IMG/VR virus record: IMGVR_UViG_3300023179_000011
Location: 96,001 to 160,000 of that record
Length of the DNA: 64,000 bases
Source of the DNA: a virus
Reading direction: 5' to 3' (one strand)
Positions 1-64,000 of the stretch are shown here, piece by piece (the first letter of the stretch is position 1; every line of letters begins with the position of its first letter). The translations under genes were made by a program, and so were the position numbers. The notes under the pieces are model-generated. The model searched no databases and was not told the DNA's origin. It saw only the letters and a program-made list of their open reading frames with translations.

Positions 1-205
1 AATAAACCGGCTGCCCGGGTAACACAGAGCTGCAAATTGTCGCATCGCTGTCGACAAGAATTTTTCCAAGTGCAGACGCGTCTAAACGATCTTTGAGATA
101 ATCCGTGCGGTCTTCGAGCGTGCGGTCTGGGCGTGAAACGACACCAGCCTGTACGGGCTCGCCGGGATTGACGTGTTTAATATTGTGCAGCCAGTTACCG
201 GACAT
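1..205 (-). CDS. Putative tail fibre or baseplate-attached protein, N-terminal part (runs off the left edge)
   Basis: Not in the ORF track. ATG at 205 follows GGAGGACAAGG and reads MSGNWLHNIKHVNPGEPVQAGVVSRPDRTLEDRTDYLKDRLD..., resembling fibre N-terminal anchor motifs. It lies downstream of the baseplate genes. Confidence 0.6.
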   Translation of the reverse strand, partial: MSGNWLHNIKHVNPGEPVQAGVVSRPDRTLEDRTDYLKDRLDASALGKILVDSDATICSSVLPGQPVY

Positions 206-229
206 CCTTGTCCTCCGGCAGTTAGTTGA

Positions 230-862
230 TTACAGGAACGCGACATCCCACGTGATGCCGATTTGAGATGACGCTTCCTTGGTCACCTGATGCGAGCTGT
301 CGAATACAGTGCGCGCAAATACCACGTCTTTCGAGCGATCGTTGAGTGCCGGAGCAGCAACAAGCGCGGCAGCATATACACGACTGTTGTTGGCGCTGTT
401 AAATTGTTTTTCTTCGCCGGCATGCACAACGCGCGCCTCCGAAGTTTGCGCGAAAAACGTCAGCTGGTTGCCAGATTGATTGACCGGCAAATTTGCTTCG
501 TAACCCGTTGAAACACTAAGCGCCGGCTCAATGCTCAACGGTACTCGGATAAAATTTCGCGTGGCTGAATCGATTAATGAGTTGTAGTACGTGATATCGA
601 CATTACGCCCAAAACTTGGCGTAGAAATTTCTAACGACGGGTCCAGATTTTCGTACTCGATGTACATTGCCGAAATGTGGTAGTCGGGTCGGTCCGGCTG
701 CCGACGATAGCCAAGTTGTTTGGCCGCTATAAATCCCCAGCCATATTGAATCTGATTGGCCTGCGAGAACAGCGGCAGCTTAAGCCCGGTCTTCTCGTCA
801 ATGCGCCACACCGACACGTGTCCGCGTACGCCAAAAGCGGGGGTAATGTTATCGGCAGCCAT
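230..862 (-). CDS. Hypothetical baseplate or tail-associated protein
   Basis: 210-aa ORF, tightly packed between the wedge genes and the fibre-like gene; predicted beta-rich. Confidence 0.55.
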   Translation of the reverse strand: MAADNITPAFGVRGHVSVWRIDEKTGLKLPLFSQANQIQYGWGFIAAKQLGYRRQPDRPDYHISAMYIEYENLDPSLEISTPSFGRNVDITYYNSLIDSATRNFIRVPLSIEPALSVSTGYEANLPVNQSGNQLTFFAQTSEARVVHAGEEKQFNSANNSRVYAAALVAAPALNDRSKDVVFARTVFDSSHQVTKEASSQIGITWDVAFL

Positions 863-871
863 GTGTTGTCC

Positions 872-2593
872 TTATTGGCAAGTACCGGACACGAGTCTGG
901 CAGTGGCGCCCAAATCATGCACCAAAGACACCGGTACGTCGTCGTTTGCGGGGTTCATTCCTGTAAAGCGCGTTACGGCCTCAAAAACGGCGTCCTCTGG
1001 CATTATCTTATCTTTATCGGCCGCCAGCTCGAAAATAACGATCATTGCCGTTTGCGGCGGTAATAACTGGCGTAGATGCCTAATATTGTACAGTCCCAAA
1101 TGATTTAGCCCTAGCGCGCTTACCGAAATTCTGACTACAAATACGTTGTTTCGCAGTACATTTTCAACAAGAAAACGCAAGGGGTTAATTGTCTTCGGTA
1201 AATGGGCGGCGATAGGTTCTGTGGCGGCGTTAACGCGTTTATCGAGTAACTGCGCCAACGTGCCGATTTTGAGCCGCGGGGAGCATTCCGGCTGCGCTTT
1301 GCGAAACTCCGCTGCCTGCACGCCGCGTTCGTGAATCTCGTCAAAAAACTGCTGCACGTCTGCTGGGTAACCACCTAAGCGAAATTTTACATATGTGTAA
1401 CCGGTGTGGTGCGCAGTGTTTACTTCGAGCGGTACATTTTGATTTTCAAAGACAAGATCGCCATAAAAGCAAGACGCGAGAAACCCGCTGTCAAGCGCTA
1501 ACGCCGCAATAGCGCGACGAACAGGGCGGCAATCATCTGCGTTCGGATCGAGCAGTAATTCTTCTTCTGTTTCGGTCGCCAGCGGTTCCCACGCGTTGCT
1601 GGTCAAAATATTGTTTGGCGGCGGACAGCAGATAACTTCGCCCGGCGTTTCGCGCGCGTATGTGTTTCCAACAAAGAATTCGTATACATCTATGCCGTGG
1701 ACTAACGGCGTGCCGGCGTGGATTGTTTGACCGACCTCTACGCGCGGAACCGTGTTTTCTGCAAAACGGTAAACCGCCTTGTCCGTCACGATAAGCAGGC
1801 CGCGAGCGTCGTCGTCAACAAGCTCGACAGTTTCTACCGGTCCAACGCTAACTGGTACGCCACAGATGGCCGCAATAGCGGCATCAAGCATTGCAGCGGT
1901 AGCTCCACCCTCGACGAGACCAGAAATAATAGCGTTCGTTAGATCTTTGTATGCCTGACTTGTGCGTAGTTTGATTCCGACCGCGTAAGCAAACTGATTG
2001 AACACTGTGTTGTAATCAAACTGTCCGCAAAACCCCCACAACGTCATCTCTTCGTCGTCAGCGTTGTCAGGTGACGGTCGTTTTGTGAACACTGGGTTTT
2101 CAAACGGATCTTTAGCAAAAACAATTGCGCCGCGCGTTGTGTCGATCAGGAAATCCGAGTTTTTGATCAGTACACCCGTGGGATACGTAATACGGTTAAA
2201 CAACTGCATAACGTCGGTCAAATCGGTTGGCAGCGGAAACGAGAAAAAAGTTGTCGTTGGCGGCACGTCAAACCGCAGGCCAGAATCAAACGCCGCCGAG
2301 CTGCGATCAAACTGCGTAATCGTCGTGCGCGCTGTATTCCTCTCGGATTTCTTTAACACAATTGGTGTCAGCGTTTCAGTGTGCAGCAACGGTACGTCAA
2401 AGCGACTTAACGCCTCAATCGTTTCAATGAGGTTTTGATACGTTTGATTGACAATCTGTGCGGTTGCAATTGCGTACGAGTGCACCTGATCTACGCCCGT
2501 GTAGGTACGCGCCCAGAAACTACCCAAAGCCGCAATCAGGTTGCGGCTGCGGTCGAAATCAGACCCCGGGTACACGAATTCTGGTTTGTTCAT
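872..2593 (-). CDS. Putative baseplate wedge protein (partner of baseplate J)
   Basis: 573 aa, immediately after the baseplate J-like gene, which is the usual myophage wedge order. Confidence 0.55.
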   Translation of the reverse strand: MNKPEFVYPGSDFDRSRNLIAALGSFWARTYTGVDQVHSYAIATAQIVNQTYQNLIETIEALSRFDVPLLHTETLTPIVLKKSERNTARTTITQFDRSSAAFDSGLRFDVPPTTTFFSFPLPTDLTDVMQLFNRITYPTGVLIKNSDFLIDTTRGAIVFAKDPFENPVFTKRPSPDNADDEEMTLWGFCGQFDYNTVFNQFAYAVGIKLRTSQAYKDLTNAIISGLVEGGATAAMLDAAIAAICGVPVSVGPVETVELVDDDARGLLIVTDKAVYRFAENTVPRVEVGQTIHAGTPLVHGIDVYEFFVGNTYARETPGEVICCPPPNNILTSNAWEPLATETEEELLLDPNADDCRPVRRAIAALALDSGFLASCFYGDLVFENQNVPLEVNTAHHTGYTYVKFRLGGYPADVQQFFDEIHERGVQAAEFRKAQPECSPRLKIGTLAQLLDKRVNAATEPIAAHLPKTINPLRFLVENVLRNNVFVVRISVSALGLNHLGLYNIRHLRQLLPPQTAMIVIFELAADKDKIMPEDAVFEAVTRFTGMNPANDDVPVSLVHDLGATARLVSGTCQ

Positions 2594-2595
2594 GG

Positions 2596-4317
2596 TCAGT
2601 TAGCCCAGCCAGCAGAGACAACAGACACCGACACGTCTTGAGGCCCCGTTAAAAACACAGTCGTTCGGCCGGTGACTAAGCGTGCTGCGTCCGTTGGTAG
2701 TTTCAAAATTGTGTTGTCACGTACATATGTGATGCTGCCGTCAGGGCGCCTAATGCGGCCAAACATATCAATACCGCCAAGCGCTTGCTGGCTCGACAGG
2801 TGTTTGTGCGCCGCGTTACTGATAACCGACGCATGCAGCTGGCCGGAGAAACCGACGCCAGCAACGGCAGCGCTGACGCTCTTTTGAATGGCTTCAATAT
2901 CGGGCGTAGCGGCGGCGGGGCTTTTACGGATCTCAAACGAAATTTTTGTGAAACACGGTACGGCGGCTTTTATAAGCACGTCAGCAGCGCGCGGGCGAGT
3001 GTCGCGTCCGGCAAAATAATCTTGCAGCTCACCGATCAGAGGCATGCCCGTCGTTGTGACGGCGTACCATTTTTTTGTCTGGTTTGGAATTAACGCAGCC
3101 GCGGGCTGAATGTCGGTGTTCACAAAACGAATAATTGCCGCCTGATATCGTGTATATGCGCTTTCGTGGAGATACAGCACATCTGGCACGAAGTCCAGCT
3201 CTAAAAAATCGGCTGTTCGTGTATCTTGCAGCACAGAGTAATTTGCTTGCGGCGAGCCGGCTAGCGCCGGATCTACAACCCGTGTAACCTCATAAAATCC
3301 GGGTGCCGCGTTTCGACCAATCGACACTTGCCATACCGTGCCAGTGGGCGTACCGCCGACCAGCGCCTGTTCGTCGCAGTTCCCGGTCTGGTTTGTCGGC
3401 GGCGTGTACGGACCAACGTAAGTTGCCTCTAGCAAATGCTCGATTTCTTGTGCGTACGCATTAGTCTGTGCGTAGATGTCAACTTTTCCGCCGCTAGAGA
3501 TCGGAAAAAGCGAGTGCTGATCGCGCTGCTGCTCGGCGTCACCGCACCCCAGTACAGACAAATGCTTAGTGTTTTTAAAGACTGGCTGCGCCATGACCGC
3601 GGCAACATAACTGGCGCGGCTTCCAACAGTCTTAGCCGCTAACCCTGTTGCCAGCCGGGCTAAATACTCTTCGTTGGTGGCCGGGTCGCGTCCGTCGATA
3701 AAATCTGTAGCGGCAAAAGCAGCTGCCACATTATTTAAAAGGTTGTCAGGAATCAGATTAACGCCACGCTTGATGTTACCCGCCGCGCCAATTGAAAGCG
3801 CCACTACGTTAACAGTGGCTGCAAAAGTACCGTCACCAACCGGGATCATTTTGCGTTGATTCGCGTTGGTTAGTACGTCGGTCGTTGTTGTAGGCAATAC
3901 AAGAAAAGACCCGGTCGGCACAAAAATAGTTTCAGCGTCTTCGGCTGTAAATCGCACATTGTCAGGAATCTCAGTGCGTACGTCCGAATTGAAAATGAGC
4001 GTAATTGACCCGACAGCGGGCGTGCCGTTGTCGCGCGGCACATTAAAATTAGACAACACTTGATCGACAATCTCTGGGTCGGCGAGCGTTGGGTCTTGTG
4101 TGATTTTTAATAGGCTGTTGCTTTGCTGGACGCGTGCGATATTTTCTTGAATAGCGGCGTTTAACAAACCGTCAAAATACAGCACAAGGTCGTGGAATAC
4201 ACCGCGTGTCAGCTCAACCTCTGGGTGGCGCTCCGCCATAAGCTGCGACAACGTCGCAACCATTTCTTGCACCTTAGTCGGGCTAAGCTGCGTTAAACTA
4301 GTTATTTCAATCGGCAT
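2596..4317 (-). CDS. Baseplate J / gp6-like wedge protein
   Basis: N-terminal 'LSQLMAERHPEVELTRGVFHDLVL', central 'ALSIGAAGNI...GRDPATNEEYLARL...VGSRASY' motifs typical of baseplate J; follows a gp25-like gene. Confidence 0.8.
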   Translation of the reverse strand: MPIEITSLTQLSPTKVQEMVATLSQLMAERHPEVELTRGVFHDLVLYFDGLLNAAIQENIARVQQSNSLLKITQDPTLADPEIVDQVLSNFNVPRDNGTPAVGSITLIFNSDVRTEIPDNVRFTAEDAETIFVPTGSFLVLPTTTTDVLTNANQRKMIPVGDGTFAATVNVVALSIGAAGNIKRGVNLIPDNLLNNVAAAFAATDFIDGRDPATNEEYLARLATGLAAKTVGSRASYVAAVMAQPVFKNTKHLSVLGCGDAEQQRDQHSLFPISSGGKVDIYAQTNAYAQEIEHLLEATYVGPYTPPTNQTGNCDEQALVGGTPTGTVWQVSIGRNAAPGFYEVTRVVDPALAGSPQANYSVLQDTRTADFLELDFVPDVLYLHESAYTRYQAAIIRFVNTDIQPAAALIPNQTKKWYAVTTTGMPLIGELQDYFAGRDTRPRAADVLIKAAVPCFTKISFEIRKSPAAATPDIEAIQKSVSAAVAGVGFSGQLHASVISNAAHKHLSSQQALGGIDMFGRIRRPDGSITYVRDNTILKLPTDAARLVTGRTTVFLTGPQDVSVSVVSAGWAN

Positions 4318-4318
4318 A

Positions 4319-4792
4319 TTACACCTGTGGCAGCGTGGCTACCGGTAAAATCACAACCCGCTCGTCGCCGGCGATGCTTGTAATCATAACACGCATGTTT
4401 AAATATCCCGGCAGGATTGCGACAGATAATAATTCGGCGTCATCAAACCGCTCGTCGTCCGGCATTCCTTCGTATTCTTCGTTTTGCAGTGTGGCGCGTA
4501 ATCGTAGATTTGCGGCGTAAAAATTCTGGGTAACATCGAGCTGGTTGCGCATTTGTCCTTGCCGGACCAGCGTCATAAAGTCGGTGCCGCGGTTTGGTAG
4601 CCCGGGCATGGAGCCGATCTCTGTCAAAAACTCTAGCGCCCAGCGTTGTGCTAGCTTTTGAATGCCGACACAAATAAGCCCGCTGTTGTCTTCGTCATAT
4701 AAAACGAGACCGAGTTTGTTGTCGCGCGCAGTGTTGACGTTCTGTAGCGCGAGATAGTCATATTTGCGGTTTGCAAAGTCAGCTAGACTCAT
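4319..4792 (-). CDS. gp25-like baseplate wedge / sheath initiator
   Basis: 157 aa with 'GIQKLAQRWALEFLTEIGSMPGLPNRGTDF', a typical gp25-family pattern, placed before baseplate J. Confidence 0.7.
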   Translation of the reverse strand: MSLADFANRKYDYLALQNVNTARDNKLGLVLYDEDNSGLICVGIQKLAQRWALEFLTEIGSMPGLPNRGTDFMTLVRQGQMRNQLDVTQNFYAANLRLRATLQNEEYEGMPDDERFDDAELLSVAILPGYLNMRVMITSIAGDERVVILPVATLPQV

Positions 4793-4794
4793 TG

Positions 4795-5277
4795 TTAACC
4801 TCCGGCCGCGCCGGCATCGATATGCGTCTGTACGTTGTCTTTGAAGAACGAAAACACGCTGACTTTCGCCTTACCGTGCCCGTTCAGGCGTCCGTGCATG
4901 AACGACATACACCGCGCGTAGCTTGCATGTCGCGTCCGCCACGCGCGCTCTTCTACCGCCATAAAGTCTGCCTGCCACTTCATCGCGATTAAATCGCCGG
5001 TTGTTCCGCCCTGCTTCTCTGGTCCGGCAAGCACAGAGTCCGAGTAAATCTGATTAATGTTGTTGCGGTCCCAGCTCGGAAAACTCATACCGGGAACGTC
5101 AAGCAGTTCTTTTGTTTTAATCTCGTCTGGTGTGTGCCAAGGGCGCCACTCCGTCATGTAGTTTTTGAAGACTTCAGCCATTTTCTTGGCGCGTTCTTCC
5201 AGCTGGTCGATACGGGCCTGAAACTTCCCGTCAACCTGCCCCTTTTTTGCGCCGAGGCCGGGTTTTTCTTCTGCCAT
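4795..5277 (-). CDS. Hypothetical protein
   Basis: 160-aa ORF with an AGGAG ribosome-binding site and tight packing; no recognisable motif. Confidence 0.6.
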   Translation of the reverse strand: MAEEKPGLGAKKGQVDGKFQARIDQLEERAKKMAEVFKNYMTEWRPWHTPDEIKTKELLDVPGMSFPSWDRNNINQIYSDSVLAGPEKQGGTTGDLIAMKWQADFMAVEERAWRTRHASYARCMSFMHGRLNGHGKAKVSVFSFFKDNVQTHIDAGAAGG

Positions 5278-5286
5278 GACCGCTCC

Positions 5287-6108
5287 TTAAAAATTGCCCT
5301 GCGTATATTGTTTATCGAGCATCGCTTGAATCTTGGCCGCGCGTTGACTTACCGCGCCCGGCGTGATATTTAATCGGCGCGCAATTTCTTGCGTGCTTGT
5401 TTTTCTTCGCCCATTTCGGCCGAGCGTCATATCTGCAATTAACTTGTCAACCGGGCCGAGATCTTCGTAAACAAAGTTAAACCAAGCGTCGGCTGATCGG
5501 TTACTGTTTGGAATCGTGCTGGCGACATCGCCGCCATAGCTTTCTTCGTCGGTGACTTCGCGCGTCGTCATACCCTCTGACACTGGCTGGTTAAACGCGC
5601 GTATTTTTTGAATGCGGCGTTTTGACAAACCGGTGTGATCGGCCAGTTCGTCGTCGGTAGGGTCGCGACCTAGCTGGTCGTATAGCTCCGATTCGCTCTC
5701 TGTTAGCCGGCCGTAATCAAGCCCGACTTGCTCAGGAATCGAAATGATGTTTTGCGCCTGTGCAGACATGCGGCGCAAACTCTGCAGCTGTGACAGCAGG
5801 TGCGTGCGCACATTGCCACGTTGCGGATCGTAGCTATCCAGCGCCTTGAGTGCCATAAGCCGCGCCTTAGATTTAATTGTCGGGCTGGCGTTTTGTCCGG
5901 CGTAGCTCATCACGGCCGTGTCAATAACCGGCTGAAGTGTTCCTAGCAGCGCCGTATTTGTTTCCGGCGTTTTAGTGTGCTGCCACTGAGCGTACGCGTT
6001 ATCAAAGTCGGTACTGACGCCGGTCGGCCTACGGGTCGAGAAGGGCGCCGGTACGTCGCCCAGAATAGACGGCATGCCCGCTGGCGTACTGGTTTTGTTA
6101 TCAGCCAT
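5287..6108 (-). CDS. Sigma70-family RNA polymerase sigma factor
   Basis: Region 2-like 'LKALDSYDPQRGNVRTHL', region 3 'LGRDPTDDELADHTGLSKRRI', region 4 HTH 'STQEIARRLNITPGAVSQ'. Confidence 0.85.
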   Translation of the reverse strand: MADNKTSTPAGMPSILGDVPAPFSTRRPTGVSTDFDNAYAQWQHTKTPETNTALLGTLQPVIDTAVMSYAGQNASPTIKSKARLMALKALDSYDPQRGNVRTHLLSQLQSLRRMSAQAQNIISIPEQVGLDYGRLTESESELYDQLGRDPTDDELADHTGLSKRRIQKIRAFNQPVSEGMTTREVTDEESYGGDVASTIPNSNRSADAWFNFVYEDLGPVDKLIADMTLGRNGRRKTSTQEIARRLNITPGAVSQRAAKIQAMLDKQYTQGNF

Positions 6109-6120
6109 GATGCGCCGCCT

Positions 6121-7743
6121 TTAAATGTTACCTAATGGCCCGCCGGGCCACTTTGATTCTTCGCGATAAAGCGGCGGGTACGTTTGTGATATGTATTTTG
6201 TGTCTTCATCTTCTTCTTCAGTGCGCGTGTATGAGAGCGCAAAGGACGTTCCCGCCAGCGCCCGCTCAGCGTTGATCGCGTACGATACTTGTGTTACTGC
6301 GGCAATTATCGCGCCATCTGATTGAATTTCTGAGTCGGGCAGCTCAATTCTAACAATACTGCCCGGAGCAATATCAAACCGTAACTTGCCTGAGAGTTCT
6401 CCGTAACGTTGGCTCAAAAACTCGGTTTTGTAAAAGTGTTCTGCAAAACGTTCGCCGGCGCCATCGTAAATTTGTTGCGCTACGTCGGGCGCTAAATACC
6501 AATCCGGCGGCGGCGAGTCCTTGGCTTCGCCGCGGGCTAGACAATCACCGGGCGCAGGGCCTTTAATGCCGGTAGTGGGTCCCGTAAAAATTGGCCACGG
6601 CGCCATGCTAGCCAGCCACGACGGCAAATCTTTAAACAGCTTTAAACCCGCACGTTCTTCGTCAAAGTTTTCTGGCGGCGGGTACTGCCCGGCGGGGTTA
6701 GTAAAAAGGGCGGAGTTTTTTACCTTTCCGCCTATGCCGAGCATTGGATCCATCTGCCACGGCCAAAACGCAACTACGCTGTCAATCAATTGACTCATAG
6801 TTGCGTTAAAATTTGCATAACTGTAGTCGTCCGCTTTGATTACATATGTTTTATTTCCGTCGTGTTTTAATCCACCAAAAAACGGAATCACAGACGCGTG
6901 CTCGATTGCCGGCGACACGGCAAAGAAAAATTGCGGCGCATATTCGCCAACAAGTTTGCCCCAAAACGATGTATAAGCGAAAGACTCTAGCGCGTCTTTT
7001 GTGAGCGCTGAGCGCATCGCTAGTGTTATGTTGTTGCCTTCTAAGCCCGCTAAATTCAAACCTAGCGGCGGCGCGCCGGTTTTTCCTCCAGCTACAGCCA
7101 TTTTTTCAAGCGCTTTGAGCGCGGCGTCGTTTTTTCGTCCATTTGATAAGTCGTACGTGCATAGTGCTTCAAAAATAGGTTTAATCACTAGTGCCCATAA
7201 ATCATTGGCGATGTTGGCAATTTTGATAATATCCCCGTTAGCGTCGATGATTGGTACTGGAGATGTAGTTGTTCCTTCTTTTTGAAGCGACAAAAATGCG
7301 GCATTTGTCGCCATTAAAAAAGGAGCGTTTTGAAACCACTTGCCGTTGAGCGCCGACGAGTTGTTTAAATCGTCAAGCCAATGAATAAGCTGCAGCACAT
7401 AGTTAGCGCTATTATGGGAGCGCTGATACCCGATGCCGGCAACCATGCCTTCAAATATCAAAAACGTATCCGATTCCATCTTGTCTGTCTGGCCCGCCTC
7501 GGTAGATATATCGAGCCACACCTTAACGCGATCACGCGGTTTGATTTGTTTACGTAGCTTATGAATTGTAGCTTCGCGCGTGCCGCCCGATGCGGCGTCG
7601 TATCCGACGGCAACCGTGAGCGACGCAGTTGGAATACTGTTCAACCCAAACGTCGCGGAAATTGCGACAATGTCGTCAAACACGGTTCCTGCAATTTCTG
7701 CAGTTATTCGAAACTTCGAGTAGACGTACGGAGCCTTAGCCAT
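6121..7743 (-). CDS. Putative baseplate hub protein (gp27-like)
   Basis: 540 aa. N-terminal 'ISATFGLNSIPTASLTVAVG...IFEGMVAG' and C-terminal 'GKLRFDIAPGSIVRIE...AAVTQVSYAI' match hub barrel patterns; lies downstream of the tape measure. Confidence 0.6.
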   Translation of the reverse strand: MAKAPYVYSKFRITAEIAGTVFDDIVAISATFGLNSIPTASLTVAVGYDAASGGTREATIHKLRKQIKPRDRVKVWLDISTEAGQTDKMESDTFLIFEGMVAGIGYQRSHNSANYVLQLIHWLDDLNNSSALNGKWFQNAPFLMATNAAFLSLQKEGTTTSPVPIIDANGDIIKIANIANDLWALVIKPIFEALCTYDLSNGRKNDAALKALEKMAVAGGKTGAPPLGLNLAGLEGNNITLAMRSALTKDALESFAYTSFWGKLVGEYAPQFFFAVSPAIEHASVIPFFGGLKHDGNKTYVIKADDYSYANFNATMSQLIDSVVAFWPWQMDPMLGIGGKVKNSALFTNPAGQYPPPENFDEERAGLKLFKDLPSWLASMAPWPIFTGPTTGIKGPAPGDCLARGEAKDSPPPDWYLAPDVAQQIYDGAGERFAEHFYKTEFLSQRYGELSGKLRFDIAPGSIVRIELPDSEIQSDGAIIAAVTQVSYAINAERALAGTSFALSYTRTEEEDEDTKYISQTYPPLYREESKWPGGPLGNI

Positions 7744-8629
7744 TTGTATGCCTTCTTACGCTTTCCATACGGTAAATAAACGCCAGCACTAACCCGGCAA
7801 GTCGGTATGCCGGGAGCGGATGATCAAACCACAGATTTTTGAATGTCGCATATGGTTGCGCGTCGTCAAGGCCAAACAGCTCAATAAACACAGGCTCGCC
7901 GATCAGCTCCAGTGTCGGAAGCAGCGTTGTGATCGCGGGCGCCGGGTTGGCGTTTAAAGCGATGTACCAACGACCATTAAATGTTGTTGGATCTGTCGTC
8001 AACCGCTCTAGCCTTAATTTGATATCTGTTTCCGGTAGGGTAATGACGGGCAGCTCGCCAGCCGACCGTTCTCGTGTGCGGGGTGCGGGGTCGTATACGG
8101 TTTGCGTCGTTAAAAACACCTCAGCGTCTGGATCAAGTTCTTTGAGCAGCACACCGCGATTGTTTTCTAGCGTTAAAAAATCGTCTTCTTCCGTCTCCAG
8201 TGGTTCGGGCGGGGCTGGATACAAACCCATTGTGTACTGGCGGTTTGCGCGCCCTGTGCTGTTGCTAGCAATAAACTCACCACCAATTGCAACACTTCTC
8301 GTCGCACCGGCCATTTGCGTGACGCGTAACGACGGCTGATATTTAAACTCGTTTTCTGCGGGTTCTGGCCAATACGTCACGCGGTTGTCGAGTTTATACA
8401 AATATTCGACCGCGGGGGTTTGATGAATATAGCTGAGTAGTTCTCGTGCGCGCAGATTCAAAAACCGCTGATCTGGGCTGCTGCCAAACAATACGCGGCG
8501 CACCGTGCTCAGTACGGTCGGCAGCACCAGCGGCCGAAACGTTGGCGGAATGTACTCATATCCTGCCTGTTGTTTCTGCGCGCTTTGCGCCCAGATGTTT
8601 AAAAGTAGTGTTCGGCCGTGATTGATCAT
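7736..8629 (-). CDS. Hypothetical tail or baseplate protein
   Basis: ORF track gives 7736..8674. The likelier start is ATG 8629 (MINHGR), adjacent to the upstream stop. Confidence 0.55.
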   Translation of the reverse strand: MINHGRTLLLNIWAQSAQKQQAGYEYIPPTFRPLVLPTVLSTVRRVLFGSSPDQRFLNLRARELLSYIHQTPAVEYLYKLDNRVTYWPEPAENEFKYQPSLRVTQMAGATRSVAIGGEFIASNSTGRANRQYTMGLYPAPPEPLETEEDDFLTLENNRGVLLKELDPDAEVFLTTQTVYDPAPRTRERSAGELPVITLPETDIKLRLERLTTDPTTFNGRWYIALNANPAPAITTLLPTLELIGEPVFIELFGLDDAQPYATFKNLWFDHPLPAYRLAGLVLAFIYRMESVRRHTNG

Positions 8630-8630
8630 G

Positions 8631-9095
8631 TTAATTTTTTGGCACAATGTTGAAACGGAGCGACCACTGGCCAACCAGTGTCTGCGGGTCCTGCAACTCT
8701 AAACGCATGCCAGTTAGAAACGCCCAAAACGTAGAGTTCGCGCAGTCACCAATTGTGACGGACATTTTGCCGTTTTTTTTGATTCGATTTTTTTGATAGA
8801 AGTCATAGACGTTACAGAGTTTTGCACTGTTAGCCCCGGGACACGGTTTTACAAAACCGAAGCCAGATACGGTTAGCTCGCCGACGCGGTCACCAAACGC
8901 GTACACGTAAATGAAATCATTGACCGTGTGAAGGAATTGATAATTACCGTTCAGTTCCAACGCGAAACCGCTGGTCGGCGCAGTTAACTGGCCGCCATTT
9001 ACATCGTTAAATTTGATTTTGAATACATCACCGGTGCAATTCTTGGGCTTGATAATTGCCACTGCCCCGGCGCATGGAGTAAAAGCTACTGGCAT
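8631..9095 (-). CDS. Putative tail tube initiator (tube-fold protein)
   Basis: 154 aa right after the tape measure; 'YVYAFGDRVGELTVSG' resembles tube-fold proteins. Confidence 0.55.
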   Translation of the reverse strand: MPVAFTPCAGAVAIIKPKNCTGDVFKIKFNDVNGGQLTAPTSGFALELNGNYQFLHTVNDFIYVYAFGDRVGELTVSGFGFVKPCPGANSAKLCNVYDFYQKNRIKKNGKMSVTIGDCANSTFWAFLTGMRLELQDPQTLVGQWSLRFNIVPKN

Positions 9096-9098
9096 GTG

Positions 9099-12000
9099 TT
9101 ACTTTCCGTAGTTTGCGCCGGTACCGCCAGCCATGTCGACCGACGGCCCGTTATCTGGTGTATCTTCCATGCGATAACCGGTGGCAGCCAGCACGGCCTC
9201 TGAAAGTCCGTGCAGCGTCAACGTGCCGTTCACATTCATATCGCCGCCGCCGCCACCCGCGCCGCGCGCCGCTTTCGCGGAATCGTATTGCGCAATCGTG
9301 TCGCTGAGGTAGTTGTACCGGGCTTGGTCTTTGTCATCATCAAAATAGTCGCCGCCGCCGCGGATCCACCAGTGTTTTTTCTTTTTCTTTTCTAGCTCTT
9401 TGAGGCGGCCGCGCGCGGACTGAATCGGGTTTGGGCCGGCTTGCATGTCCAACAATGCCTGCTCAGCCACTAATCGCATGTGTGGTTTTTCAACAACTTG
9501 TTGCACAGATCCGTCTGCGCCAGTAATGTTTACTTTTTTCGCACCGCCACGATTGTTAAATTCTCTTTTTTCTTCTTCCGTGCCGTATCGTTCTACGTCG
9601 TGCGCGGCGTCTTTTTCGGTGTAGTTTGGGTTGTATGGAAAAAATACGCGCTCGGAAACATCTTGATTTCCGCCCGCATACGTCCATTCACTCTCGCCGC
9701 GAATTCGGCGCAGTGATAAAGACGTTCCCGGCATCTCACCCATTTTGTTAAACGGATCGTGTACGGTCAGTTTGTTTCCTATGCGAACGTTGTGTCGCAA
9801 CTTGCTTTGTCGGTCTGTAAGATCGTCATATCGCGCCTTGTCCTCGGCCGAATACTTCCACCGCCCCTGTTTTTTATTGCGGTCCGCGAGCGCGGCAAGC
9901 TCGGCATCAATTTGTGCAAGTTCGGTGTCGCGACTAACGGTGCGCGTAACTCCGGGCGGCGGGGCGTCAGATGCCGGCGCGTGCCCGTCGCGATTTAGCT
10001 GCTGTACCTGCTCTGGTGTAATGTTTTGCGACGAAACTCCCGCGCCTGTTTTACTTTCAGAAATGGCGGCATGAATTCGGCGCATGTTTGCAAGATCGTC
10101 GTCGGTCAGCTCTTTCATTTTTTTGACAAGCTCGGGCGGCGCGGACAGCGCTGTTTTAAACTGATCCATTGCGGTTTTTTGCGCTGCCGGATCCATTTTG
10201 TTGAAAAGTTTTACCGCGTCTGCCGCCGGCAGCGTTAGCAGTTGTTGTCTTTTTTCTTTGTCAGCAAACGCGGTCGCAAACGCTGCGCCCGTCGGATCTT
10301 TACCTACTTCGTCTAATACCGCTTGCTGGTCTGCGGTAACTTTTTCAGTGGCAGAGGCGACACCTTGTCCGTGGGCGCGTTTTGCTTCTTCAGCTATTTT
10401 TAACGCACTGTTTGTTCGGCGCACGATAGCGTCTTTGTCGCTACCTAGAACAGCCGTTAACTGTTTACGCGCTTCCGCCTTGGCTGTCTCTGGATCCATA
10501 CCCTCCATAACAAATTGATCGGTCAACTGCTGCGTCATACGACTTGTCATTATCAGCGCGCGATCTTCATCGGATTTTCCAAGCGTATCGTCCATGTTTA
10601 CGGCGACGTTTGACATGGCGAGGCTGATCTGCCGCAACCGCTTTTTGCGGTGTGTGTCAAACTGCGAGTCAGACATACCTTTTGGGCGCAATTTTTCGTA
10701 CTCGGCTTTGTCGTAATTCTTTTCGAGCGTGTCGTAAATGCTTTTGCCGACGTCAGCGGAAATACGATTTGAAGTTGCGGTTCCACGTTTTTGCGCTTTG
10801 GCGACATCAACCGGTGTCTGCTCTAAACCAGCGCCAGCCAGTCCGCCAATATCGCGCGCAACGCGCAACCCCTGTCTGTGCGCGCGAACTTCTTGTTTTT
10901 GCTCATCAGACAACGCGCCAAAACCGAAAAAGTTTCCAGCCATTTGTTTTTCGAGTGTTTCGGCGTCATCTGCCAGCATCGTTGTTGCAAATTTTTCAAT
11001 TTGTTCTGTTGTTGCTTTTTCGCCAAGAACTTTTTTTGCGGTAGCTCTAGCGGCCGCCATTACGTCTTCAGCTTTACCTGTGTTGTAACCGCGTATGATT
11101 ATGGAGGCGAGATCGCGCTGCCGCTGATTTTTTGCTTTTTCTGCGTCTGTGCTACCGGCGGCGGTATCTGCTGACTCCATCTTGGCCGCGCCGCGTAACT
11201 GCCCCAACTCGTCAGCCGTTAGTTTCTTGCCGGGATCGACGCCGGCCATAATTTTGAGTTGCTTGGCTTCGTTTCCGTCCGGGTTCTTTTGCGCCGCGTC
11301 AGCCAAAGTATCGATTTGTTTTTCAGTAACGCTTGCCTGCGTATACATACGCGCTGCCGCTACAAGCCCTTCTTGCATGTCGGGCGCGTAGCTCTGCAGC
11401 AGCGAATCTTCAGACGCGATTGCAAATAGGCGTTTGAGCGAGCCTTCTTGTATGCCGGCATTTTCGCTGGCTAGGTTTTCTAGTTCGTCGCCAAATCGTT
11501 GTGCAATCTTAGATTCGGTTCCGGCGCCGGCTATTTTAAATCGCGCAGCGCGGCGCTTGTTCATTTCTTCTTTTACGGCCGAGTCGGTAAGCATTTTTTT
11601 ATCATAGGATTGCCGCAATGCTGCTGAAGACACTCCCGTTATATCTTGCGCGTCTGTATCTATTTCTGAGATCGCTGTCAGCAGCCGTTCTTGCCTCTCC
11701 GCAGGTGTTTGGCCGTAAATTGCATTAAAAAATTGTTCTGCTTGGCGCTCAGCGTCTTTTTGTGCCATGCTGCCGCCGGGTTTGCTGGTAAAAACTTTGG
11801 TCAATTCTTCTTTTCCGCGCCGCTCCATTGTTTTAATACGTTCTTCCTGCGTCATGTCGGCCGTTTCTTCTAATAATATGCCCGTCATTTTATTTGCAAA
11901 ACTACCAGACAACCCACTGCGCAATTCCCGAAACTTCTCATCTGACATGCCAGCTGGCTTGAGGTTACGCACCGCTGCGCTGCGCAAACGTTCGCCGATT

Positions 12001-13772
12001 TTGAATTCTTGTCGTTGCGAAATATCTCGCTGTATTTCGTAGGGTTGTCCTTTGTAAGCGTATCCGGCATTCATGTACTCTTCAGTTCCAATGCGATCGG
12101 TCATATAAGCTGTAAATAACTGCTCGCTAGCGCCGCTTTCGCGCGCTAATGCGTACAACCCTTTTACGCCCTGACGGCCCGCCAACTCAGCTAAGTTAAA
12201 CGTTTGTCCTTTGTACTCGTATTTGTCTTTTCCGCGGCGATACGCTGCCACAGCCGCGGCAAGTTGCGTGTTTTGATATTTATCCGGACTTTCTGATACG
12301 AGTCTGTTAAGTGCCGCAAGTGCGCGACCGCCAGCAGACGCGTCCCCGCGGGTAGACATAGCCGACATGCGGGCTTCAGCTTCGGCGCGGTTTAGCTTGC
12401 CAAAACCGGGCTTGTCAAACACGCCGGCGTCAGCCATGGCTTGCCCGCGCAATAGATCGCCGGCAAGTCCTTTTTCAGCTGTAACTTCCTGCAACCCCAT
12501 ACCGCGGGCCATGGCCTTCTTTTCGGCAGCGATGGCGTTCAAGTTTTGCAGGTCGGTATTTGTGTCGCGAGCGGCTAATCGAATTTCGCGCACGAGCGAT
12601 TCAACTTTGCCGCCGCTCATACTAGTTTGAGCGCCGTTTGTTAAATGTTGCAAATTAGCAATAAGTTGCTGAATCGGGGCATTTGGATTGCCGTTGTCGC
12701 CAAAAATTTCTCTAATCGCAGACACGGCGCCGTTGTATTCTTTAACGGCGCGCGATACGTTTTTTGCGTCCAGCGCGTTCGCCGCCAGCCCAAAGCCGCT
12801 TAGCTGTTCGATTTCTTCCGCGGACTTAGCCCGCGGATCTTTAGCTTGAAATTTGTCTACTTCGCCCAGCGTGGCGTCTAACCGTTTTCGAAATGCTGGT
12901 AACTTATCCGCCAGCATGATTTTTTGTTCTTCTTCGCTGGCGGACGCGTAAGCGGCGTCACGCGACATCAACTCCGAGTGCCCAAACTGTCTCGACAACT
13001 CGTTCATTGTTTTGTCGTCGCGCTTAGTGCGGCTGATCGCTTTGACACGATCCGCGGCTGACAGCGCACCAATGCTCTGCGGTAGGCGACCCTGCTGGAA
13101 CAGAGTCTCCATCATCTCGCCGCTAGCCACCGCCCCGAACCCGTGCATTTCCGCAAGATTGGCATCTTCACCGTACAGATTTTGATATACATTCTGCGAG
13201 AACTGCTTTAACGAGTCTGATGACATGCGCGGCCCTTGGCCGGCCGCGTCCGGTCTAAAAAACCCGATACGGTTGGTGGCCGCAGCGATCGCCGTCGGGT
13301 CGCCCCGGCGGCCGAACATAATGCCTTCAAGGTTCTCGGCGCCGATCTGCGACGCGGCAAACTGTTTAAATATTGGGTTGTTTAATACGCGAGCGCCGAT
13401 ATTTGCATGCTCGCGGTCTAGGTCTGTTACGGGTTGCCCGCCGTTAACAAGACGCTGCGCGCCAATTAACTTTTGCGCCACCTGCGAATTGCCGGCCATG
13501 TTCGCGGCTTCAATTGCCGCGACACCGTGACGCTGATAACGAGCGGCCGTGAACTGGTCCAGAAGGGCCTGCCCGGGCGCCTGATGCGCCAAAAACGCGT
13601 CCGGCCCGAACATGCTTTTTACCAGTCCGGGGGCGTACATGTTGGCCATATAGCCAAACGCGTCGTCTACGTGGGCGGCGTTTTGAAACGGAGAGTATAC
13701 GGGCGGAGCGTATGGGTTACCCGTATAATTTTGCGTAAAGCCAGCGGCGTTTTGTGTGTGATATTGAGCCAT
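9099..13772 (-). CDS. Tail tape measure protein
   Basis: 1557 aa, Ala/Lys/Glu-rich and helical, directly downstream of two overlapping chaperone ORFs. Confidence 0.75.
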   Translation of the reverse strand: MAQYHTQNAAGFTQNYTGNPYAPPVYSPFQNAAHVDDAFGYMANMYAPGLVKSMFGPDAFLAHQAPGQALLDQFTAARYQRHGVAAIEAANMAGNSQVAQKLIGAQRLVNGGQPVTDLDREHANIGARVLNNPIFKQFAASQIGAENLEGIMFGRRGDPTAIAAATNRIGFFRPDAAGQGPRMSSDSLKQFSQNVYQNLYGEDANLAEMHGFGAVASGEMMETLFQQGRLPQSIGALSAADRVKAISRTKRDDKTMNELSRQFGHSELMSRDAAYASASEEEQKIMLADKLPAFRKRLDATLGEVDKFQAKDPRAKSAEEIEQLSGFGLAANALDAKNVSRAVKEYNGAVSAIREIFGDNGNPNAPIQQLIANLQHLTNGAQTSMSGGKVESLVREIRLAARDTNTDLQNLNAIAAEKKAMARGMGLQEVTAEKGLAGDLLRGQAMADAGVFDKPGFGKLNRAEAEARMSAMSTRGDASAGGRALAALNRLVSESPDKYQNTQLAAAVAAYRRGKDKYEYKGQTFNLAELAGRQGVKGLYALARESGASEQLFTAYMTDRIGTEEYMNAGYAYKGQPYEIQRDISQRQEFKIGERLRSAAVRNLKPAGMSDEKFRELRSGLSGSFANKMTGILLEETADMTQEERIKTMERRGKEELTKVFTSKPGGSMAQKDAERQAEQFFNAIYGQTPAERQERLLTAISEIDTDAQDITGVSSAALRQSYDKKMLTDSAVKEEMNKRRAARFKIAGAGTESKIAQRFGDELENLASENAGIQEGSLKRLFAIASEDSLLQSYAPDMQEGLVAAARMYTQASVTEKQIDTLADAAQKNPDGNEAKQLKIMAGVDPGKKLTADELGQLRGAAKMESADTAAGSTDAEKAKNQRQRDLASIIIRGYNTGKAEDVMAAARATAKKVLGEKATTEQIEKFATTMLADDAETLEKQMAGNFFGFGALSDEQKQEVRAHRQGLRVARDIGGLAGAGLEQTPVDVAKAQKRGTATSNRISADVGKSIYDTLEKNYDKAEYEKLRPKGMSDSQFDTHRKKRLRQISLAMSNVAVNMDDTLGKSDEDRALIMTSRMTQQLTDQFVMEGMDPETAKAEARKQLTAVLGSDKDAIVRRTNSALKIAEEAKRAHGQGVASATEKVTADQQAVLDEVGKDPTGAAFATAFADKEKRQQLLTLPAADAVKLFNKMDPAAQKTAMDQFKTALSAPPELVKKMKELTDDDLANMRRIHAAISESKTGAGVSSQNITPEQVQQLNRDGHAPASDAPPPGVTRTVSRDTELAQIDAELAALADRNKKQGRWKYSAEDKARYDDLTDRQSKLRHNVRIGNKLTVHDPFNKMGEMPGTSLSLRRIRGESEWTYAGGNQDVSERVFFPYNPNYTEKDAAHDVERYGTEEEKREFNNRGGAKKVNITGADGSVQQVVEKPHMRLVAEQALLDMQAGPNPIQSARGRLKELEKKKKKHWWIRGGGDYFDDDKDQARYNYLSDTIAQYDSAKAARGAGGGGGDMNVNGTLTLHGLSEAVLAATGYRMEDTPDNGPSVDMAGGTGANYGK

Positions 13773-13781
13773 ACGCCACCG

Positions 13782-14192
13782 TTATTTTCCGCCATTCAGT
13801 TCTTTGTATCGTTCAATAAGTTCCTGCGCTGATTTATCAGCTATTATAGCTTTTTTAGGGCTCGCTTTTGGTGTGTCTTTTGCTGCGTCTTTCTGCTCTT
13901 CTTTTGTATGATCCCACGGAAAAAGCGCAGTTTGAATATTTTCTAACAGTTCGATTGCTCTCGTTTTGGCGTTACCAAAACTCTCTTCGGTCAGGCTGCC
14001 GTGCGCGACAAGAGCGAGCCAGTGCCTGTGAGCTGCTTGCATGAGTTCATAATTTTCTCGTCGCGCCATTTCTGTAAGCGTTAACAGGTGCTTTATTCGC
14101 CATTGTCTATTTTTGGGATCGGCACCGGTGTAATCAATCACACCGGAAACGGCAGCCCGCACCATAAAGGCCGCTACCCGATCCCGTTCCAA
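13782..14192 (-). CDS. Tail assembly chaperone, -1 frameshift extension (GT-like)
   Basis: Overlaps the end of the upstream ORF in the -1 frame, has only a TTG start and no ribosome-binding site, and is preceded by G-TTT-TTG at 14196-14190. Confidence 0.65.
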   Translation of the reverse strand: MERDRVAAFMVRAAVSGVIDYTGADPKNRQWRIKHLLTLTEMARRENYELMQAAHRHWLALVAHGSLTEESFGNAKTRAIELLENIQTALFPWDHTKEEQKDAAKDTPKASPKKAIIADKSAQELIERYKELNGGK

Positions 14193-15169
14193 AAACTTGG
14201 TTCAAGCGCCATAGCTTCCATCGCTTCAACCAGCCGCTGAAACTTGCGCAAGTGCGTAGCAGCCAAACGCCGCGTTACTTCGTGCGAGAGTGCTTTGCTG
14301 TGCACAAACTCGCGCGCACCCGGGAGCGCGGTATGGTTAGGTTTATCTGGGTTTGCGACGACTTTGAACTCTTTTAGCTCAGGCACGATTACGAGCGGCT
14401 TTCCGTTGGCGTCGTAGACCGCGGCGAGCGAGCAGGCCATGCGGTATTCGAACATCCGTAGAAACCACTCGGCTTCTGACAGGATCAGGCCGTCATTCTG
14501 ATCAAGCAACAACTGACGCTGCACATCGAAATTCTCGTCAGCCAGCATGCTGCGGAATTCCAACACAATCTTGCCGCCCATTAACTCAAACTTACGTGTA
14601 AACCGCGAGCCGCCCAAAATCGTAACGAGAAAGTCTTCTTTATCACGATCCGTCACTTCAACGTCGAACTTCTGCTGCATATCCCAACCGCAGCGCGGGC
14701 AAAACGGCAGAATAGCCATCGGCGGCACGATGTTCTCTTCTGGCGCTGCTGGCGCTTCGGTCTCTGCCGTCTCTGGCGTGGCCGTGTCTGCTGCCGGGAC
14801 AGCGTCTTCTGCTGCCGGCGCCTCTCTGTCGTCGATGATTTCAGTGTCAGTGTTCTGAAGCTGCGCATACATCTCACGCACGCTGTCGGGCATGTTTTCT
14901 GTCTCTTCTTCAAACTGTTCTTTCTGCGCTTTTTTCTTAGCTACTTCTTTGGCCTCGCGCAGCATGGTTTTGATATTTTCAACGTCTTCTTCTTTCATCG
15001 CGTCTTTGTCAATAAGGACGTCGACACGCGAAGACGGCGGCAGCGTGTCTTTAATTCGCAGCATAAGCGGCCCAAGCTCGGCTGGAATTGGATCGTCTTT
15101 ACGCCAACCAAACTGCTCTAGCGTTTTCTTTGTGAAATCGGACACGTAAACGTTTTCAACCAGTTCCAT
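14174..15169 (-). CDS. Tail assembly chaperone (G-like)
   Basis: 331 aa, two genes upstream of the tape measure; 'KIVLEFRSMLADE' chaperone-like segment and a CPRC motif. Confidence 0.6.
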   Translation of the reverse strand: MELVENVYVSDFTKKTLEQFGWRKDDPIPAELGPLMLRIKDTLPPSSRVDVLIDKDAMKEEDVENIKTMLREAKEVAKKKAQKEQFEEETENMPDSVREMYAQLQNTDTEIIDDREAPAAEDAVPAADTATPETAETEAPAAPEENIVPPMAILPFCPRCGWDMQQKFDVEVTDRDKEDFLVTILGGSRFTRKFELMGGKIVLEFRSMLADENFDVQRQLLLDQNDGLILSEAEWFLRMFEYRMACSLAAVYDANGKPLVIVPELKEFKVVANPDKPNHTALPGAREFVHSKALSHEVTRRLAATHLRKFQRLVEAMEAMALEPSFWNGIG

Positions 15170-15183
15170 GGTTATCTCCTTCG

Positions 15184-18066
15184 TCAGGGGCGCGGGATGA
15201 TGGGGTAGTTGCCGTTAATGATCTTGGGCGTGTTGGATTTGAATTCGGGCTCCTTGTACTCTGCCGCAAGGCCGGGCGCTTCGTTGCGCCGTTTGTCGAT
15301 GTAGCCGCCCTCGTTCTGTACAATTTTCAAATCCTGCTCGACATAAGCGGGTTCTGAGTTAAGCCACTTGTCGCCGGGGAACGGCCATGTCGGCCCGCAG
15401 GTTTTTGCGCTAACAGGTCGCTCTGTCCATTTCTCTGTGCTCTTACCGCCGATTCGCGCCATCTGCTGCCATCGGTCTTCATACAACATGAAATCTGGAA
15501 TCTTGTAGTCGTCGTCGCGCCGAAACGAGAATTCAATTTTGTTGATTGTGTCATCGTTGCCGGCGCGTTTTTCTTTGTACCACAACTCTTGCAGCAGCTT
15601 CTCGTCGATGTCGTCACCAACCTGCGGAATGTCGTTGTCGATGAGCTGCTTGAAAATATCAATCGCCGCACGCACCTGTCCCTGACAATCTCCGTCGCAC
15701 GGACCGACGAATATTGCGCCGCGCGCGGCTTGCTCGGTAAGAATGTGGCCCTTTGATACAAGCACGCTGCCGTTGCACAGTACATTCCCGTCGCAAAAGA
15801 TGTCGCCGTCTGTGCCGATGGGCCCGCAAAGCAACGTCTGCTCAGATCGGAACATATTCGCTTTGTTTGTTCCACCGACCTTTTGCCCACCAAAGAAGTG
15901 GTAAACCTCGCCAGCTTCTTTTAGGTAGTTAAACAAATTGTTCGATTTGGTGACAATGTCTTTTGAGCCCGTAGACGCGTCGATCACGATGTCGCCCGGT
16001 TTAATGTCGCCGCCGCCCGTGCGCAAATAAATTTGATGCGCCAGCCCCACCACGTTTGAATAGGGAGCGCGCGCAACGACACCGGCAAACTTAATTTCAT
16101 CACCGCACTGCTCGAAGTCGTATTCGATTGTCTTCCCGCGCGACTCAAGCAAAATGCCGCCTTCTCGATCAGACGTTTCGTTACCGGCAAACACGAGAAC
16201 GTTGCGCTCGGCTTTGATGCGCACGTTCTTTTCGGTTGCAGAAATGTCTACCGACTTGTTTGAGCGCAGAATCACATCGTTACCGCCCCACGCCTGAACG
16301 TCTCGGCCGCCCTTGAGCCACACGTCGCCCGGAGCCGAGATGATTACACAACCCGCCACCATGCGGATCTCGCCACCGTATCCGTCACCAATTACCACGC
16401 CGCCGTCTTCTAGCAGTGAGATATACGACTCCTGCTCGTAGAATTTTTGTTCGTTATACCGGTGATCAATTTTCCACTCTTTAGGCGTCGGTTCTTTGAG
16501 GTACATCGAACCTTTGAGCTGGTCGAACTCGGGGATTTTTTGATTAACGTCGGCGTAGCCTTCACTTTTCAGATCTTGTTCTTCCCACGTCTTGTAGTCC
16601 TTAGCGTGCCAGTAAAACGGGTGCAGTCCGGCGTAATTAAACAGGTACCCGTGTAGATCGAGAACAGCCGTGGCGCGCTGCATGTTCGGCCACTTGCTGT
16701 CGGTGGTTTTGATATCACCGGTAATCTTGTGCTCTGGGCCGCTACCGTATTTACTGGCCGCTTTGTAATTGCGCTCTGTGTCGTCACCTTCGCCAGACTC
16801 GGGTCTGCGGAGACGTTGCGGCATGGGCAGTAGAATGCGTTTAGATAACACAATGCCCTTGGACGACGTAATGAATCGGCGGCCGTCTAGTGCTGTGTTA
16901 TCTTCTTGTAGGCCGTAAACAGGTTTTTCGTCGTGGTCTTTGGTTTTTTCACCGCCGCCACAATCAGGTGAAAAACCGTCTTTACCTTGAATACTGGACT
17001 CGTACGGTTTGATCGCTGCGCCGGCGCTCCCGGGTTTGTACGTCCATCGCTGTACACCTTTCGGCGGCGCGTGCGTAATGGTGCGAGAACCTTGCCCTAA
17101 ATAACCAAAGAATTTTTGCGTGCGGTGATATGGCTGTTGAAACTCGTTTTTATTTTCCCAGTGCGAGTAATAAGGCACGCCAAGCGGGCACTGATAATCT
17201 TTTGGTTGAAATTCCTGCACCATAGGCAGGCCGGGTTCGATCATGCCGGCCGCTTCCCACGGATACGGCGAATATCCGGTACTATCGTTGCACTCCGCCT
17301 GATCCATATAGGCGTCGCGCTCGCTGCCGGCTGTCCAAACCTGCATGTTGTAACCGGCTACGCGCAGCATCTGGTCGTGGTAGAACCCGTAAATCCCGCA
17401 AAACTCGTTAACCGATGCGCGCAGCATGAAGTCATCAACAGAAATGCCGATACCCGTGGTTGATACTGCGCCCCACTCACTCGCAAGTGTCGCGTCCCAA
17501 GGGCGCCAACACGACCAGTCAACCATCTGCCCGTTGAGCTTTTCCTTGATGTACTTCTTGTGGCAGTCATCTACGCGTTTGCGGCTAGCCTGCGAGATAT
17601 AATCGTGATAGGCGCGCGTGCCGATATCTAAAACGCTCGGCACACAACCGACGATATACGCCTGCCCAAGCCGGTCGTGAATCATGACGACAACGGGTGT
17701 ACCGGGAGCGTACGTGTTAATAGCAGACGCGCCGAAACACACCTGACTTGTCGTAGACAGGGCTGCTGCGATAATTGGCGCCCGAGACTTCTCTACAAAA
17801 ACTTTGTAGCAGTTAGCGATCGCCGTGCCGTCGACAATCAAACCGGTGCACAGGCGCCCGGTGTCCTGAAAGCCGGCTTTGTAGCCGTGCAGTTTAGAGA
17901 AGGGGTCGGCTACCGCCTGCACCTGCGAGCCGTAAGCCGCCGTTCCGGTGCGGGTAGCTAACTGTTTTTGCGCAACAAGCCGGGCAGCAGACGCAAGATC
18001 GTAGGAGTGTTGTTGCCCAGTTTGTGGTGTATTACTGACCGGTTTACCCGGCGGGGTAACGCCCAT
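15184..18066 (-). CDS. Putative baseplate central spike (gp5/VgrG-like)
   Basis: 960 aa. OB-fold-like N-terminus ('YAPGTPVVVM') and a beta-helix-like run 'ISAPGDVWLKGGRDVQAWGGNDVILRSNKSVDISATEKNVRIKAE'. Confidence 0.6.
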   Translation of the reverse strand: MGVTPPGKPVSNTPQTGQQHSYDLASAARLVAQKQLATRTGTAAYGSQVQAVADPFSKLHGYKAGFQDTGRLCTGLIVDGTAIANCYKVFVEKSRAPIIAAALSTTSQVCFGASAINTYAPGTPVVVMIHDRLGQAYIVGCVPSVLDIGTRAYHDYISQASRKRVDDCHKKYIKEKLNGQMVDWSCWRPWDATLASEWGAVSTTGIGISVDDFMLRASVNEFCGIYGFYHDQMLRVAGYNMQVWTAGSERDAYMDQAECNDSTGYSPYPWEAAGMIEPGLPMVQEFQPKDYQCPLGVPYYSHWENKNEFQQPYHRTQKFFGYLGQGSRTITHAPPKGVQRWTYKPGSAGAAIKPYESSIQGKDGFSPDCGGGEKTKDHDEKPVYGLQEDNTALDGRRFITSSKGIVLSKRILLPMPQRLRRPESGEGDDTERNYKAASKYGSGPEHKITGDIKTTDSKWPNMQRATAVLDLHGYLFNYAGLHPFYWHAKDYKTWEEQDLKSEGYADVNQKIPEFDQLKGSMYLKEPTPKEWKIDHRYNEQKFYEQESYISLLEDGGVVIGDGYGGEIRMVAGCVIISAPGDVWLKGGRDVQAWGGNDVILRSNKSVDISATEKNVRIKAERNVLVFAGNETSDREGGILLESRGKTIEYDFEQCGDEIKFAGVVARAPYSNVVGLAHQIYLRTGGGDIKPGDIVIDASTGSKDIVTKSNNLFNYLKEAGEVYHFFGGQKVGGTNKANMFRSEQTLLCGPIGTDGDIFCDGNVLCNGSVLVSKGHILTEQAARGAIFVGPCDGDCQGQVRAAIDIFKQLIDNDIPQVGDDIDEKLLQELWYKEKRAGNDDTINKIEFSFRRDDDYKIPDFMLYEDRWQQMARIGGKSTEKWTERPVSAKTCGPTWPFPGDKWLNSEPAYVEQDLKIVQNEGGYIDKRRNEAPGLAAEYKEPEFKSNTPKIINGNYPIIPRP

Positions 18067-18129
18067 TTTTATGCCACCAAATAGGTGTGGTTACGGGCAT
18101 TACGCCCAAGGCTTTACAGCCTAATACCA

Positions 18130-18164
18130 TAAGCGGCGGTTGGTTTTTACGCAACCGCCGCTTA
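18130..18164 (-). terminator. Stem-loop after the tail tube gene (terminator or stabilising hairpin)
   Basis: Perfect 13-bp inverted repeat TAAGCGGCGGTTG / CAACCGCCGCTTA with a 9-nt loop in the intergenic gap; the U-tract is weak. Confidence 0.6.
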
Positions 18165-18191
18165 CTCAACTACCGATATTACCGCCTAAAA

Positions 18192-18635
18192 TCAATCGTC
18201 TTCAAGGTCTGAGAAGATGAAGCCGAGATTTTCAGTCAGCACGATTTCCTGCGCTGTAATGCTCGCGCCAATCGACGTGAGCGTCGCGTCAAGCATCGTG
18301 TACGTGCGCTTGGCCTGCGAGCACTTCTGGCCGCCACGACCAGTAGCTTTCAGCACCAGCGTATCCGGCTGACACATGTTGCCGAACTTTGTAATGAGCT
18401 GACGCATGCTGGAGTTGCCACCAACAACGCGACTCATCTGGCACTGACCCTGCCGGCGGTTACCGACATAGTACACGTTATTCGACCCGATCTCGTACAG
18501 CATGTTCACGGTGCGGTTGCACGTGAATTGAACCTGCTGCACCAGCACCGCCTTCTGTCCGCCGAGCGTAAGTTCTAGGTCTTCCGCGCGGAACGAACCG
18601 ACGTGCGTCTGCTTATTTCCGAAACTAGCTGGCAT
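18192..18635 (-). CDS. Tail tube protein
   Basis: 147 aa directly after the sheath; 'VQQVQFTCNRTVNMLYEIGSNNVYYVG' is a tube-like pattern. Confidence 0.8.
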   Translation of the reverse strand: MPASFGNKQTHVGSFRAEDLELTLGGQKAVLVQQVQFTCNRTVNMLYEIGSNNVYYVGNRRQGQCQMSRVVGGNSSMRQLITKFGNMCQPDTLVLKATGRGGQKCSQAKRTYTMLDATLTSIGASITAQEIVLTENLGFIFSDLEDD

Positions 18636-18687
18636 AGCTCACCTTAACCTTTGTTGTTGGTGTGTACTTTAACTTTGGTCAATTACG

Positions 18688-21600
18688 TCAGACAACTAAG
18701 TGCAGCTCAATGTTATTGAGCGGCGCCGGAACAACAAGGTCGAGCACGATTTCGATGCGGTCCTTGAGCAGAGGATGAATCTGCAGGGTACGGATCTCAC
18801 CAGAAATCAGCTGCGAGCCGAGTTCTTCTGTAGTGCCATTAGTCGAGAGGAAGTTAATCACACTCTTCACTTGGTACTCAAGAACCGAAAGCATGCCCGG
18901 CTGCGCGTTTGTGCGGCCGATGTACGGACGCAGGCGGCGATAGAACAGGTACGACATGCTGTCAACGTTACGACGAATCATTTCTTCGCGGCGGTTCAGA
19001 TCGAGGTTGTCGGTCGTGAGCGCGTGCCGCGTGTGCGGGGTGCCGTCACGATCTTCAGTCACAATCCAGACGCCAGCTTCAGCCATACGGTTCAACTGCG
19101 TTTCGTTGAGGTACTTGTAGGACCGCGAGAAGTCATCGAAACCAGCGACCTCGACGTTTGTCAGCGGCTGGTGCGGCACCACGCCGCTCACGAGGCCCGC
19201 GAGGGCCGCCGCGAGATAGTAACCGGGCTGGATCGTACCGGCTTCGCCGACCTGATCCGGCCACACAGCGCACACACGCCGGTTCGAGAGCGAACCACCT
19301 TGCTGCGCAATGTCTTCGACAATTTCGTTGCGGTTGCGGTTGTGCCAGATCTCGACGCGCTGCGGAACTGTTACCGCGGCGTCGGCGCCGGAGTACAGCA
19401 GCAGAGTCGATTCAGACACCACCTGATCAACGACATACTCTTCGTACTGCTCTTCGCCGAAGCCGTCTACGGCGTAGTTATAACGCACGATGTCGCCGGG
19501 GCGGACGTCATTTGTGATAAAGTAGCCGTTGCCCGACGTAACGGTAAGCCGCGTGTACTGCGTGTTCGTGGCGTTCGGATCGTCGGAGAGCGTAGCAAGA
19601 ACCGGCTCGTTTACCGTTTCGCCAAGCACACCTTTGATATTGACGCCTTCACCAACAACCTTTATAGTCGGCACCGCCTTGAGGGCGAAGAAGCCGGCCT
19701 TCCAGTTGTTCGCGTACTCGTTCGACTCGGCGCCGATGTGCGCAGCCCACAGGTTTTGCACCCAGCGGTCAAACGTCATCGGAACGAGGTTGTACAGGTC
19801 GTCGCGGCCCTTAAGCCGCTCAAGCACCTGCGTCCACTTGTCGAGATCCGGGCCGAGCGAACGACCGTCTTCGTCGTACTTCTCGGGATCGGCGACGGCG
19901 GTGTACTTTACAACGGTGCCGTTGCTGTTGCTGAGCGCCTTGTAAACGCCCCACTTCAGCGGGTTATCGGGATCGAGCTGGCCCTTGATTTGATCGAGAT
20001 CGGCGACGTCGCTGATCGAGTTGACCTGATCGGCCAGCTCAGACAGCCACTCGCGATACTCGACGTAAACTTTGCCAGACATGACAGGCAGCGGTTGCTC
20101 GGCGCCGGCGCTTGTCCACTCGGGGTGGTAAGCAACGATGCCTTCTTGCACGCAGATCTGCGTGTCTTCGTACCAGAAGTTGGTCATCGGAGCGTATCCG
20201 ATCCGATTCTTCGAGATCTGGATATCGTCCTTGATGAACAGCTTGAGGTCCATGTCCTTGCCGCTGATCAGCTGGCAGGTCGCTGTGGCTGTGGTGCCCC
20301 CCTCGCTGCCCGGAGCGGCGATCGTGATGGTCGGGGCGGCGGTATAACCAGCGCCACGATTGGTCACGGTGATGGCAACAACCTTACCCGCGTTCTCACC
20401 TGTGCCGAGTACCGCAACACCTGTGGCAGTTTGATTCTGCACAAGGTTGCCTGTCGGCGCAGAGAACGTAACTGTCGGGGGCGTCACATAGCCGGAACCG
20501 GCGTTTGTGATGCTAACCGGACCAACCTTGTCGACCGGCGCGCCGTCTTGTGTGAGCAGCGAGGTCGGAAGGTCGTCGCGCAGGATGAGCTTGCGCACCG
20601 GACCAGCCTTGCTCGAATTCACTGTGATGTACCACTTGTCACCCTTGCGCAGGCCGTCAACAGCGTAGTTATCTGCTTGATCGGTCGCGCCGGTGAAGCG
20701 AACCTTTACGCCGTTAGTGCCGATCGCTACGCCGACCGCGTTGAGGCCAACGCCGTCGCCAGTCACCTCGGTCGGACCCGAGAAGTCTAGACCCTTGACG
20801 GTGCGCACGGTGATCTCAGGGAGCTGAGCCCACGTACCGCCCTTGGTGCACTCGATCACGTACGTGTCGTTCTTCGCGCCAACGTACTTGGCCAGAATGT
20901 CAACCGCGCCGTTGACGCCGTTCACAGACTCTTCGGTCTGGTAGGGGCCGTCGGCTTCCGATACCGCCTTGACCTTTTCATAGGTCTGGTGAATGTCGAA
21001 CTTCCACTTCTGGCCAACGACGAAGTTGTCGTTGCCGGTCGTGGTGAAACGCACCGACAGGCCGCGCGTGCCGACAAAGGTCACGCCGTCAGCATCGTCG
21101 AAATCGTTCGGCTGGATTTCAGCCTGATCGTCAGTGCCGCTGGCCGAAGTGACACGCAGACGGGCAGCGTTGCAACCCGAAATTGTGCTCTTGATAACTT
21201 CGACAACGTACTCTTCTTCAACGTAGCCGTCGACAAGGCCGTCGTAATCATTGGCGCCTTCGTCTTCGGCTGTCAGCACCGTGACCGCAACAGCGTTATC
21301 AACACCCTCGATCTGCGTGACGGTTACGTCAACGCCGTTCGGGCTGGTAGCTGTGTAGCTGTCTTGATTGTTAACGTCGGCTGTGGCGGGCAGGATGCGC
21401 GACGGAACAAGATCGCTCGCGAAACCTGTGACGTATGTCTCAAGCACGGTCTCTTCGCAATCGTTGTCCGCGCTTACAGTGCGAAGTTGCACAACGTCAC
21501 CGAGCTGCACGTCGCGGTCGAGGAACGCACTCGAACGCGGGTAAGCTGCGCCGTTTGACTTGAACGACAGCGTGCTGGACTGAATCCAGTTAGTCTTACC

Positions 21601-21915
21601 GGGAACAGCTGTGATCGTCGTGTCGCCTTCGTCCATGTTGTGGACGTAGTACTGCAGCATCGCGTCGTCAACGTAAACCTTTACATAAGGCAGGTCGACA
21701 ACGGAGCCGGGCTTACGTTGCGGCCACGGATAGCAGGTATCGTTGAGACGATCGTATTGACCAAGAAGCGAGTGCTGCTTCTCGTCTGTATTACCATAGC
21801 GGTGAAGGATAGCGTGCGGACCAGCGATGTGGGCGCGCAGCGGCTCCGTGATCTCCGTGGGGACGATACGGAACTCTTGGAAAACGAGTACTTGCGGTTT
21901 TACGTAGCTCGACAT
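18688..21915 (-). CDS. Tail sheath protein with large insertion domains
   Basis: C-terminal sheath domain 'YLAAALAGLVSG...PHQPLTN...LNETQLNRMAEAGVW...RHALTT...EMIRRNVDS'; strong codon bias. Confidence 0.9.
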   Translation of the reverse strand: MSSYVKPQVLVFQEFRIVPTEITEPLRAHIAGPHAILHRYGNTDEKQHSLLGQYDRLNDTCYPWPQRKPGSVVDLPYVKVYVDDAMLQYYVHNMDEGDTTITAVPGKTNWIQSSTLSFKSNGAAYPRSSAFLDRDVQLGDVVQLRTVSADNDCEETVLETYVTGFASDLVPSRILPATADVNNQDSYTATSPNGVDVTVTQIEGVDNAVAVTVLTAEDEGANDYDGLVDGYVEEEYVVEVIKSTISGCNAARLRVTSASGTDDQAEIQPNDFDDADGVTFVGTRGLSVRFTTTGNDNFVVGQKWKFDIHQTYEKVKAVSEADGPYQTEESVNGVNGAVDILAKYVGAKNDTYVIECTKGGTWAQLPEITVRTVKGLDFSGPTEVTGDGVGLNAVGVAIGTNGVKVRFTGATDQADNYAVDGLRKGDKWYITVNSSKAGPVRKLILRDDLPTSLLTQDGAPVDKVGPVSITNAGSGYVTPPTVTFSAPTGNLVQNQTATGVAVLGTGENAGKVVAITVTNRGAGYTAAPTITIAAPGSEGGTTATATCQLISGKDMDLKLFIKDDIQISKNRIGYAPMTNFWYEDTQICVQEGIVAYHPEWTSAGAEQPLPVMSGKVYVEYREWLSELADQVNSISDVADLDQIKGQLDPDNPLKWGVYKALSNSNGTVVKYTAVADPEKYDEDGRSLGPDLDKWTQVLERLKGRDDLYNLVPMTFDRWVQNLWAAHIGAESNEYANNWKAGFFALKAVPTIKVVGEGVNIKGVLGETVNEPVLATLSDDPNATNTQYTRLTVTSGNGYFITNDVRPGDIVRYNYAVDGFGEEQYEEYVVDQVVSESTLLLYSGADAAVTVPQRVEIWHNRNRNEIVEDIAQQGGSLSNRRVCAVWPDQVGEAGTIQPGYYLAAALAGLVSGVVPHQPLTNVEVAGFDDFSRSYKYLNETQLNRMAEAGVWIVTEDRDGTPHTRHALTTDNLDLNRREEMIRRNVDSMSYLFYRRLRPYIGRTNAQPGMLSVLEYQVKSVINFLSTNGTTEELGSQLISGEIRTLQIHPLLKDRIEIVLDLVVPAPLNNIELHLVV

Positions 21916-21970
21916 ACGTCTCGGCCTCCGTGCCTAAATTTACGTGTGTGCGGTAGGGCGTTCAGGTCGT

Positions 21971-21995
21971 AGTATACACAACTACGGGTTTGCAA
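21971..21995 (-). promoter_or_regulatory. Possible promoter upstream of the sheath gene
   Basis: TTGCAA-N13-TATACT in an AT-rich intergenic gap. The spacing is non-canonical for the housekeeping sigma. Confidence 0.3.
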
Positions 21996-22016
21996 AAAAA
22001 CACCCTTTGAAAATTC

Positions 22017-22727
22017 TTAACAAGACAATAAATCCGATGCCTTGAAGACAATCCGCTTTAGGCGCGGCGCATACGGCTGGAGCGACCAAGCTTCCTCGGC
22101 AACGTATGCAACAGTCACAGGGACGGCATATCCCTGAGCGACCTCTTGAACTTCTCCTATGCCGCCTACTTCGGCGACGTAAAAGCGAAACAAATCCATT
22201 TGCTCTCGGATCAGCGGCGAGAAGTTGATTAAAAACTTCAACACCTCTGTCGCGAGAAATTCGGTTTCAGCGCCGGCAGAACTTAGGCAGTATATGGTGT
22301 GGCTGCCTTCCCACATGCCGGCGTAACTTACTTCTCCAGTATAGAGGTTTGCGCCTGCAATGTCACCAATAGTTTGTTTTTGCCAGCGCCACCCATTTCG
22401 TTTAATAAGTATGGCCGGCCGTTTGTCCGCCGTGTTGGGCGACCACCGGGTAATACTTTCTATCAAAATACCGCCTTTGTTGTCACCGGCGTCGGCTGGG
22501 CGCCACGCGCCGAGCGTTTCTATATGCCGGCGAATACGCGGTTCCTCTATGTTTTCAGGGTCGGCGAAGTGCCCCATTAACAACTGCCGTAAAAAACCGG
22601 TCATGACGTGCGGACGCATTCCGTACGAACAAAGTGCGCTAACTTTGTCGACGCGGTTTTCTGGTTTACTGCCGGCAGGAAATTGCGCTTCAATTTCCGG
22701 CGGATTCGGATCGTCGCAAATACTCAC
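22017..22727 (-). CDS. Putative tail terminator / tail completion protein
   Basis: 236 aa between neck and sheath; 'KRPAILIKRNGW...CLSSAGAETEFLA' resembles gp15-like terminators. Confidence 0.6.
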   Translation of the reverse strand: MSICDDPNPPEIEAQFPAGSKPENRVDKVSALCSYGMRPHVMTGFLRQLLMGHFADPENIEEPRIRRHIETLGAWRPADAGDNKGGILIESITRWSPNTADKRPAILIKRNGWRWQKQTIGDIAGANLYTGEVSYAGMWEGSHTIYCLSSAGAETEFLATEVLKFLINFSPLIREQMDLFRFYVAEVGGIGEVQEVAQGYAVPVTVAYVAEEAWSLQPYAPRLKRIVFKASDLLSC

Positions 22728-22842
22728 TGAACTGTTCCTTTAATTTTTGGTCGTAAACCTTGGCGGGAGCTGACAAACTTATTTTCGGAGGCAGTAACCG
22801 AATTTTGTCGAGTTTCGGTTCGGCTGGATTTTTACGCGCCAT
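22690..22842 (-). CDS. Small basic hypothetical protein (50 aa, not in the ORF track)
   Basis: ATG overlaps the upstream stop (TAATG); MARKNPAEPKLDKIRLLPPKISLSAPAKVYDQKLKEQFSEYLRRSESAGN fills the whole gap. Confidence 0.55.
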   Translation of the reverse strand: MARKNPAEPKLDKIRLLPPKISLSAPAKVYDQKLKEQFSEYLRRSESAGN

Positions 22843-24164
22843 TAGATGTCCCAAAAATTATCGGGAGCGCGTTGTTGCGCTGCCGGAGGATTGTTGTCGC
22901 ATATCTTAAATTCGTCCGCGGTCGTCAGTGTTTTGCCGTCTTCGGTCGCAAGCTGAAAACCGTCGCCGTCGGCTTCCGGCGCCACGATCGGCAATGTTGG
23001 GGCCCACGTGCACAGTTGCGGTTCGCCGACGCTGACCACATTAACAAAATCGACGTCTGGGCCGTACTCACCTAACTTCTCGTATACGATAGCATAATCA
23101 CCGGGGTCGAGCGCGATTGATTGCACCCACCGCCCGTTAGCAGTTGTGGATGTAACACCCAGCGCAAGGTTTTTTGGCGTATCAAACCCACTGACGTCAA
23201 ACACGTCTTTTGCATAAATATGAATAGTCGCGCCTTGAATCGGGCAGCCGTCTTCGGTTTTGTAAACAAACCTATCGTTACCGCCATAGTTTTGATCTAC
23301 CGGTACGGCGCCGCAGCCCTCAATCGGCAAAGTTGGTCCGACGCGCTCCGCAGGTTCTCCCCCGACCTCAATCGCATACGCCGTATTGCTGAACGGCAAC
23401 AGGCCCATTTTAATCTGATAGACAAGCGGCACGTTACGAATAGCGGCGGCAATCTGAATTGTTTCTACCAGCCAGCGTTCGTCGCTAGAACCGTTGACCC
23501 AGATGTCGTTTTTATTAATAGCCGGAAAACCTATAACACGCGCCGTGATATACGGGTTTTCTCGCGTTATGCCTTTTAATTGCGCGTCGACGCCTTCCTG
23601 AATCGTTTGCGTCGATAAGTCCCAACACTGCAGCGATAGCGGCGGGTGATAACCTACCTCAAAACCCGTGCCATTACAGACAGGACAATCAGAATCAAGA
23701 ACTTCTTGTGTTAATTGATCGCGGCAACGTGTGCACGGTTTTCCGAAACGAAACGGTTTTACTAGATAACCCGGCACAGCAACGTACTTAAACCGCAGCT
23801 GCTCTTTGCGGATAATCTCGCGAGCGATAACCCAGTCTTTTTCTGGAAGATCGCCGTAGCAGTTGGCGGCCTGTGAAACGTAAACACTAGTCGGCGTCGT
23901 TAAAACAACGCGATAATGATCAAGCAGGTCGTAGCCGGTTTCGCGCCATTCGGGGTCGTAGGCGTTGTAGCCGTTTAATACGGGCGGGCCAATGTTAACC
24001 CAGTCGACCGCGTCTCGAAGCCCGGTTTTGCCAAGCTGAAGTTGAAAAACATACGGCCCCGGATCGTTAAACGTGCGTTCAAGCTGCCACCAAACACGCG
24101 TGGTGCCGCGAACCATATGATCCACGGACACGCGGCGAAATGGAAAAATGCGAGACTGTGGCAT
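22842..24164 (-). CDS. Putative neck / head-closure protein with CxxC motifs and a C-terminal extension
   Basis: 'CTRC...CPVCNGTGFEVGY' followed by a beta-barrel 'INKNDIWVNGSSDERWLVE'; positioned after the head-tail adaptor. Confidence 0.6.
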   Translation of the reverse strand: MPQSRIFPFRRVSVDHMVRGTTRVWWQLERTFNDPGPYVFQLQLGKTGLRDAVDWVNIGPPVLNGYNAYDPEWRETGYDLLDHYRVVLTTPTSVYVSQAANCYGDLPEKDWVIAREIIRKEQLRFKYVAVPGYLVKPFRFGKPCTRCRDQLTQEVLDSDCPVCNGTGFEVGYHPPLSLQCWDLSTQTIQEGVDAQLKGITRENPYITARVIGFPAINKNDIWVNGSSDERWLVETIQIAAAIRNVPLVYQIKMGLLPFSNTAYAIEVGGEPAERVGPTLPIEGCGAVPVDQNYGGNDRFVYKTEDGCPIQGATIHIYAKDVFDVSGFDTPKNLALGVTSTTANGRWVQSIALDPGDYAIVYEKLGEYGPDVDFVNVVSVGEPQLCTWAPTLPIVAPEADGDGFQLATEDGKTLTTADEFKICDNNPPAAQQRAPDNFWDI

Positions 24165-24216
24165 TGATGTTTTGAGCGGTTTGACCTAAAAAACTTGTGT
24201 AAATGCCAACATTTTA

Positions 24217-25209
24217 TCAATAGCGAATTCGCAGGGCGTCGGTGTAGGCCGAATACTTGTAAGTAGACGAAACCTCGCCATAACCGCCTTCGAGATTAAT
24301 GCTCGCTTTCGTGGCGCGTACCCATTCGCGATATGCCTGCCAGCGCATCTGTCCGGCGCGCTCGTAGCTAGATTCTTTGTTCTGGTCGTTTACGGTTAAG
24401 CCAGCCGCCGAATAGTCGAACTGGTTACGGCGGAATTGTTCGGCCACCATCATGAACAGGTTGGCGCAAATGCCTTCTAGCCAGTGATATCTAAACGGAA
24501 AAGACTGCGTGTTGTATACAGCGTCAATCGGCGGCGGTACTTCGTTCCAGTACATCACGGGGCGCGCAATCGCCAGCGCAATCTCAGCGTCGTCAAACAT
24601 TAAGTTATCAAGTAAGAAGCTCTCGCCCGGCGCTGAGTCGCGAAGATGCAGCCGGATCTCTGCGATGCTTGGCGGCCCTCCGGGCTGATTAACGCTAGAA
24701 AACGTACTACGCGCAATCACGACCGAAAACGTATTTGAAAAAACCACGCACGGCTGATTGCTGCTTTGCGCTGGAATACTTACAAGCGCCACTTCGCCGT
24801 AATAGACTCCCGGTACGCTTGTGGCGTTACTGGATAACGCAGCAGCTACTTTACCGGTTTCTGGTTCTACGATCGCGGCCGGCACCTCCACTGGCGGGTT
24901 TTGGTTGCCGAGAGAAAGCTGCTCTTTCAGGCGCAACACTACTTTAAAGTCTTGCGCGTTCGTGCACGCTGTAAGGCTAACAGGGCGACCTTCGCGATCG
25001 TGCATCGTCCATTCGATCGTGGCGCACTGACCCTGCGTCAGAGTAATAGCGCGCATTCTCGTTAGGATCGGCTGGCCGTTGACGCCAGAAATCGGGGCAC
25101 TAACGACGTTCTGCCCTACGCACGAAACCGGCGTAATAGCTTGGCCGTTCGTATTACCGTTGCAACACGGCACAATGGGGTGTTCGGCGGGTGTAGCGAT
25201 GACGACCAT
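24217..25209 (-). CDS. Putative head-tail adaptor (neck 1) with an N-terminal Ig-like domain
   Basis: C-half 'IAEIRLHLRD...NFLLDNLMFDDAEIALAI...YWNEVPP' is a helical adaptor pattern; it follows the capsid genes. Confidence 0.65.
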   Translation of the reverse strand: MVVIATPAEHPIVPCCNGNTNGQAITPVSCVGQNVVSAPISGVNGQPILTRMRAITLTQGQCATIEWTMHDREGRPVSLTACTNAQDFKVVLRLKEQLSLGNQNPPVEVPAAIVEPETGKVAAALSSNATSVPGVYYGEVALVSIPAQSSNQPCVVFSNTFSVVIARSTFSSVNQPGGPPSIAEIRLHLRDSAPGESFLLDNLMFDDAEIALAIARPVMYWNEVPPPIDAVYNTQSFPFRYHWLEGICANLFMMVAEQFRRNQFDYSAAGLTVNDQNKESSYERAGQMRWQAYREWVRATKASINLEGGYGEVSSTYKYSAYTDALRIRY

Positions 25210-25237
25210 GTGAGCCTCCGTGTTACACCGTCATTAT

Positions 25238-25275
25238 AAAGAAAAACGGCTGGCCGCTTACGCAGCCAGCCGTTT
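25238..25275 (-). terminator. Intrinsic terminator after the capsid operon
   Basis: Minus strand AAACGGCTGG-CTGC-GTAA-GCGG-CCAGCCGTTT, then TTCTTT; directly followed by TATAAT (25233-25238). Confidence 0.75.
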
Positions 25276-25301
25276 AGAGAGAAGTCCGACTGGGTTAAAA
25301 C

Positions 25302-25637
25302 TCAGTCCCAACCTTCCGGGGTCTTAGTGCCCAGAGTGTCTTCGCTAAGCTTCACCTGATCGATGCTACCATCGTCTTCGTCGGTGAGGTAAACGGCCGG
25401 CGACTTAGTGATAACCAGCGTGCCTTGCTCAAGTGCTTTTTCAAGCGCTTTGAAAGGACGCTGACTGCCGCGACCACCCTTGTAAGACGCATTAGCGCCA
25501 AGGGCCGCAACGAGGTCGCCGGGGACGGTGTACGTCTCGTTGTTTTCGAGACGCTTGCCGTGCGCACCGAGGAAGCCGAACACTCGGGCGGCGCCCGAAG
25601 TGTTCTTAACTGTCGTGTATAAACCGGGTACTGCCAT
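25302..25637 (-). CDS. Small capsid-operon protein (possible decoration protein)
   Basis: 111 aa with strong codon bias; last gene before the terminator. Confidence 0.6.
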   Translation of the reverse strand: MAVPGLYTTVKNTSGAARVFGFLGAHGKRLENNETYTVPGDLVAALGANASYKGGRGSQRPFKALEKALEQGTLVITKSPAVYLTDEDDGSIDQVKLSEDTLGTKTPEGWD

Positions 25638-25656
25638 TGTTAGTTACTCCATTTCT

Positions 25657-26046
25657 TCAGGATGCGCTTTGCAGAGCCGCGGCAGCAGCAGCTTGCAGCG
25701 TCAGAACAGCCTGCGCAATCGCAGGTTGATCCGCCGCTACGCTCGCTACGTCGCCGTAAGCAGCCGCCTTTTCACCAGTGCCGCCAAAGCCCGCGGCGGC
25801 AAGCATCTCGTCCAGCTGCTGGTTGGCAGCCGAGAGCGAGGAAGCTTGCGCAGCCGCGACCTTTTCTTGCTCCGCCGTGTAGAGCACATGAAGCTTGGAA
25901 GCAGCAGACCACATTTCAGCGGCCTCGCTCTCCGAACGCGGCTGGATGCCGTGCGCGGCAAGCTTCTCGAAGAAATACGGCGCGGCAAGTTCCGACACAA
26001 TTGTGGCGTATGCTTGCTCAGCCGCTTCTTTAACAGTATCAGACAT
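25657..26046 (-). CDS. Ala-rich head-associated hypothetical protein
   Basis: 129 aa with EKLAA, EKVAAA and EKAAA motifs; directly after the major capsid gene. Confidence 0.65.
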   Translation of the reverse strand: MSDTVKEAAEQAYATIVSELAAPYFFEKLAAHGIQPRSESEAAEMWSAASKLHVLYTAEQEKVAAAQASSLSAANQQLDEMLAAAGFGGTGEKAAAYGDVASVAADQPAIAQAVLTLQAAAAAALQSAS

Positions 26047-26080
26047 AACGTGCTCCTTTGGGTTTAATTCCTACACGGCA

Positions 26081-27022
26081 TCACTTGAAGTTAACGCGAG
26101 CCAGACCGTTGGTATGGCCGAACGAGCCACCCGAAGTCTGATAGGCGAAGTACTCAAGCATGTAAGCTTCACGACGGATGTACATCGTGGTGGGCTCCAG
26201 CTCGTAGTTCTTGCCGATGAACTTCGGCGACGCGAACATGAACAGCGAATCATCGGGGACAAGATCGCGCTTGATCGTGACGATCCAGCGGCAGTTGAGG
26301 AAGTTAGTCTCCGCCCAACCGTTCTTGATGATGTCCTGCGAGAAGTCGCCGCCCATTTCGTCACGGCCGAACTTGAGGAGTTCCTTGATCGTGATGTTAT
26401 TCACGAGGCAGGTTTCAACCTCGAAGTGCGACGGCGTGCGGGGCATGACCTTCAGCGCGTCAACAAGGGTCTCACGGGTGATGCCGCCCGAGATCTCCTC
26501 GTACTGCACAACGCCGCTGGCGACGTTGGCAACACCCGGAGTCGGGAGCACGGCGTTGAAGGCGGCAATAAACTTGCCGTCCTCTTCAGCCAGCATGTCC
26601 TTGATCATGTTGTCGCTGAGGACCTGACGGATGTCGATCACGTACGTACGCAGCTCGTCGACGTCCTTCACAGCGCGGGGCGACACGATCCGGTCAAACA
26701 TGACGCGGTAGCGCGGGCCACGGATGTAGAAGTTAATCGGGAGCGTCGCAAACGGGAGCGACACAGCCGCCGGGGAATCGGGCTCCTTGTCCACAACCTT
26801 GACGGGCTTGTCAGTGTCAACCTGACGGTCAAGCTCGTCGTTGGTGATGGTCAGCGGCGGCATAATCCGCCGGTAGAACCCGTCTTCACGCATTTTGGTG
26901 CGCGTGAAGTCGTTAACCGCGTCGATGGCCTGCTTCTGCATGCCGGGGGTGTCAAGCTGCTCAAAGAGCGTTTCGTTGAGCAGTTGGATCTCTTGCTGAG
27001 TGGGCATTTTGGGAACCTCCAT
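26081..27022 (-). CDS. Major capsid protein (HK97 fold, inferred)
   Basis: 313 aa; 'FTRTKMREDGFYRRIMPP' N-terminal pattern, position after protease and scaffold, extreme codon bias, AAGGA ribosome-binding site. Confidence 0.8.
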   Translation of the reverse strand: MEVPKMPTQQEIQLLNETLFEQLDTPGMQKQAIDAVNDFTRTKMREDGFYRRIMPPLTITNDELDRQVDTDKPVKVVDKEPDSPAAVSLPFATLPINFYIRGPRYRVMFDRIVSPRAVKDVDELRTYVIDIRQVLSDNMIKDMLAEEDGKFIAAFNAVLPTPGVANVASGVVQYEEISGGITRETLVDALKVMPRTPSHFEVETCLVNNITIKELLKFGRDEMGGDFSQDIIKNGWAETNFLNCRWIVTIKRDLVPDDSLFMFASPKFIGKNYELEPTTMYIRREAYMLEYFAYQTSGGSFGHTNGLARVNFK

Positions 27023-27046
27023 GTTCCTTAATTAGTTAGGGATAGG

Positions 27047-27625
27047 TCAGTCGATTGTGGCCGCAGTGCCCGCCGGCAGGTACACGCACCAGAAGGAAAG
27101 CGTGTCCACGCCATTGTGGTTCTTCGACGCGCCACTCGAAACAACACCGCAAACCGGGTTTACGTACTGCACGGCGTTGGCCTTCGTCAGCACACCCTCA
27201 ACGGCAGCGCCGCCAGTGGTGGGAGCAGTCAGAAGATCACCGGGGTTGTACGTCACCGCGCTACCGCCGGACGTCTTCACGTACTCGGTGGTGGCGATTT
27301 CATAACCACCGGTCGCAACAAGACCAGACAGCTTGCCCGAGGGCGAAACCGCTTGGTGCATGAAGTTACCGGCCGCTGTGGTACCCGGATTGCTGACGTC
27401 AGCATCCGTCGAACCGTTCAGCAAGAAGATCGCGACGCCCGTGGCCGACAGACCCGGAACGAACACGTCCTTACCGCCCTCTTTGGCGAGCGTTACGACG
27501 CGACCGCGCGGGACATCATACGTGACTGTGCTCGCCAGCTTGGCCGAGTAGTCAAGGGACGCCATATCGAACCAGCCCTTTTTAACGTCAAGGCCGTGTT
27601 CAAACATAAGATCAGGAGCAGGCAT
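27047..27625 (-). CDS. Putative head decoration / cement protein
   Basis: 192 aa before the capsid gene; 'YNPGDLLTAPTT...GVLTKA...VCGVVS' resembles the beta-tulip decoration pattern. Confidence 0.65.
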   Translation of the reverse strand: MPAPDLMFEHGLDVKKGWFDMASLDYSAKLASTVTYDVPRGRVVTLAKEGGKDVFVPGLSATGVAIFLLNGSTDADVSNPGTTAAGNFMHQAVSPSGKLSGLVATGGYEIATTEYVKTSGGSAVTYNPGDLLTAPTTGGAAVEGVLTKANAVQYVNPVCGVVSSGASKNHNGVDTLSFWCVYLPAGTAATID

Positions 27626-27680
27626 TGTTAGACCTCCGTGTCTTTCTCAATTGGAAACGTGTTCCGTAGGGGGGACGAAC

Positions 27681-28106
27681 TCAGGTAGTGGGCGGGTTAA
27701 GACCAAGGCCCGTAAACAGCTTTACGTCGGAAGCCTTGAGGCGACCATCGCGGGCACCCACATACCCGCTCGTCAGACTGGTCGTCGGGTCGTAGCTGGC
27801 GGCCTTTGTGGCAACCGGCGTACCCAGACGAGCCATTTCAGCTGCGTTTTTATGCGCAGCTAATTTGATAACAAGTTCCATCGTGCGCACCGGATCTTGC
27901 AGGGCGGCGGCAAGCGCCTCCTTCTGGTGCGCCTCGATCCGCTCGTTTTCCACGCACGCCTTGACGGCTTCGGGGATCAGGTGAGCCAGCTTTTCGCTGA
28001 CTTCAACCTGCGCCTTTTCGGCGGCGGCGGCTTTGGTCATCGCCGCATCGGAATAACCGATGTAGTCGATGATCTTATGTACGAGCGCGTTATTTTCGGT
28101 AGACAT
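27681..28106 (-). CDS. Head morphogenesis hypothetical protein (scaffold-like)
   Basis: 141 aa, helical and Ala-rich, with KAAAAEKA and TKAAS motifs and a GGAGG ribosome-binding site. Confidence 0.6.
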   Translation of the reverse strand: MSTENNALVHKIIDYIGYSDAAMTKAAAAEKAQVEVSEKLAHLIPEAVKACVENERIEAHQKEALAAALQDPVRTMELVIKLAAHKNAAEMARLGTPVATKAASYDPTTSLTSGYVGARDGRLKASDVKLFTGLGLNPPTT

Positions 28107-28122
28107 TAAAACCTCCGTGTGA

Positions 28123-29460
28123 TCAACGATTCACGAGTTCGAGAACGTGCTGCTTCATCATGTCCCGCAGCTGGCGCGAACGCTTTGTGCGGGCTTCTTT
28201 AACTTGGAACCTGCCAGCACGCTTAAAGTTTACAACAGCGCGACCGATGGCGTCTAAATCTTTAGCGGCAGCCATCTTCGGTTCTTCCATCGGCGGAGCA
28301 GCTTCAGGGGCGGGAGCGCCACCAGCAGCGTCGCCGCCGTCGGCGCCAGACAGCGCCTGCAGCAGAGCTTCCGGCGGAATGCCAAGTTCTTCTAACGCCA
28401 TCGCCAGCTCTTGCACGGCCTCGTCTTCCGACGGTTCGCCGCCGCCTACAGCAGCCGGGTCCATATCGCCGCCGCCTTCGGCGCCCATCATGGCTTCGAG
28501 CCCGGCGGGCGCGGCGTCAGCAGCCGGCGCGTCGCTGGCGCCAGAAGCAGCGTCTTCAGGCGCGGAGTGGTCCTCGCCTTCAGCGGCCTCTTCGGTCGGA
28601 TCAGCAGCCGCGGCTTTGGAATTCAGAAAACCGATGAACAGGTCAGCCATCTCGTCGGCTTCGCGAATCGTGTTAGCGCACACTTCACGAACAGACGCCT
28701 CAGCGGCTTCTTTGTTTATGCCGAGCTGCGCAGCAAGCTCGTAGCCAGCCTTGAACGCGGCAGCCTTACCCTCGCGAAGAGCAGCAAGATCAGAACCCTC
28801 GATCTTGCCGTTATCGTTTACGTCGAGCTTGTGCTGGTCGCCTTTGAGGTTGCTGCCGACGTGCTCGCTTCTCTCTTCAGCGGGGGTTTCTTTTTTTTCT
28901 TCGGCTTTTTCTTTTAGAAAAGCCGGCATCTCGGCCGCCTTCTCGTTGTTCAGTTTGCTAGTGCCGAAGTTAATGAGGTTGGCCAGAATGTCGTTACCGA
29001 GGGTGCCGGCACGTTCGCGGGCTTCCTTGAACGTAACCGAGCTGTACTTCTCGCCGTCATTGGCCTTGACCGGCGACGACGTGCCCGGGTCATCCTTATC
29101 ACCCTTGAAATCTTTTTCATTGGCCGGATCTTCACCGGTCGCTTTGGCAGAGACACCGATGTTCGTCTGCACTTCGTCTTGACGACCTTCTTGCGACATC
29201 TCCGGTGTGTTGTCTACAGCAAGAGCGCCCTGCTGCTTCTTGATGTCAGCCTCATACTCGCTTGCGCGCGCACCAGTCGAAGCGTTCTGCACGCCATTGT
29301 CGGCGCTAGTCGTCGGGTGCGAGGAGGCGCCTTGGTATCCGCCCGGATCAGCAGGCACGGGGCCGGCAGACTTCTCAGCCGCAGTCTTTACAGGACTCTG
29401 CGCAATCTCAGCGGCAAGAGCATTAAGTTGATCGAACAGTGAACGTTGCATCCGTGCCAT
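28123..29460 (-). CDS. Putative prohead scaffold / core protein
   Basis: 445 aa, acidic and low-complexity, between protease and capsid genes; many K-x-A motifs. Confidence 0.65.
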   Translation of the reverse strand: MARMQRSLFDQLNALAAEIAQSPVKTAAEKSAGPVPADPGGYQGASSHPTTSADNGVQNASTGARASEYEADIKKQQGALAVDNTPEMSQEGRQDEVQTNIGVSAKATGEDPANEKDFKGDKDDPGTSSPVKANDGEKYSSVTFKEARERAGTLGNDILANLINFGTSKLNNEKAAEMPAFLKEKAEEKKETPAEERSEHVGSNLKGDQHKLDVNDNGKIEGSDLAALREGKAAAFKAGYELAAQLGINKEAAEASVREVCANTIREADEMADLFIGFLNSKAAAADPTEEAAEGEDHSAPEDAASGASDAPAADAAPAGLEAMMGAEGGGDMDPAAVGGGEPSEDEAVQELAMALEELGIPPEALLQALSGADGGDAAGGAPAPEAAPPMEEPKMAAAKDLDAIGRAVVNFKRAGRFQVKEARTKRSRQLRDMMKQHVLELVNR

Positions 29461-29503
29461 GACTTTCTCCTTTGGGGTCTAATCGTTTCCGATTAGCTTC
29501 CGT

Positions 29504-30961
29504 TCATGTGACATAATTTTGCAATACACAGTGGTTTGCTGTCAACCAATTGTTTCCGTATTTCTCGCAGATGGCGGCATAAGCAGCGATCTTATACAAC
29601 GCGTAATGTTGCGCAAGAGCTGTTTCTGCTTTTCCACTCGCTTGCTTGTCGGACGGAAACTCAATTGCCCGCGCGTTACGAAGTGCAGCCAAGTATGCAC
29701 GCTTCTCAACGTTAACGGGTAATACGCTATGTGTGTGTGCTACCTTTTCAGCCCACACGCGCGCACTTTGCGGCGCCGCATCAGCTGGAAAGTATACGTT
29801 GTTTTCAAGTAGCGTGACGACATCCGCGTCGTTGGCTAACTTTGAAAACACGTTAGGCAGCGCATACGCAACTGCACTAACAAGTGTGGCGTTAGCTGAC
29901 TTAACTGTCAACGCTAAAAAATCTCGCAAGGGCAAGATTACTCCAGCGTCAGCCAGCCCGCGTAACACCGCAGCCATTTTAACAGACGGAGCGTTATTTG
30001 TATCAATAGGCGGTTGAACTTCGTTGGCGCTGGCCAGAGCCGCCTGCGCCCAGTTACCGCCGGCGCCTGCATCCTTTTCCGCCTGCGCAAGCTGAGTTAA
30101 AGCTTCAAGCTGCAGCTGAACACGGGCTGCCGGGGTGCGCCCTAGGTCAAAGCCGAGCGGCGCAGTAATACCAAGCTGTTCAGCGAGTTCAGCCCCGGAA
30201 ATGCAACTAGTCGAGGCGGCCTTTTGCAACTGACCAGACACGTAGGCAATGCGGTCGGCCGGGCGGAATACGTGACTGATATCAAAAAACGTCGGATTGG
30301 GGTTATCGGCATGTAGCACGTGTCCGTCTTCCAGCACCCGACCCATATTGTGCTTTAAACCGCCAGCTTTGCAGTGGCCGCCGTTCTCGATAGAGTCGCA
30401 ATACTCGGCCCGCGTTTTGGCCGAATTGCCGCACGACGAGCACTTGTCAAACGGGATCTTGCACGCCATCGAAACGGCGATTTCTTTGTCGTTGGCCAAC
30501 TTTTCAAGTTCTTTGTCGGCAATCAGGCCGCCATTTCGGTCTGCCGCTTCTTTCGAGCCGTTTAGCGCCACAACCAGCTCGATACGCTTCATGGGTTCGT
30601 GGTATGCACTGGCCTTTACAATACCGAAGCTTTTGGCCGGGTTCTTGTTGGCATGGTCACGGTAAAAGCGCGCAAATTTTTCAAACGTCTGGTGGTAGTT
30701 CCTGCAGCAATCACGCGTAAAACCGTCGCCGTTACGGTTCGGGCCGTAATCTTCCGTGGCGCCAATCGCAATCATGTGAACCGGCACTTCGTCCTTGGCA
30801 AACTTGATATTTTCAAGCTTGTGCGCAAACTCAGCCCCGGCGCGTTTCACAAGTTCTTGCTTGTCGGTGCCGATAATGCCGCGGCTCGATACTTTGATCA
30901 GCGCGGCAACCGGTTCGCTAAAGTCTTGCGAGTGCGGCTGGATAACTTTGATCATGCTCAT
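29504..30961 (-). CDS. Prohead maturation protease with a Zn-finger insert
   Basis: 'GPNRNGDGF', 'YRDHAN', 'SMACKIPFDKCSSCGN' and 'FFDISHVFRPADRIA' resemble HK97/herpes-fold capsid proteases; lies upstream of scaffold and capsid. Confidence 0.75.
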   Translation of the reverse strand: MSMIKVIQPHSQDFSEPVAALIKVSSRGIIGTDKQELVKRAGAEFAHKLENIKFAKDEVPVHMIAIGATEDYGPNRNGDGFTRDCCRNYHQTFEKFARFYRDHANKNPAKSFGIVKASAYHEPMKRIELVVALNGSKEAADRNGGLIADKELEKLANDKEIAVSMACKIPFDKCSSCGNSAKTRAEYCDSIENGGHCKAGGLKHNMGRVLEDGHVLHADNPNPTFFDISHVFRPADRIAYVSGQLQKAASTSCISGAELAEQLGITAPLGFDLGRTPAARVQLQLEALTQLAQAEKDAGAGGNWAQAALASANEVQPPIDTNNAPSVKMAAVLRGLADAGVILPLRDFLALTVKSANATLVSAVAYALPNVFSKLANDADVVTLLENNVYFPADAAPQSARVWAEKVAHTHSVLPVNVEKRAYLAALRNARAIEFPSDKQASGKAETALAQHYALYKIAAYAAICEKYGNNWLTANHCVLQNYVT

Positions 30962-30963
30962 GT

Positions 30964-31947
30964 TTACTCTCTCGCAGAGGAACCGCCGAGACTGTTAAGC
31001 AGCGCCGGGACGCCAAGAGCGCCTAAAACCGGCAACCCGATTCCCGCCCAATGTCCGCCTACGCGCGGCATGTTACGGAGCGCCTGTCGCAGGCCCGTAC
31101 CGGTTAGCTTACGGCCAGCCTTACCTACGCCAGATGCGTTCTCCGCCGCAATCGCTGCTAACACGTTGGCGGCGTCGTCCGCGTTACGACCCAGCGCGCC
31201 GCCTAGAAAATTACCCCGCGCGGCGCGGGTCGCAGCATTTACGCGCCCAGTGACAGCGGCAGGCGTTGTAATACCGGCGGTTTCAAGCGGCAAACTCACG
31301 TCGCGCGGAACATAGTCGGCGCCGCGCAGGCGGCGGAGGCTATTGAGAATTTGTTTTGTCAGCGACGGGTCATTTTTTGCTTCTGGTAATTTGCGCAAAT
31401 GCTTTGTGAGATTATTTGTTACACGCGTAGGGCCGCTGTTCGCGCGAAGTTGCTCAACCGTTGGTTTTAACTGTTTTGCCGCTTCATCGCCGGAGGCTAG
31501 AAACCTATCCATCTTGCCGTACGCGTCCAGCGAATTTGCGGCCTGCCTGCCGCCGTACGCGCCGGCGCCTGCGCCAGCGATGTTCAACAGCGCATTACCA
31601 GCAGAGCCGTCTTGATTTTTTGCAGCAGCGATTGCGGGCGGCGGCGTTGTTTTGGTCAGCAACATGTTCTTTGCGGCTGTTGCGCCCAGCCCGCCGATGC
31701 CGCCCATTAGCGCGTAATCGAGCATCGCGCGGCGTTTCTTTTTACCCTGTAACGCGCCAATTAACCCGCCAGCACCGGCACCCAGCGCAGCGTTCTGAAG
31801 ATACGGGTTACTTAGAATTTGCGACAGGTCGGCCTGTTTGCCGAGTTCGGCTGTCACTGCCGCGACTTTCTCTACGGCAGGATCGGGGGTACGAGTCGCA
31901 ATCGCGGATAGACCGCGCGCAAGTTCTTGTAGATTTATTGACGACAT
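30964..31947 (-). CDS. Gly/Ala-rich putative internal head or ejection protein
   Basis: Likely start MSSINL at 31947; EKVAA and GKQAD motifs followed by glycine-zipper hydrophobic segments. Confidence 0.55.
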   Translation of the reverse strand: MSSINLQELARGLSAIATRTPDPAVEKVAAVTAELGKQADLSQILSNPYLQNAALGAGAGGLIGALQGKKKRRAMLDYALMGGIGGLGATAAKNMLLTKTTPPPAIAAAKNQDGSAGNALLNIAGAGAGAYGGRQAANSLDAYGKMDRFLASGDEAAKQLKPTVEQLRANSGPTRVTNNLTKHLRKLPEAKNDPSLTKQILNSLRRLRGADYVPRDVSLPLETAGITTPAAVTGRVNAATRAARGNFLGGALGRNADDAANVLAAIAAENASGVGKAGRKLTGTGLRQALRNMPRVGGHWAGIGLPVLGALGVPALLNSLGGSSARE

Positions 31948-31948
31948 A

Positions 31949-33334
31949 TTACACCAAACCGCGAGCATGAATCTGTGATTCGAGATTGTTTTTTAACGCT
32001 TCAGCGCGAATCTTTTCCATTTCAACAAGCTGCTTAATATCAAAATCAGCCAGCTGACCAGCTTCAAGACGCTTGCGCAGCAACGCCTGCATAGCAGCGC
32101 CAGATCCAGTGAAGTTCGGCGCAATCTCAGCGATTTGATTGTAAGCCGTTGCAATCTCGTGCGGATCGTAGCCGGAGATTACAGGGTCGTTCAAAATTAA
32201 ATCGTTTAGCACGCCGCGCGATTTAATCTGCTGTAGTTTGTTCTCGTGCTCGGCATCTGACATGCGCATATACGCTTTTTGTTTTTGCGCCAGCGGATTA
32301 GTAGCTTTTTCTTCGTTAGCGCCCATCTCACTTGCGATGCCCTTGGGGCTCATGAGCTTACCGAGGTGCCCCATCGTCCCGCTGTACGATGTCAGCGGCG
32401 GAGCTGATTCCGTATCTGGTTTTTTTTTATCTTTAACCGCCGCCACCTTAAGGGCGAGCGGCGCTGTTTTCGGATCATGCAGAATAGAACCGGTAACCGT
32501 CGCGGGCGCGCTCTTTTTTTCAACAGTCGGTTGGTTTAGCGCAGCCAACTTGCTCGCGGCGTCGTTGCGCAGCTCGACGGCTTTGATCACATTTTCAACA
32601 AGCGTCACGACAGGTAGAGAACCAAAAAAGTTCTCGTTTGTGGCGGCTTGTTTTGTGAAGTGCGGATAGACGGCAGCGATCTTGTTTAATGTTGAAACGC
32701 CGATGTCGCCAAGCCGTAACCCGACTTCGCGAACAGCGTCGGAAAACGACATGTTGCCGGGCACGCGAAAATATTGCGCCAACTCTTCCATGGCCGAAGC
32801 CGCTTTGTGGTGGGAAACTGTCGCCAGCCGCCGCACCTCGTCAGCCTCGCGACGCGTGGCCTGCTTTTCGCTATAAGCCCGCCGCGCCGCAGAGTGGTCG
32901 TCGCGCGGTGGCGGTACATATGTGGGCGCAGGTAGTACGCTCTTCGCGGCAGCGGCTTTGTTTAAGCTTTCATTCCGTCGGGCGATAAACCCACGCGGCG
33001 ACACAGCGTACTCAGTCGAGATGATGCTGTTATTTGTTAATTCAGCAGAGGTTTTGACGTTTTTCGGATAAAGCGCATCCATGACGACGTTAACATCGGC
33101 GAGCTGGAAATCTGCGGCTTTTTCCAGCGTTGTCTCGCCCAGTTCGCGCTGCTTGTTTGTGCGTCCGGTGTTATAGGCGTGCACCATGAGATTGATGTGC
33201 CCAGCAGGAATTCCGGCGTCACTTGCGCTTTTGATAATAGCGGCGTTTGGCGTAGACCCGTCGTTGACCAGAGTGGCCGCACGCTCAATTGCGCTCAGCA
33301 ATTTTTGCTCAGCTTCTTTACTTAATGCCCGCAT
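31949..33334 (-). CDS. Putative internal head / core protein
   Basis: 461 aa, helical, with repeated K-x-A motifs (IKSAS, EKAAD, NKAAA, TKQAA, LKVAA). Confidence 0.55.
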   Translation of the reverse strand: MRALSKEAEQKLLSAIERAATLVNDGSTPNAAIIKSASDAGIPAGHINLMVHAYNTGRTNKQRELGETTLEKAADFQLADVNVVMDALYPKNVKTSAELTNNSIISTEYAVSPRGFIARRNESLNKAAAAKSVLPAPTYVPPPRDDHSAARRAYSEKQATRREADEVRRLATVSHHKAASAMEELAQYFRVPGNMSFSDAVREVGLRLGDIGVSTLNKIAAVYPHFTKQAATNENFFGSLPVVTLVENVIKAVELRNDAASKLAALNQPTVEKKSAPATVTGSILHDPKTAPLALKVAAVKDKKKPDTESAPPLTSYSGTMGHLGKLMSPKGIASEMGANEEKATNPLAQKQKAYMRMSDAEHENKLQQIKSRGVLNDLILNDPVISGYDPHEIATAYNQIAEIAPNFTGSGAAMQALLRKRLEAGQLADFDIKQLVEMEKIRAEALKNNLESQIHARGLV

Positions 33335-34265
33335 CGGTTTTCTCCGGGTAGTGCAGTTCTTGAATCAGCCCTTGATGCTGCAAAGAACCGCCAGCCGCAA
33401 TAATCATCATTTCGTCGTTACGTAATTCTGCAGCGCCGTCATCAAAGGGTAACATTTTTATGGCTGCGGAATCTAGTTTTGTCCCCACTTTGAACGGTAA
33501 TGTCGCCAGCATCGCGCCAATGTTTTCAACAATAGTGGCCTGCGATTTAGTGGCGTTATCGCTGTTTTTCTCGATCTCTACATATTTTACAAAAGAATCG
33601 ATCAGCGGTAACTGGGTGTGGCTGTTGACGGGCACGGTAAGGCTGGCAATGGCGGCCTTGTACTTCATCAAGTTCACAGCAAAATCTTGGAAAAACCCTG
33701 ACACACCCGCGGCAGAATCAGGCTTCGGCATTTCAAGGCAACGGTTAATCGCAGCGTCGAGTACGTACTGGCCGCCGCGATATCCCAATAGTTTCCACAA
33801 CAGGTCGTAGTGGCGTTCTTGTAGTCCGCGCGTTACAGCATCTGCCATTATAACGTTAACGACATAGTCCCTGTTAACCAGCTTCTCGCGCACATCAAAA
33901 AAGGTGTTGGCGTACGCCGCAATAGTCTCAACCTCTGTGCCGAGCTTATCCGCAATTTCTTGGTCAGACTCGCCGGCAAGAATGCGCGCTTCGATAGCCC
34001 ACCGCGTTGGTTGCTTGTCGGCCGCCCATATAGAGTGCGCCCAGAACATGGCGCTGTCGCGAAGCAACGCGCCGTACAACGCGTTGGGGTCGTTATTCGC
34101 CTGCTCAAAGTGTCGCTTTAATCGCAGCGCGCGGCGAATCCACACAAAACCTTCTGCGCCGTCTAGCGCGCGCGACGCTTTACGCCCGCCGCTATCAATC
34201 TGAACAGCGCGCAACCAGCGCCAATTTGGCGGGCGCAGCGGGTTAGTGCGGAACGCGTTCAACAT
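33318..34265 (-). CDS. HTH-containing hypothetical protein
   Basis: 'IEARILAGESDQEIADKLGTEVETIAAY' is helix-turn-helix-like. Confidence 0.55.
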   Translation of the reverse strand: MLNAFRTNPLRPPNWRWLRAVQIDSGGRKASRALDGAEGFVWIRRALRLKRHFEQANNDPNALYGALLRDSAMFWAHSIWAADKQPTRWAIEARILAGESDQEIADKLGTEVETIAAYANTFFDVREKLVNRDYVVNVIMADAVTRGLQERHYDLLWKLLGYRGGQYVLDAAINRCLEMPKPDSAAGVSGFFQDFAVNLMKYKAAIASLTVPVNSHTQLPLIDSFVKYVEIEKNSDNATKSQATIVENIGAMLATLPFKVGTKLDSAAIKMLPFDDGAAELRNDEMMIIAAGGSLQHQGLIQELHYPEKTDAGIK

Positions 34266-34648
34266 TAGCGCAGCGTCGGCGTGTCGACGGTAACGGAAAA
34301 GACCAGCGTCTTCGTGGCGGACGGCGTAATCTTCAGATACAGATATCTTTGCGGATTTGTCGGCGTACCGTCGCGGTTCAAGTACGAAACGTCTAGGTTA
34401 TTTGTAAACGGCGTCGTCTGGTCAAACGATAAGACTTTGAACGTATCGGCTGGCAACTCGCTGTTTGGCGCCTTATCCTGCTTGCTAGAGTAAAGCGTTG
34501 CTGTGAAGTTGCCGGTCGCACCGCCCGACGCCTCAACGAGACTGTAACCCTTGAGAATGCCGCGATGCGGCATAGGCACCGCGACCGTTGTGGCCGTGCC
34601 GCTGTTGGCTGTAAATGTAACGCTACCGGACCATACTGTGCTGGGCAT
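34265..34648 (-). CDS. Small beta-rich hypothetical protein
   Basis: 127 aa, Thr/Ser-rich beta-sandwich-like; its stop overlaps the next start. Confidence 0.6.
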   Translation of the reverse strand: MPSTVWSGSVTFTANSGTATTVAVPMPHRGILKGYSLVEASGGATGNFTATLYSSKQDKAPNSELPADTFKVLSFDQTTPFTNNLDVSYLNRDGTPTNPQRYLYLKITPSATKTLVFSVTVDTPTLR

Positions 34649-34657
34649 ATTTCACCT

Positions 34658-37039
34658 TTAGGCGTTAGCGATAGCGCCAAGATCGATATCCTGCGCGGCT
34701 TCTTCGGGATACGGCTCGATGGTCTTCTGCTTGAGGAACAGAATGACGTCGCCCAGCATTTCAAACGCATTGCGCAGCGAGTCTTCTAATTCCGGCATAT
34801 CAGCTTTGCCGTAACGTTCGGCAAACCGGTCACCGTGCCAATAGAACATAAACAAGATGCGGCCTAGTTTATCGAGGCCCTTGGTCAGCTCGCCCATGTA
34901 ACGATCGACCAGCGAGTCGTCTCGCACGGCGCGCAGCATGGCGCCCACCATTGCCGTGTCGAACACTTCGCGCTGCCCACTCTGCGCGGCGTCGATGACA
35001 GAGCGAACGTCGCGCTGATCGAGAAGCGTGTTGGGGTTGTACACGCTGCGGTCAGTTTGGCTGGCGCTCATGCCCGGCACCTGTACAGCGGTGTCGATAC
35101 CGAGCTGTGTCGGGACGCTTGTGCCCATGATGCTCTCGCCGCCCATAACCGGACCCGGATCTGTGGGCGCCGACGGGGCGCCGTTGATCATCATCGGACC
35201 GCCGTACGGATCGGCATACTTAACGCGGCACTCAAACTTGCGCTTGGCGGCCGCTTGCTTCAGGATCTCGCGCGCTGCTTCTTCGCGCAGCCCGTGATGT
35301 TCAACAAGCGTTACAAGTGCTTTGATCGGGCTGAGTCCGGCTTCTTTGTTAATAGTTACCGATGTGCCGTTGTGGTAAACGGTTAGCGCGGCGGTTTTTT
35401 GCATAAGTGCCAGCTGTGCGTCGACGAGGTTACCGGGCTGCAGGGCTGGCGGATCACTCTCGCCGCATCCACAAGCGCCTTGATCTTCGGCCGCCTCGGC
35501 GTCGTCTTCGCCCTTGGTGACCTTGAGCAGCTTGAAACCTTCTGGCACAAAGATGTCGCCCATGCTCGCGCGCAGGCTGGCGCCCTTCTTGCCGTTCAAG
35601 TGAATACGCACGCCGTCGCGCCATTTGTCGTAGTTCAACGGGTCGGTGTAGCAGCACGCGCCAATCGAACCCTTGGGCGGATACTTCGAATGGTCTTCAA
35701 GATGCACCTCATAGACTGTGCTGCCGTTGCTGTCGCCATACTCTTTGATCACGCGAAACGGCGCTGTCGTGTCGCCACGTTTGCTGAGCGCAATGTATCG
35801 CGCGTCTTTGCTCGGCACACTATTGGCTTCTGGCAAGCCGTCGAACCACTTGTCAAATTCCTCGCCCCCGATTCGGGCCAGAGCAAAAACTTGGTCGGCA
35901 CGAGTGTTGAGCCAGTTACGGGCCCCATCAACGCGCACCACAGTGATAAAGTTTTCGCGTTTGGCGGCGCCTTGCGGGTGTACAGCGACGTAGCAGCGCT
36001 CGATGTTGCCCGGCTTGACGAGGATTTCGTACAAGCCGCTTTCAGTCGGGTTGAATAGCTTTTTCTCGACCTGAATGTGATACGGGATGGAGACATTGTC
36101 GCGATCGCGCTCGTCTTGAATTAGAACGCCGTCGCGCAGTAGCTTCTCCTGATCTTCTTCGCTGTAACCGACAGGAGCTTTAGTTTGCACCGTCACGTCG
36201 TACGTAATTACTTTAAGGCCCTTTGCCGCAGCGGGTTCTTTCGGGGCTTCGGATAGCACACTGGCAATTTTTGTGTTGGCCGCGTCTTCACGAAACTTCG
36301 CCATGACCATCGCTTCGCGCACCACGTCCAGCCCGTGAAACTCGTCGATGGCTTTGGCCAGCTGCGGCGCGTGTTGGCACGTTTTAATCAACGTGGCAAT
36401 TACTTCCAGCCCGGCTTGCTTTAAAAAGGTCGGCAGGTCTAGCGCTGCGCCGATTTCCTTAAAAGTTTGCGCGGTGTTTAGCGTGGCGCTCTTGGCGAGA
36501 GCCGGCATTGCCGCCGTCATCATTTCCTTGAGCGTGGGCTGCGCCGAACCAAACTTAGCCGGGCTGCGCGAAAGCTGCGTGAAGTCGGGCTGGCGTTGCC
36601 CCATATTCGATAGGTTGCGCTCGACGCCGCTGCCCAGAATGTTGGGTTTGCGGTTAATGAGGTAATTGATCCAATTTTCCTTGAGCGGCACGAACATGTC
36701 CTGATTTTTGATATACAGGAGTTCGTGACCCTTGAGGTCGCCGTTGAGAAAAAACACCGGCGCGTACAGCCAGTTGGAACCAACCTTGAACGCGAAAACG
36801 CCGACCGCTTTGGTGTTTTCTCGGTTGCGATCGAGCAGCTGGAAGCCGATTTCGTGATCTAGCAGCTTGGGGGCCGAATCGCGCAGGTAGGCGTGCGCCA
36901 GATTGCTAAACGACTGCTCAAAAGAGGTGTCGTCGCCCTTGCCGCCTAAATCGGCATATTTGGTCTGAGTGCGGTCATACGACTTCAGCACATTCAGCCA
37001 ATGCTTAACAGACGACTCTTTCGCTTTTTTGTTATACAC
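34658..37039 (-). CDS. Large head-cluster hypothetical protein (about 793 aa)
   Basis: Likely GTG start at 37039 after GGAGG; KYAD, KSAT, KQAG, KTAA and KQAA motifs; strong codon bias. Confidence 0.65.
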   Translation of the reverse strand: MYNKKAKESSVKHWLNVLKSYDRTQTKYADLGGKGDDTSFEQSFSNLAHAYLRDSAPKLLDHEIGFQLLDRNRENTKAVGVFAFKVGSNWLYAPVFFLNGDLKGHELLYIKNQDMFVPLKENWINYLINRKPNILGSGVERNLSNMGQRQPDFTQLSRSPAKFGSAQPTLKEMMTAAMPALAKSATLNTAQTFKEIGAALDLPTFLKQAGLEVIATLIKTCQHAPQLAKAIDEFHGLDVVREAMVMAKFREDAANTKIASVLSEAPKEPAAAKGLKVITYDVTVQTKAPVGYSEEDQEKLLRDGVLIQDERDRDNVSIPYHIQVEKKLFNPTESGLYEILVKPGNIERCYVAVHPQGAAKRENFITVVRVDGARNWLNTRADQVFALARIGGEEFDKWFDGLPEANSVPSKDARYIALSKRGDTTAPFRVIKEYGDSNGSTVYEVHLEDHSKYPPKGSIGACCYTDPLNYDKWRDGVRIHLNGKKGASLRASMGDIFVPEGFKLLKVTKGEDDAEAAEDQGACGCGESDPPALQPGNLVDAQLALMQKTAALTVYHNGTSVTINKEAGLSPIKALVTLVEHHGLREEAAREILKQAAAKRKFECRVKYADPYGGPMMINGAPSAPTDPGPVMGGESIMGTSVPTQLGIDTAVQVPGMSASQTDRSVYNPNTLLDQRDVRSVIDAAQSGQREVFDTAMVGAMLRAVRDDSLVDRYMGELTKGLDKLGRILFMFYWHGDRFAERYGKADMPELEDSLRNAFEMLGDVILFLKQKTIEPYPEEAAQDIDLGAIANA

Positions 37040-37120
37040 GGCCAGCCTCCATGCTGCGCTCAAAATTGGACACAGTACTAATTTACTGCGCCGAAGTCTC
37101 TATATCCTACAAAAACGGGT

Positions 37121-39001
37121 TCAAGGCTTCCACCCGCTTGTTGAGCCTGTTACGCCAAATTGCTCTCCCTGAGCTAAAGCAGGTACATAACTGCTACCCG
37201 CGGTATCGCTGCTTAAACCACGCTGTACGCTGTTCATAAGCCCTTTTTCCTGATACGAGCCCAACATGCGGGTCATCCAGTCAGGGTCGTTTGAGATGTT
37301 TGCCATGCCGCGCACCATTTCTGGCTGGAACGGCGGCGGTTCTTTATGCGCTTGAATTGTTTTAACGCCATATTTGTTTAAGTTTGTCAGCACGTTTTTA
37401 CCGATCTTTGTGCCGATTGAATAGTGCAACACGGGTTTTTCTAAATAGTGCCCGGTTAACGTGTTTGGCGCGGCCGATACGCTACCTTCTCGCGGCGTCC
37501 AATTACGCTCAATAGCGGAGTAAGGCACTACGTCGTCAGGCACGTAATCGCCGTATTCGTCGGTCAGGCGTACATGATTTACAAGTCCGCGCGCCAGTAG
37601 TTCGATGTTGCGGCGATGGGCTGTAATACCGCTGTTACCCATGACCTGCCGCATAGCTTGCACAAAATAACGACGTCCTTCGCCTACGCCTTTGTGCCGG
37701 ACAATTTCTGCTGGATTTGGCATACCCTCCGATATAACGTCACCAGCTTCAAGCTCATCGCCCTTTTTGACCGAAAGATTTCTCTCTGTCGGAACGTAGT
37801 GGTCCTGACCGTTAATCTGCACATAGTGGCCGCCCTGCGGAGCCGGACGAACTTCCTGCACACGGCCGTCTAGCTGCGCGTGCACGGCGCCGTCTGGGTA
37901 TTTCTTCGGGACCTGTACAAGCGCGTTGAGCGCTTTAAAACCCGAAATCGCTCCCGCGCCGCCGACACCGCCAGAGTGCTTCGAGCTGATCTGGCTTTGC
38001 GTGACTGGTTCCGACAGCGCCTGTGCTGCCGCGATACCCACATAATCTCCAACAGGCGGTAAACGCCCCTTTTCCCTGTAACCCACATCTTTCGCATAAA
38101 CACCGCCGTCCCCGGGGCCGCCAACAATCGGGCTGCGAACTAAGATATCTTTGGCGCCACTTTCCTTCAGATCCCGAAGTATCTTGGGCGTCAAAATTGT
38201 GTTGCGTTTATATGGCCCGACGGCGCGCGCTAATAACGCGCCCTCGTTATCCGGGTCGTCTACGTCGGTTGGGTACCCGCGCTCTTCTAGCGCGGCGCGG
38301 CGCTCTTCGTCGGTGTCGTCGTCATCATCCGCGGTAACCAACAGCCGATGCGTCATCTGCGCCAACTGTTTACCATAGAAACCAGCGTCAGCCGTTGCGG
38401 TTTTAAGATCAATTACGCCCTTACGTGTTCCGAATGCGCCGGCAAAATACTCTACCGGCCGCAAGCCTTGGCTGTATCCGCGCAATACCGGAATTGGAAT
38501 TGGATCGCCGCGATGGTCGAGATACTGCATGTCGGCGCCAAGAATTGAGTTCAGCTGAAATTTGTTGCCGACCCCAGAGCCGGCAATCTGGTGCGCCAGC
38601 GGATTGTCCTGCCCCTCGGCCTCCTTGTACACCTTGTCGAGCAGTTCTTGTTGCGCAGCCTGCGCCAGTTCAAGCAATTTAATATTGCGCTGTTTTTCAT
38701 CGAGCCGTTTGTCGGCAAAAATGTCGCGCATTTGATTCTGTACGCGCAACTGAACGTGCCGCGCCGCTAGCGTCGGACGAATATCTTTGAGTCCAAACGA
38801 TAAACCGTTCGTCGTGTAACCGGCATCACGACCAATGTCGTGAAGCCGCTTCATCACGTCACGATATTTTTCTGGGTGGTTTTTTGCCAAATCGGTGGCG
38901 ACGTTTGACATCGTTTTTTTAGTTAATACGCGATCATAGTCGCGCATTTCGGGCGGCAACGCTTCATTAATCAAAAGTTGTCCAAGCGTCGTCTTTAGCA
39001 T
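37121..39001 (-). CDS. rpoC: RNA polymerase beta' subunit, C-terminal half
   Basis: 'KTTLGQLLINE' (region E), bridge helix 'AFGTRKGVIDLKTATADAGFYGKQL', trigger loop 'GIAAAQALSEPVTQSQISSKHSGG', 'HRRNIELLARGL'. Confidence 0.92.
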   Translation of the reverse strand: MLKTTLGQLLINEALPPEMRDYDRVLTKKTMSNVATDLAKNHPEKYRDVMKRLHDIGRDAGYTTNGLSFGLKDIRPTLAARHVQLRVQNQMRDIFADKRLDEKQRNIKLLELAQAAQQELLDKVYKEAEGQDNPLAHQIAGSGVGNKFQLNSILGADMQYLDHRGDPIPIPVLRGYSQGLRPVEYFAGAFGTRKGVIDLKTATADAGFYGKQLAQMTHRLLVTADDDDDTDEERRAALEERGYPTDVDDPDNEGALLARAVGPYKRNTILTPKILRDLKESGAKDILVRSPIVGGPGDGGVYAKDVGYREKGRLPPVGDYVGIAAAQALSEPVTQSQISSKHSGGVGGAGAISGFKALNALVQVPKKYPDGAVHAQLDGRVQEVRPAPQGGHYVQINGQDHYVPTERNLSVKKGDELEAGDVISEGMPNPAEIVRHKGVGEGRRYFVQAMRQVMGNSGITAHRRNIELLARGLVNHVRLTDEYGDYVPDDVVPYSAIERNWTPREGSVSAAPNTLTGHYLEKPVLHYSIGTKIGKNVLTNLNKYGVKTIQAHKEPPPFQPEMVRGMANISNDPDWMTRMLGSYQEKGLMNSVQRGLSSDTAGSSYVPALAQGEQFGVTGSTSGWKP

Positions 39002-39002
39002 G

Positions 39003-39242
39003 TCACGGCGTCCACATTATTTTCTGCATCGACTTCGGCTGAAACTCTGACACAACAACCGTTTTGTCGACACCCAGCGCGCGTAAAAGCGAATGAAACT
39101 CCTTTTCGCCGACTGTCGCATAAACAACAGCTTCGTCAACCTGAATAGCAACAAATAGCGGATTGCCGAGATCGTCTTCGACAATCACGCTATGTGCTTT
39201 TTTTTCGGTCGGCTGCAGGCTGTGTTGCGTTTTAACCAGCAT
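39003..39242 (-). CDS. Small hypothetical protein between the RNAP genes
   Basis: 79-aa ORF coupled to the beta' C-half start. Confidence 0.6.
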   Translation of the reverse strand: MLVKTQHSLQPTEKKAHSVIVEDDLGNPLFVAIQVDEAVVYATVGEKEFHSLLRALGVDKTVVVSEFQPKSMQKIMWTP

Positions 39243-39960
39243 TGTCCGCTATGCTCCGAATCATCGCGGCGATAGCGTTTGCTTTAATCTGCATTTGTGT
39301 CGGCGCGTTCGGATTAGAGACGCTGGGACCAAACGGCCGGCCGATTGAAGAAGCCGATTTTTCAGCGCGATCCCACCACGCGGCCTTCGACGGATCAGCC
39401 TCGGGTGGCGGAGCGTTCGGCGGCATTGGTCCGCCCGGAGGCATTGGTCCGCCCGGCGGTTGCATTCCACCCTGCGCGTTCGGGTCTTGCGGCGGCGGCG
39501 CCATCGGGCCGCCGGGAAGCGCTGTTTCAGCCGGCGGCGCGCCAGTCGTACCGGGGGGTAACACCAGAGACTCCGGCGGCACCTGAACACCCATCGCGTT
39601 CATGATGGCGGTAAGTTGCTGCTGCATGTTGTACAAACGATAGTCGAGCATTTGCATCATTTGCTCGGGTTTAAGTTTTTGCTGCGCGCCAGCAGGGGCT
39701 GCGCCCGGAGCGGCGGGTGCGGCGGGCGCTGCGGGAGGTGCAGCGGGAGGCGCCATTCCCATAGCCGCAGGATCCACTGGCGGTGCAGCTGCTGCAGCAA
39801 CAGCAGACGGATCGGCCGGCGGAACAGCCCCCATGGCGGCTGGATCAACCGGCGGAGCACCACCAGCAGCAGCGGGATCCACCGCCGCTCCGGGCACTAA
39901 TGCGGATTTTTCAAAGCGCGCCTTCGCCAGCGCAATGAGTTCGGGGTTTACCGTGAACAT
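39232..39960 (-). CDS. Pro/Ala/Gly-rich hypothetical protein
   Basis: GGAGG ribosome-binding site; FEKSAL and AEKSAS flank low-complexity arms and a central helix. Confidence 0.65.
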   Translation of the reverse strand: MFTVNPELIALAKARFEKSALVPGAAVDPAAAGGAPPVDPAAMGAVPPADPSAVAAAAAPPVDPAAMGMAPPAAPPAAPAAPAAPGAAPAGAQQKLKPEQMMQMLDYRLYNMQQQLTAIMNAMGVQVPPESLVLPPGTTGAPPAETALPGGPMAPPPQDPNAQGGMQPPGGPMPPGGPMPPNAPPPEADPSKAAWWDRAEKSASSIGRPFGPSVSNPNAPTQMQIKANAIAAMIRSIADNAG

Positions 39961-39980
39961 ACAACCTCCATGTTTAACGC

Positions 39981-42900
39981 TTACGTATTATCTTCCACAA
40001 TATGAACCGGGGTGTCCACCTCTATTTCGCCGCGGCGGTATGCCTGTACAGCGTCCTGCTTGCTACGAAACACACGTGGTTTGGCTTTTTTACTAATCCG
40101 GCTAGACGCTAAGTATAACCCGGTTTGGTAGTCTTTGTTAGGAACGTAGTGCGCGCGAAACGTCGATGTCGCGAACAAATTCTTGCTCGGCAGCATTTTT
40201 TCAACGGCTTCTTTCGCGGCGTCTTCTGTGCTTGGAACGTGATACTGCATCGCATCACCGTCAAAGTCGGCGCCAAACCCTTTGGTGATTACAGGGTTCA
40301 CTTCCATGACTTTGTTTTTAGTTAACTTGGGATAGAAAGCCATCATACCGTAGCGATGAAGTACCGGGGCGCGGTTGATAACAATCGGCCGCGACGACAT
40401 CTGCTGATTTAACTCAGCAAACGCTTCTTTGTTTTTATCTTCAACGGCCTGCATAGCTTGCATGCGCGGAAGGCCGCGGCGAACAAGCCCCCGAACAACG
40501 AACGGCTTGTAAATATCCCACGCTTTCTCTTCTGGCAGCGCAACTTCATCCATATCAAGGTCGGGATTTGGTGTAATGACGGCGCGACCGACAAGGTCTA
40601 CCGTCGAACTGAGCAGCTTGCGCTGAACAGTGCCGTATTTTGGCGAGTTACCAAACACGTGGCGTAGAAAACCTTTGACGTTGCGCTCGACGTTTTTAGG
40701 CTGCTGCGGCTCACCCAATCCGGTAACAGCCTTCATCGAGTCATACATGCTCAGCCGTTCGTCGCCGTAGTCGGCTAGCGCGCCAGAAGCTTCTTTCAGC
40801 GTATCGTTAGCGTCGAGCAATTCTTTGTACAGATAATTTGCGTCGGCCACGAGCGGTAACTTTTTGCTGCCCATCGTGCTCACGGGGCGGAAGAGCGGCG
40901 GCAGAACAGGGACTTTACTAATCATCCAGTCCTGCGGATGCACACCAGTTGTTTCGGCGCTCTTTAAAAAGCCGAGCCTGCGCACGGCGGCGTCGCGAAG
41001 CGTCTTGCGGCCGGATTTGATATCTAACCGCGCCTGCTCGATAGCTTTCGGTAGATTAATGCGCTCTAGGGCCGCCTTAATCGCGCCCGGACCTGTCTTG
41101 TCGCCCAGCTGCTCGCGGCCGGCCAGCACGCCGCGAAACTGTTTTTCTGTCATGCCGAGCACGCGGCGAATAGGATCTTCCATCACCGGGTTCGGCATCG
41201 GTTCATGCAGCGTGATCTTGCTCCACCGATTACCGCCGTGGCCGCCAGTTAGCATCTCGTCAAACAAGCCGCCGGCGATAGGTTTGAGCCGCCCCTTCCA
41301 GTCGACGGTCTCGGAGCTTTTGAGTTCCCGCGGGCCGGCGAGTTCGTCCACGTCTTTGTCGGTCATAGCCATCAGGTTCGAGCGCGTCCCCTTGCGAACA
41401 ACGTTGATACCAGACGCTTTGAGTTGATTAACAAACTTTTCGTAAACGTGCGGGACTTTGGGCAGCGGCGGCGTATACCCGGCCATGAACTGCGACCAGT
41501 ACTCGGGGTTCGCTTGCCCGCGCACCATTTTGGCGTCTCGAATAACTTTGCCGGCGCCGTGAGAAAGTAACGCACCCAGATCAAGCATGCCGACGCGCTT
41601 GGCGCCTTCGCTACCGCCCTTGGCCGGCGTTCCTTCGGCCGTGTAAGCGCCCATCGCGCGCCCCTGCGCTTTGGATTCGCTTGTATGGTGCAGCTTCATA
41701 AAAAAACGTGTGCCCGTCAGTACGCCGCCAATCTTTCGACCGGTTTCAGGGTCGATTACGTCCTCGGTGTCTGACAGCCCGTGTTTAGCGAGTTCTTTCT
41801 GCGCAAACTCGATCAGGTCGTTTTTGTTATCAAAGTCCTTGAGTTTGTACGGCGAGCCAGTCTGCGCGGCTACTTTGCCCAGTGCGGCCTCAATGACCTG
41901 TGCGGGATTAATGCGGCTGATAAGGCCAAGCGGCGACACGAGTACTTCAAACGCGTTACCGTCGCGATCCTTGGGCATCTGATCGTCGGGCACTATTTCG
42001 GCCACGACGCCCTTGTCACCAAAACGCCCGGTGAGTTTATCGCCGACGTCCATGGGCGCTTGATTTTTTACAACAACGCTTACGCCTTTTTTTGTGTGCA
42101 TGACGTCGGTCACAACACCCGGCGCGTGGTGTTCCCACGTAATCGTCTCGTTGGTGAAGTTGCCGGCACGCCCCCGGTGCACTTTACCGTACACCGTGTC
42201 CTTTTTCTTGGCGACAAGCACAAGCGGATCGCCAAATTTAACTTCAGTGCCTTTTTTAATCGCGCCGTTGTCGTCGAAGTTATCAAGAAACTTTTTATCG
42301 TATTCAGTTGGAAACAAACTCACGAACGCCTTCTTGCCAACGTGAGTATTGTCGTCCCACTCGGCTTCGTGCTGATACATGTGCTCAGACGTCAGCCGCT
42401 TGGAGGCAGATTCAGAGATAACAACAGCGTCTTCGTAGTTCTTGCCGCGAAACGGCAAATACGCCGTCCGCAAGTTCAGGCCAAGAGCCGCGCTACCGTT
42501 CTGATCAGTAAAGTTGGAGCGCGCCAGCAGTTGGCCGGGCTCAACAACATCACCCGGCTTCACGAGCGGCGTCTGATGTAAAAAAGTCTTTCGGTTGTAC
42601 GGCATCTCGTTATACAAATCGATTGTCTTTTTGTTGCCGTCTTTGTCGCGCAGCACAATACCGTCTGGCGTCACATCGACGACTTGCGCGCGTTCGGTCG
42701 CGCGAGTCGCGCCCAACTTCTCGCCCATCTCGTCTTCGTGCGAAACTTTGTCGTCATCGGCTTTCGCAGACTGCAGCAGCGGCGCCTCGGCGTTTACGAG
42801 TGGCAACGCCTGCGTAAACATTCGGCTACCCATGATCACGCGATGACCTTTGATCATCGATTTGATGGGCACCATGTTGGTCAGCGCAGAGAACGTGCTA

Positions 42901-44384
42901 TCCATGTTCGGCAAACCAAATTGCGCTTCTTTTCGCGGCACATACTTCAACTTGCCGTTTACGAGCGCCGCAACGACAGGCAAACCATTGTCTTCTTCGC
43001 CGGGGAACACGAGCGGCGTGTCGGCCAGTTCCTGCGGCGTCTTGTAGATCTTGTCGCCGGTTTTCATATCAATAACCGGCGTATAAATTTTGCCGTCGGA
43101 GCCCTTCATGGCGCCGCGGGCAAAACGCATATCAACGCCCACCTTGCCAGACTCAGGTGTGCGCAGGTAGTCAATAAACCCAAGATGACTTGGTTGCACG
43201 GAACGTGATTCAGCCGGTACAGCATCAAGCGACCCGATGCCGCCTTCGCCCATACGAGTGACACGAGTCTGGTGATCAAAAATTTCGGCTGGGTTGATCT
43301 CTTCAAGACTCGATCCAAGGCCGCTGCCAATAAGCGCAGCCGAAATTGCTTTATCAAACACACCCGACGGAATGTGATCAATTGATTTCTTGGCGGTGGC
43401 TTTCCAAAGCAATTTGTTAAGCGATTGCCGATCTTTCGTGAACCGCTCGGCAATCAAATCTTCTGGCCCGACGACCGACTGATAAACCATGTTGTCTCGG
43501 TCGTCGCTTTCTGTTTCGCGCCGATTGACGGCAATGAGTTTCTTTGTGATCGCCAAAATTGTTTCGGGCGTCATGTTTTTGTATTCAGCGCCCAGTGTTC
43601 GACGCGTAACTTCTGGATCTAATTCCGTCTTGGCAAATTCAGCTGCAATAGCTTGCGCTTTCGCAATAGCGTCTGCGCCGGCAACCGGTTTGTTCACAAG
43701 TCGGGCGTAGATCTTGTCCATCGTGCCGGCGTCGCCCTTCTCCATGTTGACGGCGGTAATCTCGTTGCCCCACGCTTTGCGAATGTCTTGATCAGACACG
43801 CCCATGGATTTGAGCAGCGGCATAAGCGGTATTTGTGCCTGCCCGATGCTAATCTTGAACACGCCGGTTTTGGGGTCGAGGAAGTAACGATGTGATCGGC
43901 CTTTACCGGGTAATGTGTTTACGTGCGCTTCAATTTCGCCGTTGTCTTTTTCGCGCGTAAACACGCCGGGACGCAAACGCATCTGATGGGCAAGTGTGTA
44001 CTCGACGCCGCCGTTGACGAATGTGCCCGAGTCAGTGAGATACGGCACGTGAGCAATCGTGGCACGGCGCTGACCAACCGGCTGCCCGGTTTTGTTATCA
44101 GTAAGCGTCCACGTACCCTGCAACCGGCGGGCAAGCGTCCCTCTAGAAAGGACAGCTTTCTTCTGATCTGACCGTGTAAAACGTTCAGGCCCTGAGTACC
44201 CAACGTCTTGAAGCTGCAACGTATACAGATCGTTTTGCAGCGGCTTGAGATTTTGCGCGCTATTCAGCGCCTGATTGAAAATGTTTTCTCGCATTAAACC
44301 AACGTCGCCAAACGTGCGCATTGTCGGCGCAACTGGCGCTGGCATGGGCGTCGGCTTTAATTCGGGCAGTTCGGGGGCTGGCAT
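39981..44384 (-). CDS. rpoBC: RNA polymerase beta / beta' N-half fusion protein
   Basis: Beta motifs 'GTFVNGGVEY', 'TPESGKVG', 'NYEDAVVIS', 'GDKLTGRFGDKGVV', 'KLHH', followed in frame by beta' motifs 'VPVLPPLFRP', 'VDLVGRAVI', 'NRAPVLHR' and the catalytic 'GADFDGDAM'. Confidence 0.95.
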   Translation of the reverse strand: MPAPELPELKPTPMPAPVAPTMRTFGDVGLMRENIFNQALNSAQNLKPLQNDLYTLQLQDVGYSGPERFTRSDQKKAVLSRGTLARRLQGTWTLTDNKTGQPVGQRRATIAHVPYLTDSGTFVNGGVEYTLAHQMRLRPGVFTREKDNGEIEAHVNTLPGKGRSHRYFLDPKTGVFKISIGQAQIPLMPLLKSMGVSDQDIRKAWGNEITAVNMEKGDAGTMDKIYARLVNKPVAGADAIAKAQAIAAEFAKTELDPEVTRRTLGAEYKNMTPETILAITKKLIAVNRRETESDDRDNMVYQSVVGPEDLIAERFTKDRQSLNKLLWKATAKKSIDHIPSGVFDKAISAALIGSGLGSSLEEINPAEIFDHQTRVTRMGEGGIGSLDAVPAESRSVQPSHLGFIDYLRTPESGKVGVDMRFARGAMKGSDGKIYTPVIDMKTGDKIYKTPQELADTPLVFPGEEDNGLPVVAALVNGKLKYVPRKEAQFGLPNMDSTFSALTNMVPIKSMIKGHRVIMGSRMFTQALPLVNAEAPLLQSAKADDDKVSHEDEMGEKLGATRATERAQVVDVTPDGIVLRDKDGNKKTIDLYNEMPYNRKTFLHQTPLVKPGDVVEPGQLLARSNFTDQNGSAALGLNLRTAYLPFRGKNYEDAVVISESASKRLTSEHMYQHEAEWDDNTHVGKKAFVSLFPTEYDKKFLDNFDDNGAIKKGTEVKFGDPLVLVAKKKDTVYGKVHRGRAGNFTNETITWEHHAPGVVTDVMHTKKGVSVVVKNQAPMDVGDKLTGRFGDKGVVAEIVPDDQMPKDRDGNAFEVLVSPLGLISRINPAQVIEAALGKVAAQTGSPYKLKDFDNKNDLIEFAQKELAKHGLSDTEDVIDPETGRKIGGVLTGTRFFMKLHHTSESKAQGRAMGAYTAEGTPAKGGSEGAKRVGMLDLGALLSHGAGKVIRDAKMVRGQANPEYWSQFMAGYTPPLPKVPHVYEKFVNQLKASGINVVRKGTRSNLMAMTDKDVDELAGPRELKSSETVDWKGRLKPIAGGLFDEMLTGGHGGNRWSKITLHEPMPNPVMEDPIRRVLGMTEKQFRGVLAGREQLGDKTGPGAIKAALERINLPKAIEQARLDIKSGRKTLRDAAVRRLGFLKSAETTGVHPQDWMISKVPVLPPLFRPVSTMGSKKLPLVADANYLYKELLDANDTLKEASGALADYGDERLSMYDSMKAVTGLGEPQQPKNVERNVKGFLRHVFGNSPKYGTVQRKLLSSTVDLVGRAVITPNPDLDMDEVALPEEKAWDIYKPFVVRGLVRRGLPRMQAMQAVEDKNKEAFAELNQQMSSRPIVINRAPVLHRYGMMAFYPKLTKNKVMEVNPVITKGFGADFDGDAMQYHVPSTEDAAKEAVEKMLPSKNLFATSTFRAHYVPNKDYQTGLYLASSRISKKAKPRVFRSKQDAVQAYRRGEIEVDTPVHIVEDNT

Positions 44385-44387
44385 CGA

Positions 44388-45245
44388 TCACCCCGCCTGC
44401 GATTGCTCAACTTGTTTCTTCAGCGCGATAATCTCGTCGGGATCAACGTACGTCGGTAGAATGCCGGCGATACGGGCCTTCGACTTTGCGGCTTCTTCAA
44501 CTGCTTTTGCGCGAGAGCGGTCGCGCGCCCGATCGTACATCAGTTTGGCTGCTAAACCACCAAGGCCCAGTCCCGCAGCGACATATGTGCCGCCGAGCGC
44601 CGCGGGTACGCGCTTGGCTGTGTCGTATGCGCTCGTTAACCAGTCCAGCAACGCCTGCTTCTCGGCCGCCGCTTTTTCGCTCGCCACGTCATAAGCGTTG
44701 TCGAGCGGTTTCGCCGCGCCGCCTGTAAGCGCGTCGTAATACTCTTTTTCTGCGGCGGCAATTTGCTCTTGCTGGTCGCGTTTCTTTTTACGTTTGTGCA
44801 GCGCTTCAATCAGTTTATATCCGCCAAGTCCGCCAAGCGTCGCCGCGCCAAATGTAGCGCCAGTGCCGAACGACGAACGGATGACGTTTGGGTCATATGA
44901 GTTTTGGCTTTTATTTGTCGCGGGCGTAAAGGGGCGTAAAAAGCTGAGCACCGAATCGGGCAGCATTTTGCCGACACCCTCGGTGATGTTGTCGTACACC
45001 CCGGCTACTTTTGTCTCAGTAATCTTGGGTGTATCTTCTTCGTCTTCTTTTTCTTCTCGCGGTTTGTTTAACGCCTGAGATAGTCCGCGGGCCAGATAAT
45101 AAAGACTAGCGGCACCAGCGCCAGCGCCAAGGCTGCCAAGACCAGTGCGGATAATACGATTGCCCCAGAAACGCTGGTAATCTTGGGCTGTAGGTTGGCC
45201 AACAGCGGGCGCGGGTGGTGCAGCATTGTTTGCGAGTTTTTCCAT
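44388..45245 (-). CDS. Glycine-zipper putative internal head or ejection protein
   Basis: MEKLA, TKVAG and EKAAAEKQAL motifs each precede a hydrophobic G-x-x-x-G segment. Confidence 0.55.
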   Translation of the reverse strand: MEKLANNAAPPAPAVGQPTAQDYQRFWGNRIIRTGLGSLGAGAGAASLYYLARGLSQALNKPREEKEDEEDTPKITETKVAGVYDNITEGVGKMLPDSVLSFLRPFTPATNKSQNSYDPNVIRSSFGTGATFGAATLGGLGGYKLIEALHKRKKKRDQQEQIAAAEKEYYDALTGGAAKPLDNAYDVASEKAAAEKQALLDWLTSAYDTAKRVPAALGGTYVAAGLGLGGLAAKLMYDRARDRSRAKAVEEAAKSKARIAGILPTYVDPDEIIALKKQVEQSQAG

Positions 45246-45257
45246 TGATCGTGCTCA

Positions 45258-45605
45258 CTAGTGTTTGGGCGGAATCATGCCATAAACCTGCGCCCACTCC
45301 AACCACACGCGAAAATGCTTATTCTCGTCGTCCCAGTTGTCGCTACGCTTTAACAGCCGATACCATCCGTTCACTATCTTATCATTTATGTTGTCAAATT
45401 CTGCTTTTTGAGCGGTATCCCACAGTTCAAACATCCTAGATTTAAAGTCGTACTGGATGTCGATATTTTCCAGTTCTTCTTGCTTTAAATCGGGCCGGTT
45501 ACCATTACCGATGACTGGAAATCCGTCGAGGGTTCCGGGCCAGTTTAACTGCGCGTTGTTATGCTGGGGGCCGCCGATTTCGCCGTGATATTTGCGCAGG
45601 CTCAC
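45258..45605 (-). CDS. Hypothetical protein
   Basis: 115-aa ORF tightly packed in the operon. Confidence 0.65.
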   Translation of the reverse strand: MSLRKYHGEIGGPQHNNAQLNWPGTLDGFPVIGNGNRPDLKQEELENIDIQYDFKSRMFELWDTAQKAEFDNINDKIVNGWYRLLKRSDNWDDENKHFRVWLEWAQVYGMIPPKH

Positions 45606-45608
45606 AAA

Positions 45609-45977
45609 TCACCTTTCTGGTCGGTAGAGACGTAACTTCCTGTTTGTCTTAGCGCGGGCGGCGTACGCCTTGTAGGCGGCGGCGAGTTCGCGAGCTTTCA
45701 AATCTTCCTCGTCGATTTCGGGCTCTGTTATCTTGCCGGCGACGTGCCCGGCGAGCCCGCCGCCGATCGTGGCGAGCATAAGCGGCGTATACGCGATATT
45801 TCCAAGCGCAGAGGCCGACGAAGAAATATCTGAAAAAGACGGTAGCTGAAACGCCGCGCTTTTTACAAATACTTCAGCTGCTTTGACACGCAGATCGAGC
45901 GCGGCACCTGTTAAATGCTCTTCGGCGCAGCGGCGAAGAAACCCGAGTTTAAAAGCTTCTTTTTCGTTGACATCCAT
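45609..45977 (-). CDS. Small putative internal head protein
   Basis: Likely start MDVNEKEAFKLGF at 45977; VKSAA followed by the glycine zipper 'LATIGGGLAGHVAG'. Confidence 0.6.
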   Translation of the reverse strand: MDVNEKEAFKLGFLRRCAEEHLTGAALDLRVKAAEVFVKSAAFQLPSFSDISSSASALGNIAYTPLMLATIGGGLAGHVAGKITEPEIDEEDLKARELAAAYKAYAARAKTNRKLRLYRPER

Positions 45978-45978
45978 G

Positions 45979-46473
45979 TCAAAACTCTCCGGGCAAAATA
46001 AGTTTTTTGGTTGGCGCGCCAACAGTAAAGTCGGGCGTGGCATGCCTTCCGGTGTCTTTTCCTACCGGTAAAGCACCCGGCAACGCAGATGTAAAATTTG
46101 CGCCGCTGGCCAAAGATATCTTACTCTTTCTGCCCGGACGGTGTCGCCTGAACCACGCGTCAACGGCGGGGTCGTCGCGGTCGCCCTGTTCTTTTGCTTC
46201 TTTTGCCGCGGCGACCATGTTTTCAATGGCCTGCTGTAGTTCTGCGCGGTCGGCAGATAACCACGCGGCTTTTCCGGGGTTTTCAGCGGCTATATGCCGC
46301 AAACGCTTGGCCTCGTCGCTTATAGCCTGCGCCCGCTGTAAAAACTCTTTGCGGGTGAGCACAAAAAACTCACCAGTTTGCTCGTCGTGCAGGCAGATGA
46401 AACCGTTTTGTGCGTAAAATTTAAGCCCGCGATACGAATAGCATTTGCCTGTTGAGCCGTGAACAGCGGTCAT
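45979..46473 (-). CDS. Hypothetical protein
   Basis: 164-aa ORF in a packed operon. Confidence 0.6.
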   Translation of the reverse strand: MTAVHGSTGKCYSYRGLKFYAQNGFICLHDEQTGEFFVLTRKEFLQRAQAISDEAKRLRHIAAENPGKAAWLSADRAELQQAIENMVAAAKEAKEQGDRDDPAVDAWFRRHRPGRKSKISLASGANFTSALPGALPVGKDTGRHATPDFTVGAPTKKLILPGEF

Positions 46474-46481
46474 TACACACC

Positions 46482-46892
46482 TTATTTACGTGACGTACCA
46501 GACCGCAGCGTACCGTTGGTGCCGGACGCTGTTGTAGGAACTGGGCAGCCGTCCTCGTCGCAGTCGGCTTTAACAGGCGGTAACGGATTTGCCCGCAGCC
46601 GCATTGAGGGTCGCGGGCCGGTGTTTTTCATTTCACCGGCAGTATCGCCCGTATTAGGCTCGCAGTCGGGGCAGTCGGTCCAAGGATGGTTGCTGTCACC
46701 GGTCGGAATCTTGCCGGTGCCGTTGCAGCGCTTGCAGTCTTTGGTGTCGACAATCGGTTTGGCTACCGGCGTATCAGGAAGCAGAGAAGCATAAGCAGCC
46801 TCTGTAGCGACCACCCCGACAAAGTCTTTTTTGGGCGGTTCTGCATGAGTCACCGGCAGTAGCGCTAAAAGCCATTCGATCATAGTGCGCAC
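46482..46892 (-). CDS. Signal-peptide-bearing protein with a DnaJ-type zinc motif
   Basis: Hydrophobic N-terminus ending THA; 'CKRCNGTG...CPDC'. Confidence 0.6.
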   Translation of the reverse strand: MRTMIEWLLALLPVTHAEPPKKDFVGVVATEAAYASLLPDTPVAKPIVDTKDCKRCNGTGKIPTGDSNHPWTDCPDCEPNTGDTAGEMKNTGPRPSMRLRANPLPPVKADCDEDGCPVPTTASGTNGTLRSGTSRK

Positions 46893-46913
46893 CTATTAAA
46901 GTTTACCAGTTCA

Positions 46914-47939
46914 CTAGATCCGACCGAGCGCGCCATAACTGCGAAGTTTTTTCGGAGGCCAGCCGTTCACGCCCGAGACCGCCACCATATAGCGATTTTT
47001 GATATCAGACCATCGAGCCCAGAAAGCGCCAACAGGAATATCAACGACAGTCCCAAAAACACGGCGGCTTCCACCATTCCACGCACCCCAGCTGTTTTGA
47101 ATTAACACTAACGGCTCGCCATAAAGTTTTTTAATATCGTCGCGATCGTCTACGCCGAGATAGGCCATAGCGTGGGCCCACGAGCCTTTACGTTTACTTA
47201 CGCCGTTTAAATCACGCTCGGATGAGAATCCCTCACTCCCGCAGCTACTTACGCAATAACCGTTGGCGAGGAGATCACGAAGCGCTTCGTACTCTTCGAT
47301 CTCGGTGATCGTTTGCACGAGATGTAATTTACCGATTGCGCGCCACGAGTCCGGCGGCGTTTTTGAACCGTATATGCCGGCATTGCGTGACGAATACTGC
47401 GTAAAATCAACACCGATTTCGTCATACTTTTTCCGCAACCAAAGGCCGCTGTCGTTTAACATAACACTGGCTGCTTCGGCGCAGCTCCAACCGTCACCGC
47501 CATGCCGGCGCCAGTTGTAAATTACTTCGGTTGACAACACGCCGTTGAGCCGCGCGGTGTCGCTTACTTCCGGGGCGCCTTCAAGCCGGCCGCTGTTCGG
47601 ATCGGGCAGGCCGCTTGTAATCTCGCAACACAGCGTTCCGAGCGCCGAATTTCTGCTCGACCAACTCACACAATCGCCGCGACCTTGTGCTCCACCCGGC
47701 AGGCAGTCCGGGTAGAGCTTCAAGATCTCTAACACAGGAAGACTTAACTTTCCCTTGCCTGTCTCTTCCAGTGCGTACGCCGAGCATGCCATGGCGCCGT
47801 CTGGTATGCCGCCAGCAGCTTTAATTTGATCGCGGAGCGCTTCGGCGGCTTCTGGGTTGCCATACGCCCCCACAAAACCCGTTTCATACGCTGCCACAAC
47901 GTCATAGACGTTTTCAAAAAATTGCTCAGTGTCGGCCAT
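46914..47939 (-). CDS. Papain-like cysteine protease (C1 family)
   Basis: 'QGRGDCVSWS' (oxyanion Gln and catalytic Cys), 'WAHAMAYLG' (His), 'IQNSWG' (Asn). Confidence 0.85.
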   Translation of the reverse strand: MADTEQFFENVYDVVAAYETGFVGAYGNPEAAEALRDQIKAAGGIPDGAMACSAYALEETGKGKLSLPVLEILKLYPDCLPGGAQGRGDCVSWSSRNSALGTLCCEITSGLPDPNSGRLEGAPEVSDTARLNGVLSTEVIYNWRRHGGDGWSCAEAASVMLNDSGLWLRKKYDEIGVDFTQYSSRNAGIYGSKTPPDSWRAIGKLHLVQTITEIEEYEALRDLLANGYCVSSCGSEGFSSERDLNGVSKRKGSWAHAMAYLGVDDRDDIKKLYGEPLVLIQNSWGAWNGGSRRVFGTVVDIPVGAFWARWSDIKNRYMVAVSGVNGWPPKKLRSYGALGRI

Positions 47940-47957
47940 TGTATTCTCCTGCTTAAA

Positions 47958-48413
47958 TCAGGCGGTCGGTTCTTCGCCCTTGGTTTCGCTCACAAGCGTC
48001 ACGCCGAGCGTGCCCGGCTGCGCCGGCGGCAGCGTGTCTTCCGCAACAAACGCCAGCACGGCCGGTTCGGAGCGGTTGCCGGCGTCGTCGATATCGACAA
48101 CGCGCAGTTCCACCGACGAGCCCTGCGCAACTAGCACGTCACCCAGCTCCGTTGCCGACGGCTCATAGGCGCGAACCTCACGCGCTACGTCGCTGCCGTC
48201 TACGTACACCGACAGCTCACGTGTTACTACGTCAGCGTCAACAACCGGACCAACCAAAACGCGATACGTCAAAATATCAGCCATTGTTGTATTACTCCTA
48301 ATTTGAAAAACTCTTACGTCTACTGGCGACGATGGCGCCGCAAAAAATTGCGCCATTACCACCAACAACCACACCACCAAGCACAGTAAAACGGCAGCTG
48401 TTGCGGCGCCCAT
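47958..48413 (-). CDS. Fibronectin-III / Ig-like domain protein, possibly membrane-anchored
   Basis: 'VELRVVDIDDAGNRSEP...DTLPPAQPG' is an FnIII-type pattern; in-frame starts at 48413 (with TM helix) and 48284 (TAGGAG ribosome-binding site). Confidence 0.6.
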   Translation of the reverse strand: MGAATAAVLLCLVVWLLVVMAQFFAAPSSPVDVRVFQIRSNTTMADILTYRVLVGPVVDADVVTRELSVYVDGSDVAREVRAYEPSATELGDVLVAQGSSVELRVVDIDDAGNRSEPAVLAFVAEDTLPPAQPGTLGVTLVSETKGEEPTA

Positions 48414-48414
48414 G

Positions 48415-48867
48415 TTATTTAGCGACAACGACAGAACTCGCGACAATGTCGCACGCCTCTCCTAGTTTTTTTAGCGTTTCCGGGTTACCGGGCAGAACGT
48501 CGTCTGTCCCCACTGTAGTTTTAAATACGTTTTCAATTGCAACATCGAGGCCCGGGTATTTATTCACCTGATCAATCGCTAGCTCTAGCGTATGACCGTG
48601 CAGCTCTTCCCACTTCTCTGTCGTCGTGATGCGATCAGGCGCCGTGGGTCGTTGCAGCACTGTTTTTAATGACGTATACACGTCATAAATACGCGCGCGA
48701 TCGGCGGCAGTGGCGCCGGAAAGCAATTTGACAATGTCTGCGGCAACCGGCGCGTCAGCGACGACCGGACGAACTACCGCCGCATTAAAACTCGGCAGCT
48801 TTGGGCCGTTCGGAAAAACCAACGACACCAAAAGAATTAATCCGGCGACCCAAACAAGCTTTTTCAT
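48415..48867 (-). CDS. Membrane-anchored or secreted hypothetical protein
   Basis: N-terminal MKK plus a hydrophobic helix. Confidence 0.65.
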   Translation of the reverse strand: MKKLVWVAGLILLVSLVFPNGPKLPSFNAAVVRPVVADAPVAADIVKLLSGATAADRARIYDVYTSLKTVLQRPTAPDRITTTEKWEELHGHTLELAIDQVNKYPGLDVAIENVFKTTVGTDDVLPGNPETLKKLGEACDIVASSVVVAK

Positions 48868-49142
48868 ACAACACCTTTTGACGGTTGTTCGTACTCAACA
48901 ATTACGCGAAGCAGAGCCGTGCACGCGTCTACACCGCTATCACAACCTTCGGCGGCCAGCTTGTCGCGAAGTTTGGTCACGGCAAGAATGTCGTTAACCA
49001 GCGGAACGGCGATCGACTCTTGAACAGCCGGACCAGACACAACGGAAGAAGCGCCGCGCAGTTTTGCCAGAATTTCTTTTCGGTACGTCGCGAGGAGCAC
49101 CGCAACAAAAATACCTAAACTCACTAATTGAAACGTAGTCAT
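48864..49142 (-). CDS. Small membrane protein
   Basis: N-terminal TM helix 'LVSLGIFVAVLLATY'; GGAG ribosome-binding site. Confidence 0.65.
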   Translation of the reverse strand: MTTFQLVSLGIFVAVLLATYRKEILAKLRGASSVVSGPAVQESIAVPLVNDILAVTKLRDKLAAEGCDSGVDACTALLRVIVEYEQPSKGVV

Positions 49143-49177
49143 GTGTTCTCCAGTTTAAAGCAGGAAACGTTATTTTA

Positions 49178-50005
49178 TCACGCTTGCGGTACTAGTACAT
49201 ACGGACGGCCGTTAATTACCAACGTGCCGCCAATATTTATACCAGCATCTTTTGTGATAGGATACGCCGTTGTACGTTTACCGTACAGCTTAATGATTTC
49301 TGAAATGTCGCCTTCTTGCGGTTTTGTTACGTTTGGGTCGTAGTAGGGCGCCATGAGGTTGCCGGCGTTTAAATGCGGCAAACCGAGCGCATGCCCTAGT
49401 TCGTGGCAAATAACAGCCACGGCCATGTTAAAACTCCAATCTTCCGCTTCGTCAAACATTTGATCGAGCTGCACGTTTTCTGCGACGCCGCACGGAAGTT
49501 CGCTCCACGCGAGCGTACCACCTTTGTTATCTAAACCGTTTTTCTTACCGGCCCCAGAGCGCGCGTAAATATTGGCTTTTTTGTGCGTATCAACCCGCAC
49601 AGGATCAATAGCGCACACTTCAGCCCACTGAGAAAAAGCGATGTCATACGCTTCTGATACTTGCGCTGTTGTAAGCCCGGGCAGATGAATTTCGTGGTAG
49701 TACGAAATATTCGGTATCGGCCATTTACAAGGATCACTGCCCGACGCCGTGATGTTAAAGTCAGGCAGGCCGCAGCGCTTCCGGTTAATTCTATGCGCGG
49801 TCTTTGGTCCGACAGTTCCGGTCGGATTCAAACCATTGAATTCTTGAAACGAGCGAATCGCCTTTTGGAGTTCCGCGCCTTTGATTTTCTTGACTTGCGC
49901 CAGCGTTTTGTCGCCGAAATACCCCAGCACGTGGAGGCGGCGAAGGATCTCGCTAACGGGTAATACATGCGAGTCGTTCTTTTGATTTGTTGGCTTCCGT
50001 GCCAT
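49178..50005 (-). CDS. Matrixin (M10 metallopeptidase) with a PGBD-like prodomain and cysteine switch
   Basis: 'AIRSFQEFNGLNPTG' (PGBD-like), 'RCGLPD' switch, 'HELGHALGLPH' zinc motif, 'LMAP' Met-turn. Confidence 0.9.
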   Translation of the reverse strand: MARKPTNQKNDSHVLPVSEILRRLHVLGYFGDKTLAQVKKIKGAELQKAIRSFQEFNGLNPTGTVGPKTAHRINRKRCGLPDFNITASGSDPCKWPIPNISYYHEIHLPGLTTAQVSEAYDIAFSQWAEVCAIDPVRVDTHKKANIYARSGAGKKNGLDNKGGTLAWSELPCGVAENVQLDQMFDEAEDWSFNMAVAVICHELGHALGLPHLNAGNLMAPYYDPNVTKPQEGDISEIIKLYGKRTTAYPITKDAGINIGGTLVINGRPYVLVPQA

Positions 50006-50025
50006 AGTGCGCGTCCTTGCAAAGG

Positions 50026-50430
50026 TTATTGCGCGGCAGCCAACTCCATTAACCCGGCGGCTGCTGCGTCGTCGATTGTATCACTCAGCGTATAGACAGC
50101 GCCAACAACAGGGTTGTCACGCGTGTATTCTACGCCTGTTTTCTCGCAGTGATCGCGCCACACGTTGTTCAGCCGGCGCCGCAGTCGCATAAGTTTGCGC
50201 GGCGGAAGCGTACGTAACTCGCGCATGCTGTTCTGAATCGCGTCCGCGGAGTTCTTTTCTCGGCAATGAATGATCACCTGCACAATGATCGAAATGATCA
50301 TGATGATGGTGATAGGATCAAACTGATACGAGTTATTACCCTGAGCGACAAGCTCGTCCGTGAGCTTGTCTCTCAGGGCTGACAGCGCAGGCGACTCGTT
50401 CACACGGCGCTGCAGTTCTTCTGTAGTCAT
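50026..50430 (-). CDS. Membrane-associated hypothetical protein
   Basis: Internal TM helix 'PITIIMIISIIVQVII'. Confidence 0.6.
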   Translation of the reverse strand: MTTEELQRRVNESPALSALRDKLTDELVAQGNNSYQFDPITIIMIISIIVQVIIHCREKNSADAIQNSMRELRTLPPRKLMRLRRRLNNVWRDHCEKTGVEYTRDNPVVGAVYTLSDTIDDAAAAGLMELAAAQ

Positions 50431-50801
50431 CAGTTTGCCGCCCGTTCAGCGCGCATTTTTTCGACAGCGATCGCTTCCATGTAGCGATAACGCGCGTCGA
50501 TCATCTGAGCGCGGATCTCAGTCCGACCCGCCAGATACTTCCAGATCAGCGCGCTGTTCAGCACGACAATCTGTGTCGCGCCGACAATAGCCGTGATCGC
50601 CTTGGTAAGCGTTTCGGCCTGCGACTGATCAACCCAGCCAACGAGCACAGCAACAGCAATCAGGTTCGTTACCGCGCCGACAGCCATAGTCCAAAATTCA
50701 GGCGTCAGCCAGTTGCCAGAATCGCCGCTTACATCGTCAGCCGCGGCATTTAAAACGCGCAGCTCTTCACGAACTGTTTCAACACTTTTTTTCGTAGCCA
50801 T
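50430..50801 (-). CDS. Holin-like two-TM membrane protein
   Basis: Likely start MATKK at 50801 after AGGAG; 'WLTPEFW' followed by two hydrophobic helices. Confidence 0.55.
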   Translation of the reverse strand: MATKKSVETVREELRVLNAAADDVSGDSGNWLTPEFWTMAVGAVTNLIAVAVLVGWVDQSQAETLTKAITAIVGATQIVVLNSALIWKYLAGRTEIRAQMIDARYRYMEAIAVEKMRAERAAN

Positions 50802-50830
50802 AACTTCTCCTAGAAAAAAGACGTGCCCGT

Positions 50831-50858
50831 ATTGTACTAACCACAAAATTCAACGCAA
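50831..50858 (-). promoter_or_regulatory. Sigma70-like promoter upstream of the membrane/protease cluster
   Basis: TTGCGT-N16-TACAAT in the intergenic gap. Confidence 0.5.
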
Positions 50859-50864
50859 GTCGGA

Positions 50865-51875
50865 TTAACGCCCAAACATACTGGGGACGATGGCGTGCAT
50901 CATGCCGCCCCATAACCCCATATCTTGTAACTTTGCCTGCCCCGCTGGTGTTAAACCGGCGAGCGCTGATAAGGCTTTTCCGGCGACCGTCGCGGTTGCC
51001 AAACCGACGCCGGCAGACGCAATACCGTTAATTACGTCTACTGGCCGAATAATAGGCGAGCGCATGTTGGTGCTGATACCGCTCATTAGCCCGGTGGCTG
51101 CGGCAGCAAACTGCGGCGGCGTATGGTTTTGAAACCCGCGGTACATTCCCATATTCACATCCTGCCACGCCGCGCTGTTGAACTGCGGCACCGACACTGT
51201 TGGAGCAAACATCGGGTCGTCTGCAAACGACTTCTTGGTCATCTTAGCTTCGTAGGGGTAGACGACCGGTGTTTTGTTATTTGTAAGAAGACCGCGCAAC
51301 ATGCTCGTACGGAGCGCGCGCGCATTGGCGTACGAATTCAACCCGGCGACGCCAACACCGCTCAGAGCGCCCATCAGGCCGAGCGTGCGGCGCAGTTTGC
51401 CGCGCTCCAGATAGCGTGCTGGAAAAACTTGCTCTGCCAGCGCGCCCGCGCCATATCCGAGGCCGCCGGCGAGCAACCCGGTCATCAGCCCGTTCGACAG
51501 CGGCGTGGGGCCGCCGAGCATGGCGTTGCCGGTGTTCCACACGGTAGGCAGGCCGGGTACAAGCGAACCGACTTTAATGATGATCTCTTCTGCCGGATCT
51601 GGCTGTGCCGGCCCGCGCGTCACAATTGCAACGTTATAACCAGCTTGCTTCATCTCGTCGGCGTACGCGGCGCTTGCTGTTTTGTTTGTCTCCGCTGGCG
51701 CATACAGCGTGACCAAACCGACGTCTGGCTCCCACGTCGCGACCGTCGTCGCCAGCAGGCCCGCGGCGAGCGCGGCGTGTTCGTGAGCGGTTTTAAGCTG
51801 AAACGCCGCCGGAAGCAGCGTTGAAACACGCTCCGGGACAGCCTGCCACTCGTAAATAGTCGCGGTTGCAGTCAT
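50865..51875 (-). CDS. Glycine-zipper putative internal head protein
   Basis: LKTAH and NKTAS motifs; several G-x-x-x-G hydrophobic segments. Confidence 0.55.
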   Translation of the reverse strand: MTATATIYEWQAVPERVSTLLPAAFQLKTAHEHAALAAGLLATTVATWEPDVGLVTLYAPAETNKTASAAYADEMKQAGYNVAIVTRGPAQPDPAEEIIIKVGSLVPGLPTVWNTGNAMLGGPTPLSNGLMTGLLAGGLGYGAGALAEQVFPARYLERGKLRRTLGLMGALSGVGVAGLNSYANARALRTSMLRGLLTNNKTPVVYPYEAKMTKKSFADDPMFAPTVSVPQFNSAAWQDVNMGMYRGFQNHTPPQFAAAATGLMSGISTNMRSPIIRPVDVINGIASAGVGLATATVAGKALSALAGLTPAGQAKLQDMGLWGGMMHAIVPSMFGR

Positions 51876-51881
51876 AGCGCG

Positions 51882-52151
51882 TCAGCTTAAACCAAGTAAA
51901 AAACGAACAAACACCAAAATCCACGCTAATACGCCACTGATAGCAAAAAAAACAACAACCGCGCTTAGGCTTATCACGCGCCCAAGCTGCTGAATTGGAA
52001 TGTCTTTCAACAGTCGCCACGCTTTGAGGTAATCAATCGCGCCCGGCTGCTTCGGGGGCGTGGGCGCAGGTGGAGTGTTTGGTTCCGGCGTGACGGGATC
52101 TTTTTTACGTCCGAGCAGCCCGCGCAGCCGGTCGAGTAGCGAGTCAGCCAT
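51882..52151 (-). CDS. Small protein with a C-terminal membrane helix
   Basis: Likely start MADSLL at 52151; C-terminal 'LSAVVVFFAISGVLAWILVFVRFLLGL'. Confidence 0.6.
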   Translation of the reverse strand: MADSLLDRLRGLLGRKKDPVTPEPNTPPAPTPPKQPGAIDYLKAWRLLKDIPIQQLGRVISLSAVVVFFAISGVLAWILVFVRFLLGLS

Positions 52152-53805
52152 GGTTCTTTCCCCAGTTTTTGATTGTGTCGAAAACATCGTTGCCGTAAAG
52201 CTGGGTTGCTTTATCGAACATGTTCATCTGCGGCAGCGTTCCAGTCGCGGCAGCTTGGGCCATTTGATAGCGATACTGCGGATCGAGCATTGACCGGTAC
52301 TGGTGCGCTTTCATTCTCGACGCCAGAATAAAGTCGCCGCGCTGTTTGGCTTTTAACAGATGATCAACCACATTTTCGTACACGGGTTTGTTGTGGTCGA
52401 ACACAAACGGTGTGCGAAAATTTAATAAATTGCCAAACTGCTGCGCATACACACTGTTCTCGGCCGCTTTGACCTGCGAACCGATGACACCGCGCGGAGC
52501 ATGAAACCGAAACTTTGTCGGCGTATGGGTGATACCCTTGTACTTTGGCTTTGGATCATCAACGTGCCAGTCCTGCGGCGATTGCGCGATTAATCGCCGC
52601 AAGATTTCATGCTTGCGGTCGTATTCGCGGCGGTCGGAGTGCGTTTTCGCGCTACGCAGCTCGTCAAGAATGCTGGGTTTCTTTTTTTCTGGCTGCGCGG
52701 CGGATGATTTGATGCCGCCGATGGTCGTATTTGAAATCGGCGGCGACGCGGGCAGGGCTGAAGAATTAACAACGGGGGTTGTTCCGCCGTTTGGTTTTGA
52801 TTGTTGCTGCATCCCGCGGCGAATCTGACCGGGCGGTGTTGTCACAATTTTAAAGGCTTTGCCGTGCCACTGATCAAAATCAATTGGATCCTGAGCACCC
52901 TTCTCTATTTCTTTGACTTTTTCGTAGTACTGCGGATCTTCGGACAGGTGATCCTTGGCAATTTCTTTGGCAACTTGATCGTTTCTTGTGTGTTCGTGCT
53001 CATGTTTAGCTCCTTCGGCTAACGAGTCAGCAGAAAATTCCCGATCGGGTAAATTATCACCTTTTCCGCCCGCTAACAGGTCTTTTTGTCCCGAGCGGGA
53101 AAAATTTGTACTTTTGGCCGCCGTATTATCCCGTACGGGAGTGTTGCTAGCGGCTTTCAGCTCTCCCCTACTGATGGGGTTACTAAACCGATGCCCTTCG
53201 TCACTTTCGGCAGGGGTTTCGTAACCCTTGGCTTTGCCGTTGTCGAGAAGAATGCCCTTGCGGCGGGCGGCTACCGTGATGTGGAACGGATGATCGTCGT
53301 TCGGGAGCGCGGATAAGCCGTAGCTCTTGCGAAGCGCCGATAAAGCCGGGCTGCTGACCTGAATCGCCCAGACTTTGCTGACGCCGTCGACGTTTTTGAC
53401 GTCAATCTCTTTCAGCCCGCCGAGCGTGTAACCAAACATGTGGCCGCGCTCGTTAATTTTGTCGGCGCCAATAGACGCAACCTCGTCCGCCGTCATCACC
53501 GATATATGCGCATTTACAATGTGCGCTTCGACGTTTGGGACGTTGAAGACGCCAGCCGTCGGAAGTTCGGTTCCGGGCTCAACCAGCGCGTCGAACACAC
53601 CACGGACAAGGGCGTTCGGTACAGATAACAAAAGCCAGCCGGACTTGGCGAGATAGAGCCGGCCGGCGAGCGGGTAACTTGTGGCCGCCTGCTTGTTGCC
53701 GCCACGATACAGCCAGCCGAGCGCGTTGCCGGCGGCGTAGGCAGGATGCTCGCGAAAGTATTGCGGGTCCCAAGCGATCGGATCGAGTGCTGAGAGGCTG
53801 TCCAT
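52144..53805 (-). CDS. Multidomain protein with an N-terminal 2H phosphoesterase and a DUF5661-like module
   Basis: Two 2H motifs 'AHISV' and 'FHITV'; later 'EGAKHEHEHT...AKEIAKDHLSEDPQYY'; domains separated by K-x-A linkers. Confidence 0.75.
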   Translation of the reverse strand: MDSLSALDPIAWDPQYFREHPAYAAGNALGWLYRGGNKQAATSYPLAGRLYLAKSGWLLLSVPNALVRGVFDALVEPGTELPTAGVFNVPNVEAHIVNAHISVMTADEVASIGADKINERGHMFGYTLGGLKEIDVKNVDGVSKVWAIQVSSPALSALRKSYGLSALPNDDHPFHITVAARRKGILLDNGKAKGYETPAESDEGHRFSNPISRGELKAASNTPVRDNTAAKSTNFSRSGQKDLLAGGKGDNLPDREFSADSLAEGAKHEHEHTRNDQVAKEIAKDHLSEDPQYYEKVKEIEKGAQDPIDFDQWHGKAFKIVTTPPGQIRRGMQQQSKPNGGTTPVVNSSALPASPPISNTTIGGIKSSAAQPEKKKPSILDELRSAKTHSDRREYDRKHEILRRLIAQSPQDWHVDDPKPKYKGITHTPTKFRFHAPRGVIGSQVKAAENSVYAQQFGNLLNFRTPFVFDHNKPVYENVVDHLLKAKQRGDFILASRMKAHQYRSMLDPQYRYQMAQAAATGTLPQMNMFDKATQLYGNDVFDTIKNWGKNHG

Positions 53806-53819
53806 AGCGCGCTTTCAAA

Positions 53820-53891
53820 CTGCCTGAGTAGGACTCGAACCTACAACCCCAGCATTAACAGTGCCGTGCACTACCATTGTGCTATCAGGCA
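53820..53891 (-). tRNA. trnN: tRNA-Asn (GUU), CCA not encoded
   Basis: TGCCTGA/TCAGGCA acceptor stem, D-arm GCAC-AATGGTA-GTGC, anticodon arm CGGCA-CTGTTAA-TGCTG, T-arm GTAGG-TTCGAGT-CCTAC, discriminator G. Confidence 0.95.
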
Positions 53892-53898
53892 AGGTATG

Positions 53899-54048
53899 TC
53901 ACGGGGTCGCGCTAATACTTGGATTCGTCATACCTCCAACCGCATGATGAGAAACTGCCGCATACGCGGACACCAGCAGCAAGAGGCAAAATACGGCGGA
54001 AGCGCCCCATGCGACTACGCTTAATTGTTTACGGACGGTCATTGTCAT
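53899..54048 (-). CDS. Small single-TM protein (49 aa)
   Basis: MTMTVRKQLSVVAWGASAVFCLLLLVSAYAAV...; overlaps the holin end. Confidence 0.5.
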   Translation of the reverse strand: MTMTVRKQLSVVAWGASAVFCLLLLVSAYAAVSHHAVGGMTNPSISATP

Positions 54049-54385
54049 GCTCGTGCTCCAGTTCGCGGTCACGTTCGTGCACAATGGTTACTTTGATACC
54101 GGCACCCGACAATAACGATATTGCCAGATCCGTTAAAGTGGAACCGCCCATGCCCGCCAGCACGCAAATGCCGATCAGGCCGTAGACGTTTTCGGCTTTC
54201 CGATAGTTTTGATACCAAATCAGGGCGATGGCGAGGCCGAGAAAACCGGCGTTCAGCATCGCACTGATGATAGCTAGTTTAGACAGTTTCTTAGCAAACC
54301 GCAAAAGCGTTGCCAGCCCGGCAAACGCAGCCGCGCCAAAAGCGCTTAAAAGCACCGACAACGAATGTAATGTTTCGTCGCCCAT
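54029..54385 (-). CDS. Putative holin (LydA-like, three TM helices)
   Basis: Three hydrophobic helices ending in 'ICVLAGMGGSTL' and a charged C-terminal tail. Confidence 0.65.
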   Translation of the reverse strand: MGDETLHSLSVLLSAFGAAAFAGLATLLRFAKKLSKLAIISAMLNAGFLGLAIALIWYQNYRKAENVYGLIGICVLAGMGGSTLTDLAISLLSGAGIKVTIVHERDRELEHEHDNDRP

Positions 54386-54420
54386 GATTTGTAACCGCCT
54401 GTAATTACTGGTGTTATAAA

Positions 54421-54642
54421 TGTGTCAAAAGCCCCTGCGATCCCCTGTCCGCAGGCCCTATCACGGCCGAAGCCGCGATTCTGCAGCAACTTTCAAGGAC
54501 ATAATTTCGTCCCGTGTGGCATTTGCTGCTCCTCCGCCCGTGAGCCCGACAAAATCTGACCACGGAACCTGTAACCCCCGCGGCATCCCTGCCTTAGAAG
54601 CTACGCCTAACCAGTCGACCACCACGACTAACTTTTGACACA
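54421..54642 (-). ncRNA. Candidate structured non-coding RNA (about 222 nt)
   Basis: Perfect 11-bp terminal helix TGTGTCAAAAG/CTTTTGACACA, several internal hairpins including a cUUCGg loop, and an extended -10 element just upstream. Confidence 0.55.
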
Positions 54643-54647
54643 ACTCT

Positions 54648-54656
54648 AGTTTAACA
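54648..54656 (-). promoter_or_regulatory. Extended -10 promoter element
   Basis: TGT-TAAACT places +1 at about 54641, at the 5' end of the terminal helix. Confidence 0.5.
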
Positions 54657-54720
54657 TTTTTTATCCGGCGTAAGATAACGTCGAATAAACCGCAGCGACA
54701 AATTGTCAAAGAGCGCGCCG

Positions 54721-55173
54721 CTAAATGTACAGCGCGGGAACATTGCTGCACAGCCCGGCTGGTTCAAATTGCTCAATCCAGCCGGGAGCTGTCTCAGGAA
54801 GAAAAGCGATCGAGCGCGGCGCCAACTCGTGCGGCGCGGGCGTCCAAATAAATTGCGCGCTGGTTAGCGTAGGCGCGGTGCTATCGAAAAGGGCGTGCGC
54901 GCCCACGTTGCACAGCGCGTCGAGCGTTTCGCAGTCAAAGCAGCGCGACCAGACACGCTGCTTGGAAAAAAACCCGGGCGGGGCTGAATTAAATCCGCTG
55001 TCAAAGGGCAATAAAAAACTACCCTGATAAAACACGACGTTTGCGCACACGTGCCAGCCGGCGTCTAGCGCGGCTTTAAGATATGCCAGCCGATTTTCTT
55101 TCTCAGGCTGCGGGCCAACAGTGTTGCCAAGATTGGCAATTAAAATACCTTCAAACCGCGTGTTACGCGCCAT
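54721..55173 (-). CDS. Degenerate glycerophosphodiester phosphodiesterase-like protein
   Basis: 'ILIANLGN...EN...YLKAALDAGWHVCANV' aligns with the family pattern 'IAHRGN...EN...AL..G.DVE.DV' but lacks the catalytic residues. Confidence 0.55.
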   Translation of the reverse strand: MARNTRFEGILIANLGNTVGPQPEKENRLAYLKAALDAGWHVCANVVFYQGSFLLPFDSGFNSAPPGFFSKQRVWSRCFDCETLDALCNVGAHALFDSTAPTLTSAQFIWTPAPHELAPRSIAFLPETAPGWIEQFEPAGLCSNVPALYI

Positions 55174-55260
55174 GCCTGCTTCCCTGACTTGTTAATAGCC
55201 GCCACGTGTTTGTATGTGGCGTATCCTACTCGTGACTGCAACGTGTGTCCACGAGAAGAG

Positions 55261-56295
55261 TCAAAGAATCTTGGCGGCAATCAGACATCCGCGCGCAACA
55301 GCGTGCAGCGGATCTTTAGCGTGACGAACTTCTTTCACAGGAAGAGGGAAGCCGTTCTCTTCCAACTTCTTGGTGAACATTTCGACGAAGCCTTTTGCGC
55401 GCGTTGTGCCGCCGGCTACAGATATCAAAATCGGCTCTTTGAACTTTGGGAGCGCTTTGTGGTCGCGCAGCGCAGCAGCCAGCTGCTTCGTTGTATAGTC
55501 GATCAGACGCTCGTAGTACACGCTCACGGCGGCAAGAATCGCGTTGTCGCCCCCGCCCTCGCCGATGACAAACGTGCCGTGCTCTTTTTCCGCTTGCACG
55601 ACCGAATCCGGCTCGTTTGTTGCTACGGCCGTCATGCGATCGATCCAGTCGCCGGACTTCGTCGTCGAGAACAGCACTGTTGGCTCGCCGTTAAGCATCA
55701 CGCATACGTTCACCATGCCGGCGCCCCACGACAGGCCGATGCCGGTGTAATCGTCATGTTCCAGCTCTGAGTAGCACAGCGCCTCGGCTTCGTTAATAGC
55801 GCGTGCGGCGTAACCCTGCTCCGCCAGCACAGTGCGCACGACGTCTTCGTGGTACGCGACGTCAAAATCGTCGTCTTCTTGATCGACGGGCTGCGCCGGC
55901 ACGCAAAAGATCAGCTTTTCATTAGGCTGGCTCGCTGTTCCGACCACTTCCTTGAGAATAAACGCAAGTACGCGTTTCGCTTCTTTTTCCTTCGGGCTAA
56001 CCACGCCGCGAAACATAGGGCGCTTAGCCGAGTCATTGCGCTCGACGGCCTTCTCGATGGCGTCTTGGCCGAGAATGATAAAACTTCCGTCGGCGTCTTT
56101 AACGAAAACCTTGCCCTGCAGGCCCTTTTCGATCATTTTTGTGGCCACGGGTGTCGTCGGCTTGATGACGTAAAAAGCATCGCGAAAGTCTTTGTACTGC
56201 ACGTTGCCGACCACGTGAGGGTCGGTTGTAGAGTTTGCGGCGGCGTCTTGGGCCAGCACGATAAACGATGTTCCAACGTCGAGACCTTTGGCCAT
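55261..56295 (-). CDS. Actin-like ATPase (MreB/ParM/FtsA superfamily)
   Basis: Phosphate-1 'GLDVGTS', connect-1 'INEAEA', phosphate-2 'SWGAG', adenosine 'VAGGT'. Confidence 0.85.
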   Translation of the reverse strand: MAKGLDVGTSFIVLAQDAAANSTTDPHVVGNVQYKDFRDAFYVIKPTTPVATKMIEKGLQGKVFVKDADGSFIILGQDAIEKAVERNDSAKRPMFRGVVSPKEKEAKRVLAFILKEVVGTASQPNEKLIFCVPAQPVDQEDDDFDVAYHEDVVRTVLAEQGYAARAINEAEALCYSELEHDDYTGIGLSWGAGMVNVCVMLNGEPTVLFSTTKSGDWIDRMTAVATNEPDSVVQAEKEHGTFVIGEGGGDNAILAAVSVYYERLIDYTTKQLAAALRDHKALPKFKEPILISVAGGTTRAKGFVEMFTKKLEENGFPLPVKEVRHAKDPLHAVARGCLIAAKIL

Positions 56296-56297
56296 GA

Positions 56298-56648
56298 TTA
56301 CTTTCCTTTCAATTGCGCGAGCTTGGACACAGACAAACTAATATCATCCTGTGTTTGAATTGTTTTGCCAAGTTCGAGTTGTTGCGTTTTTTGTAAATTG
56401 CCGGTGTTAATTTCCCCGACATATTTCCCCGTGTCAATTTCGATCTTTGTTTTGCCGGTCGCGCTGTCTTTTTCTGTCATAGCTGCGCGCAACGTATTTG
56501 CCGCGGGGGCAAACGACATCGGCGCGTGTTCGCGCGTTACGGGTACGGCAAACCGCACAATCAGCAAATCTACGCGGCCAACAACATAACCAAACGCAAA
56601 ACTGAAAAAAACACAGAGAAAAATTGTAGAGTATGTCAGTGTCAACAT
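56298..56648 (-). CDS. Membrane-anchored protein upstream of the actin-like gene
   Basis: N-terminal TM 'TIFLCVFFSFAFGYVVG'; 2-nt gap to the actin-like gene. Confidence 0.65.
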   Translation of the reverse strand: MLTLTYSTIFLCVFFSFAFGYVVGRVDLLIVRFAVPVTREHAPMSFAPAANTLRAAMTEKDSATGKTKIEIDTGKYVGEINTGNLQKTQQLELGKTIQTQDDISLSVSKLAQLKGK

Positions 56649-57346
56649 GTTTCAGGCTTGCGCCATCCTCGGTGTGATTTGATGCGGCCCGCGTTTACGC
56701 TACGCATATGGCAATCGCGCAGGCCGTTATGGCGGCAGAAGTCCTTGAGATTGTGAATGATAACTAAATCACCGTCAGGATTAAGGAAGTTATACGTCTT
56801 GGCGTACTTCTCGCGGATGACGTTGCGACCACGAGCACGCAGTTCTTTCATCCGCTGTTCAGGAATCGCGTGCACACCTGTTTTCATCTCGACGGATTTA
56901 GTGCCGCCAATGCTGGCCCACTTTTGGCGAGTCTTGGCGTCCATGTTAGCAAAACCGGAGCCGCCGTTGTGCGAGCGTTGTTGGGCGATTTTGCGCTGCT
57001 CCGGCGTAAGCAAAAACCGCCCCGCTGCGTTGCGATTCAGGCACAACTCCGGGCCCAGATGCTCGGTATCGGCGTGCGCTGACTTAATCAAAAGCGTTTC
57101 GGCATCTGAAAGTTCTTTGGCTGCTTTTTTCGACTCGCGGCGATATTCAGCCTTCAAGATAACTTTAAGCGCGTCGCCCTGATACTCGTCGTGTGCTGCA
57201 TCGTTGTAATGCGCGAAAGTGACAGGAGAACCAAAGTACTGGTGATCTTCATCGGGCGAGCGGTCGGTGACGCGCGAGCCGTAATAAAACTTATACCCCA
57301 GCGACGGATACAAGATCACGTACAAATAGTACCAGCGTTTACGCAT
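56642..57346 (-). CDS. Free-standing GIY-YIG-like (Seg-type) homing endonuclease
   Basis: 'YYLYVI...FYYGSR...YFGS', 'LCLNRN', and a C-terminal NUMOD-like 'NLKDFCRHNGL...SHRGW'. Confidence 0.75.
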   Translation of the reverse strand: MRKRWYYLYVILYPSLGYKFYYGSRVTDRSPDEDHQYFGSPVTFAHYNDAAHDEYQGDALKVILKAEYRRESKKAAKELSDAETLLIKSAHADTEHLGPELCLNRNAAGRFLLTPEQRKIAQQRSHNGGSGFANMDAKTRQKWASIGGTKSVEMKTGVHAIPEQRMKELRARGRNVIREKYAKTYNFLNPDGDLVIIHNLKDFCRHNGLRDCHMRSVNAGRIKSHRGWRKPETC

Positions 57347-57419
57347 ACACTGAATCCGTTCAGCGCGAGTTTTCAGCCAAATCCTTTTGACTGCCGGTGT
57401 TTTAATTACCGGGCTGGAA

Positions 57420-57569
57420 CTATTTTAACAATTTGTGCGCGATAGTCGAAACTACCGTATATGTAAGCGCGATTGCAATTAACCACAAAATAGAGATTAC
57501 AACGCGCCGCATACGCATGTTTGTATGCCAATAACGCGCCCGGATTTCGTCAGGGTCGTGCAGTTGCAT
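57420..57569 (-). CDS. Small membrane protein (49 aa, not in the ORF track)
   Basis: MQLHDPDEIRARYWHTNMRMRRVVISILWLIAIALTYTVVSTIAHKLLK: one TM helix; fills the gap. Confidence 0.5.
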   Translation of the reverse strand: MQLHDPDEIRARYWHTNMRMRRVVISILWLIAIALTYTVVSTIAHKLLK

Positions 57570-57640
57570 AAGTTGCGCGTCGAGAGCAGTTTGATCTGCG
57601 TCAGTTTGAATTACTCACGGTTCCCAAGGCATATAGAGGC

Positions 57641-58129
57641 TCACACTTCGATTTTTTTTCCGTCGCGTAACACAAAGATACCCAGCTTTTCTTCCAGTCG
57701 GCGATACACAACACCGGCCTCACGAAACATCTCGTCGCCGCGGTCGCAGCTCTCTTGCCAAGCGCCGTGCGCCGGCGGATGAGCTAGCCCGATCACTTCA
57801 GTAATCCCGGCACAGATAATTGCCCGCGCACAATCGGCGCATGCAAACCACGGGCAGTACAGCGTGGCGTGTTTTGTCGGCATTCCCAGTTTTGCCGCGT
57901 GATAAATAACATTACGCTCGGCGTGCTCGATGTAGGCGTACTTCAACGGGCGCTGCAGACGGTCATCGTTCTTTTTAACGGAGGCCGGCAAACAGTTCGC
58001 GGCGGAAACAATATCGCCGCGCGTGGTCACTAGCACCGCGCCGTTCTGCGTGTGAATATCATCAGCCTGCCTAGTTGCAACGTGGCAGGCAATACGAAGA
58101 TAAAACAAAGGATCAATGATGTTTGGCAT
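57641..58129 (-). CDS. dCMP deaminase
   Basis: 'HAERNVI' and 'PWFACADCARAI' zinc-dependent deaminase motifs. Confidence 0.9.
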   Translation of the reverse strand: MPNIIDPLFYLRIACHVATRQADDIHTQNGAVLVTTRGDIVSAANCLPASVKKNDDRLQRPLKYAYIEHAERNVIYHAAKLGMPTKHATLYCPWFACADCARAIICAGITEVIGLAHPPAHGAWQESCDRGDEMFREAGVVYRRLEEKLGIFVLRDGKKIEV

Positions 58130-58308
58130 CGTTGTAATAAATGCGGGCTGAATACTGGCAGCAGGACCGCTCGTGTCCCGCTTGTGCTCGTGTGTCGTTG
58201 GGGCGAAGGAGGCGCTTGGAAACGTTTGAAACCCGGCAACCAGTATCCGGCACCACGGCTAACCAAGTGTGGTGCAAACACCGGGAGGACAACCGGTGTT
58301 TTGCGGCG

Positions 58309-58845
58309 TCACGTCCGGTCTGGCGCAGAACGGGCGGGAGTGACCCGCTCGCAGCGCATTCCGGCTACCATGCCGCAACTCTCCCGCGTGTATGTATCTG
58401 TTGACTTATAAGTCATCAAAATCCGCCGCATCTTTTCGCAATCTTCGTAGCTGTCTTCGAGCTGGTTTTCATAAAAGATCGTGAGGTACGCGGCAACGGT
58501 GGGATGCGCGCCAGACAACGAGTCAAGCTCGTTAATACGTTTGGCGTAGTTGTCAGCCACCTCGGTTTCCATCTGGATAGCGCGGTCCAAGATATCGCTG
58601 ATATTTGTGTACCGCGGAAAACTGTGGTCATCGGCAGTGGGCAGCTCGTAGTTCAAACCAAACAAGCGATGCGTGAATTGTAAGACATGCTCTAGCTCGC
58701 CCTTAGCCGCTTCGTGTAAAAACTCGCGATACTCTTCGGCGTGTAGGCCGGTCACAGCGCCGGCGTGGTACAAATAAAACTTCAAATGCGTCCACTCATT
58801 GCGCAAATCCGAGTTCATCTTCTCGATAAATTCTAGCAGAGTCAT
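58309..58845 (-). CDS. Ferritin / bacterioferritin-like di-iron protein
   Basis: 'LRNEW', 'GELEH', 'QMETEV...Y', 'EDSYED' follow the four-helix di-iron ligand spacing. Confidence 0.8.
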   Translation of the reverse strand: MTLLEFIEKMNSDLRNEWTHLKFYLYHAGAVTGLHAEEYREFLHEAAKGELEHVLQFTHRLFGLNYELPTADDHSFPRYTNISDILDRAIQMETEVADNYAKRINELDSLSGAHPTVAAYLTIFYENQLEDSYEDCEKMRRILMTYKSTDTYTRESCGMVAGMRCERVTPARSAPDRT

Positions 58846-59423
58846 AACGATTGCTCCTTCAGGTAAGCCGCAAGCCGTTCAGCCTGCGGTGTTTCTTCTT
58901 TAATGATTTGCTCGTAGCAGACCGCGCCGTACTGCCGAAAGATCTGCACGTTGTTTACAAACCAGCCCATATGGTAACCAGCCCGCATAAAGTTGACTAG
59001 ATGAATTGTCGCCTCTTCGTCATACACATAGTTGTGACAGCCGAACTTGTGCGCCCAGTATTCGCGCGGTTGGCAGTTAATATGTCCATGTCCGCCTTGG
59101 CCGGGTTGTGCTGCGCTAAAAATAATCGTAGGCGCCGTCTGCACTAACTTTTGCACAAACAGATCGGCCAGTTCGGGGTTAATGTGCTCGGCAACTTCTA
59201 AACACAAGCAGATGTCGTAACCCCGGCATGTGTCGAACTGCGGGTCGAACACGCTGAACTTGTCGTGCGGGGAGCGTGGATCTGGATCGATACCGTCGAC
59301 GATAAAGCCAGCCGCTCGGAGGGCGTCGACATAGATACCGGGGCCGCAACCGACGTCAATAATTTTCATGCCGCCGACTATACCGCGCGGTATCACGCCG
59401 CGCAATACAGCCCGCGCAAACAC
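58842..59423 (-). CDS. Class I SAM-dependent methyltransferase
   Basis: 'IIDVGCGPG', 'GIDP', 'CLEVAEHI', 'GHGHINCQ'. Confidence 0.85.
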   Translation of the reverse strand: MFARAVLRGVIPRGIVGGMKIIDVGCGPGIYVDALRAAGFIVDGIDPDPRSPHDKFSVFDPQFDTCRGYDICLCLEVAEHINPELADLFVQKLVQTAPTIIFSAAQPGQGGHGHINCQPREYWAHKFGCHNYVYDEEATIHLVNFMRAGYHMGWFVNNVQIFRQYGAVCYEQIIKEETPQAERLAAYLKEQSL

Positions 59424-59424
59424 G

Positions 59425-60132
59425 CTACAGCTTTTTTAAGATCGCTGCCACAAGCGGATGACGCACGACGTCAGAGTGGGCAAATTGCACAATATCAATG
59501 CCGGCGATGCCCTTGAGTTTCGTAACAACTTCATTCATGGGCGGCGGCGAAATCGGCAAGTCTGTTTGCTGCGGATCGCCCGTCACAATGATCTTCGAGT
59601 TCTGGCCGAAGCGCGACAAAAACAGCTTGAACTGCGTGTACGTGGCGTTCTGCGCCTCGTCAAATACGCAGATCGAATCATTGAACGTGCGGCCGCGTAG
59701 ATAACATAACGGCGCCAGCACAATAGCTTTGTTTACAAACTCGCGTTTGGGGCCAAACTTGCCCAAGAGCACGTCCATGGTGTCGTACAGCGGCTGCATG
59801 TACGGATTGACTTTCTCGCCAAACGAACCGGGGAGATAGCCAAGCTTTTCGCCGGCGTCTACGATTGGCCGGGTGAGCACGATTGAGGCGGCACGTCGGG
59901 CCAGCACCTCATTGATAGCAAAAGCCATTGCCAGAAACGTCTTGCCAGAGCCGGCGGAGCCCAGCAAGAACGTGATGTCATTATCGTTTAGTGCCTTCCA
60001 TGCACGGCGCTGTGTTTCAGTGCGCCACTCAATTTCGCAGGGCGTCAGCGGGGCTTTTGCTTTTTCTTGTTGTTCCTGTCGTTTCTTAGATTTTTTTTCG
60101 GCTCTTCGCGCATTCCGTTGCTTGGCAGCCAT
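59425..60132 (-). CDS. phoH: PhoH-like ATPase
   Basis: 'GSAGSGKT', 'LGYLPGSFGEK', 'YLRGRTF', 'DEAQN', 'GDPQQTD'. Confidence 0.95.
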   Translation of the reverse strand: MAAKQRNARRAEKKSKKRQEQQEKAKAPLTPCEIEWRTETQRRAWKALNDNDITFLLGSAGSGKTFLAMAFAINEVLARRAASIVLTRPIVDAGEKLGYLPGSFGEKVNPYMQPLYDTMDVLLGKFGPKREFVNKAIVLAPLCYLRGRTFNDSICVFDEAQNATYTQFKLFLSRFGQNSKIIVTGDPQQTDLPISPPPMNEVVTKLKGIAGIDIVQFAHSDVVRHPLVAAILKKL

Positions 60133-60166
60133 AACGACTCGCTTTCAAGTTGTGTTGCCGACCTCG

Positions 60167-62482
60167 CTATTCGTAGTAAAAAGGATTACGAACATTTGGA
60201 ACATACGAACGCGCTGTTTGGGCAGCGTTGGTTACCCCGCGCCGCACATCATTTGCTGTATTTACGACCGCATTCCGTGCCGTACCGTATGCGGTTCCCG
60301 CGGCGTCGCCAATCGCTGCGCCGGTGTTGTGAATGCCTTGGCCGATTGCTTGCGGAACTGCCGCGGCAGCTTGCGCGGCGTTATTTACACCACGCCGCAC
60401 ATCATTGGCTGTGTTTACAACAGCGTTGCGTGCCGCGCCATATGCTGTTCCCGCGGCGTTGCCAATTGCAGCGCCGGTGTCGTGAATGCCTTGCGCGGCG
60501 GCGGCGCCTGTATTGTAAATACCGCGGCCGGCGGCCATTGGTACTGCCGCAACAGCTTCACCAACACCCGAACCGAATTGCTGCGCCGAGCTAATGTACG
60601 GATCCACGACAGGTGCTGTAGCGCGATACGCACCATACGTCGCGCCGGCAGCAATCGGCACGGCGGTCGCAGTGCGGGCGGCGTTCATCATTGTGCTGCC
60701 CGGAACCTGTGTGCCAGCCCAGCGAGCGACGTTTCCGGCGCCACGGGCAACCTGACCGGCGCCGTACATACCGGCGCCCGTTGCCGCGCGAATGCCGCCA
60801 CCGACAGCGTTACCTACGCCGCCGCGCATCATTTGTTGCGCCCCGCCGCGAGCCATCTGCGCGCCGCGATTTACGGCAGCCGAGCCCAGCTCGCCGGCCG
60901 CGGCGCCTGTCGCACGACTTATCGTGCGCGCCGTACCAGCCATGGCGCGGCCGCCCCCGCGGGCCGTCGCGCCGAGACCTTTGCCGAGAGCTTTGACACC
61001 AGCAGTAAAAAGACTGCTCTCTTTTTCACCGTGCGACTGCTGCGCGTTTGTTGCGTCTGTCGGCACAGGACTGAGCGCCGAGCGTTGCTTGTCGTCAATG
61101 ATCTTATTGCTGCCGCGCGCACTCGGCGTGCAGCTCATTTCCGTTGTGCCGCGAGGCGCACTGGAGCGCGCTTTTTTCTCTTTCTTATCTTTCTTCTTGC
61201 TGCCGACCGGGCGACACGAATCATTGCTGTAGGGCTTTTTGCCCGGCACCGGCTCATACCCTGTCCAGCACCGACCAGCTGCTTTGCCGAACTCTAGCGC
61301 CGAGCCCTGCTTGATACCCGTTGTGCTCGCGTTTTGCAGCTGCGGCATGAGCTGTTCAATGATATTTCTATTGTGGGTCAAAAAGTCGTACATCTGCCGC
61401 GCTTGTCCGCTGCTCATGTTGGGATCCCGTCCCATAAGCATCGTGGCGCCGAACTCGGGGCTCAGCTGGCTTAGAGCGTTGATTTGATCCATCGGGCCGC
61501 GGCCGCCGCCCAACATGCTGTACAAGCCGTTGGCGCCCTGACCAACCATCCGGCGTGCGCCGTCGCCAAACATGCCAGCTCCGGCGGCGCCCAGACCAGC
61601 TGCGCCAAGGCCCAGCGCGCCAAGACCCGCGCCTAAACCGGTGTTCCCGCGGCCGCCCATGAACGCGCCGGCGAGCGCCAGCGGAACACCGGCGCCAATT
61701 GCGTAACGCGCCTCGATCGGCAGGCTGTTCCACATGCCCATCAAGCCGCCGTTATTGGGATTCGCTTCGGCGTGCTGCGCAGTAGACATCTGTGTATTCA
61801 TCTGCTGCGCGCCAATATTTTCTGCCGTCGGTTCGCTGCCGATGCCCATAGCTTTGCCGGCGTAGTGCATGCCAGCTGCGCCTGCGCCCGCACCGACCGC
61901 TAAATTCAGTGGATTGCGCGCGTTTGTCATTGCGGACGAGCCGCCGCCCATCCACTCAGGAAGGTGCTTCGCGGCGGCTTGTGTGCGACCGATCGTGCGA
62001 TCGCCCCAACGTTGGCCTGCCGGCACCGCGGCGTCACTCATGAAACTAGAGACAAAATCGTCAGCACGATTCAGACCGCGGCGCATGGTATTCATCGTGC
62101 GTTGACCAAGACCGCCAACAGCGTCAACCGCTTGGCCGGCGAGTCGTCCGGGCGTGCCGTGATACAACGACGCGGCCTGCCCTTGGGCTGCGCGAGCCGC
62201 CGCGTCAAGACGGCTTGGCCCTGTCGGTTTCGCGGTGAGGGGCACAGCTTTGTAACGGTCTTTGAGCGGAATGGTCAGCGGATCGACTACGTTTTGGCGC
62301 ATGCCGCGTTGATAACCACGTGTGGCGCTCGTGCCGCGATTGACGAGTTGTTTTCCGCCGCGCACAGCGTCATCGGCAAGACCTGTTACGGCTTTGGTCC
62401 CGGCGCCAAGAATATCGCGCAGTAACTTATTTGCTTCTTTTTCGTGCCCGCCGATGTGTTGACCAAACTCATATGCGTTCAT
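60167..62482 (-). CDS. Large Gly/Ala-rich putative internal head polyprotein
   Basis: MNAYEFG...EKEA N-terminus, glycine zippers, a 'CWTGYEPVPGKKPYSNDSC' module and a C-terminal tandem repeat. Confidence 0.65.
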   Translation of the reverse strand: MNAYEFGQHIGGHEKEANKLLRDILGAGTKAVTGLADDAVRGGKQLVNRGTSATRGYQRGMRQNVVDPLTIPLKDRYKAVPLTAKPTGPSRLDAAARAAQGQAASLYHGTPGRLAGQAVDAVGGLGQRTMNTMRRGLNRADDFVSSFMSDAAVPAGQRWGDRTIGRTQAAAKHLPEWMGGGSSAMTNARNPLNLAVGAGAGAAGMHYAGKAMGIGSEPTAENIGAQQMNTQMSTAQHAEANPNNGGLMGMWNSLPIEARYAIGAGVPLALAGAFMGGRGNTGLGAGLGALGLGAAGLGAAGAGMFGDGARRMVGQGANGLYSMLGGGRGPMDQINALSQLSPEFGATMLMGRDPNMSSGQARQMYDFLTHNRNIIEQLMPQLQNASTTGIKQGSALEFGKAAGRCWTGYEPVPGKKPYSNDSCRPVGSKKKDKKEKKARSSAPRGTTEMSCTPSARGSNKIIDDKQRSALSPVPTDATNAQQSHGEKESSLFTAGVKALGKGLGATARGGGRAMAGTARTISRATGAAAGELGSAAVNRGAQMARGGAQQMMRGGVGNAVGGGIRAATGAGMYGAGQVARGAGNVARWAGTQVPGSTMMNAARTATAVPIAAGATYGAYRATAPVVDPYISSAQQFGSGVGEAVAAVPMAAGRGIYNTGAAAAQGIHDTGAAIGNAAGTAYGAARNAVVNTANDVRRGVNNAAQAAAAVPQAIGQGIHNTGAAIGDAAGTAYGTARNAVVNTANDVRRGVTNAAQTARSYVPNVRNPFYYE
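60212..60560 (-). repeat. Intragenic tandem repeat, 153-bp (51-aa) period, about 2.3 copies
   Basis: CGCCGCACATCATT occurs at 60240 and 60393; protein unit '...GIHNTGAAIGxAAGTAYGxARNAVVNTANDVRRGVxNAAQxA'. Confidence 0.85.
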
Positions 62483-62630
62483 GAGTGTTCTCTTCCTGTT
62501 TTGTTATTTGTGTTGGCGCTGGATAACTACACCGACCGCCTTCGCAACATGTTTCCAAAATAATGTGACAGAACGGACATACCAGCTTGCCGCGAATTTC
62601 AATGCCGCGGCTTTCACACTGCGGGCACAT
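62469..62630 (-). CDS. Small Cys-rich zinc-ribbon protein (53 aa, not in the ORF track)
   Basis: ATG overlaps the upstream stop (TAATG); MCPQCESRGIEIRGKLVCPFCHIILETCCEGGRC... Confidence 0.75.
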   Translation of the reverse strand: MCPQCESRGIEIRGKLVCPFCHIILETCCEGGRCSYPAPTQITKQEENTHERI

Positions 62631-63262
62631 TACCACTCAAACTCCACCGGCTTGCGCGTCTTATAGCTGAAGTTAACATCGAGTGGCGATTGAAAGCGCA
62701 CGTTAGGTAGCGGAAGTTTGGGCGCCACGGCAGCGGTACCGCCGAGCAGTCCAGCCGCCGCAAGTGTCGGAACGCCGAGCGGAGCATCGCCTACTGCGCG
62801 CACACCCTTACCAACAGCCTGCAGCCCCTCGCCGGCTAGGTTCACCGCATGCCCGGCGCCGCGTACCGCAGAGCCGCCTAGTCTCATGCCGTGACCAAGC
62901 ACGCCGCGAATATCGCGGGTCGTGCGCGTGCTGCCGCTACCAATGTTGTTAATCATGCGCTTACCGGTCGTCTGCATGCCGCGACCTGTGCCCAATAGCA
63001 AGCCGCCAAGACCAGTCGAGTTACCAAGGCTAGTCCCGTCTTTAGGGCTGAACGTGGGCCGAGCCTTCGAGCCGACAATCTCGCCGGCGCCCTGTATGCC
63101 TCGGCCGAAACCTTTGACGACGCTCTGCGCGCCCCGATTGATCGTCTGCGCCCCACGGCCGATGCCAGACGCCGCGTTGGCAAGCCTCGCAACAATCTTT
63201 TCAAACCCGCCCGCCTGTTTTTCTAGCCGGCCGACGCTGTATCCAAACTCATACGCGTTCAT
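62630..63262 (-). CDS. Gly-rich putative internal head protein
   Basis: MNAYEFGYSVGRLEKQA N-terminus, then a basic Gly-rich body; AAGGAG ribosome-binding site. Confidence 0.65.
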   Translation of the reverse strand: MNAYEFGYSVGRLEKQAGGFEKIVARLANAASGIGRGAQTINRGAQSVVKGFGRGIQGAGEIVGSKARPTFSPKDGTSLGNSTGLGGLLLGTGRGMQTTGKRMINNIGSGSTRTTRDIRGVLGHGMRLGGSAVRGAGHAVNLAGEGLQAVGKGVRAVGDAPLGVPTLAAAGLLGGTAAVAPKLPLPNVRFQSPLDVNFSYKTRKPVEFEW

Positions 63263-63280
63263 GCTTACTGCTCCTTGATA

Positions 63281-63967
63281 TTAAAAGCTAGCCAGCGGGG
63301 TGTTCGCCTGCCCGCCGCCGTAGATACCGGGGCCGCTGGGCTGAAACTGTTCCGCCTGCTGTCCGCCGCCGACACCCATTGCGCTCATGCCCAAACTTCC
63401 CGCCGCGCCGGCAACTGGCAGGACAAAAGGCGCCGCTTGCATCGGATTTTTAATTCCGGCGTTATAAACTTTACCCATCATGCCCGGATTTTGAACTGTT
63501 GGGAGCACTTTCTGAATGCCGCCGCTCAGTGCGCGATTCGCGTTATTGACCGCGGCGGTGCCCTTGGTCAAAAACTGTTGCGAGCCGCGCGTGAGGGCTC
63601 TGCCTGTGTTCGTGAAGCCCGCGCGCGCGAGTTGTTTTCCGCCGCCGGCAATTGCGCGCCCGACGCCCTTGGCTGCGAAACCCCAGCCGGGAATAAAGCT
63701 CAGCGCGCCGCTCAAACCAGCCATGCCGGCGTCCATAAAGCGGCCGTTGTACAAATGGCGAGATACGTCGTTAATAGCTGTCGGAACGCCGGTGAACGGA
63801 TTTGAATATAGCGCCGTGTCAGCGATCAAACCGCGTTGAGTGGGATCGCCCATCGGATTGATCTGGCTCATGGTCGAACCAGTCCCTAGTACTTTGTCAC
63901 CAAGAGCATTCTGCGCCCGTTTTTCCGTTGCCATACCAACGCGATACCCAAATTCATATGGTTGCAT
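63281..63967 (-). CDS. Putative internal head protein with a pre-toxin TG-like segment
   Basis: MQPYEFGYRVGMATEKRA N-terminus; 'DAGMAGLSGALSFIPGWGFAAKG'. Confidence 0.6.
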   Translation of the reverse strand: MQPYEFGYRVGMATEKRAQNALGDKVLGTGSTMSQINPMGDPTQRGLIADTALYSNPFTGVPTAINDVSRHLYNGRFMDAGMAGLSGALSFIPGWGFAAKGVGRAIAGGGKQLARAGFTNTGRALTRGSQQFLTKGTAAVNNANRALSGGIQKVLPTVQNPGMMGKVYNAGIKNPMQAAPFVLPVAGAAGSLGMSAMGVGGGQQAEQFQPSGPGIYGGGQANTPLASF

Positions 63968-64000
63968 AACGAACTCGGCGTTAATGAAGTTTATGTCGCA

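Follow-up and report, generated by a model that had tools for sequence, protein, structure and literature searches.

Known head proteases and cargo tags

The T4 head protease cuts its substrates at L/I-x-E. Herpesvirus assemblin recognizes V/L-x-A|S at its release and maturation sites, and both rules, like that of phage SPN3US, take the form P3-x-P1. Encapsulin cargo-loading peptides are short Gly-rich tags, usually C-terminal and uncleaved, that attach to the inside of a shell built on the HK97 fold. In the cleavage logo of SPN3US gp245, Ser is favored at P1', and proteases of the gp245 type have their C-terminal extension removed (PMC10052503). For Salmonella phage Arash, the virion mass spectrometry is reported as coverage only, its 116 “virion” proteins include obvious contaminants, and the paper nowhere mentions a protease or cleavage. 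The multi-omics paper on phage G names gp19 as the head maturation protease and does not give cleavage sites. Head maturation is uncharted in Arash, phage G, and the cluster C mycobacteriophages, and no report of a K-x-A rule for a phage protease was found in the literature searched.

The window analyzed here is a stretch of 64,000 nucleotides (positions 96,001 to 160,000 of IMG/VR record IMGVR_UViG_3300023179_000011) from the 199,845-bp genome of an uncultured phage. This phage belongs to a large uncultured family, with Arash as the closest cultured relative. Positions are those of the window, and the features located below all lie on the (-) strand. A first-pass annotation had proposed that many unrelated head proteins share a short leader followed by K-x-A, which the head protease would cut to load and mature a large modular cargo; the peptides it quoted are all found at the genes it named.

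The protease and its gene neighborhood

The genes run from the protease through the scaffold-like protein and two small proteins to the capsid protein, an order identical to that of Arash gp222–226. The position of the protease gene beside the scaffold and major capsid genes is a trait expected of assemblin-fold capsid maturation proteases and is shared with T4 gp21. A multisubunit RNA polymerase is encoded among the head genes, as in the giant phages that carry phiKZ gp175 and SPN3US gp245 and have a virion RNA polymerase.

The prohead protease (29504..30961) was assigned from its AF2 fold, the conservation of its homologues, and its K-x-A content. Its N-terminal catalytic domain (about residues 16–246) has the assemblin fold with a Cys4 insert, and its C-terminal half is helical, K-x-A-rich, and about 240 residues long; the insert and this half are both differences from T4 gp21. 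The AF2 model of the N-terminal domain, built from 106 sequences, has a pLDDT of 87, and its best structural match is T4 gp21 (MEROPS S77; Foldseek probability 0.99; VIA Z 10.0, rmsd 3.1, 140/164 residues aligned). The fold is also common to the herpesvirus proteases (MEROPS S21; Z 6.3–8.3), namely those of VZV (8.3), PRV (7.9), HSV-2 (7.0), and HCMV (6.3). Judged from this model, the protein is most likely an assemblin-fold serine protease of the T4 gp21/herpesvirus type, in agreement with the role given to it in the first-pass annotation. Across the 106 homologues H103, S164, C174, C177, C188, and C197 are invariant, and the putative catalytic His and Ser (H103 and S164, 61 residues apart) keep their order. 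The inteins of protease homologues are inserted beside S164-M-A-C.

Unlike the fold, the sequence does not place the protease with T4 gp21: no Pfam family was matched at E<=0.01, the N-terminal domain had no match among solved structures, and the sole PHROG match was 2774, “unknown function.” There is likewise no detectable sequence relation to phiKZ gp175 or SPN3US gp245. Sequence matches of the C-terminal half to ribosomal uL29 among solved structures were spurious. The whole protease, folded from a shallow alignment, gave a pLDDT of 65 and no significant structural match, and the N-terminal domain fold was used instead.

The protease contains 14 K-x-A motifs against 5.1 expected from within-protein shuffles. 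One of them, K247-A-A249 (30215..30223), is predicted to be where the protease cuts itself; it falls in the disordered linker (residues 239–253, pLDDT <50) that follows the catalytic domain. It is kept in 80% of the 106 homologues, and it is here that phage G gp19 and Arash gp222 cease to be homologous. A cut here would release the catalytic domain, after which the protease would be degraded. Such self-release from a C-terminal extension is predicted to resemble that of herpesvirus assemblin, and phiKZ and SPN3US also have a protease with a C-terminal extension.

The K-x-A motif in the head genes

Expected K-x-A counts were taken from within-protein shuffles, which retain the composition of each protein. 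Genome-wide, the motif is at chance level (335 versus 332 expected), with head-module genes heading the enrichment list. As the first-pass annotation had anticipated for a comparison with shuffled controls, the head side is enriched, with 118 motifs against 86.6 +/- 8.4 in the genes from 25302 upward (rank 2 of 400 a-x-b motifs), and the tail genes are marginally depleted (31 versus 41.5). The excess is located in 25657–37063, the genes around the protease. Over the whole range for which the code had been claimed, the raw enrichment is modest (z ~3.4) and tied with L-x-N. This modest figure, together with a leader consensus drawn up after the sequences were seen, could suggest an artefact of composition or chance, with the motif simply picked out of proteins rich in Lys and Ala. 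However, that explanation is hardly credible: the observed count stands above shuffles that preserve composition, the conservation test described next is independent of composition, and the pattern is replicated in Arash, in the relative G001, and in 105 protease homologues, so that the artefact reading is already contradicted.

In orthologue alignments of the core head genes, no i,i+2 pair is better conserved than K-x-A (n=49, rank 1/118, MWU p=6e-14), whereas K and A at gaps of 0, 2, and 3 are ordinary (ranks 79/124, 40/119, and 44/118). Lys within K-x-A has a conservation of 0.77 against 0.57 for other Lys, and Ala 0.76 against 0.55. Numerous sites are kept amid variable flanks with the middle residue free, and the extended logo has L/F at P5, E/V at P4, and A/S at P1'. 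The same alignments gave K-x-A no special conservation in the RNA polymerase genes, in 50865–51875, or in most genes of the 46–60 kb block, which are ordinary non-structural genes. Several genes that had been called cargo lack conserved K-x-A sites.

The major capsid protein (26081..27022; 28% identity to that of Arash, 64 IMG/VR relatives) carries a candidate maturation site, K30-Q-A32 (26927..26935), near its N-terminus. K30 and A32 are invariant in all relatives at 56–100% identity while P4 and P2 vary, and the Arash capsid protein has VKEA at the equivalent place. Between the protease and capsid genes lies the gene for an acidic, Ala-rich, scaffold-like protein (28123..29460), with 10 K-x-A sites against 5.5 expected and a mean pair conservation of 0.76 for K-x-A against 0.45 for other pairs. 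A small head-module protein (27681..28106) has 6 sites against 2.0, of which sites 81 and 101 are conserved at 94–97% with a free middle residue. Another K-x-A-rich head-module protein (31949..33334) has 12 against 5.0, with a pair conservation of 0.65 against 0.28 and several sites kept within variable flanks. The Ala-rich protein encoded downstream of the capsid gene (25657..26046) has four, conserved at 0.75 against 0.43. Searches of Pfam and PHROGs returned nothing for the scaffold, the capsid protein, or the leader carriers described below.

Taken together, K-x-A is probably the P3-x-P1 cleavage rule of the head protease. This reading rests on sequence patterns: selection with a free middle residue; concentration in the protease, in scaffold-like proteins, and at the N-terminus of the capsid protein; and recurrence of the pattern near the homologous proteases of Arash, phage G, and Myrna. 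The motif thus behaves as the protease recognition code that the first-pass annotation took it for. Inside the prohead, the protease would cut after the Ala of [L/F]-[E/V]-K-x-A | [A/S], with Lys as P3, P2 free, and Ala (Ser or Gly at times) as P1. The scaffold-like proteins 28123–29460, 27681–28106, 25657–26046, and 31949–33334 would be fragmented, and the capsid protein would probably lose about 32 N-terminal residues. We infer every such cut, the position of each scissile bond, and any packaging from these patterns.

An alternative is that no cleavage occurs at K-x-A and that it serves a group of helical assembly proteins rich in Ala, Lys, and Glu as a structural or binding element, kept for the sake of folding or assembly, for example in helix packing or partner recognition. 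Its carriers are Ala-rich and predicted to be helical. The conserved sites at K39, K95, and K154 of the protease, among the best conserved, lie within helices of the folded catalytic domain, so part of the conservation may be structural. In addition, K-x-A is about as frequent in the 1467-aa RNA polymerase subunit as chance predicts; this lack of avoidance also means that, on the cleavage reading, the tripeptide alone would be insufficient for cutting. A purely structural role is nevertheless improbable, since it does not sit well with the conservation of the i,i+2 spacing alone, the free middle residue, one site in a disordered linker precisely at the end of the catalytic domain, and another that is invariant at the capsid N-terminus. 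The motif also accompanies the protease family across very distant phages, and its distribution parallels the known T4 and phiKZ-type codes.

As a cleavage rule, K-x-A would share features with each of the described systems. Like the T4 motif, it is a three-residue P3-x-P1 motif abundant both in scaffold proteins and within the protease, but its P3 is basic rather than aliphatic and its P1 is Ala rather than Glu. Herpesvirus assemblin also has Ala at P1 and a small Ala/Ser at P1'; unlike here, its P3 is Val/Leu rather than Lys, its substrates have two sites rather than many, and its host is not a bacterium. As in phiKZ and SPN3US, the motif is found on many head proteins. Their rule (S/A/G-x-E) differs in having Glu at P1, and no x-x-E motif ranked among the enriched pairs in this genome, so Glu at P1 is not what is found. 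The RNA polymerase subunits here also differ from theirs in having no conserved N-terminal site.

Recurrence in other phages

Among 234 Arash ORFs, gp220, gp225, gp223, and gp222 are four of the top five in K-x-A enrichment. The protease of G001, a relative with 68% capsid identity, has 19 K-x-A motifs against 4.9 expected, and an excess is seen in 105/105 protease homologues (mean 13.2 versus 3.6). Phage G gp19 has 8 against 2.4; the capsid protein of phage G, counting against the code, lacks the motif. Myrna gp97 has 15 against 7.3, along with 16 R-x-A against 8.1. This assemblin-fold head protease branch comprises >3,600 clusters at 50% identity, including phage G, Arash, and the cluster C mycobacteriophages.

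Should the protease indeed cut by K-x-A, sequence alone would suffice to predict mature head proteins, propeptides, and scaffold fragments. If true, the rule would cover a protease family of thousands of metagenomic phage clusters in addition to Arash, phage G, and the cluster C mycobacteriophages. It would also tie the assemblin-fold proteases of the bacterial branch to those of the herpesvirus branch through their common P1 Ala.

The leader peptide

The leader has the consensus x-[A/P]-[Y/F]-[E/D]-F-G-x-x-[V/I/L]-G, with E-K-x-A a few residues later. It stands at Met1 only in three tandem genes, all Gly/Ala-rich. These encode a 771-aa protein (60167–62482; leader M-N-A-Y-E-F-G...E-K-E-A, 62432..62482), a 210-aa protein (62630–63262; M-N-A-Y-E-F-G...E-K-Q-A, 63212..63262), and a 228-aa protein (63281–63967; M-Q-P-Y-E-F-G...E-K-R-A, 63914..63967). 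The match to the leader is strong in these neighboring genes, and two or three further genes have a looser one. In two carriers it is not N-terminal, lying about 50 residues in for one whose gene is beyond the window and at residues 22–40 (53686..53742, ending in K-Q-A) of the 2H-SAK/DUF5661 protein 52144–53805, so named from Pfam. This internal motif is kept in most of 22 aligned orthologues, with K-x-G replacing K-x-A in some. One orthologue whose start seemed to coincide exactly with the predicted cut proved to be a contig-end truncation and was dropped. All carriers have E/x-K-x-A/S/G 3–9 residues after the leader. The leader with K-x-A occurs 5 times in the genome against 0.10 in shuffles, a flattering figure since the consensus was derived from those very sequences.

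The leader is conserved at the level of protein and not of DNA. In the 210-aa carrier, which has a Shine-Dalgarno sequence upstream, all 16 orthologues, whose identity goes down to 46%, retain M1, F6, G7, E14, K15, and A17 without change, and the leader codons vary synonymously. In relatives, 36 ORFs bear the leader and join it to mature parts of about eight families, some of them encoded elsewhere in the genome. The leader also looks like the best-conserved part of the scaffold-like protein, the unit K-A-A / AFKAGYELAAQLGIN / K-E-A (28705..28767), which has a K-x-A site on either side and is recognizable down to 23% identity. The best local alignment of the scaffold with Arash gp223 falls at this unit and is not significant (E 3.1), making it a lead only.

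The reading favored here, on balance, is that the protease cuts at K-x-A and that the leader, a copy of the scaffold-like protein's most conserved unit, would serve as a tag that docks its carrier or addresses it to the capsid and is removed at the K-x-A behind it. It would then be a functional analogue of the T4 capsid-targeting sequence. For the leader by itself, capsid targeting is proposed tentatively. Like the tag of T4 IPI–III and Alt, it would be a short N-terminal tag that ends in a putative cut motif, but in sequence the leader (about 17 residues, Y-E-F-G...E-K-x-A) is unrelated to that tag. It also recalls the encapsulin tags, being a short small-x-x-hydrophobic-small peptide on otherwise different proteins, beside an HK97-type shell protein with an N-terminal helix.

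A rival that shares the K-x-A code gives the leader no address function. The leader would be either the conserved N-terminus of a small clade-specific Gly/Ala-rich family of glycine-zipper proteins that may be membrane-active, or only an extended element for substrate docking, through which the K-x-A beside it becomes a good site. The genes of the three strong carriers are neighbors, and the proteins are alike in composition and repeats; the 62630 and 60167 proteins are 40% identical over about 57 residues, so that the words “unrelated” and “many” had overstated the case. The leader is also confined to the closest sub-clade, genomes with at least 96% capsid identity. Relatives with <=90% capsid identity lack both it and the carrier genes and still have the K-x-A code and the scaffold unit. 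No homologue of the 210-aa carrier or leader-like tag was found in the distant relatives G001–G005 and G009–G014, the ESM Atlas returned nothing for that carrier, and an all-against-all comparison of N-termini (blastp-short) gave no shared N-terminal tag in Arash or G001. On the other side are the eight or so downstream families that carry the leader in relatives, 95-aa and 183-aa proteins at other loci included, its likeness to the scaffold's most conserved unit, and the K-x-A/S/G always at a fixed short distance behind it. We regard this rival as rather unlikely, though it deserves serious weight. The claim of a shared leader thus survives in narrower form, as a conserved element that heads several proteins in relatives and has three strong carriers here; the large modular cargo was not borne out.

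A bolder version joins the two parts of the favored reading. K-x-A (R-x-A in high-GC hosts) would be the specificity of the whole protease branch, and the clade's cargo would enter by way of a cleavable tag imitating the helix with which the scaffold itself binds the shell. Such a tag would combine the T4 targeting sequence with the cargo-loading peptide of encapsulins. This version is rather unlikely. One could consider the leader a small candidate tag for loading foreign proteins into capsids, and it hints at a simple evolutionary route to such tags, the copying of the scaffold's docking unit.

A looser match to the leader is found in a small protein whose N-terminus reads M-D-V-N-E-K-E-A-F-K-L-G-F... 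(45918..45977). Here the K-x-A stands before the F-K-x-G-F motif, the same arrangement as in the scaffold. The start and motif of this protein are conserved down to 26% identity, and in pair conservation its K28 site ranks at the 0.91 percentile.

Genome setting

The virus record is a single sequence of 199,845 bp, of which the window is bases 96001-160000, and the minus strand holds all of the window's genes. IMG/VR has 64 or more related loci with capsid identities of 56-100%, and most of them are on contigs of about 200 kb. The named relatives of the capsid protein (26081-27022) and the candidate prohead protease (29504-30961) are remote: Salmonella phage Arash, the nearest cultured relative, and three Vibrio phages, at 27-38% identity. 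Phage G gp19 is a further match to the protease domain, as are proteins from cluster C mycobacteriophages and Gordonia phages.

The head module contains a split multisubunit RNA polymerase, made up of a 1467-aa fusion of beta with the N-terminal part of beta' (39981-44384) and a 626-aa C-terminal beta' part (37121-39001), both on the minus strand. The polymerase is probably packaged in the virion, since mass spectrometry of Arash virions shows the homologous beta subunit in greater abundance than any other protein (PMC10585845). The gene at 5287-6108, here among tail and baseplate genes, encodes a homologue of Arash gp10, a protein with a sigma factor annotation that was detected in Arash virions.

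Conservation of Lys-x-Ala in the head genes

The first-pass annotation held that the tripeptide Lys-x-Ala (K-x-A) is frequent in head proteins and sparse in the tail. Against shuffles within each protein, the genes from 25302 upward do carry an excess (118 observed vs 86.6 +/- 8.4) and the tail genes do not (31 vs 41.5 expected). In the head set, K-x-A ranks second of 400 a-x-b motifs, tied with L-x-N, so the raw enrichment over the whole range claimed is only moderate. The excess is confined to particular genes, with the count over the whole genome matching expectation (335 vs 332). The highest enrichment is in the protease itself (14 vs 5.1 expected), 31949-33334 (12 vs 5.0), 27681-28106 (6 vs 2.0), 34658-37063 (11 vs 5.9) and the scaffold-like protein at 28123-29460 (10 vs 5.5).

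Orthologues with up to 88% identity were taken from IMG/VR loci and aligned, and each i,i+2 residue pair of the reference was scored for both residues being kept. Among the 118 pair types with at least 8 sites in the eight core head genes, K-x-A (49 sites) comes first in conservation, with a mean within-protein percentile of 0.80 (Mann-Whitney p = 6e-14); Lys and Ala at spacings of 0, 2 and 3 rank 79 of 124, 40 of 119 and 44 of 118. Lysine conservation is 0.77 within K-x-A vs 0.57 elsewhere, and alanine conservation 0.76 vs 0.55. At many sites the Lys and Ala are kept while the middle residue and flanks drift. In 27681-28106, for instance, the pair at site 101 scores 0.97 and its middle residue 0.12; in 31949-33334, the pair at site 296 scores 0.71 and its flanks 0.30. 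At the capsid site K30-Q-A32, every relative has the same Lys and Ala, with P4 and P2 variable. A logo from 39 conserved sites reads L/F at P5, E/V at P4, K at P3, free at P2, A at P1 and A/S at P1'.

The simplest account of this pattern is a P3-x-P1 recognition rule with a predicted cut after Ala, the scissile bond being placed there purely by analogy. Such a rule would join a herpesvirus-like P1 Ala to a basic P3. In the literature searched on phage head proteases, the cleavage rules are L/I-x-E for T4 and S/A/G-x-E for phiKZ and SPN3US, and a Lys-x-Ala rule was not found. Against the cleavage reading, several conserved sites (K39, K95 and K154) fall within helices of the folded protease domain as modeled, and the RNA polymerase subunits have K-x-A at chance frequency and without special conservation, so context must matter.

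Outside the window, the genome's strongest K-x-A excess (13 vs 3.3, mostly as E-K-x-A-A) belongs to an ORF at genome positions 75115-76356, on the plus strand and 20.9 kb before the window start. It is probably a further substrate of the protease, encoded away from the head module. The portal homologue (genome 4121-7036, 971 aa) has no K-x-A at its N-terminus. Compared with the Arash portal it has about 390 additional residues, and its C-F-H-G-E-T-R stretch could indicate an intein.

The protease

Curated protease families give no sequence-level match to 29504-30961. A model of its N-terminal 270 residues, built from 106 sequences (pLDDT 87), has T4 gp21 as its top structural match (Foldseek probability 0.99; VIA Z 10.0 over 140 residues, rmsd 3.1); next come the VZV, pseudorabies, HSV and HCMV proteases (Z 6-8.3). 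Residues H103 and S164 are invariant among homologues. Homologues about 870 residues long have an intein (Hint plus LAGLIDADG) directly after S164-M-A-C, an insertion seen in L058:4722-7334 and in about 30 of the top 150 profile matches. Inteins typically occupy functionally critical sites, so an insertion next to S164 fits a catalytic role for this residue. Unlike T4 gp21, the domain has an insert at residues 172-200 with four invariant cysteines (C174, C177, C188 and C197), a probable zinc ribbon. K247-A-A249, present in 80% of homologues, falls where the catalytic domain ends and where the model has its single disordered stretch; at the matching place, the enzymes of T4, the phiKZ type and herpesviruses free themselves from C-terminal extensions.

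Lys-x-Ala in other phages

A profile search with the protease domain recovered 3,621 clusters at 50% identity, and K-x-A is in excess in all 105 homologues examined (mean 13.2 vs 3.6). In a relative with 68% capsid identity (G001), the protease has 19 vs 4.9, and in phage G, gp19 has 8 vs 2.4. The phage G portal begins ...AKQAAS; the phage G capsid protein has no K-x-A. Arash has K-x-A at expectation genome-wide (241 vs 249), and its gp220, gp225, gp223 and protease gp222 are four of the five most enriched among 234 ORFs. All four adjoin the capsid gene. TKQA, TKSA, QKQA, KKQA and VKEA occur in N-terminal regions here, and in the Arash capsid protein the Ala of V-K-E-A is at about residue 27. 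Mycobacterium phage Myrna gp97 (L131:8977-12612) has K-x-A at 15 vs 7.3 and R-x-A at 16 vs 8.1. This protein is annotated as a tape measure, yet its N-terminus is homologous to the protease and its gene lies directly upstream of that for the major head protein.

A short leader shared by several proteins

The first-pass annotation also proposed a short leader followed by K-x-A on unrelated proteins, and all the peptides it quoted are present. Its consensus plus K-x-A occurs five times vs 0.10 in shuffles, a flattering figure because the consensus was built from the same sequences. The leader is clearest in three adjacent minus-strand genes (60167-62482, 62630-63262 and 63281-63967), whose products start M-x-[A/P]-Y-E-F-G-x-x-[V/I]-G-...-E-K-x-A. 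These genes have upstream Shine-Dalgarno sequences and show synonymous codon variation between relatives. Alignment of 16 orthologues, down to 46% identity, shows M1, F6, G7, E14, K15 and A17 of the 210-aa protein (62630-63262) to be invariant. Past the leader, the three proteins have little in common except a Gly/Ala-rich, glycine-zipper-like composition. They may be distant paralogues.

Looser copies occur at residues 22-40 of 52144-53805, at about residue 50 of the gene just past the window, and at the N-terminus encoded by 45609-46043 when read from the Met at 45977, with F-K-L-G-F coming after K-x-A. The protein encoded at 52144-53805 has a 2H phosphoesterase "Swiss Army Knife" domain and DUF5661 after some 40 residues with the leader-like motif and a K-Q-A site. 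The scaffold-like protein has a further copy at residues 232-252 (K-A-A / A-F-K-A-G-Y-E-L-A-A-x-L-G / x-K-x-A), and no other segment of that protein is as well conserved, down to 23% identity.

In relatives, 36 distinct ORFs carry the leader, and their mature parts form about eight BLAST families. Some, including 95-aa and 183-aa proteins, lie at other genome positions, and the leader is thus somewhat portable. Its DNA pattern matches only genomes with at least 96% capsid identity, at two to three copies per genome, and both leader and carrier genes are missing from G001 and from relatives with capsid identities of 90% or less. A search of Arash for a shared N-terminal tag found none. An attractive reading is that the leader would be a cleavable tag mimicking the scaffold's docking unit, allowing co-assembly into the prohead, which fits the T4 precedent; candidate partners for it are the inner face of the capsid, the scaffold and the protease. 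Equally simple is that a small clade-specific family has the leader as its N-terminus, or that the leader is a mere extended docking element for the protease. This window contributes the leader, together with its resemblance to the scaffold unit.

Other proposed cargo genes

A cargo cluster at 46-60 kb is not supported, as the genes of this block encode a volactin homologue, a matrixin-type peptidase with a peptidoglycan-binding domain, PhoH, dCMP deaminase, a ferritin-like protein and a methyltransferase. The K-x-A sites claimed in 50865-51875 are not conserved, and in 39232-39960 and 44388-45245 only single sites stand out. The peptidase (49178-50005) is an M10 matrixin-type metallopeptidase fused to its peptidoglycan-binding domain. 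The actin-like protein at 55261-56295 is a full-length match to Pfam Volactin (7.5e-63) in a phage genome, and in one relative the volactin homologue has a leader-bearing gene of 95 aa immediately upstream.

Follow-up and report, generated by a model that had tools for sequence, protein, structure and literature searches.

An uncultured lake phage with a genome of about 200 kb (199,845 bp, 98% complete) encodes a bacterial-type RNA polymerase in two chains, one in which beta runs in frame into the N-terminal half of beta' and another that holds the C-terminal half of beta', with both beta' zinc sites lost. We put at about 0.9 the probability that this is a functional two-chain phage polymerase without either zinc site. 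The window analysed is a stretch of 64,000 nt of the IMG/VR record IMGVR_UViG_3300023179_000011 (record positions 96,001 to 160,000).

Alpha, omega and the two zinc sites of beta' are usually treated as near-universal in cellular-type RNA polymerases. Here is a bacterial-type, presumably sigma-using enzyme, occurring in hundreds of natural variants, that seemingly dispenses with each of these four parts and has no cysteine at all, and intermediates in which the ribbon has been lost and the second site kept exist in cultured phages (Salmonella phage Arash and Vibrio phage D69). This amounts to a natural experiment on the purpose of the assembly platform and of the zinc sites, and provides an attractive minimal system for structural studies, for reconstitution in vitro and for sigma-dependent orthogonal transcription. 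To the phiKZ, AR9, N4 and crAss types of polymerase-carrying phages it adds a further group, one that is abundant in lakes and other waters. No published description of this fusion, split and zinc-free layout was found in the literature that we searched.

The fused beta–beta' chain

The four genes of the polymerase locus are all on the minus strand, in the order fused gene, P0003, P0004 and beta' C-half. The fused gene (P0001, 39981–44384, minus strand) encodes 1467 aa, with beta at residues ~48–1000 and beta' extending from ~1005 to just beyond the catalytic double-psi barrel. On this single chain Pfam detected both beta domains (Rpb2_6 at 1.6e-49, Rpb2_3 above the Pfam cut-off and Rpb2_2 under it) and beta' domains (Rpb1_1 and Rpb1_2), the PDB matches were to beta chains (E 8e-67) and beta' chains (4e-48), and BLASTP against E. 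coli aligned it to RpoB 81–1337 and then to RpoC 160–540. These searches, together with the alignment and the uninterrupted ORF, bear out what a first, sequence-only reading of the window had proposed, that beta continues in frame into the beta' N-half and its catalytic motif. The junction, GINVVRKGTRSNLMAMTD (residues 992–1009; 41358–41411, minus strand), was located by alignment with the C-terminus of E. coli RpoB and the N-terminus of RpoC; the C-terminus of beta is joined to approximately RpoC residue 20, essentially without a linker.

The alignments also showed that the functional elements of the chain are preserved. The beta lysine motif GDK..GR.G.KG is present, with GDKLTGRFGDKGV aligned to E. 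coli GDKMAGRHGNKGV, and the sigma-binding clamp helices are conserved. The catalytic Mg-binding motif, GADFDGD (residues 1371–1377; 40254–40274, minus strand), retains all three aspartates, D1373, D1375 and D1377, which are invariant; the universal asparagine is replaced by glycine. This substitution had been pointed out before and is real, but it is no fixed trait: members of the Arash-like family have G, N, A, T or S there. The equivalent of rifampicin cluster I (residues 353–382; 43239–43328, minus strand) carries the changes Q513S, F514S, D516E, S531T and L533M (E. coli numbering), and judging from known resistance positions the phage enzyme is probably insensitive to rifampicin.

The separate beta' C-half

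The second chain (P0002, 626 aa; 37121–39001, minus strand), identified by Pfam Rpb1_5, comprises region E, the bridge helix (GTRKGVIDLKTATADAGFYGKQL), the trigger loop and regions G–H. Its N-terminus, MLKTTLGQLL, aligns with E. coli 'LKDTTVGRAIL' near residue 575, which agrees with the start initially assigned to a separate beta' C-half, set apart from the fused gene by two others (242 and 79 aa). PDB beta' chains matched P0002 at E 1.4e-36, with alignment to Mtb beta' 663–1187, and an AlphaFold model (pLDDT 79.5) was matched by Foldseek to beta' chains at E 1e-27.

The trigger loop, 'TQSQISSKH' (residues 334–342; 37976–38002, minus strand), differs from E. coli TQLTMRTFH as had been noticed from the letters (QISSKH for TMRTFH, His kept): the His936 equivalent is retained, whereas Arg933 is replaced by Ser and Met932 by Ile. 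The 'SSKH' is conserved throughout the Arash-like family, and DFDGD, NRAPVLHR, the bridge helix and the trigger-loop His persist in relatives down to ~40% identity. Given that the E. coli substrate contacts Arg933 and Asn458 are both replaced, the kinetics and fidelity of the enzyme may be unusual.

Loss of zinc sites and cysteines

At the place of the zinc ribbon, the 25 residues of GGLFDEMLTGGHGGNRWSKITLHEP (residues 1038–1062; 41199–41273, minus strand) take the place of a ~60-residue stretch of E. coli beta' with C70, C72, C85 and C88. The alignment places 'TGGHGGNRW' opposite E. coli ~66–98, between the conserved flanks GGLF and W-x3-L-x-EP, so the replacement of the ribbon cysteines by 'GGHGGNRW' seen at first sight holds. 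In the second site, the columns of E. coli C814, C888, C895 and C898 are occupied in P0002 by a gap, G, Y and D. The acidic tract 'TADDDDDTD' (residues 223–231; 38309–38335, minus strand) falls on E. coli DDC814G, the first ligand, and VRSPIVGGPGDGGVYAKDVGY (residues 288–308; 38078–38140, minus strand) on 'VRSVVSC888DTDFGVC895AHC898YG', with all three cysteines lost; the model of P0002 is confident in this region (pLDDT ~91 for residues 250–300). Alignment to E. coli thus recovered none of the zinc ligands, and the second site is as free of Cys as first described.

The two losses have different histories. Loss of the ribbon is family-wide, with the ribbon-less segment of 23–30 aa present in 119 of 150 family representatives. 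The second site was lost once, later, inside the family: its four cysteines are still present in Arash, D69, L072 and L087, which are basal, and the zinc-free clade is derived. Of the zinc losses that the original proposal counted as defining, only that of the ribbon extends to the whole family.

There is not a single cysteine among the 2093 residues of P0001 and P0002 (genome mean 1.87%; P ~7e-18). The sigma factor, P0003, the SNF2 ATPase and an HD-domain protein of this phage are also devoid of it. Since some clearly structural genes of the genome carry Cys, low Cys is no strict marker of virion proteins. Virion proteins of Arash are poor in Cys (gp10, gp217 and gp4 have none, gp206 has one), while its terminase has 13; a second Arash sigma, with three, is absent from the published virion list.

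Sigma, alpha and omega

A sigma70-family factor of 273 aa is encoded at 5287–6108 (minus strand), recognised by Pfam (Sigma70_r3, 1.6e-9) and by its region 4 helix-turn-helix. It is homologous to Arash gp10 (BLASTP 1e-19), aligns with B. subtilis SigA 151–352 and comprises regions 2 (partial), 3 and 4. No other gene of the genome matched sigma, and the factor is presumably the specificity subunit of the polymerase. A Sigma70_r3 protein was found in all five complete family genomes tested.

The initial reading saw neither alpha nor omega in the window, and this now extends to the complete genome: a six-frame search of all 199,845 bp with PF01000, PF01193 and PF01192 gave nothing at E<=1, in a procedure that scored in 14 of 14 control genomes but, being based on Pfam, would miss a very divergent alpha-like protein. 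PF01000 (alpha) was equally without match in five other complete family genomes. This absence of genes suggests that the enzyme may be independent of alpha, the sense in which it would be 'minimal', although use of host alpha and omega would be compatible with it. Arash gp206 matched just one ORF in the genome, indicating a single polymerase.

Two small genes between the halves

P0003 (242 aa; 39232–39960, minus strand) is a Pro/Ala-rich protein for which no family match was found; in every relative with at least 70% identity, its gene comes after the fused one. The P0004 gene (79 aa; 39003–39242, minus strand) overlaps the P0003 stop by 11 nt, ends 1 nt ahead of the start of the beta' C-half and is translationally coupled to the latter. 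In 71 of 80 loci an ORF of the same family (70–95 aa) is located between the two genes of the polymerase, and this conserved protein in that location is new here. The model of P0004 (pLDDT 89.3) has five strands and one helix, a fold without match among PDB structures. P0004 is a candidate small subunit or assembly factor. Considering this coupled, conserved 79-aa gene and the sigma present in every complete genome tested, the 'two-chain' of the sequence-only reading may be an undercount.

Integrity and spread of the layout

The window derives from a metagenome assembly, which leaves room for a reading in which the fusion, the split or the absence of Cys is an artefact of assembly or gene calling, or the locus a decaying pseudogene. 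An independent metagenome contig (X3) spans 40620–41752, including the fusion junction, with 0 differences, and contigs from an independent lake-metagenome study reproduce the junction, stop codon and beginning of the second gene, also with 0 differences. Relatives are encoded by at least 566 IMG/VR contigs. Among the 150 best-scoring clusters at 50% identity listed, the beta' N-half is found at the C-terminal end of the protein in all; most have at least 1440 aa, and ~20 are shorter and fragment-like. The layout, that is one ORF ending directly after the beta' catalytic barrel plus a separate beta' C-half, is common to our phage and to four isolates, Salmonella phage Arash and Vibrio phages D69, D181 and D148. 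Together with the Arash peptides, which cover 100% and 89% of its two chains (PMC10585845), and with the invariant catalytic residues, these matches refute an artefact or pseudogene, to which we allow a negligible chance.

The layout is hence standard in a very large phage family and not peculiar to this phage. The distinct minimal two-chain enzyme proposed at first keeps its main part, as the combination of fusion, early split and double zinc-site loss is real, conserved and a distinct enzyme type, and gives up any exclusiveness to the window.

A putative virion polymerase

In mass spectrometry of purified Arash virions the fused gp206 was the top protein, with 3516 spectra (1333 for the capsid protein), and gp216, sigma gp10 and gp217 were also detected; the same list names ribonucleotide reductases as well as ligases, and its authors concede that abundant proteins may have been carried over (PMC10585845). 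In every locus that we examined the polymerase genes lie within the head-gene block. In our phage the downstream 801-aa gene is similar to that of gp218, a structural protein of Arash, and the gene for the capsid protein lies 10 kb off. A 'YEFG...K-x-A' leader shared by three neighbouring head-region proteins is absent from the polymerase N-terminus, so that no packaging signal was found on the polymerase. The proposed packaging of the polymerase in our phage is carried over from one relative, at 32% identity.

In the mechanism that we favour, the core would be two polypeptides, of which chain 1 would supply the clamp N-part, the sigma-binding clamp helices and both catalytic double-psi barrels, and chain 2, the beta' C-half, the bridge helix and trigger loop. 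The phage's own sigma70-family factor would confer promoter specificity, and the beta–beta' tether, possibly with help from P0004, would take the place of the alpha-dimer platform and the omega chaperone. Polymerase, sigma and SNF2 ATPase would be packaged in the capsid and enter the cell alongside the DNA, where the packaged enzyme would transcribe early genes without the host polymerase. Loss of the ribbon, and then of the second site and of all cysteines, would have adapted the enzyme to being carried in the virion; the pressure might have come from an oxidising extracellular environment, the lack of a metal supply and perhaps tail passage and refolding. For this package in full (a sole bacterial-type polymerase of the phage's own, tethered, packaged and zinc-free by adaptation), inferred steps included, we consider the odds slightly favourable. 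Its strictest form, a self-sufficient, metal-cluster-free and packaged holoenzyme of fused chain, beta' C-half, sigma and P0004, in which tether and P0004 replace alpha2 and omega and the loss of zinc and Cys was selected for extracellular survival and refolding, is only a tentative proposal.

The phage chains might instead be just the catalytic part of an enzyme made after infection, with a core built on the host alpha dimer and perhaps omega. Host subunits would be invisible in searches of phage genomes, the natural beta–beta' fusion of the Helicobacter kind still works with alpha, a bacterial-type sigma is presumably used, and the sequence is much nearer to bacterial beta and beta' than that of phiKZ-type polymerases. 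However, the hosts are diverse (Salmonella, Vibrio, lake bacteria) and identity to any bacterial polymerase is 25–30%, which would make it more difficult to maintain a conserved interface with the alpha of each host; host alpha would also need to be in the particle if, as suggested by the Arash data, the enzyme is packaged; and other phage multisubunit polymerases are active without alpha (PMC7598289). We regard a host-alpha core as unlikely. The polymerase could also be a non-virion enzyme for middle or late genes, detected in Arash by carry-over, with its low Cys due to drift or to intracellular oxidative-stress resistance. This accords with the enzymes of improbable structural role on the Arash list, with the packaging signal not found on the polymerase and with the single polymerase in the genome, which must in any case serve late genes too. 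It squares poorly with gp206 spectra outnumbering those of the capsid protein, with the constant position in the head-gene block and with a Cys loss shared by the sigma and SNF2 ATPase, whose Arash homologues are in virions, but not by replication or terminase genes, and we judge it rather improbable.

Comparison with known systems

Among cellular enzymes, Helicobacter has a natural fusion of the beta C-terminus to the beta' N-terminus in a single reading frame, but there the fusion takes in all of beta', and the enzyme retains its zinc sites and works with alpha and omega, whereas the phage fusion ends after region D. The split beta' of cyanobacteria and chloroplasts (gamma/RpoC1 plus RpoC2) is divided after the catalytic barrel, as in the phage. 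Cyanobacterial gamma (624–626 aa) extends beyond the phage chain by ~65 residues, in keeping with the later break ascribed to it at the outset, so that the breaks fall at E. coli ~615 in cyanobacteria and ~555–575 in the phage. Unlike the phage, cyanobacteria have no beta fusion and possess both zinc sites, alpha and omega.

The polymerase of Arash (OQ632216.1; gp206 and gp216, with sigma gp10 and SNF2 ATPase gp217) belongs to the same family as ours. The fused chain of Arash and the Vibrio phages has 1525 or 1527 aa, with 31–32% identity over 96% of the chain and the same break. The Arash and Vibrio phages share with our phage the separate beta' C-half, the deleted ribbon, the lost trigger-loop Arg, the presence of sigma and the absence of alpha. 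In contrast, Arash and D69 keep the four second-site cysteines, have AADYDGD as catalytic motif and lack any P0004 homologue that could be detected, and the halves in Arash have nine genes between them, from both strands, versus two here. As to whether the architecture was already standard in a characterised family, a doubt raised with the original proposal, isolates do share it, but the Arash paper annotates the genes plainly as beta and beta' and mentions neither fusion, split nor zinc loss (PMC10585845).

The phiKZ- and AR9-like jumbo phages also have phage-encoded multisubunit enzymes without alpha or omega and with beta' split after the catalytic barrel; one polymerase set is packaged and injected, and an SNF2-type helicase is associated, with an HD domain too in Bacillus phages (PMC7598289, PMC7824862). 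According to reviews of 2021 and 2026, jumbo phages that encode a polymerase have no sigma. These enzymes differ in having 4–5 separate chains, with beta split as well as beta' and no fusion, in a barely recognisable sequence and in the use of gp68 or gp226 in place of a sigma70-family factor. In our phage beta is whole and fused and sigma is present, and PHROG and tblastn searches gave weaker matches to the phiKZ/AR9 type than to bacteria. Compared with that type, the enzyme described here has a plainly bacterial sequence, one fused chain plus one other, and a sigma70-type factor.

Organization of the polymerase genes

The genome carries a phage-encoded multisubunit RNA polymerase of a new variety, whose genes, like all others in this region, lie on the minus strand. 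The fused chain (P0001) is a single ORF of 1467 aa (39981–44384) in which Pfam domains of beta (Rpb2_2, Rpb2_3 and Rpb2_6) are followed by those of beta' (Rpb1_1 and Rpb1_2), and Rpb1_5 is found in the beta' C-half (P0002, 626 aa, 37121–39001). Between the two are genes for a Pro/Ala-rich protein of 242 aa (P0003, 39232–39960) and a protein of 79 aa (P0004, 39003–39242). BLASTP against E. coli matched P0001 to RpoB 81–1337 and RpoC 160–540, and P0002 to RpoC 723–1286. Against solved structures, P0001 matched bacterial beta chains (E 8e-67) and residues ~140–560 of beta' chains (4e-48), and P0002 matched beta' residues ~660–1190 in M. tuberculosis numbering (1.4e-36). The best PDB matches of both chains came from Firmicutes, Thermus, Actinobacteria and cyanobacteria, with similar scores. 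An AlphaFold model of P0002 (pLDDT 79.5, confident across the former zinc-site region) also resembled solved beta' chains (Foldseek E ~1e-27). ORFs, Pfam, BLASTP and alignments thus bear out the in-frame fusion, the separate beta' C-half and the two intervening genes described in the sequence-only reading.

In the alignment, the C-terminus of beta ('...SGINV') is followed about ten residues on by 'MAMTDKDVDELAG...ETVDWKGRLKPIAGGLF', the equivalent of E. coli beta' residues ~20–60. P0001 ends at about beta' residue 555, and the N-terminus of P0002, 'MLKTTLGQLL', corresponds to 'LKDTTVGRAIL' at ~575. That this split point is unlike the cyanobacterial one, as had been proposed, was confirmed with the cyanobacterial gamma chain, whose alignment with the C-terminal 200 residues of P0001 stops at gamma residue ~558 of 624–626, placing the cyanobacterial break ~65 residues beyond that of the phage. 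The comparison is based on this alignment since no cyanobacterial chains were among the PDB hits of the N-terminal 150 residues of P0002.

The fusion and split could have been produced by faulty assembly, but this can be dismissed. The source record (IMG/VR, 199,845 bp, rated 98% complete) has near-identical DNA in lake and freshwater metagenomes of several studies, and contigs from an independent study showed no differences at the three critical places, i.e. the fusion junction (40620–41752), the P0001 stop with the P0003 start (39688–40432) and the P0004/P0002 boundary (37121–39301). The layout is not an artefact.

Loss of zinc sites and cysteines

Both zinc sites are gone, as the sequence-only reading had maintained, and the alignments recover no ligand Cys. 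In P0001 the beta' zinc ribbon (E. coli C70, C72, C85 and C88) has been cleanly excised, its conserved flanks GGLF and W-S-x3-L-x-EP being linked by 'DEMLTGGHGGNR'. At the second site, P0002 has a gap at the position of C814, and G, Y and D at those of C888, C895 and C898. Neither chain has a single Cys in 2093 residues, while the predicted proteins of the genome average 1.87% (p ~7e-18 for none by chance). The catalytic apparatus is retained: DFDGD has its three Asp, NRAPVLHR contains the counterpart of Arg425, and both the bridge helix and the trigger-loop His are present. Substitutions include Asn to Gly in NADFDGD of P0001, and Met932 to Ile and Arg933 to Ser in the trigger loop of P0002. 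Five contact positions of the rifampicin pocket are changed in the alignment, from which we infer that the enzyme would be insensitive to rifampicin.

Distribution of the family and order of losses

The beta' N-half was used to search 1.84 billion cluster representatives in full with HMMER. In all of the best 150 listed 50%-identity clusters (45–61% identity) the match lay at the extreme C-terminus of the representative, mostly a protein of 1440–3350 aa (some 20 were shorter and fragment-like). Relatives occur on at least 566 IMG/VR contigs, and the fusion is also present in four isolate genomes, those of Salmonella phage Arash (gp206, with gp216 as beta' C-half) and Vibrio phages D69, D181 and D148. 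In a set of 80 loci, the fused gene is followed by P0003, P0004, the beta' C-half and a gene for an 801-aa protein, always in this order down to ~70% identity; more distant loci have both halves with 1–7 kb of other genes between them. The notion of a distinct enzyme architecture was right in substance, though it is the layout of a whole family and not a singular case.

The ribbon deletion is found in Arash, D69 and 119 of the 150 representatives (strict pattern), a distribution indicating that it is ancestral to the family. The four Cys of the second site are kept in Arash gp216, D69_0264 and loci L072 and L087, and lost in all other loci examined. In a tree of the beta' C-half with E. coli as the outgroup, these four-Cys lineages formed successive basal branches and the zinc-free members a single derived clade. 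Nearly every intein-free member of this clade has zero Cys in both chains, a pattern better explained by sustained selection than by drift.

Many relatives carry intein-like insertions, which extend the fused chain to 1800–3350 aa (P0126–P0274; loci L042–L045, L069, L072, L080, L082 and L085) or the beta' C-half to 1000–1370 aa (L011, L055, L058, L060 and L082). Some split the catalytic motif itself ('DFDGN-C...'), and the only Cys in the polymerase chains of intein-bearing relatives are those inside the insertions.

The intervening genes, alpha, omega and sigma

Neither P0003 nor P0004 had a Pfam or PHROG match. Of the 80 loci, 71 have an ORF of the P0004 family between the polymerase genes, usually one that overlaps or abuts the start of the beta' C-half. 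The model of P0004 (pLDDT 89.3) has five strands and one helix, with no usable match in the PDB (Foldseek best E 0.7, VIA-align best Z 2.1) or in an Atlas feature search. We propose that P0004 may be a small subunit or a factor in assembly. Its universality in the family was considered and dropped, since hhalign comparison of its profile with the small ORFs that precede the beta' C-half in D69 and Arash showed no similarity; it was undetected in Arash, D69 and L087. The idea that P0004 was gained when the second zinc site disappeared was likewise dropped, as L072 has both the four Cys and P0004.

The reported lack of alpha and omega genes in the window extends to the whole genome, in which Pfam domains of neither were matched; alpha is also absent from five further complete family genomes, all five with a Sigma70_r3 protein. 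The sigma gene of the window phage (5287–6108, minus strand) was identified via regions 3 and 4 and its homology to Arash gp10. Its Cys-free product comprises these regions together with a portion of region 2; the genome gave no match to the Sigma70_r2 Pfam model. Arash has a larger second sigma, gp196 (OQ632216.1, 120656–121693; 345 aa, 3 Cys), which its virion protein list does not include. A BLASTP search for gp196 in the window phage genome gave no homologue, and Pfam shows one sigma only there.

Is the polymerase packaged in the virion?

In mass spectrometry of purified Arash particles, gp206 gave the most spectra of any protein, and gp216, the sigma gp10 and gp217 were likewise detected, although the authors allowed for carry-over (PMC10585845). 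Arash virion proteins are Cys-poor, whereas its terminase, helicases and gp196 are not, and in the window phage the polymerase genes are positioned among head genes. Together these data make packaging in the virion the best reading, one which we infer for the window phage. Arash gp217 is an SNF2-family ATPase, and a Cys-free homologue of 1094 aa lies just beyond the right end of the window at locus L096 (genome 164473–167757), next to a Cys-free HD-domain protein of 686 aa (genome 161725–163785). Reviews describe an SNF2 helicase, as well as an HD domain, in association with virion polymerases of the phiKZ/AR9 type (PMC7598289; PMC7824862).

A putative head-cargo leader, 'YEFG-x-x-[IV]G' followed by K-x-A, is found at the N-terminus of three adjacent proteins only (60167–62482, 62630–63262 and 63281–64009, all minus strand), and not on the polymerase, the sigma or the SNF2 protein. 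Further zero-Cys proteins are encoded at 230–862, 9099–13772, 31949–33334, 44388–45245, 50865–51875, 52144–53805 and 62630–63262 (all minus strand), and may be more head cargo or ejected proteins. They include a 1557-aa protein without Pfam match, a 553-aa protein that carries a 2H phosphoesterase domain and, encoded immediately upstream of the polymerase, a 285-aa product that seems to have a membrane segment. In sharp contrast to this set, two giant ORFs are Cys-rich (genome 189555–194771, 1738 aa, 13.5% Cys; genome 83435–88297, 1620 aa, 4.4% Cys).

Comparison with known phage polymerases

Our literature search found no description of the fused-and-split layout and no account of ejected phage proteins being depleted in Cys. 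The Arash paper names the genes beta and beta' and leaves fusion, split and zinc loss unmentioned (PMC10585845). Self-sufficiency and virion delivery of the enzyme are plausible, and the cultured relatives of the window phage allow direct tests of both. Reviews of jumbo-phage polymerases cover only the phiKZ/AR9 type and describe the polymerase-encoding jumbo phages as having no sigma factors (PMC7598289; PMC7824862; PMC13282480). Unlike the enzyme described here, that type consists of 4–5 chains, with beta split too, and works with no sigma (PMC7598289; PMC7824862; PMC13282480).
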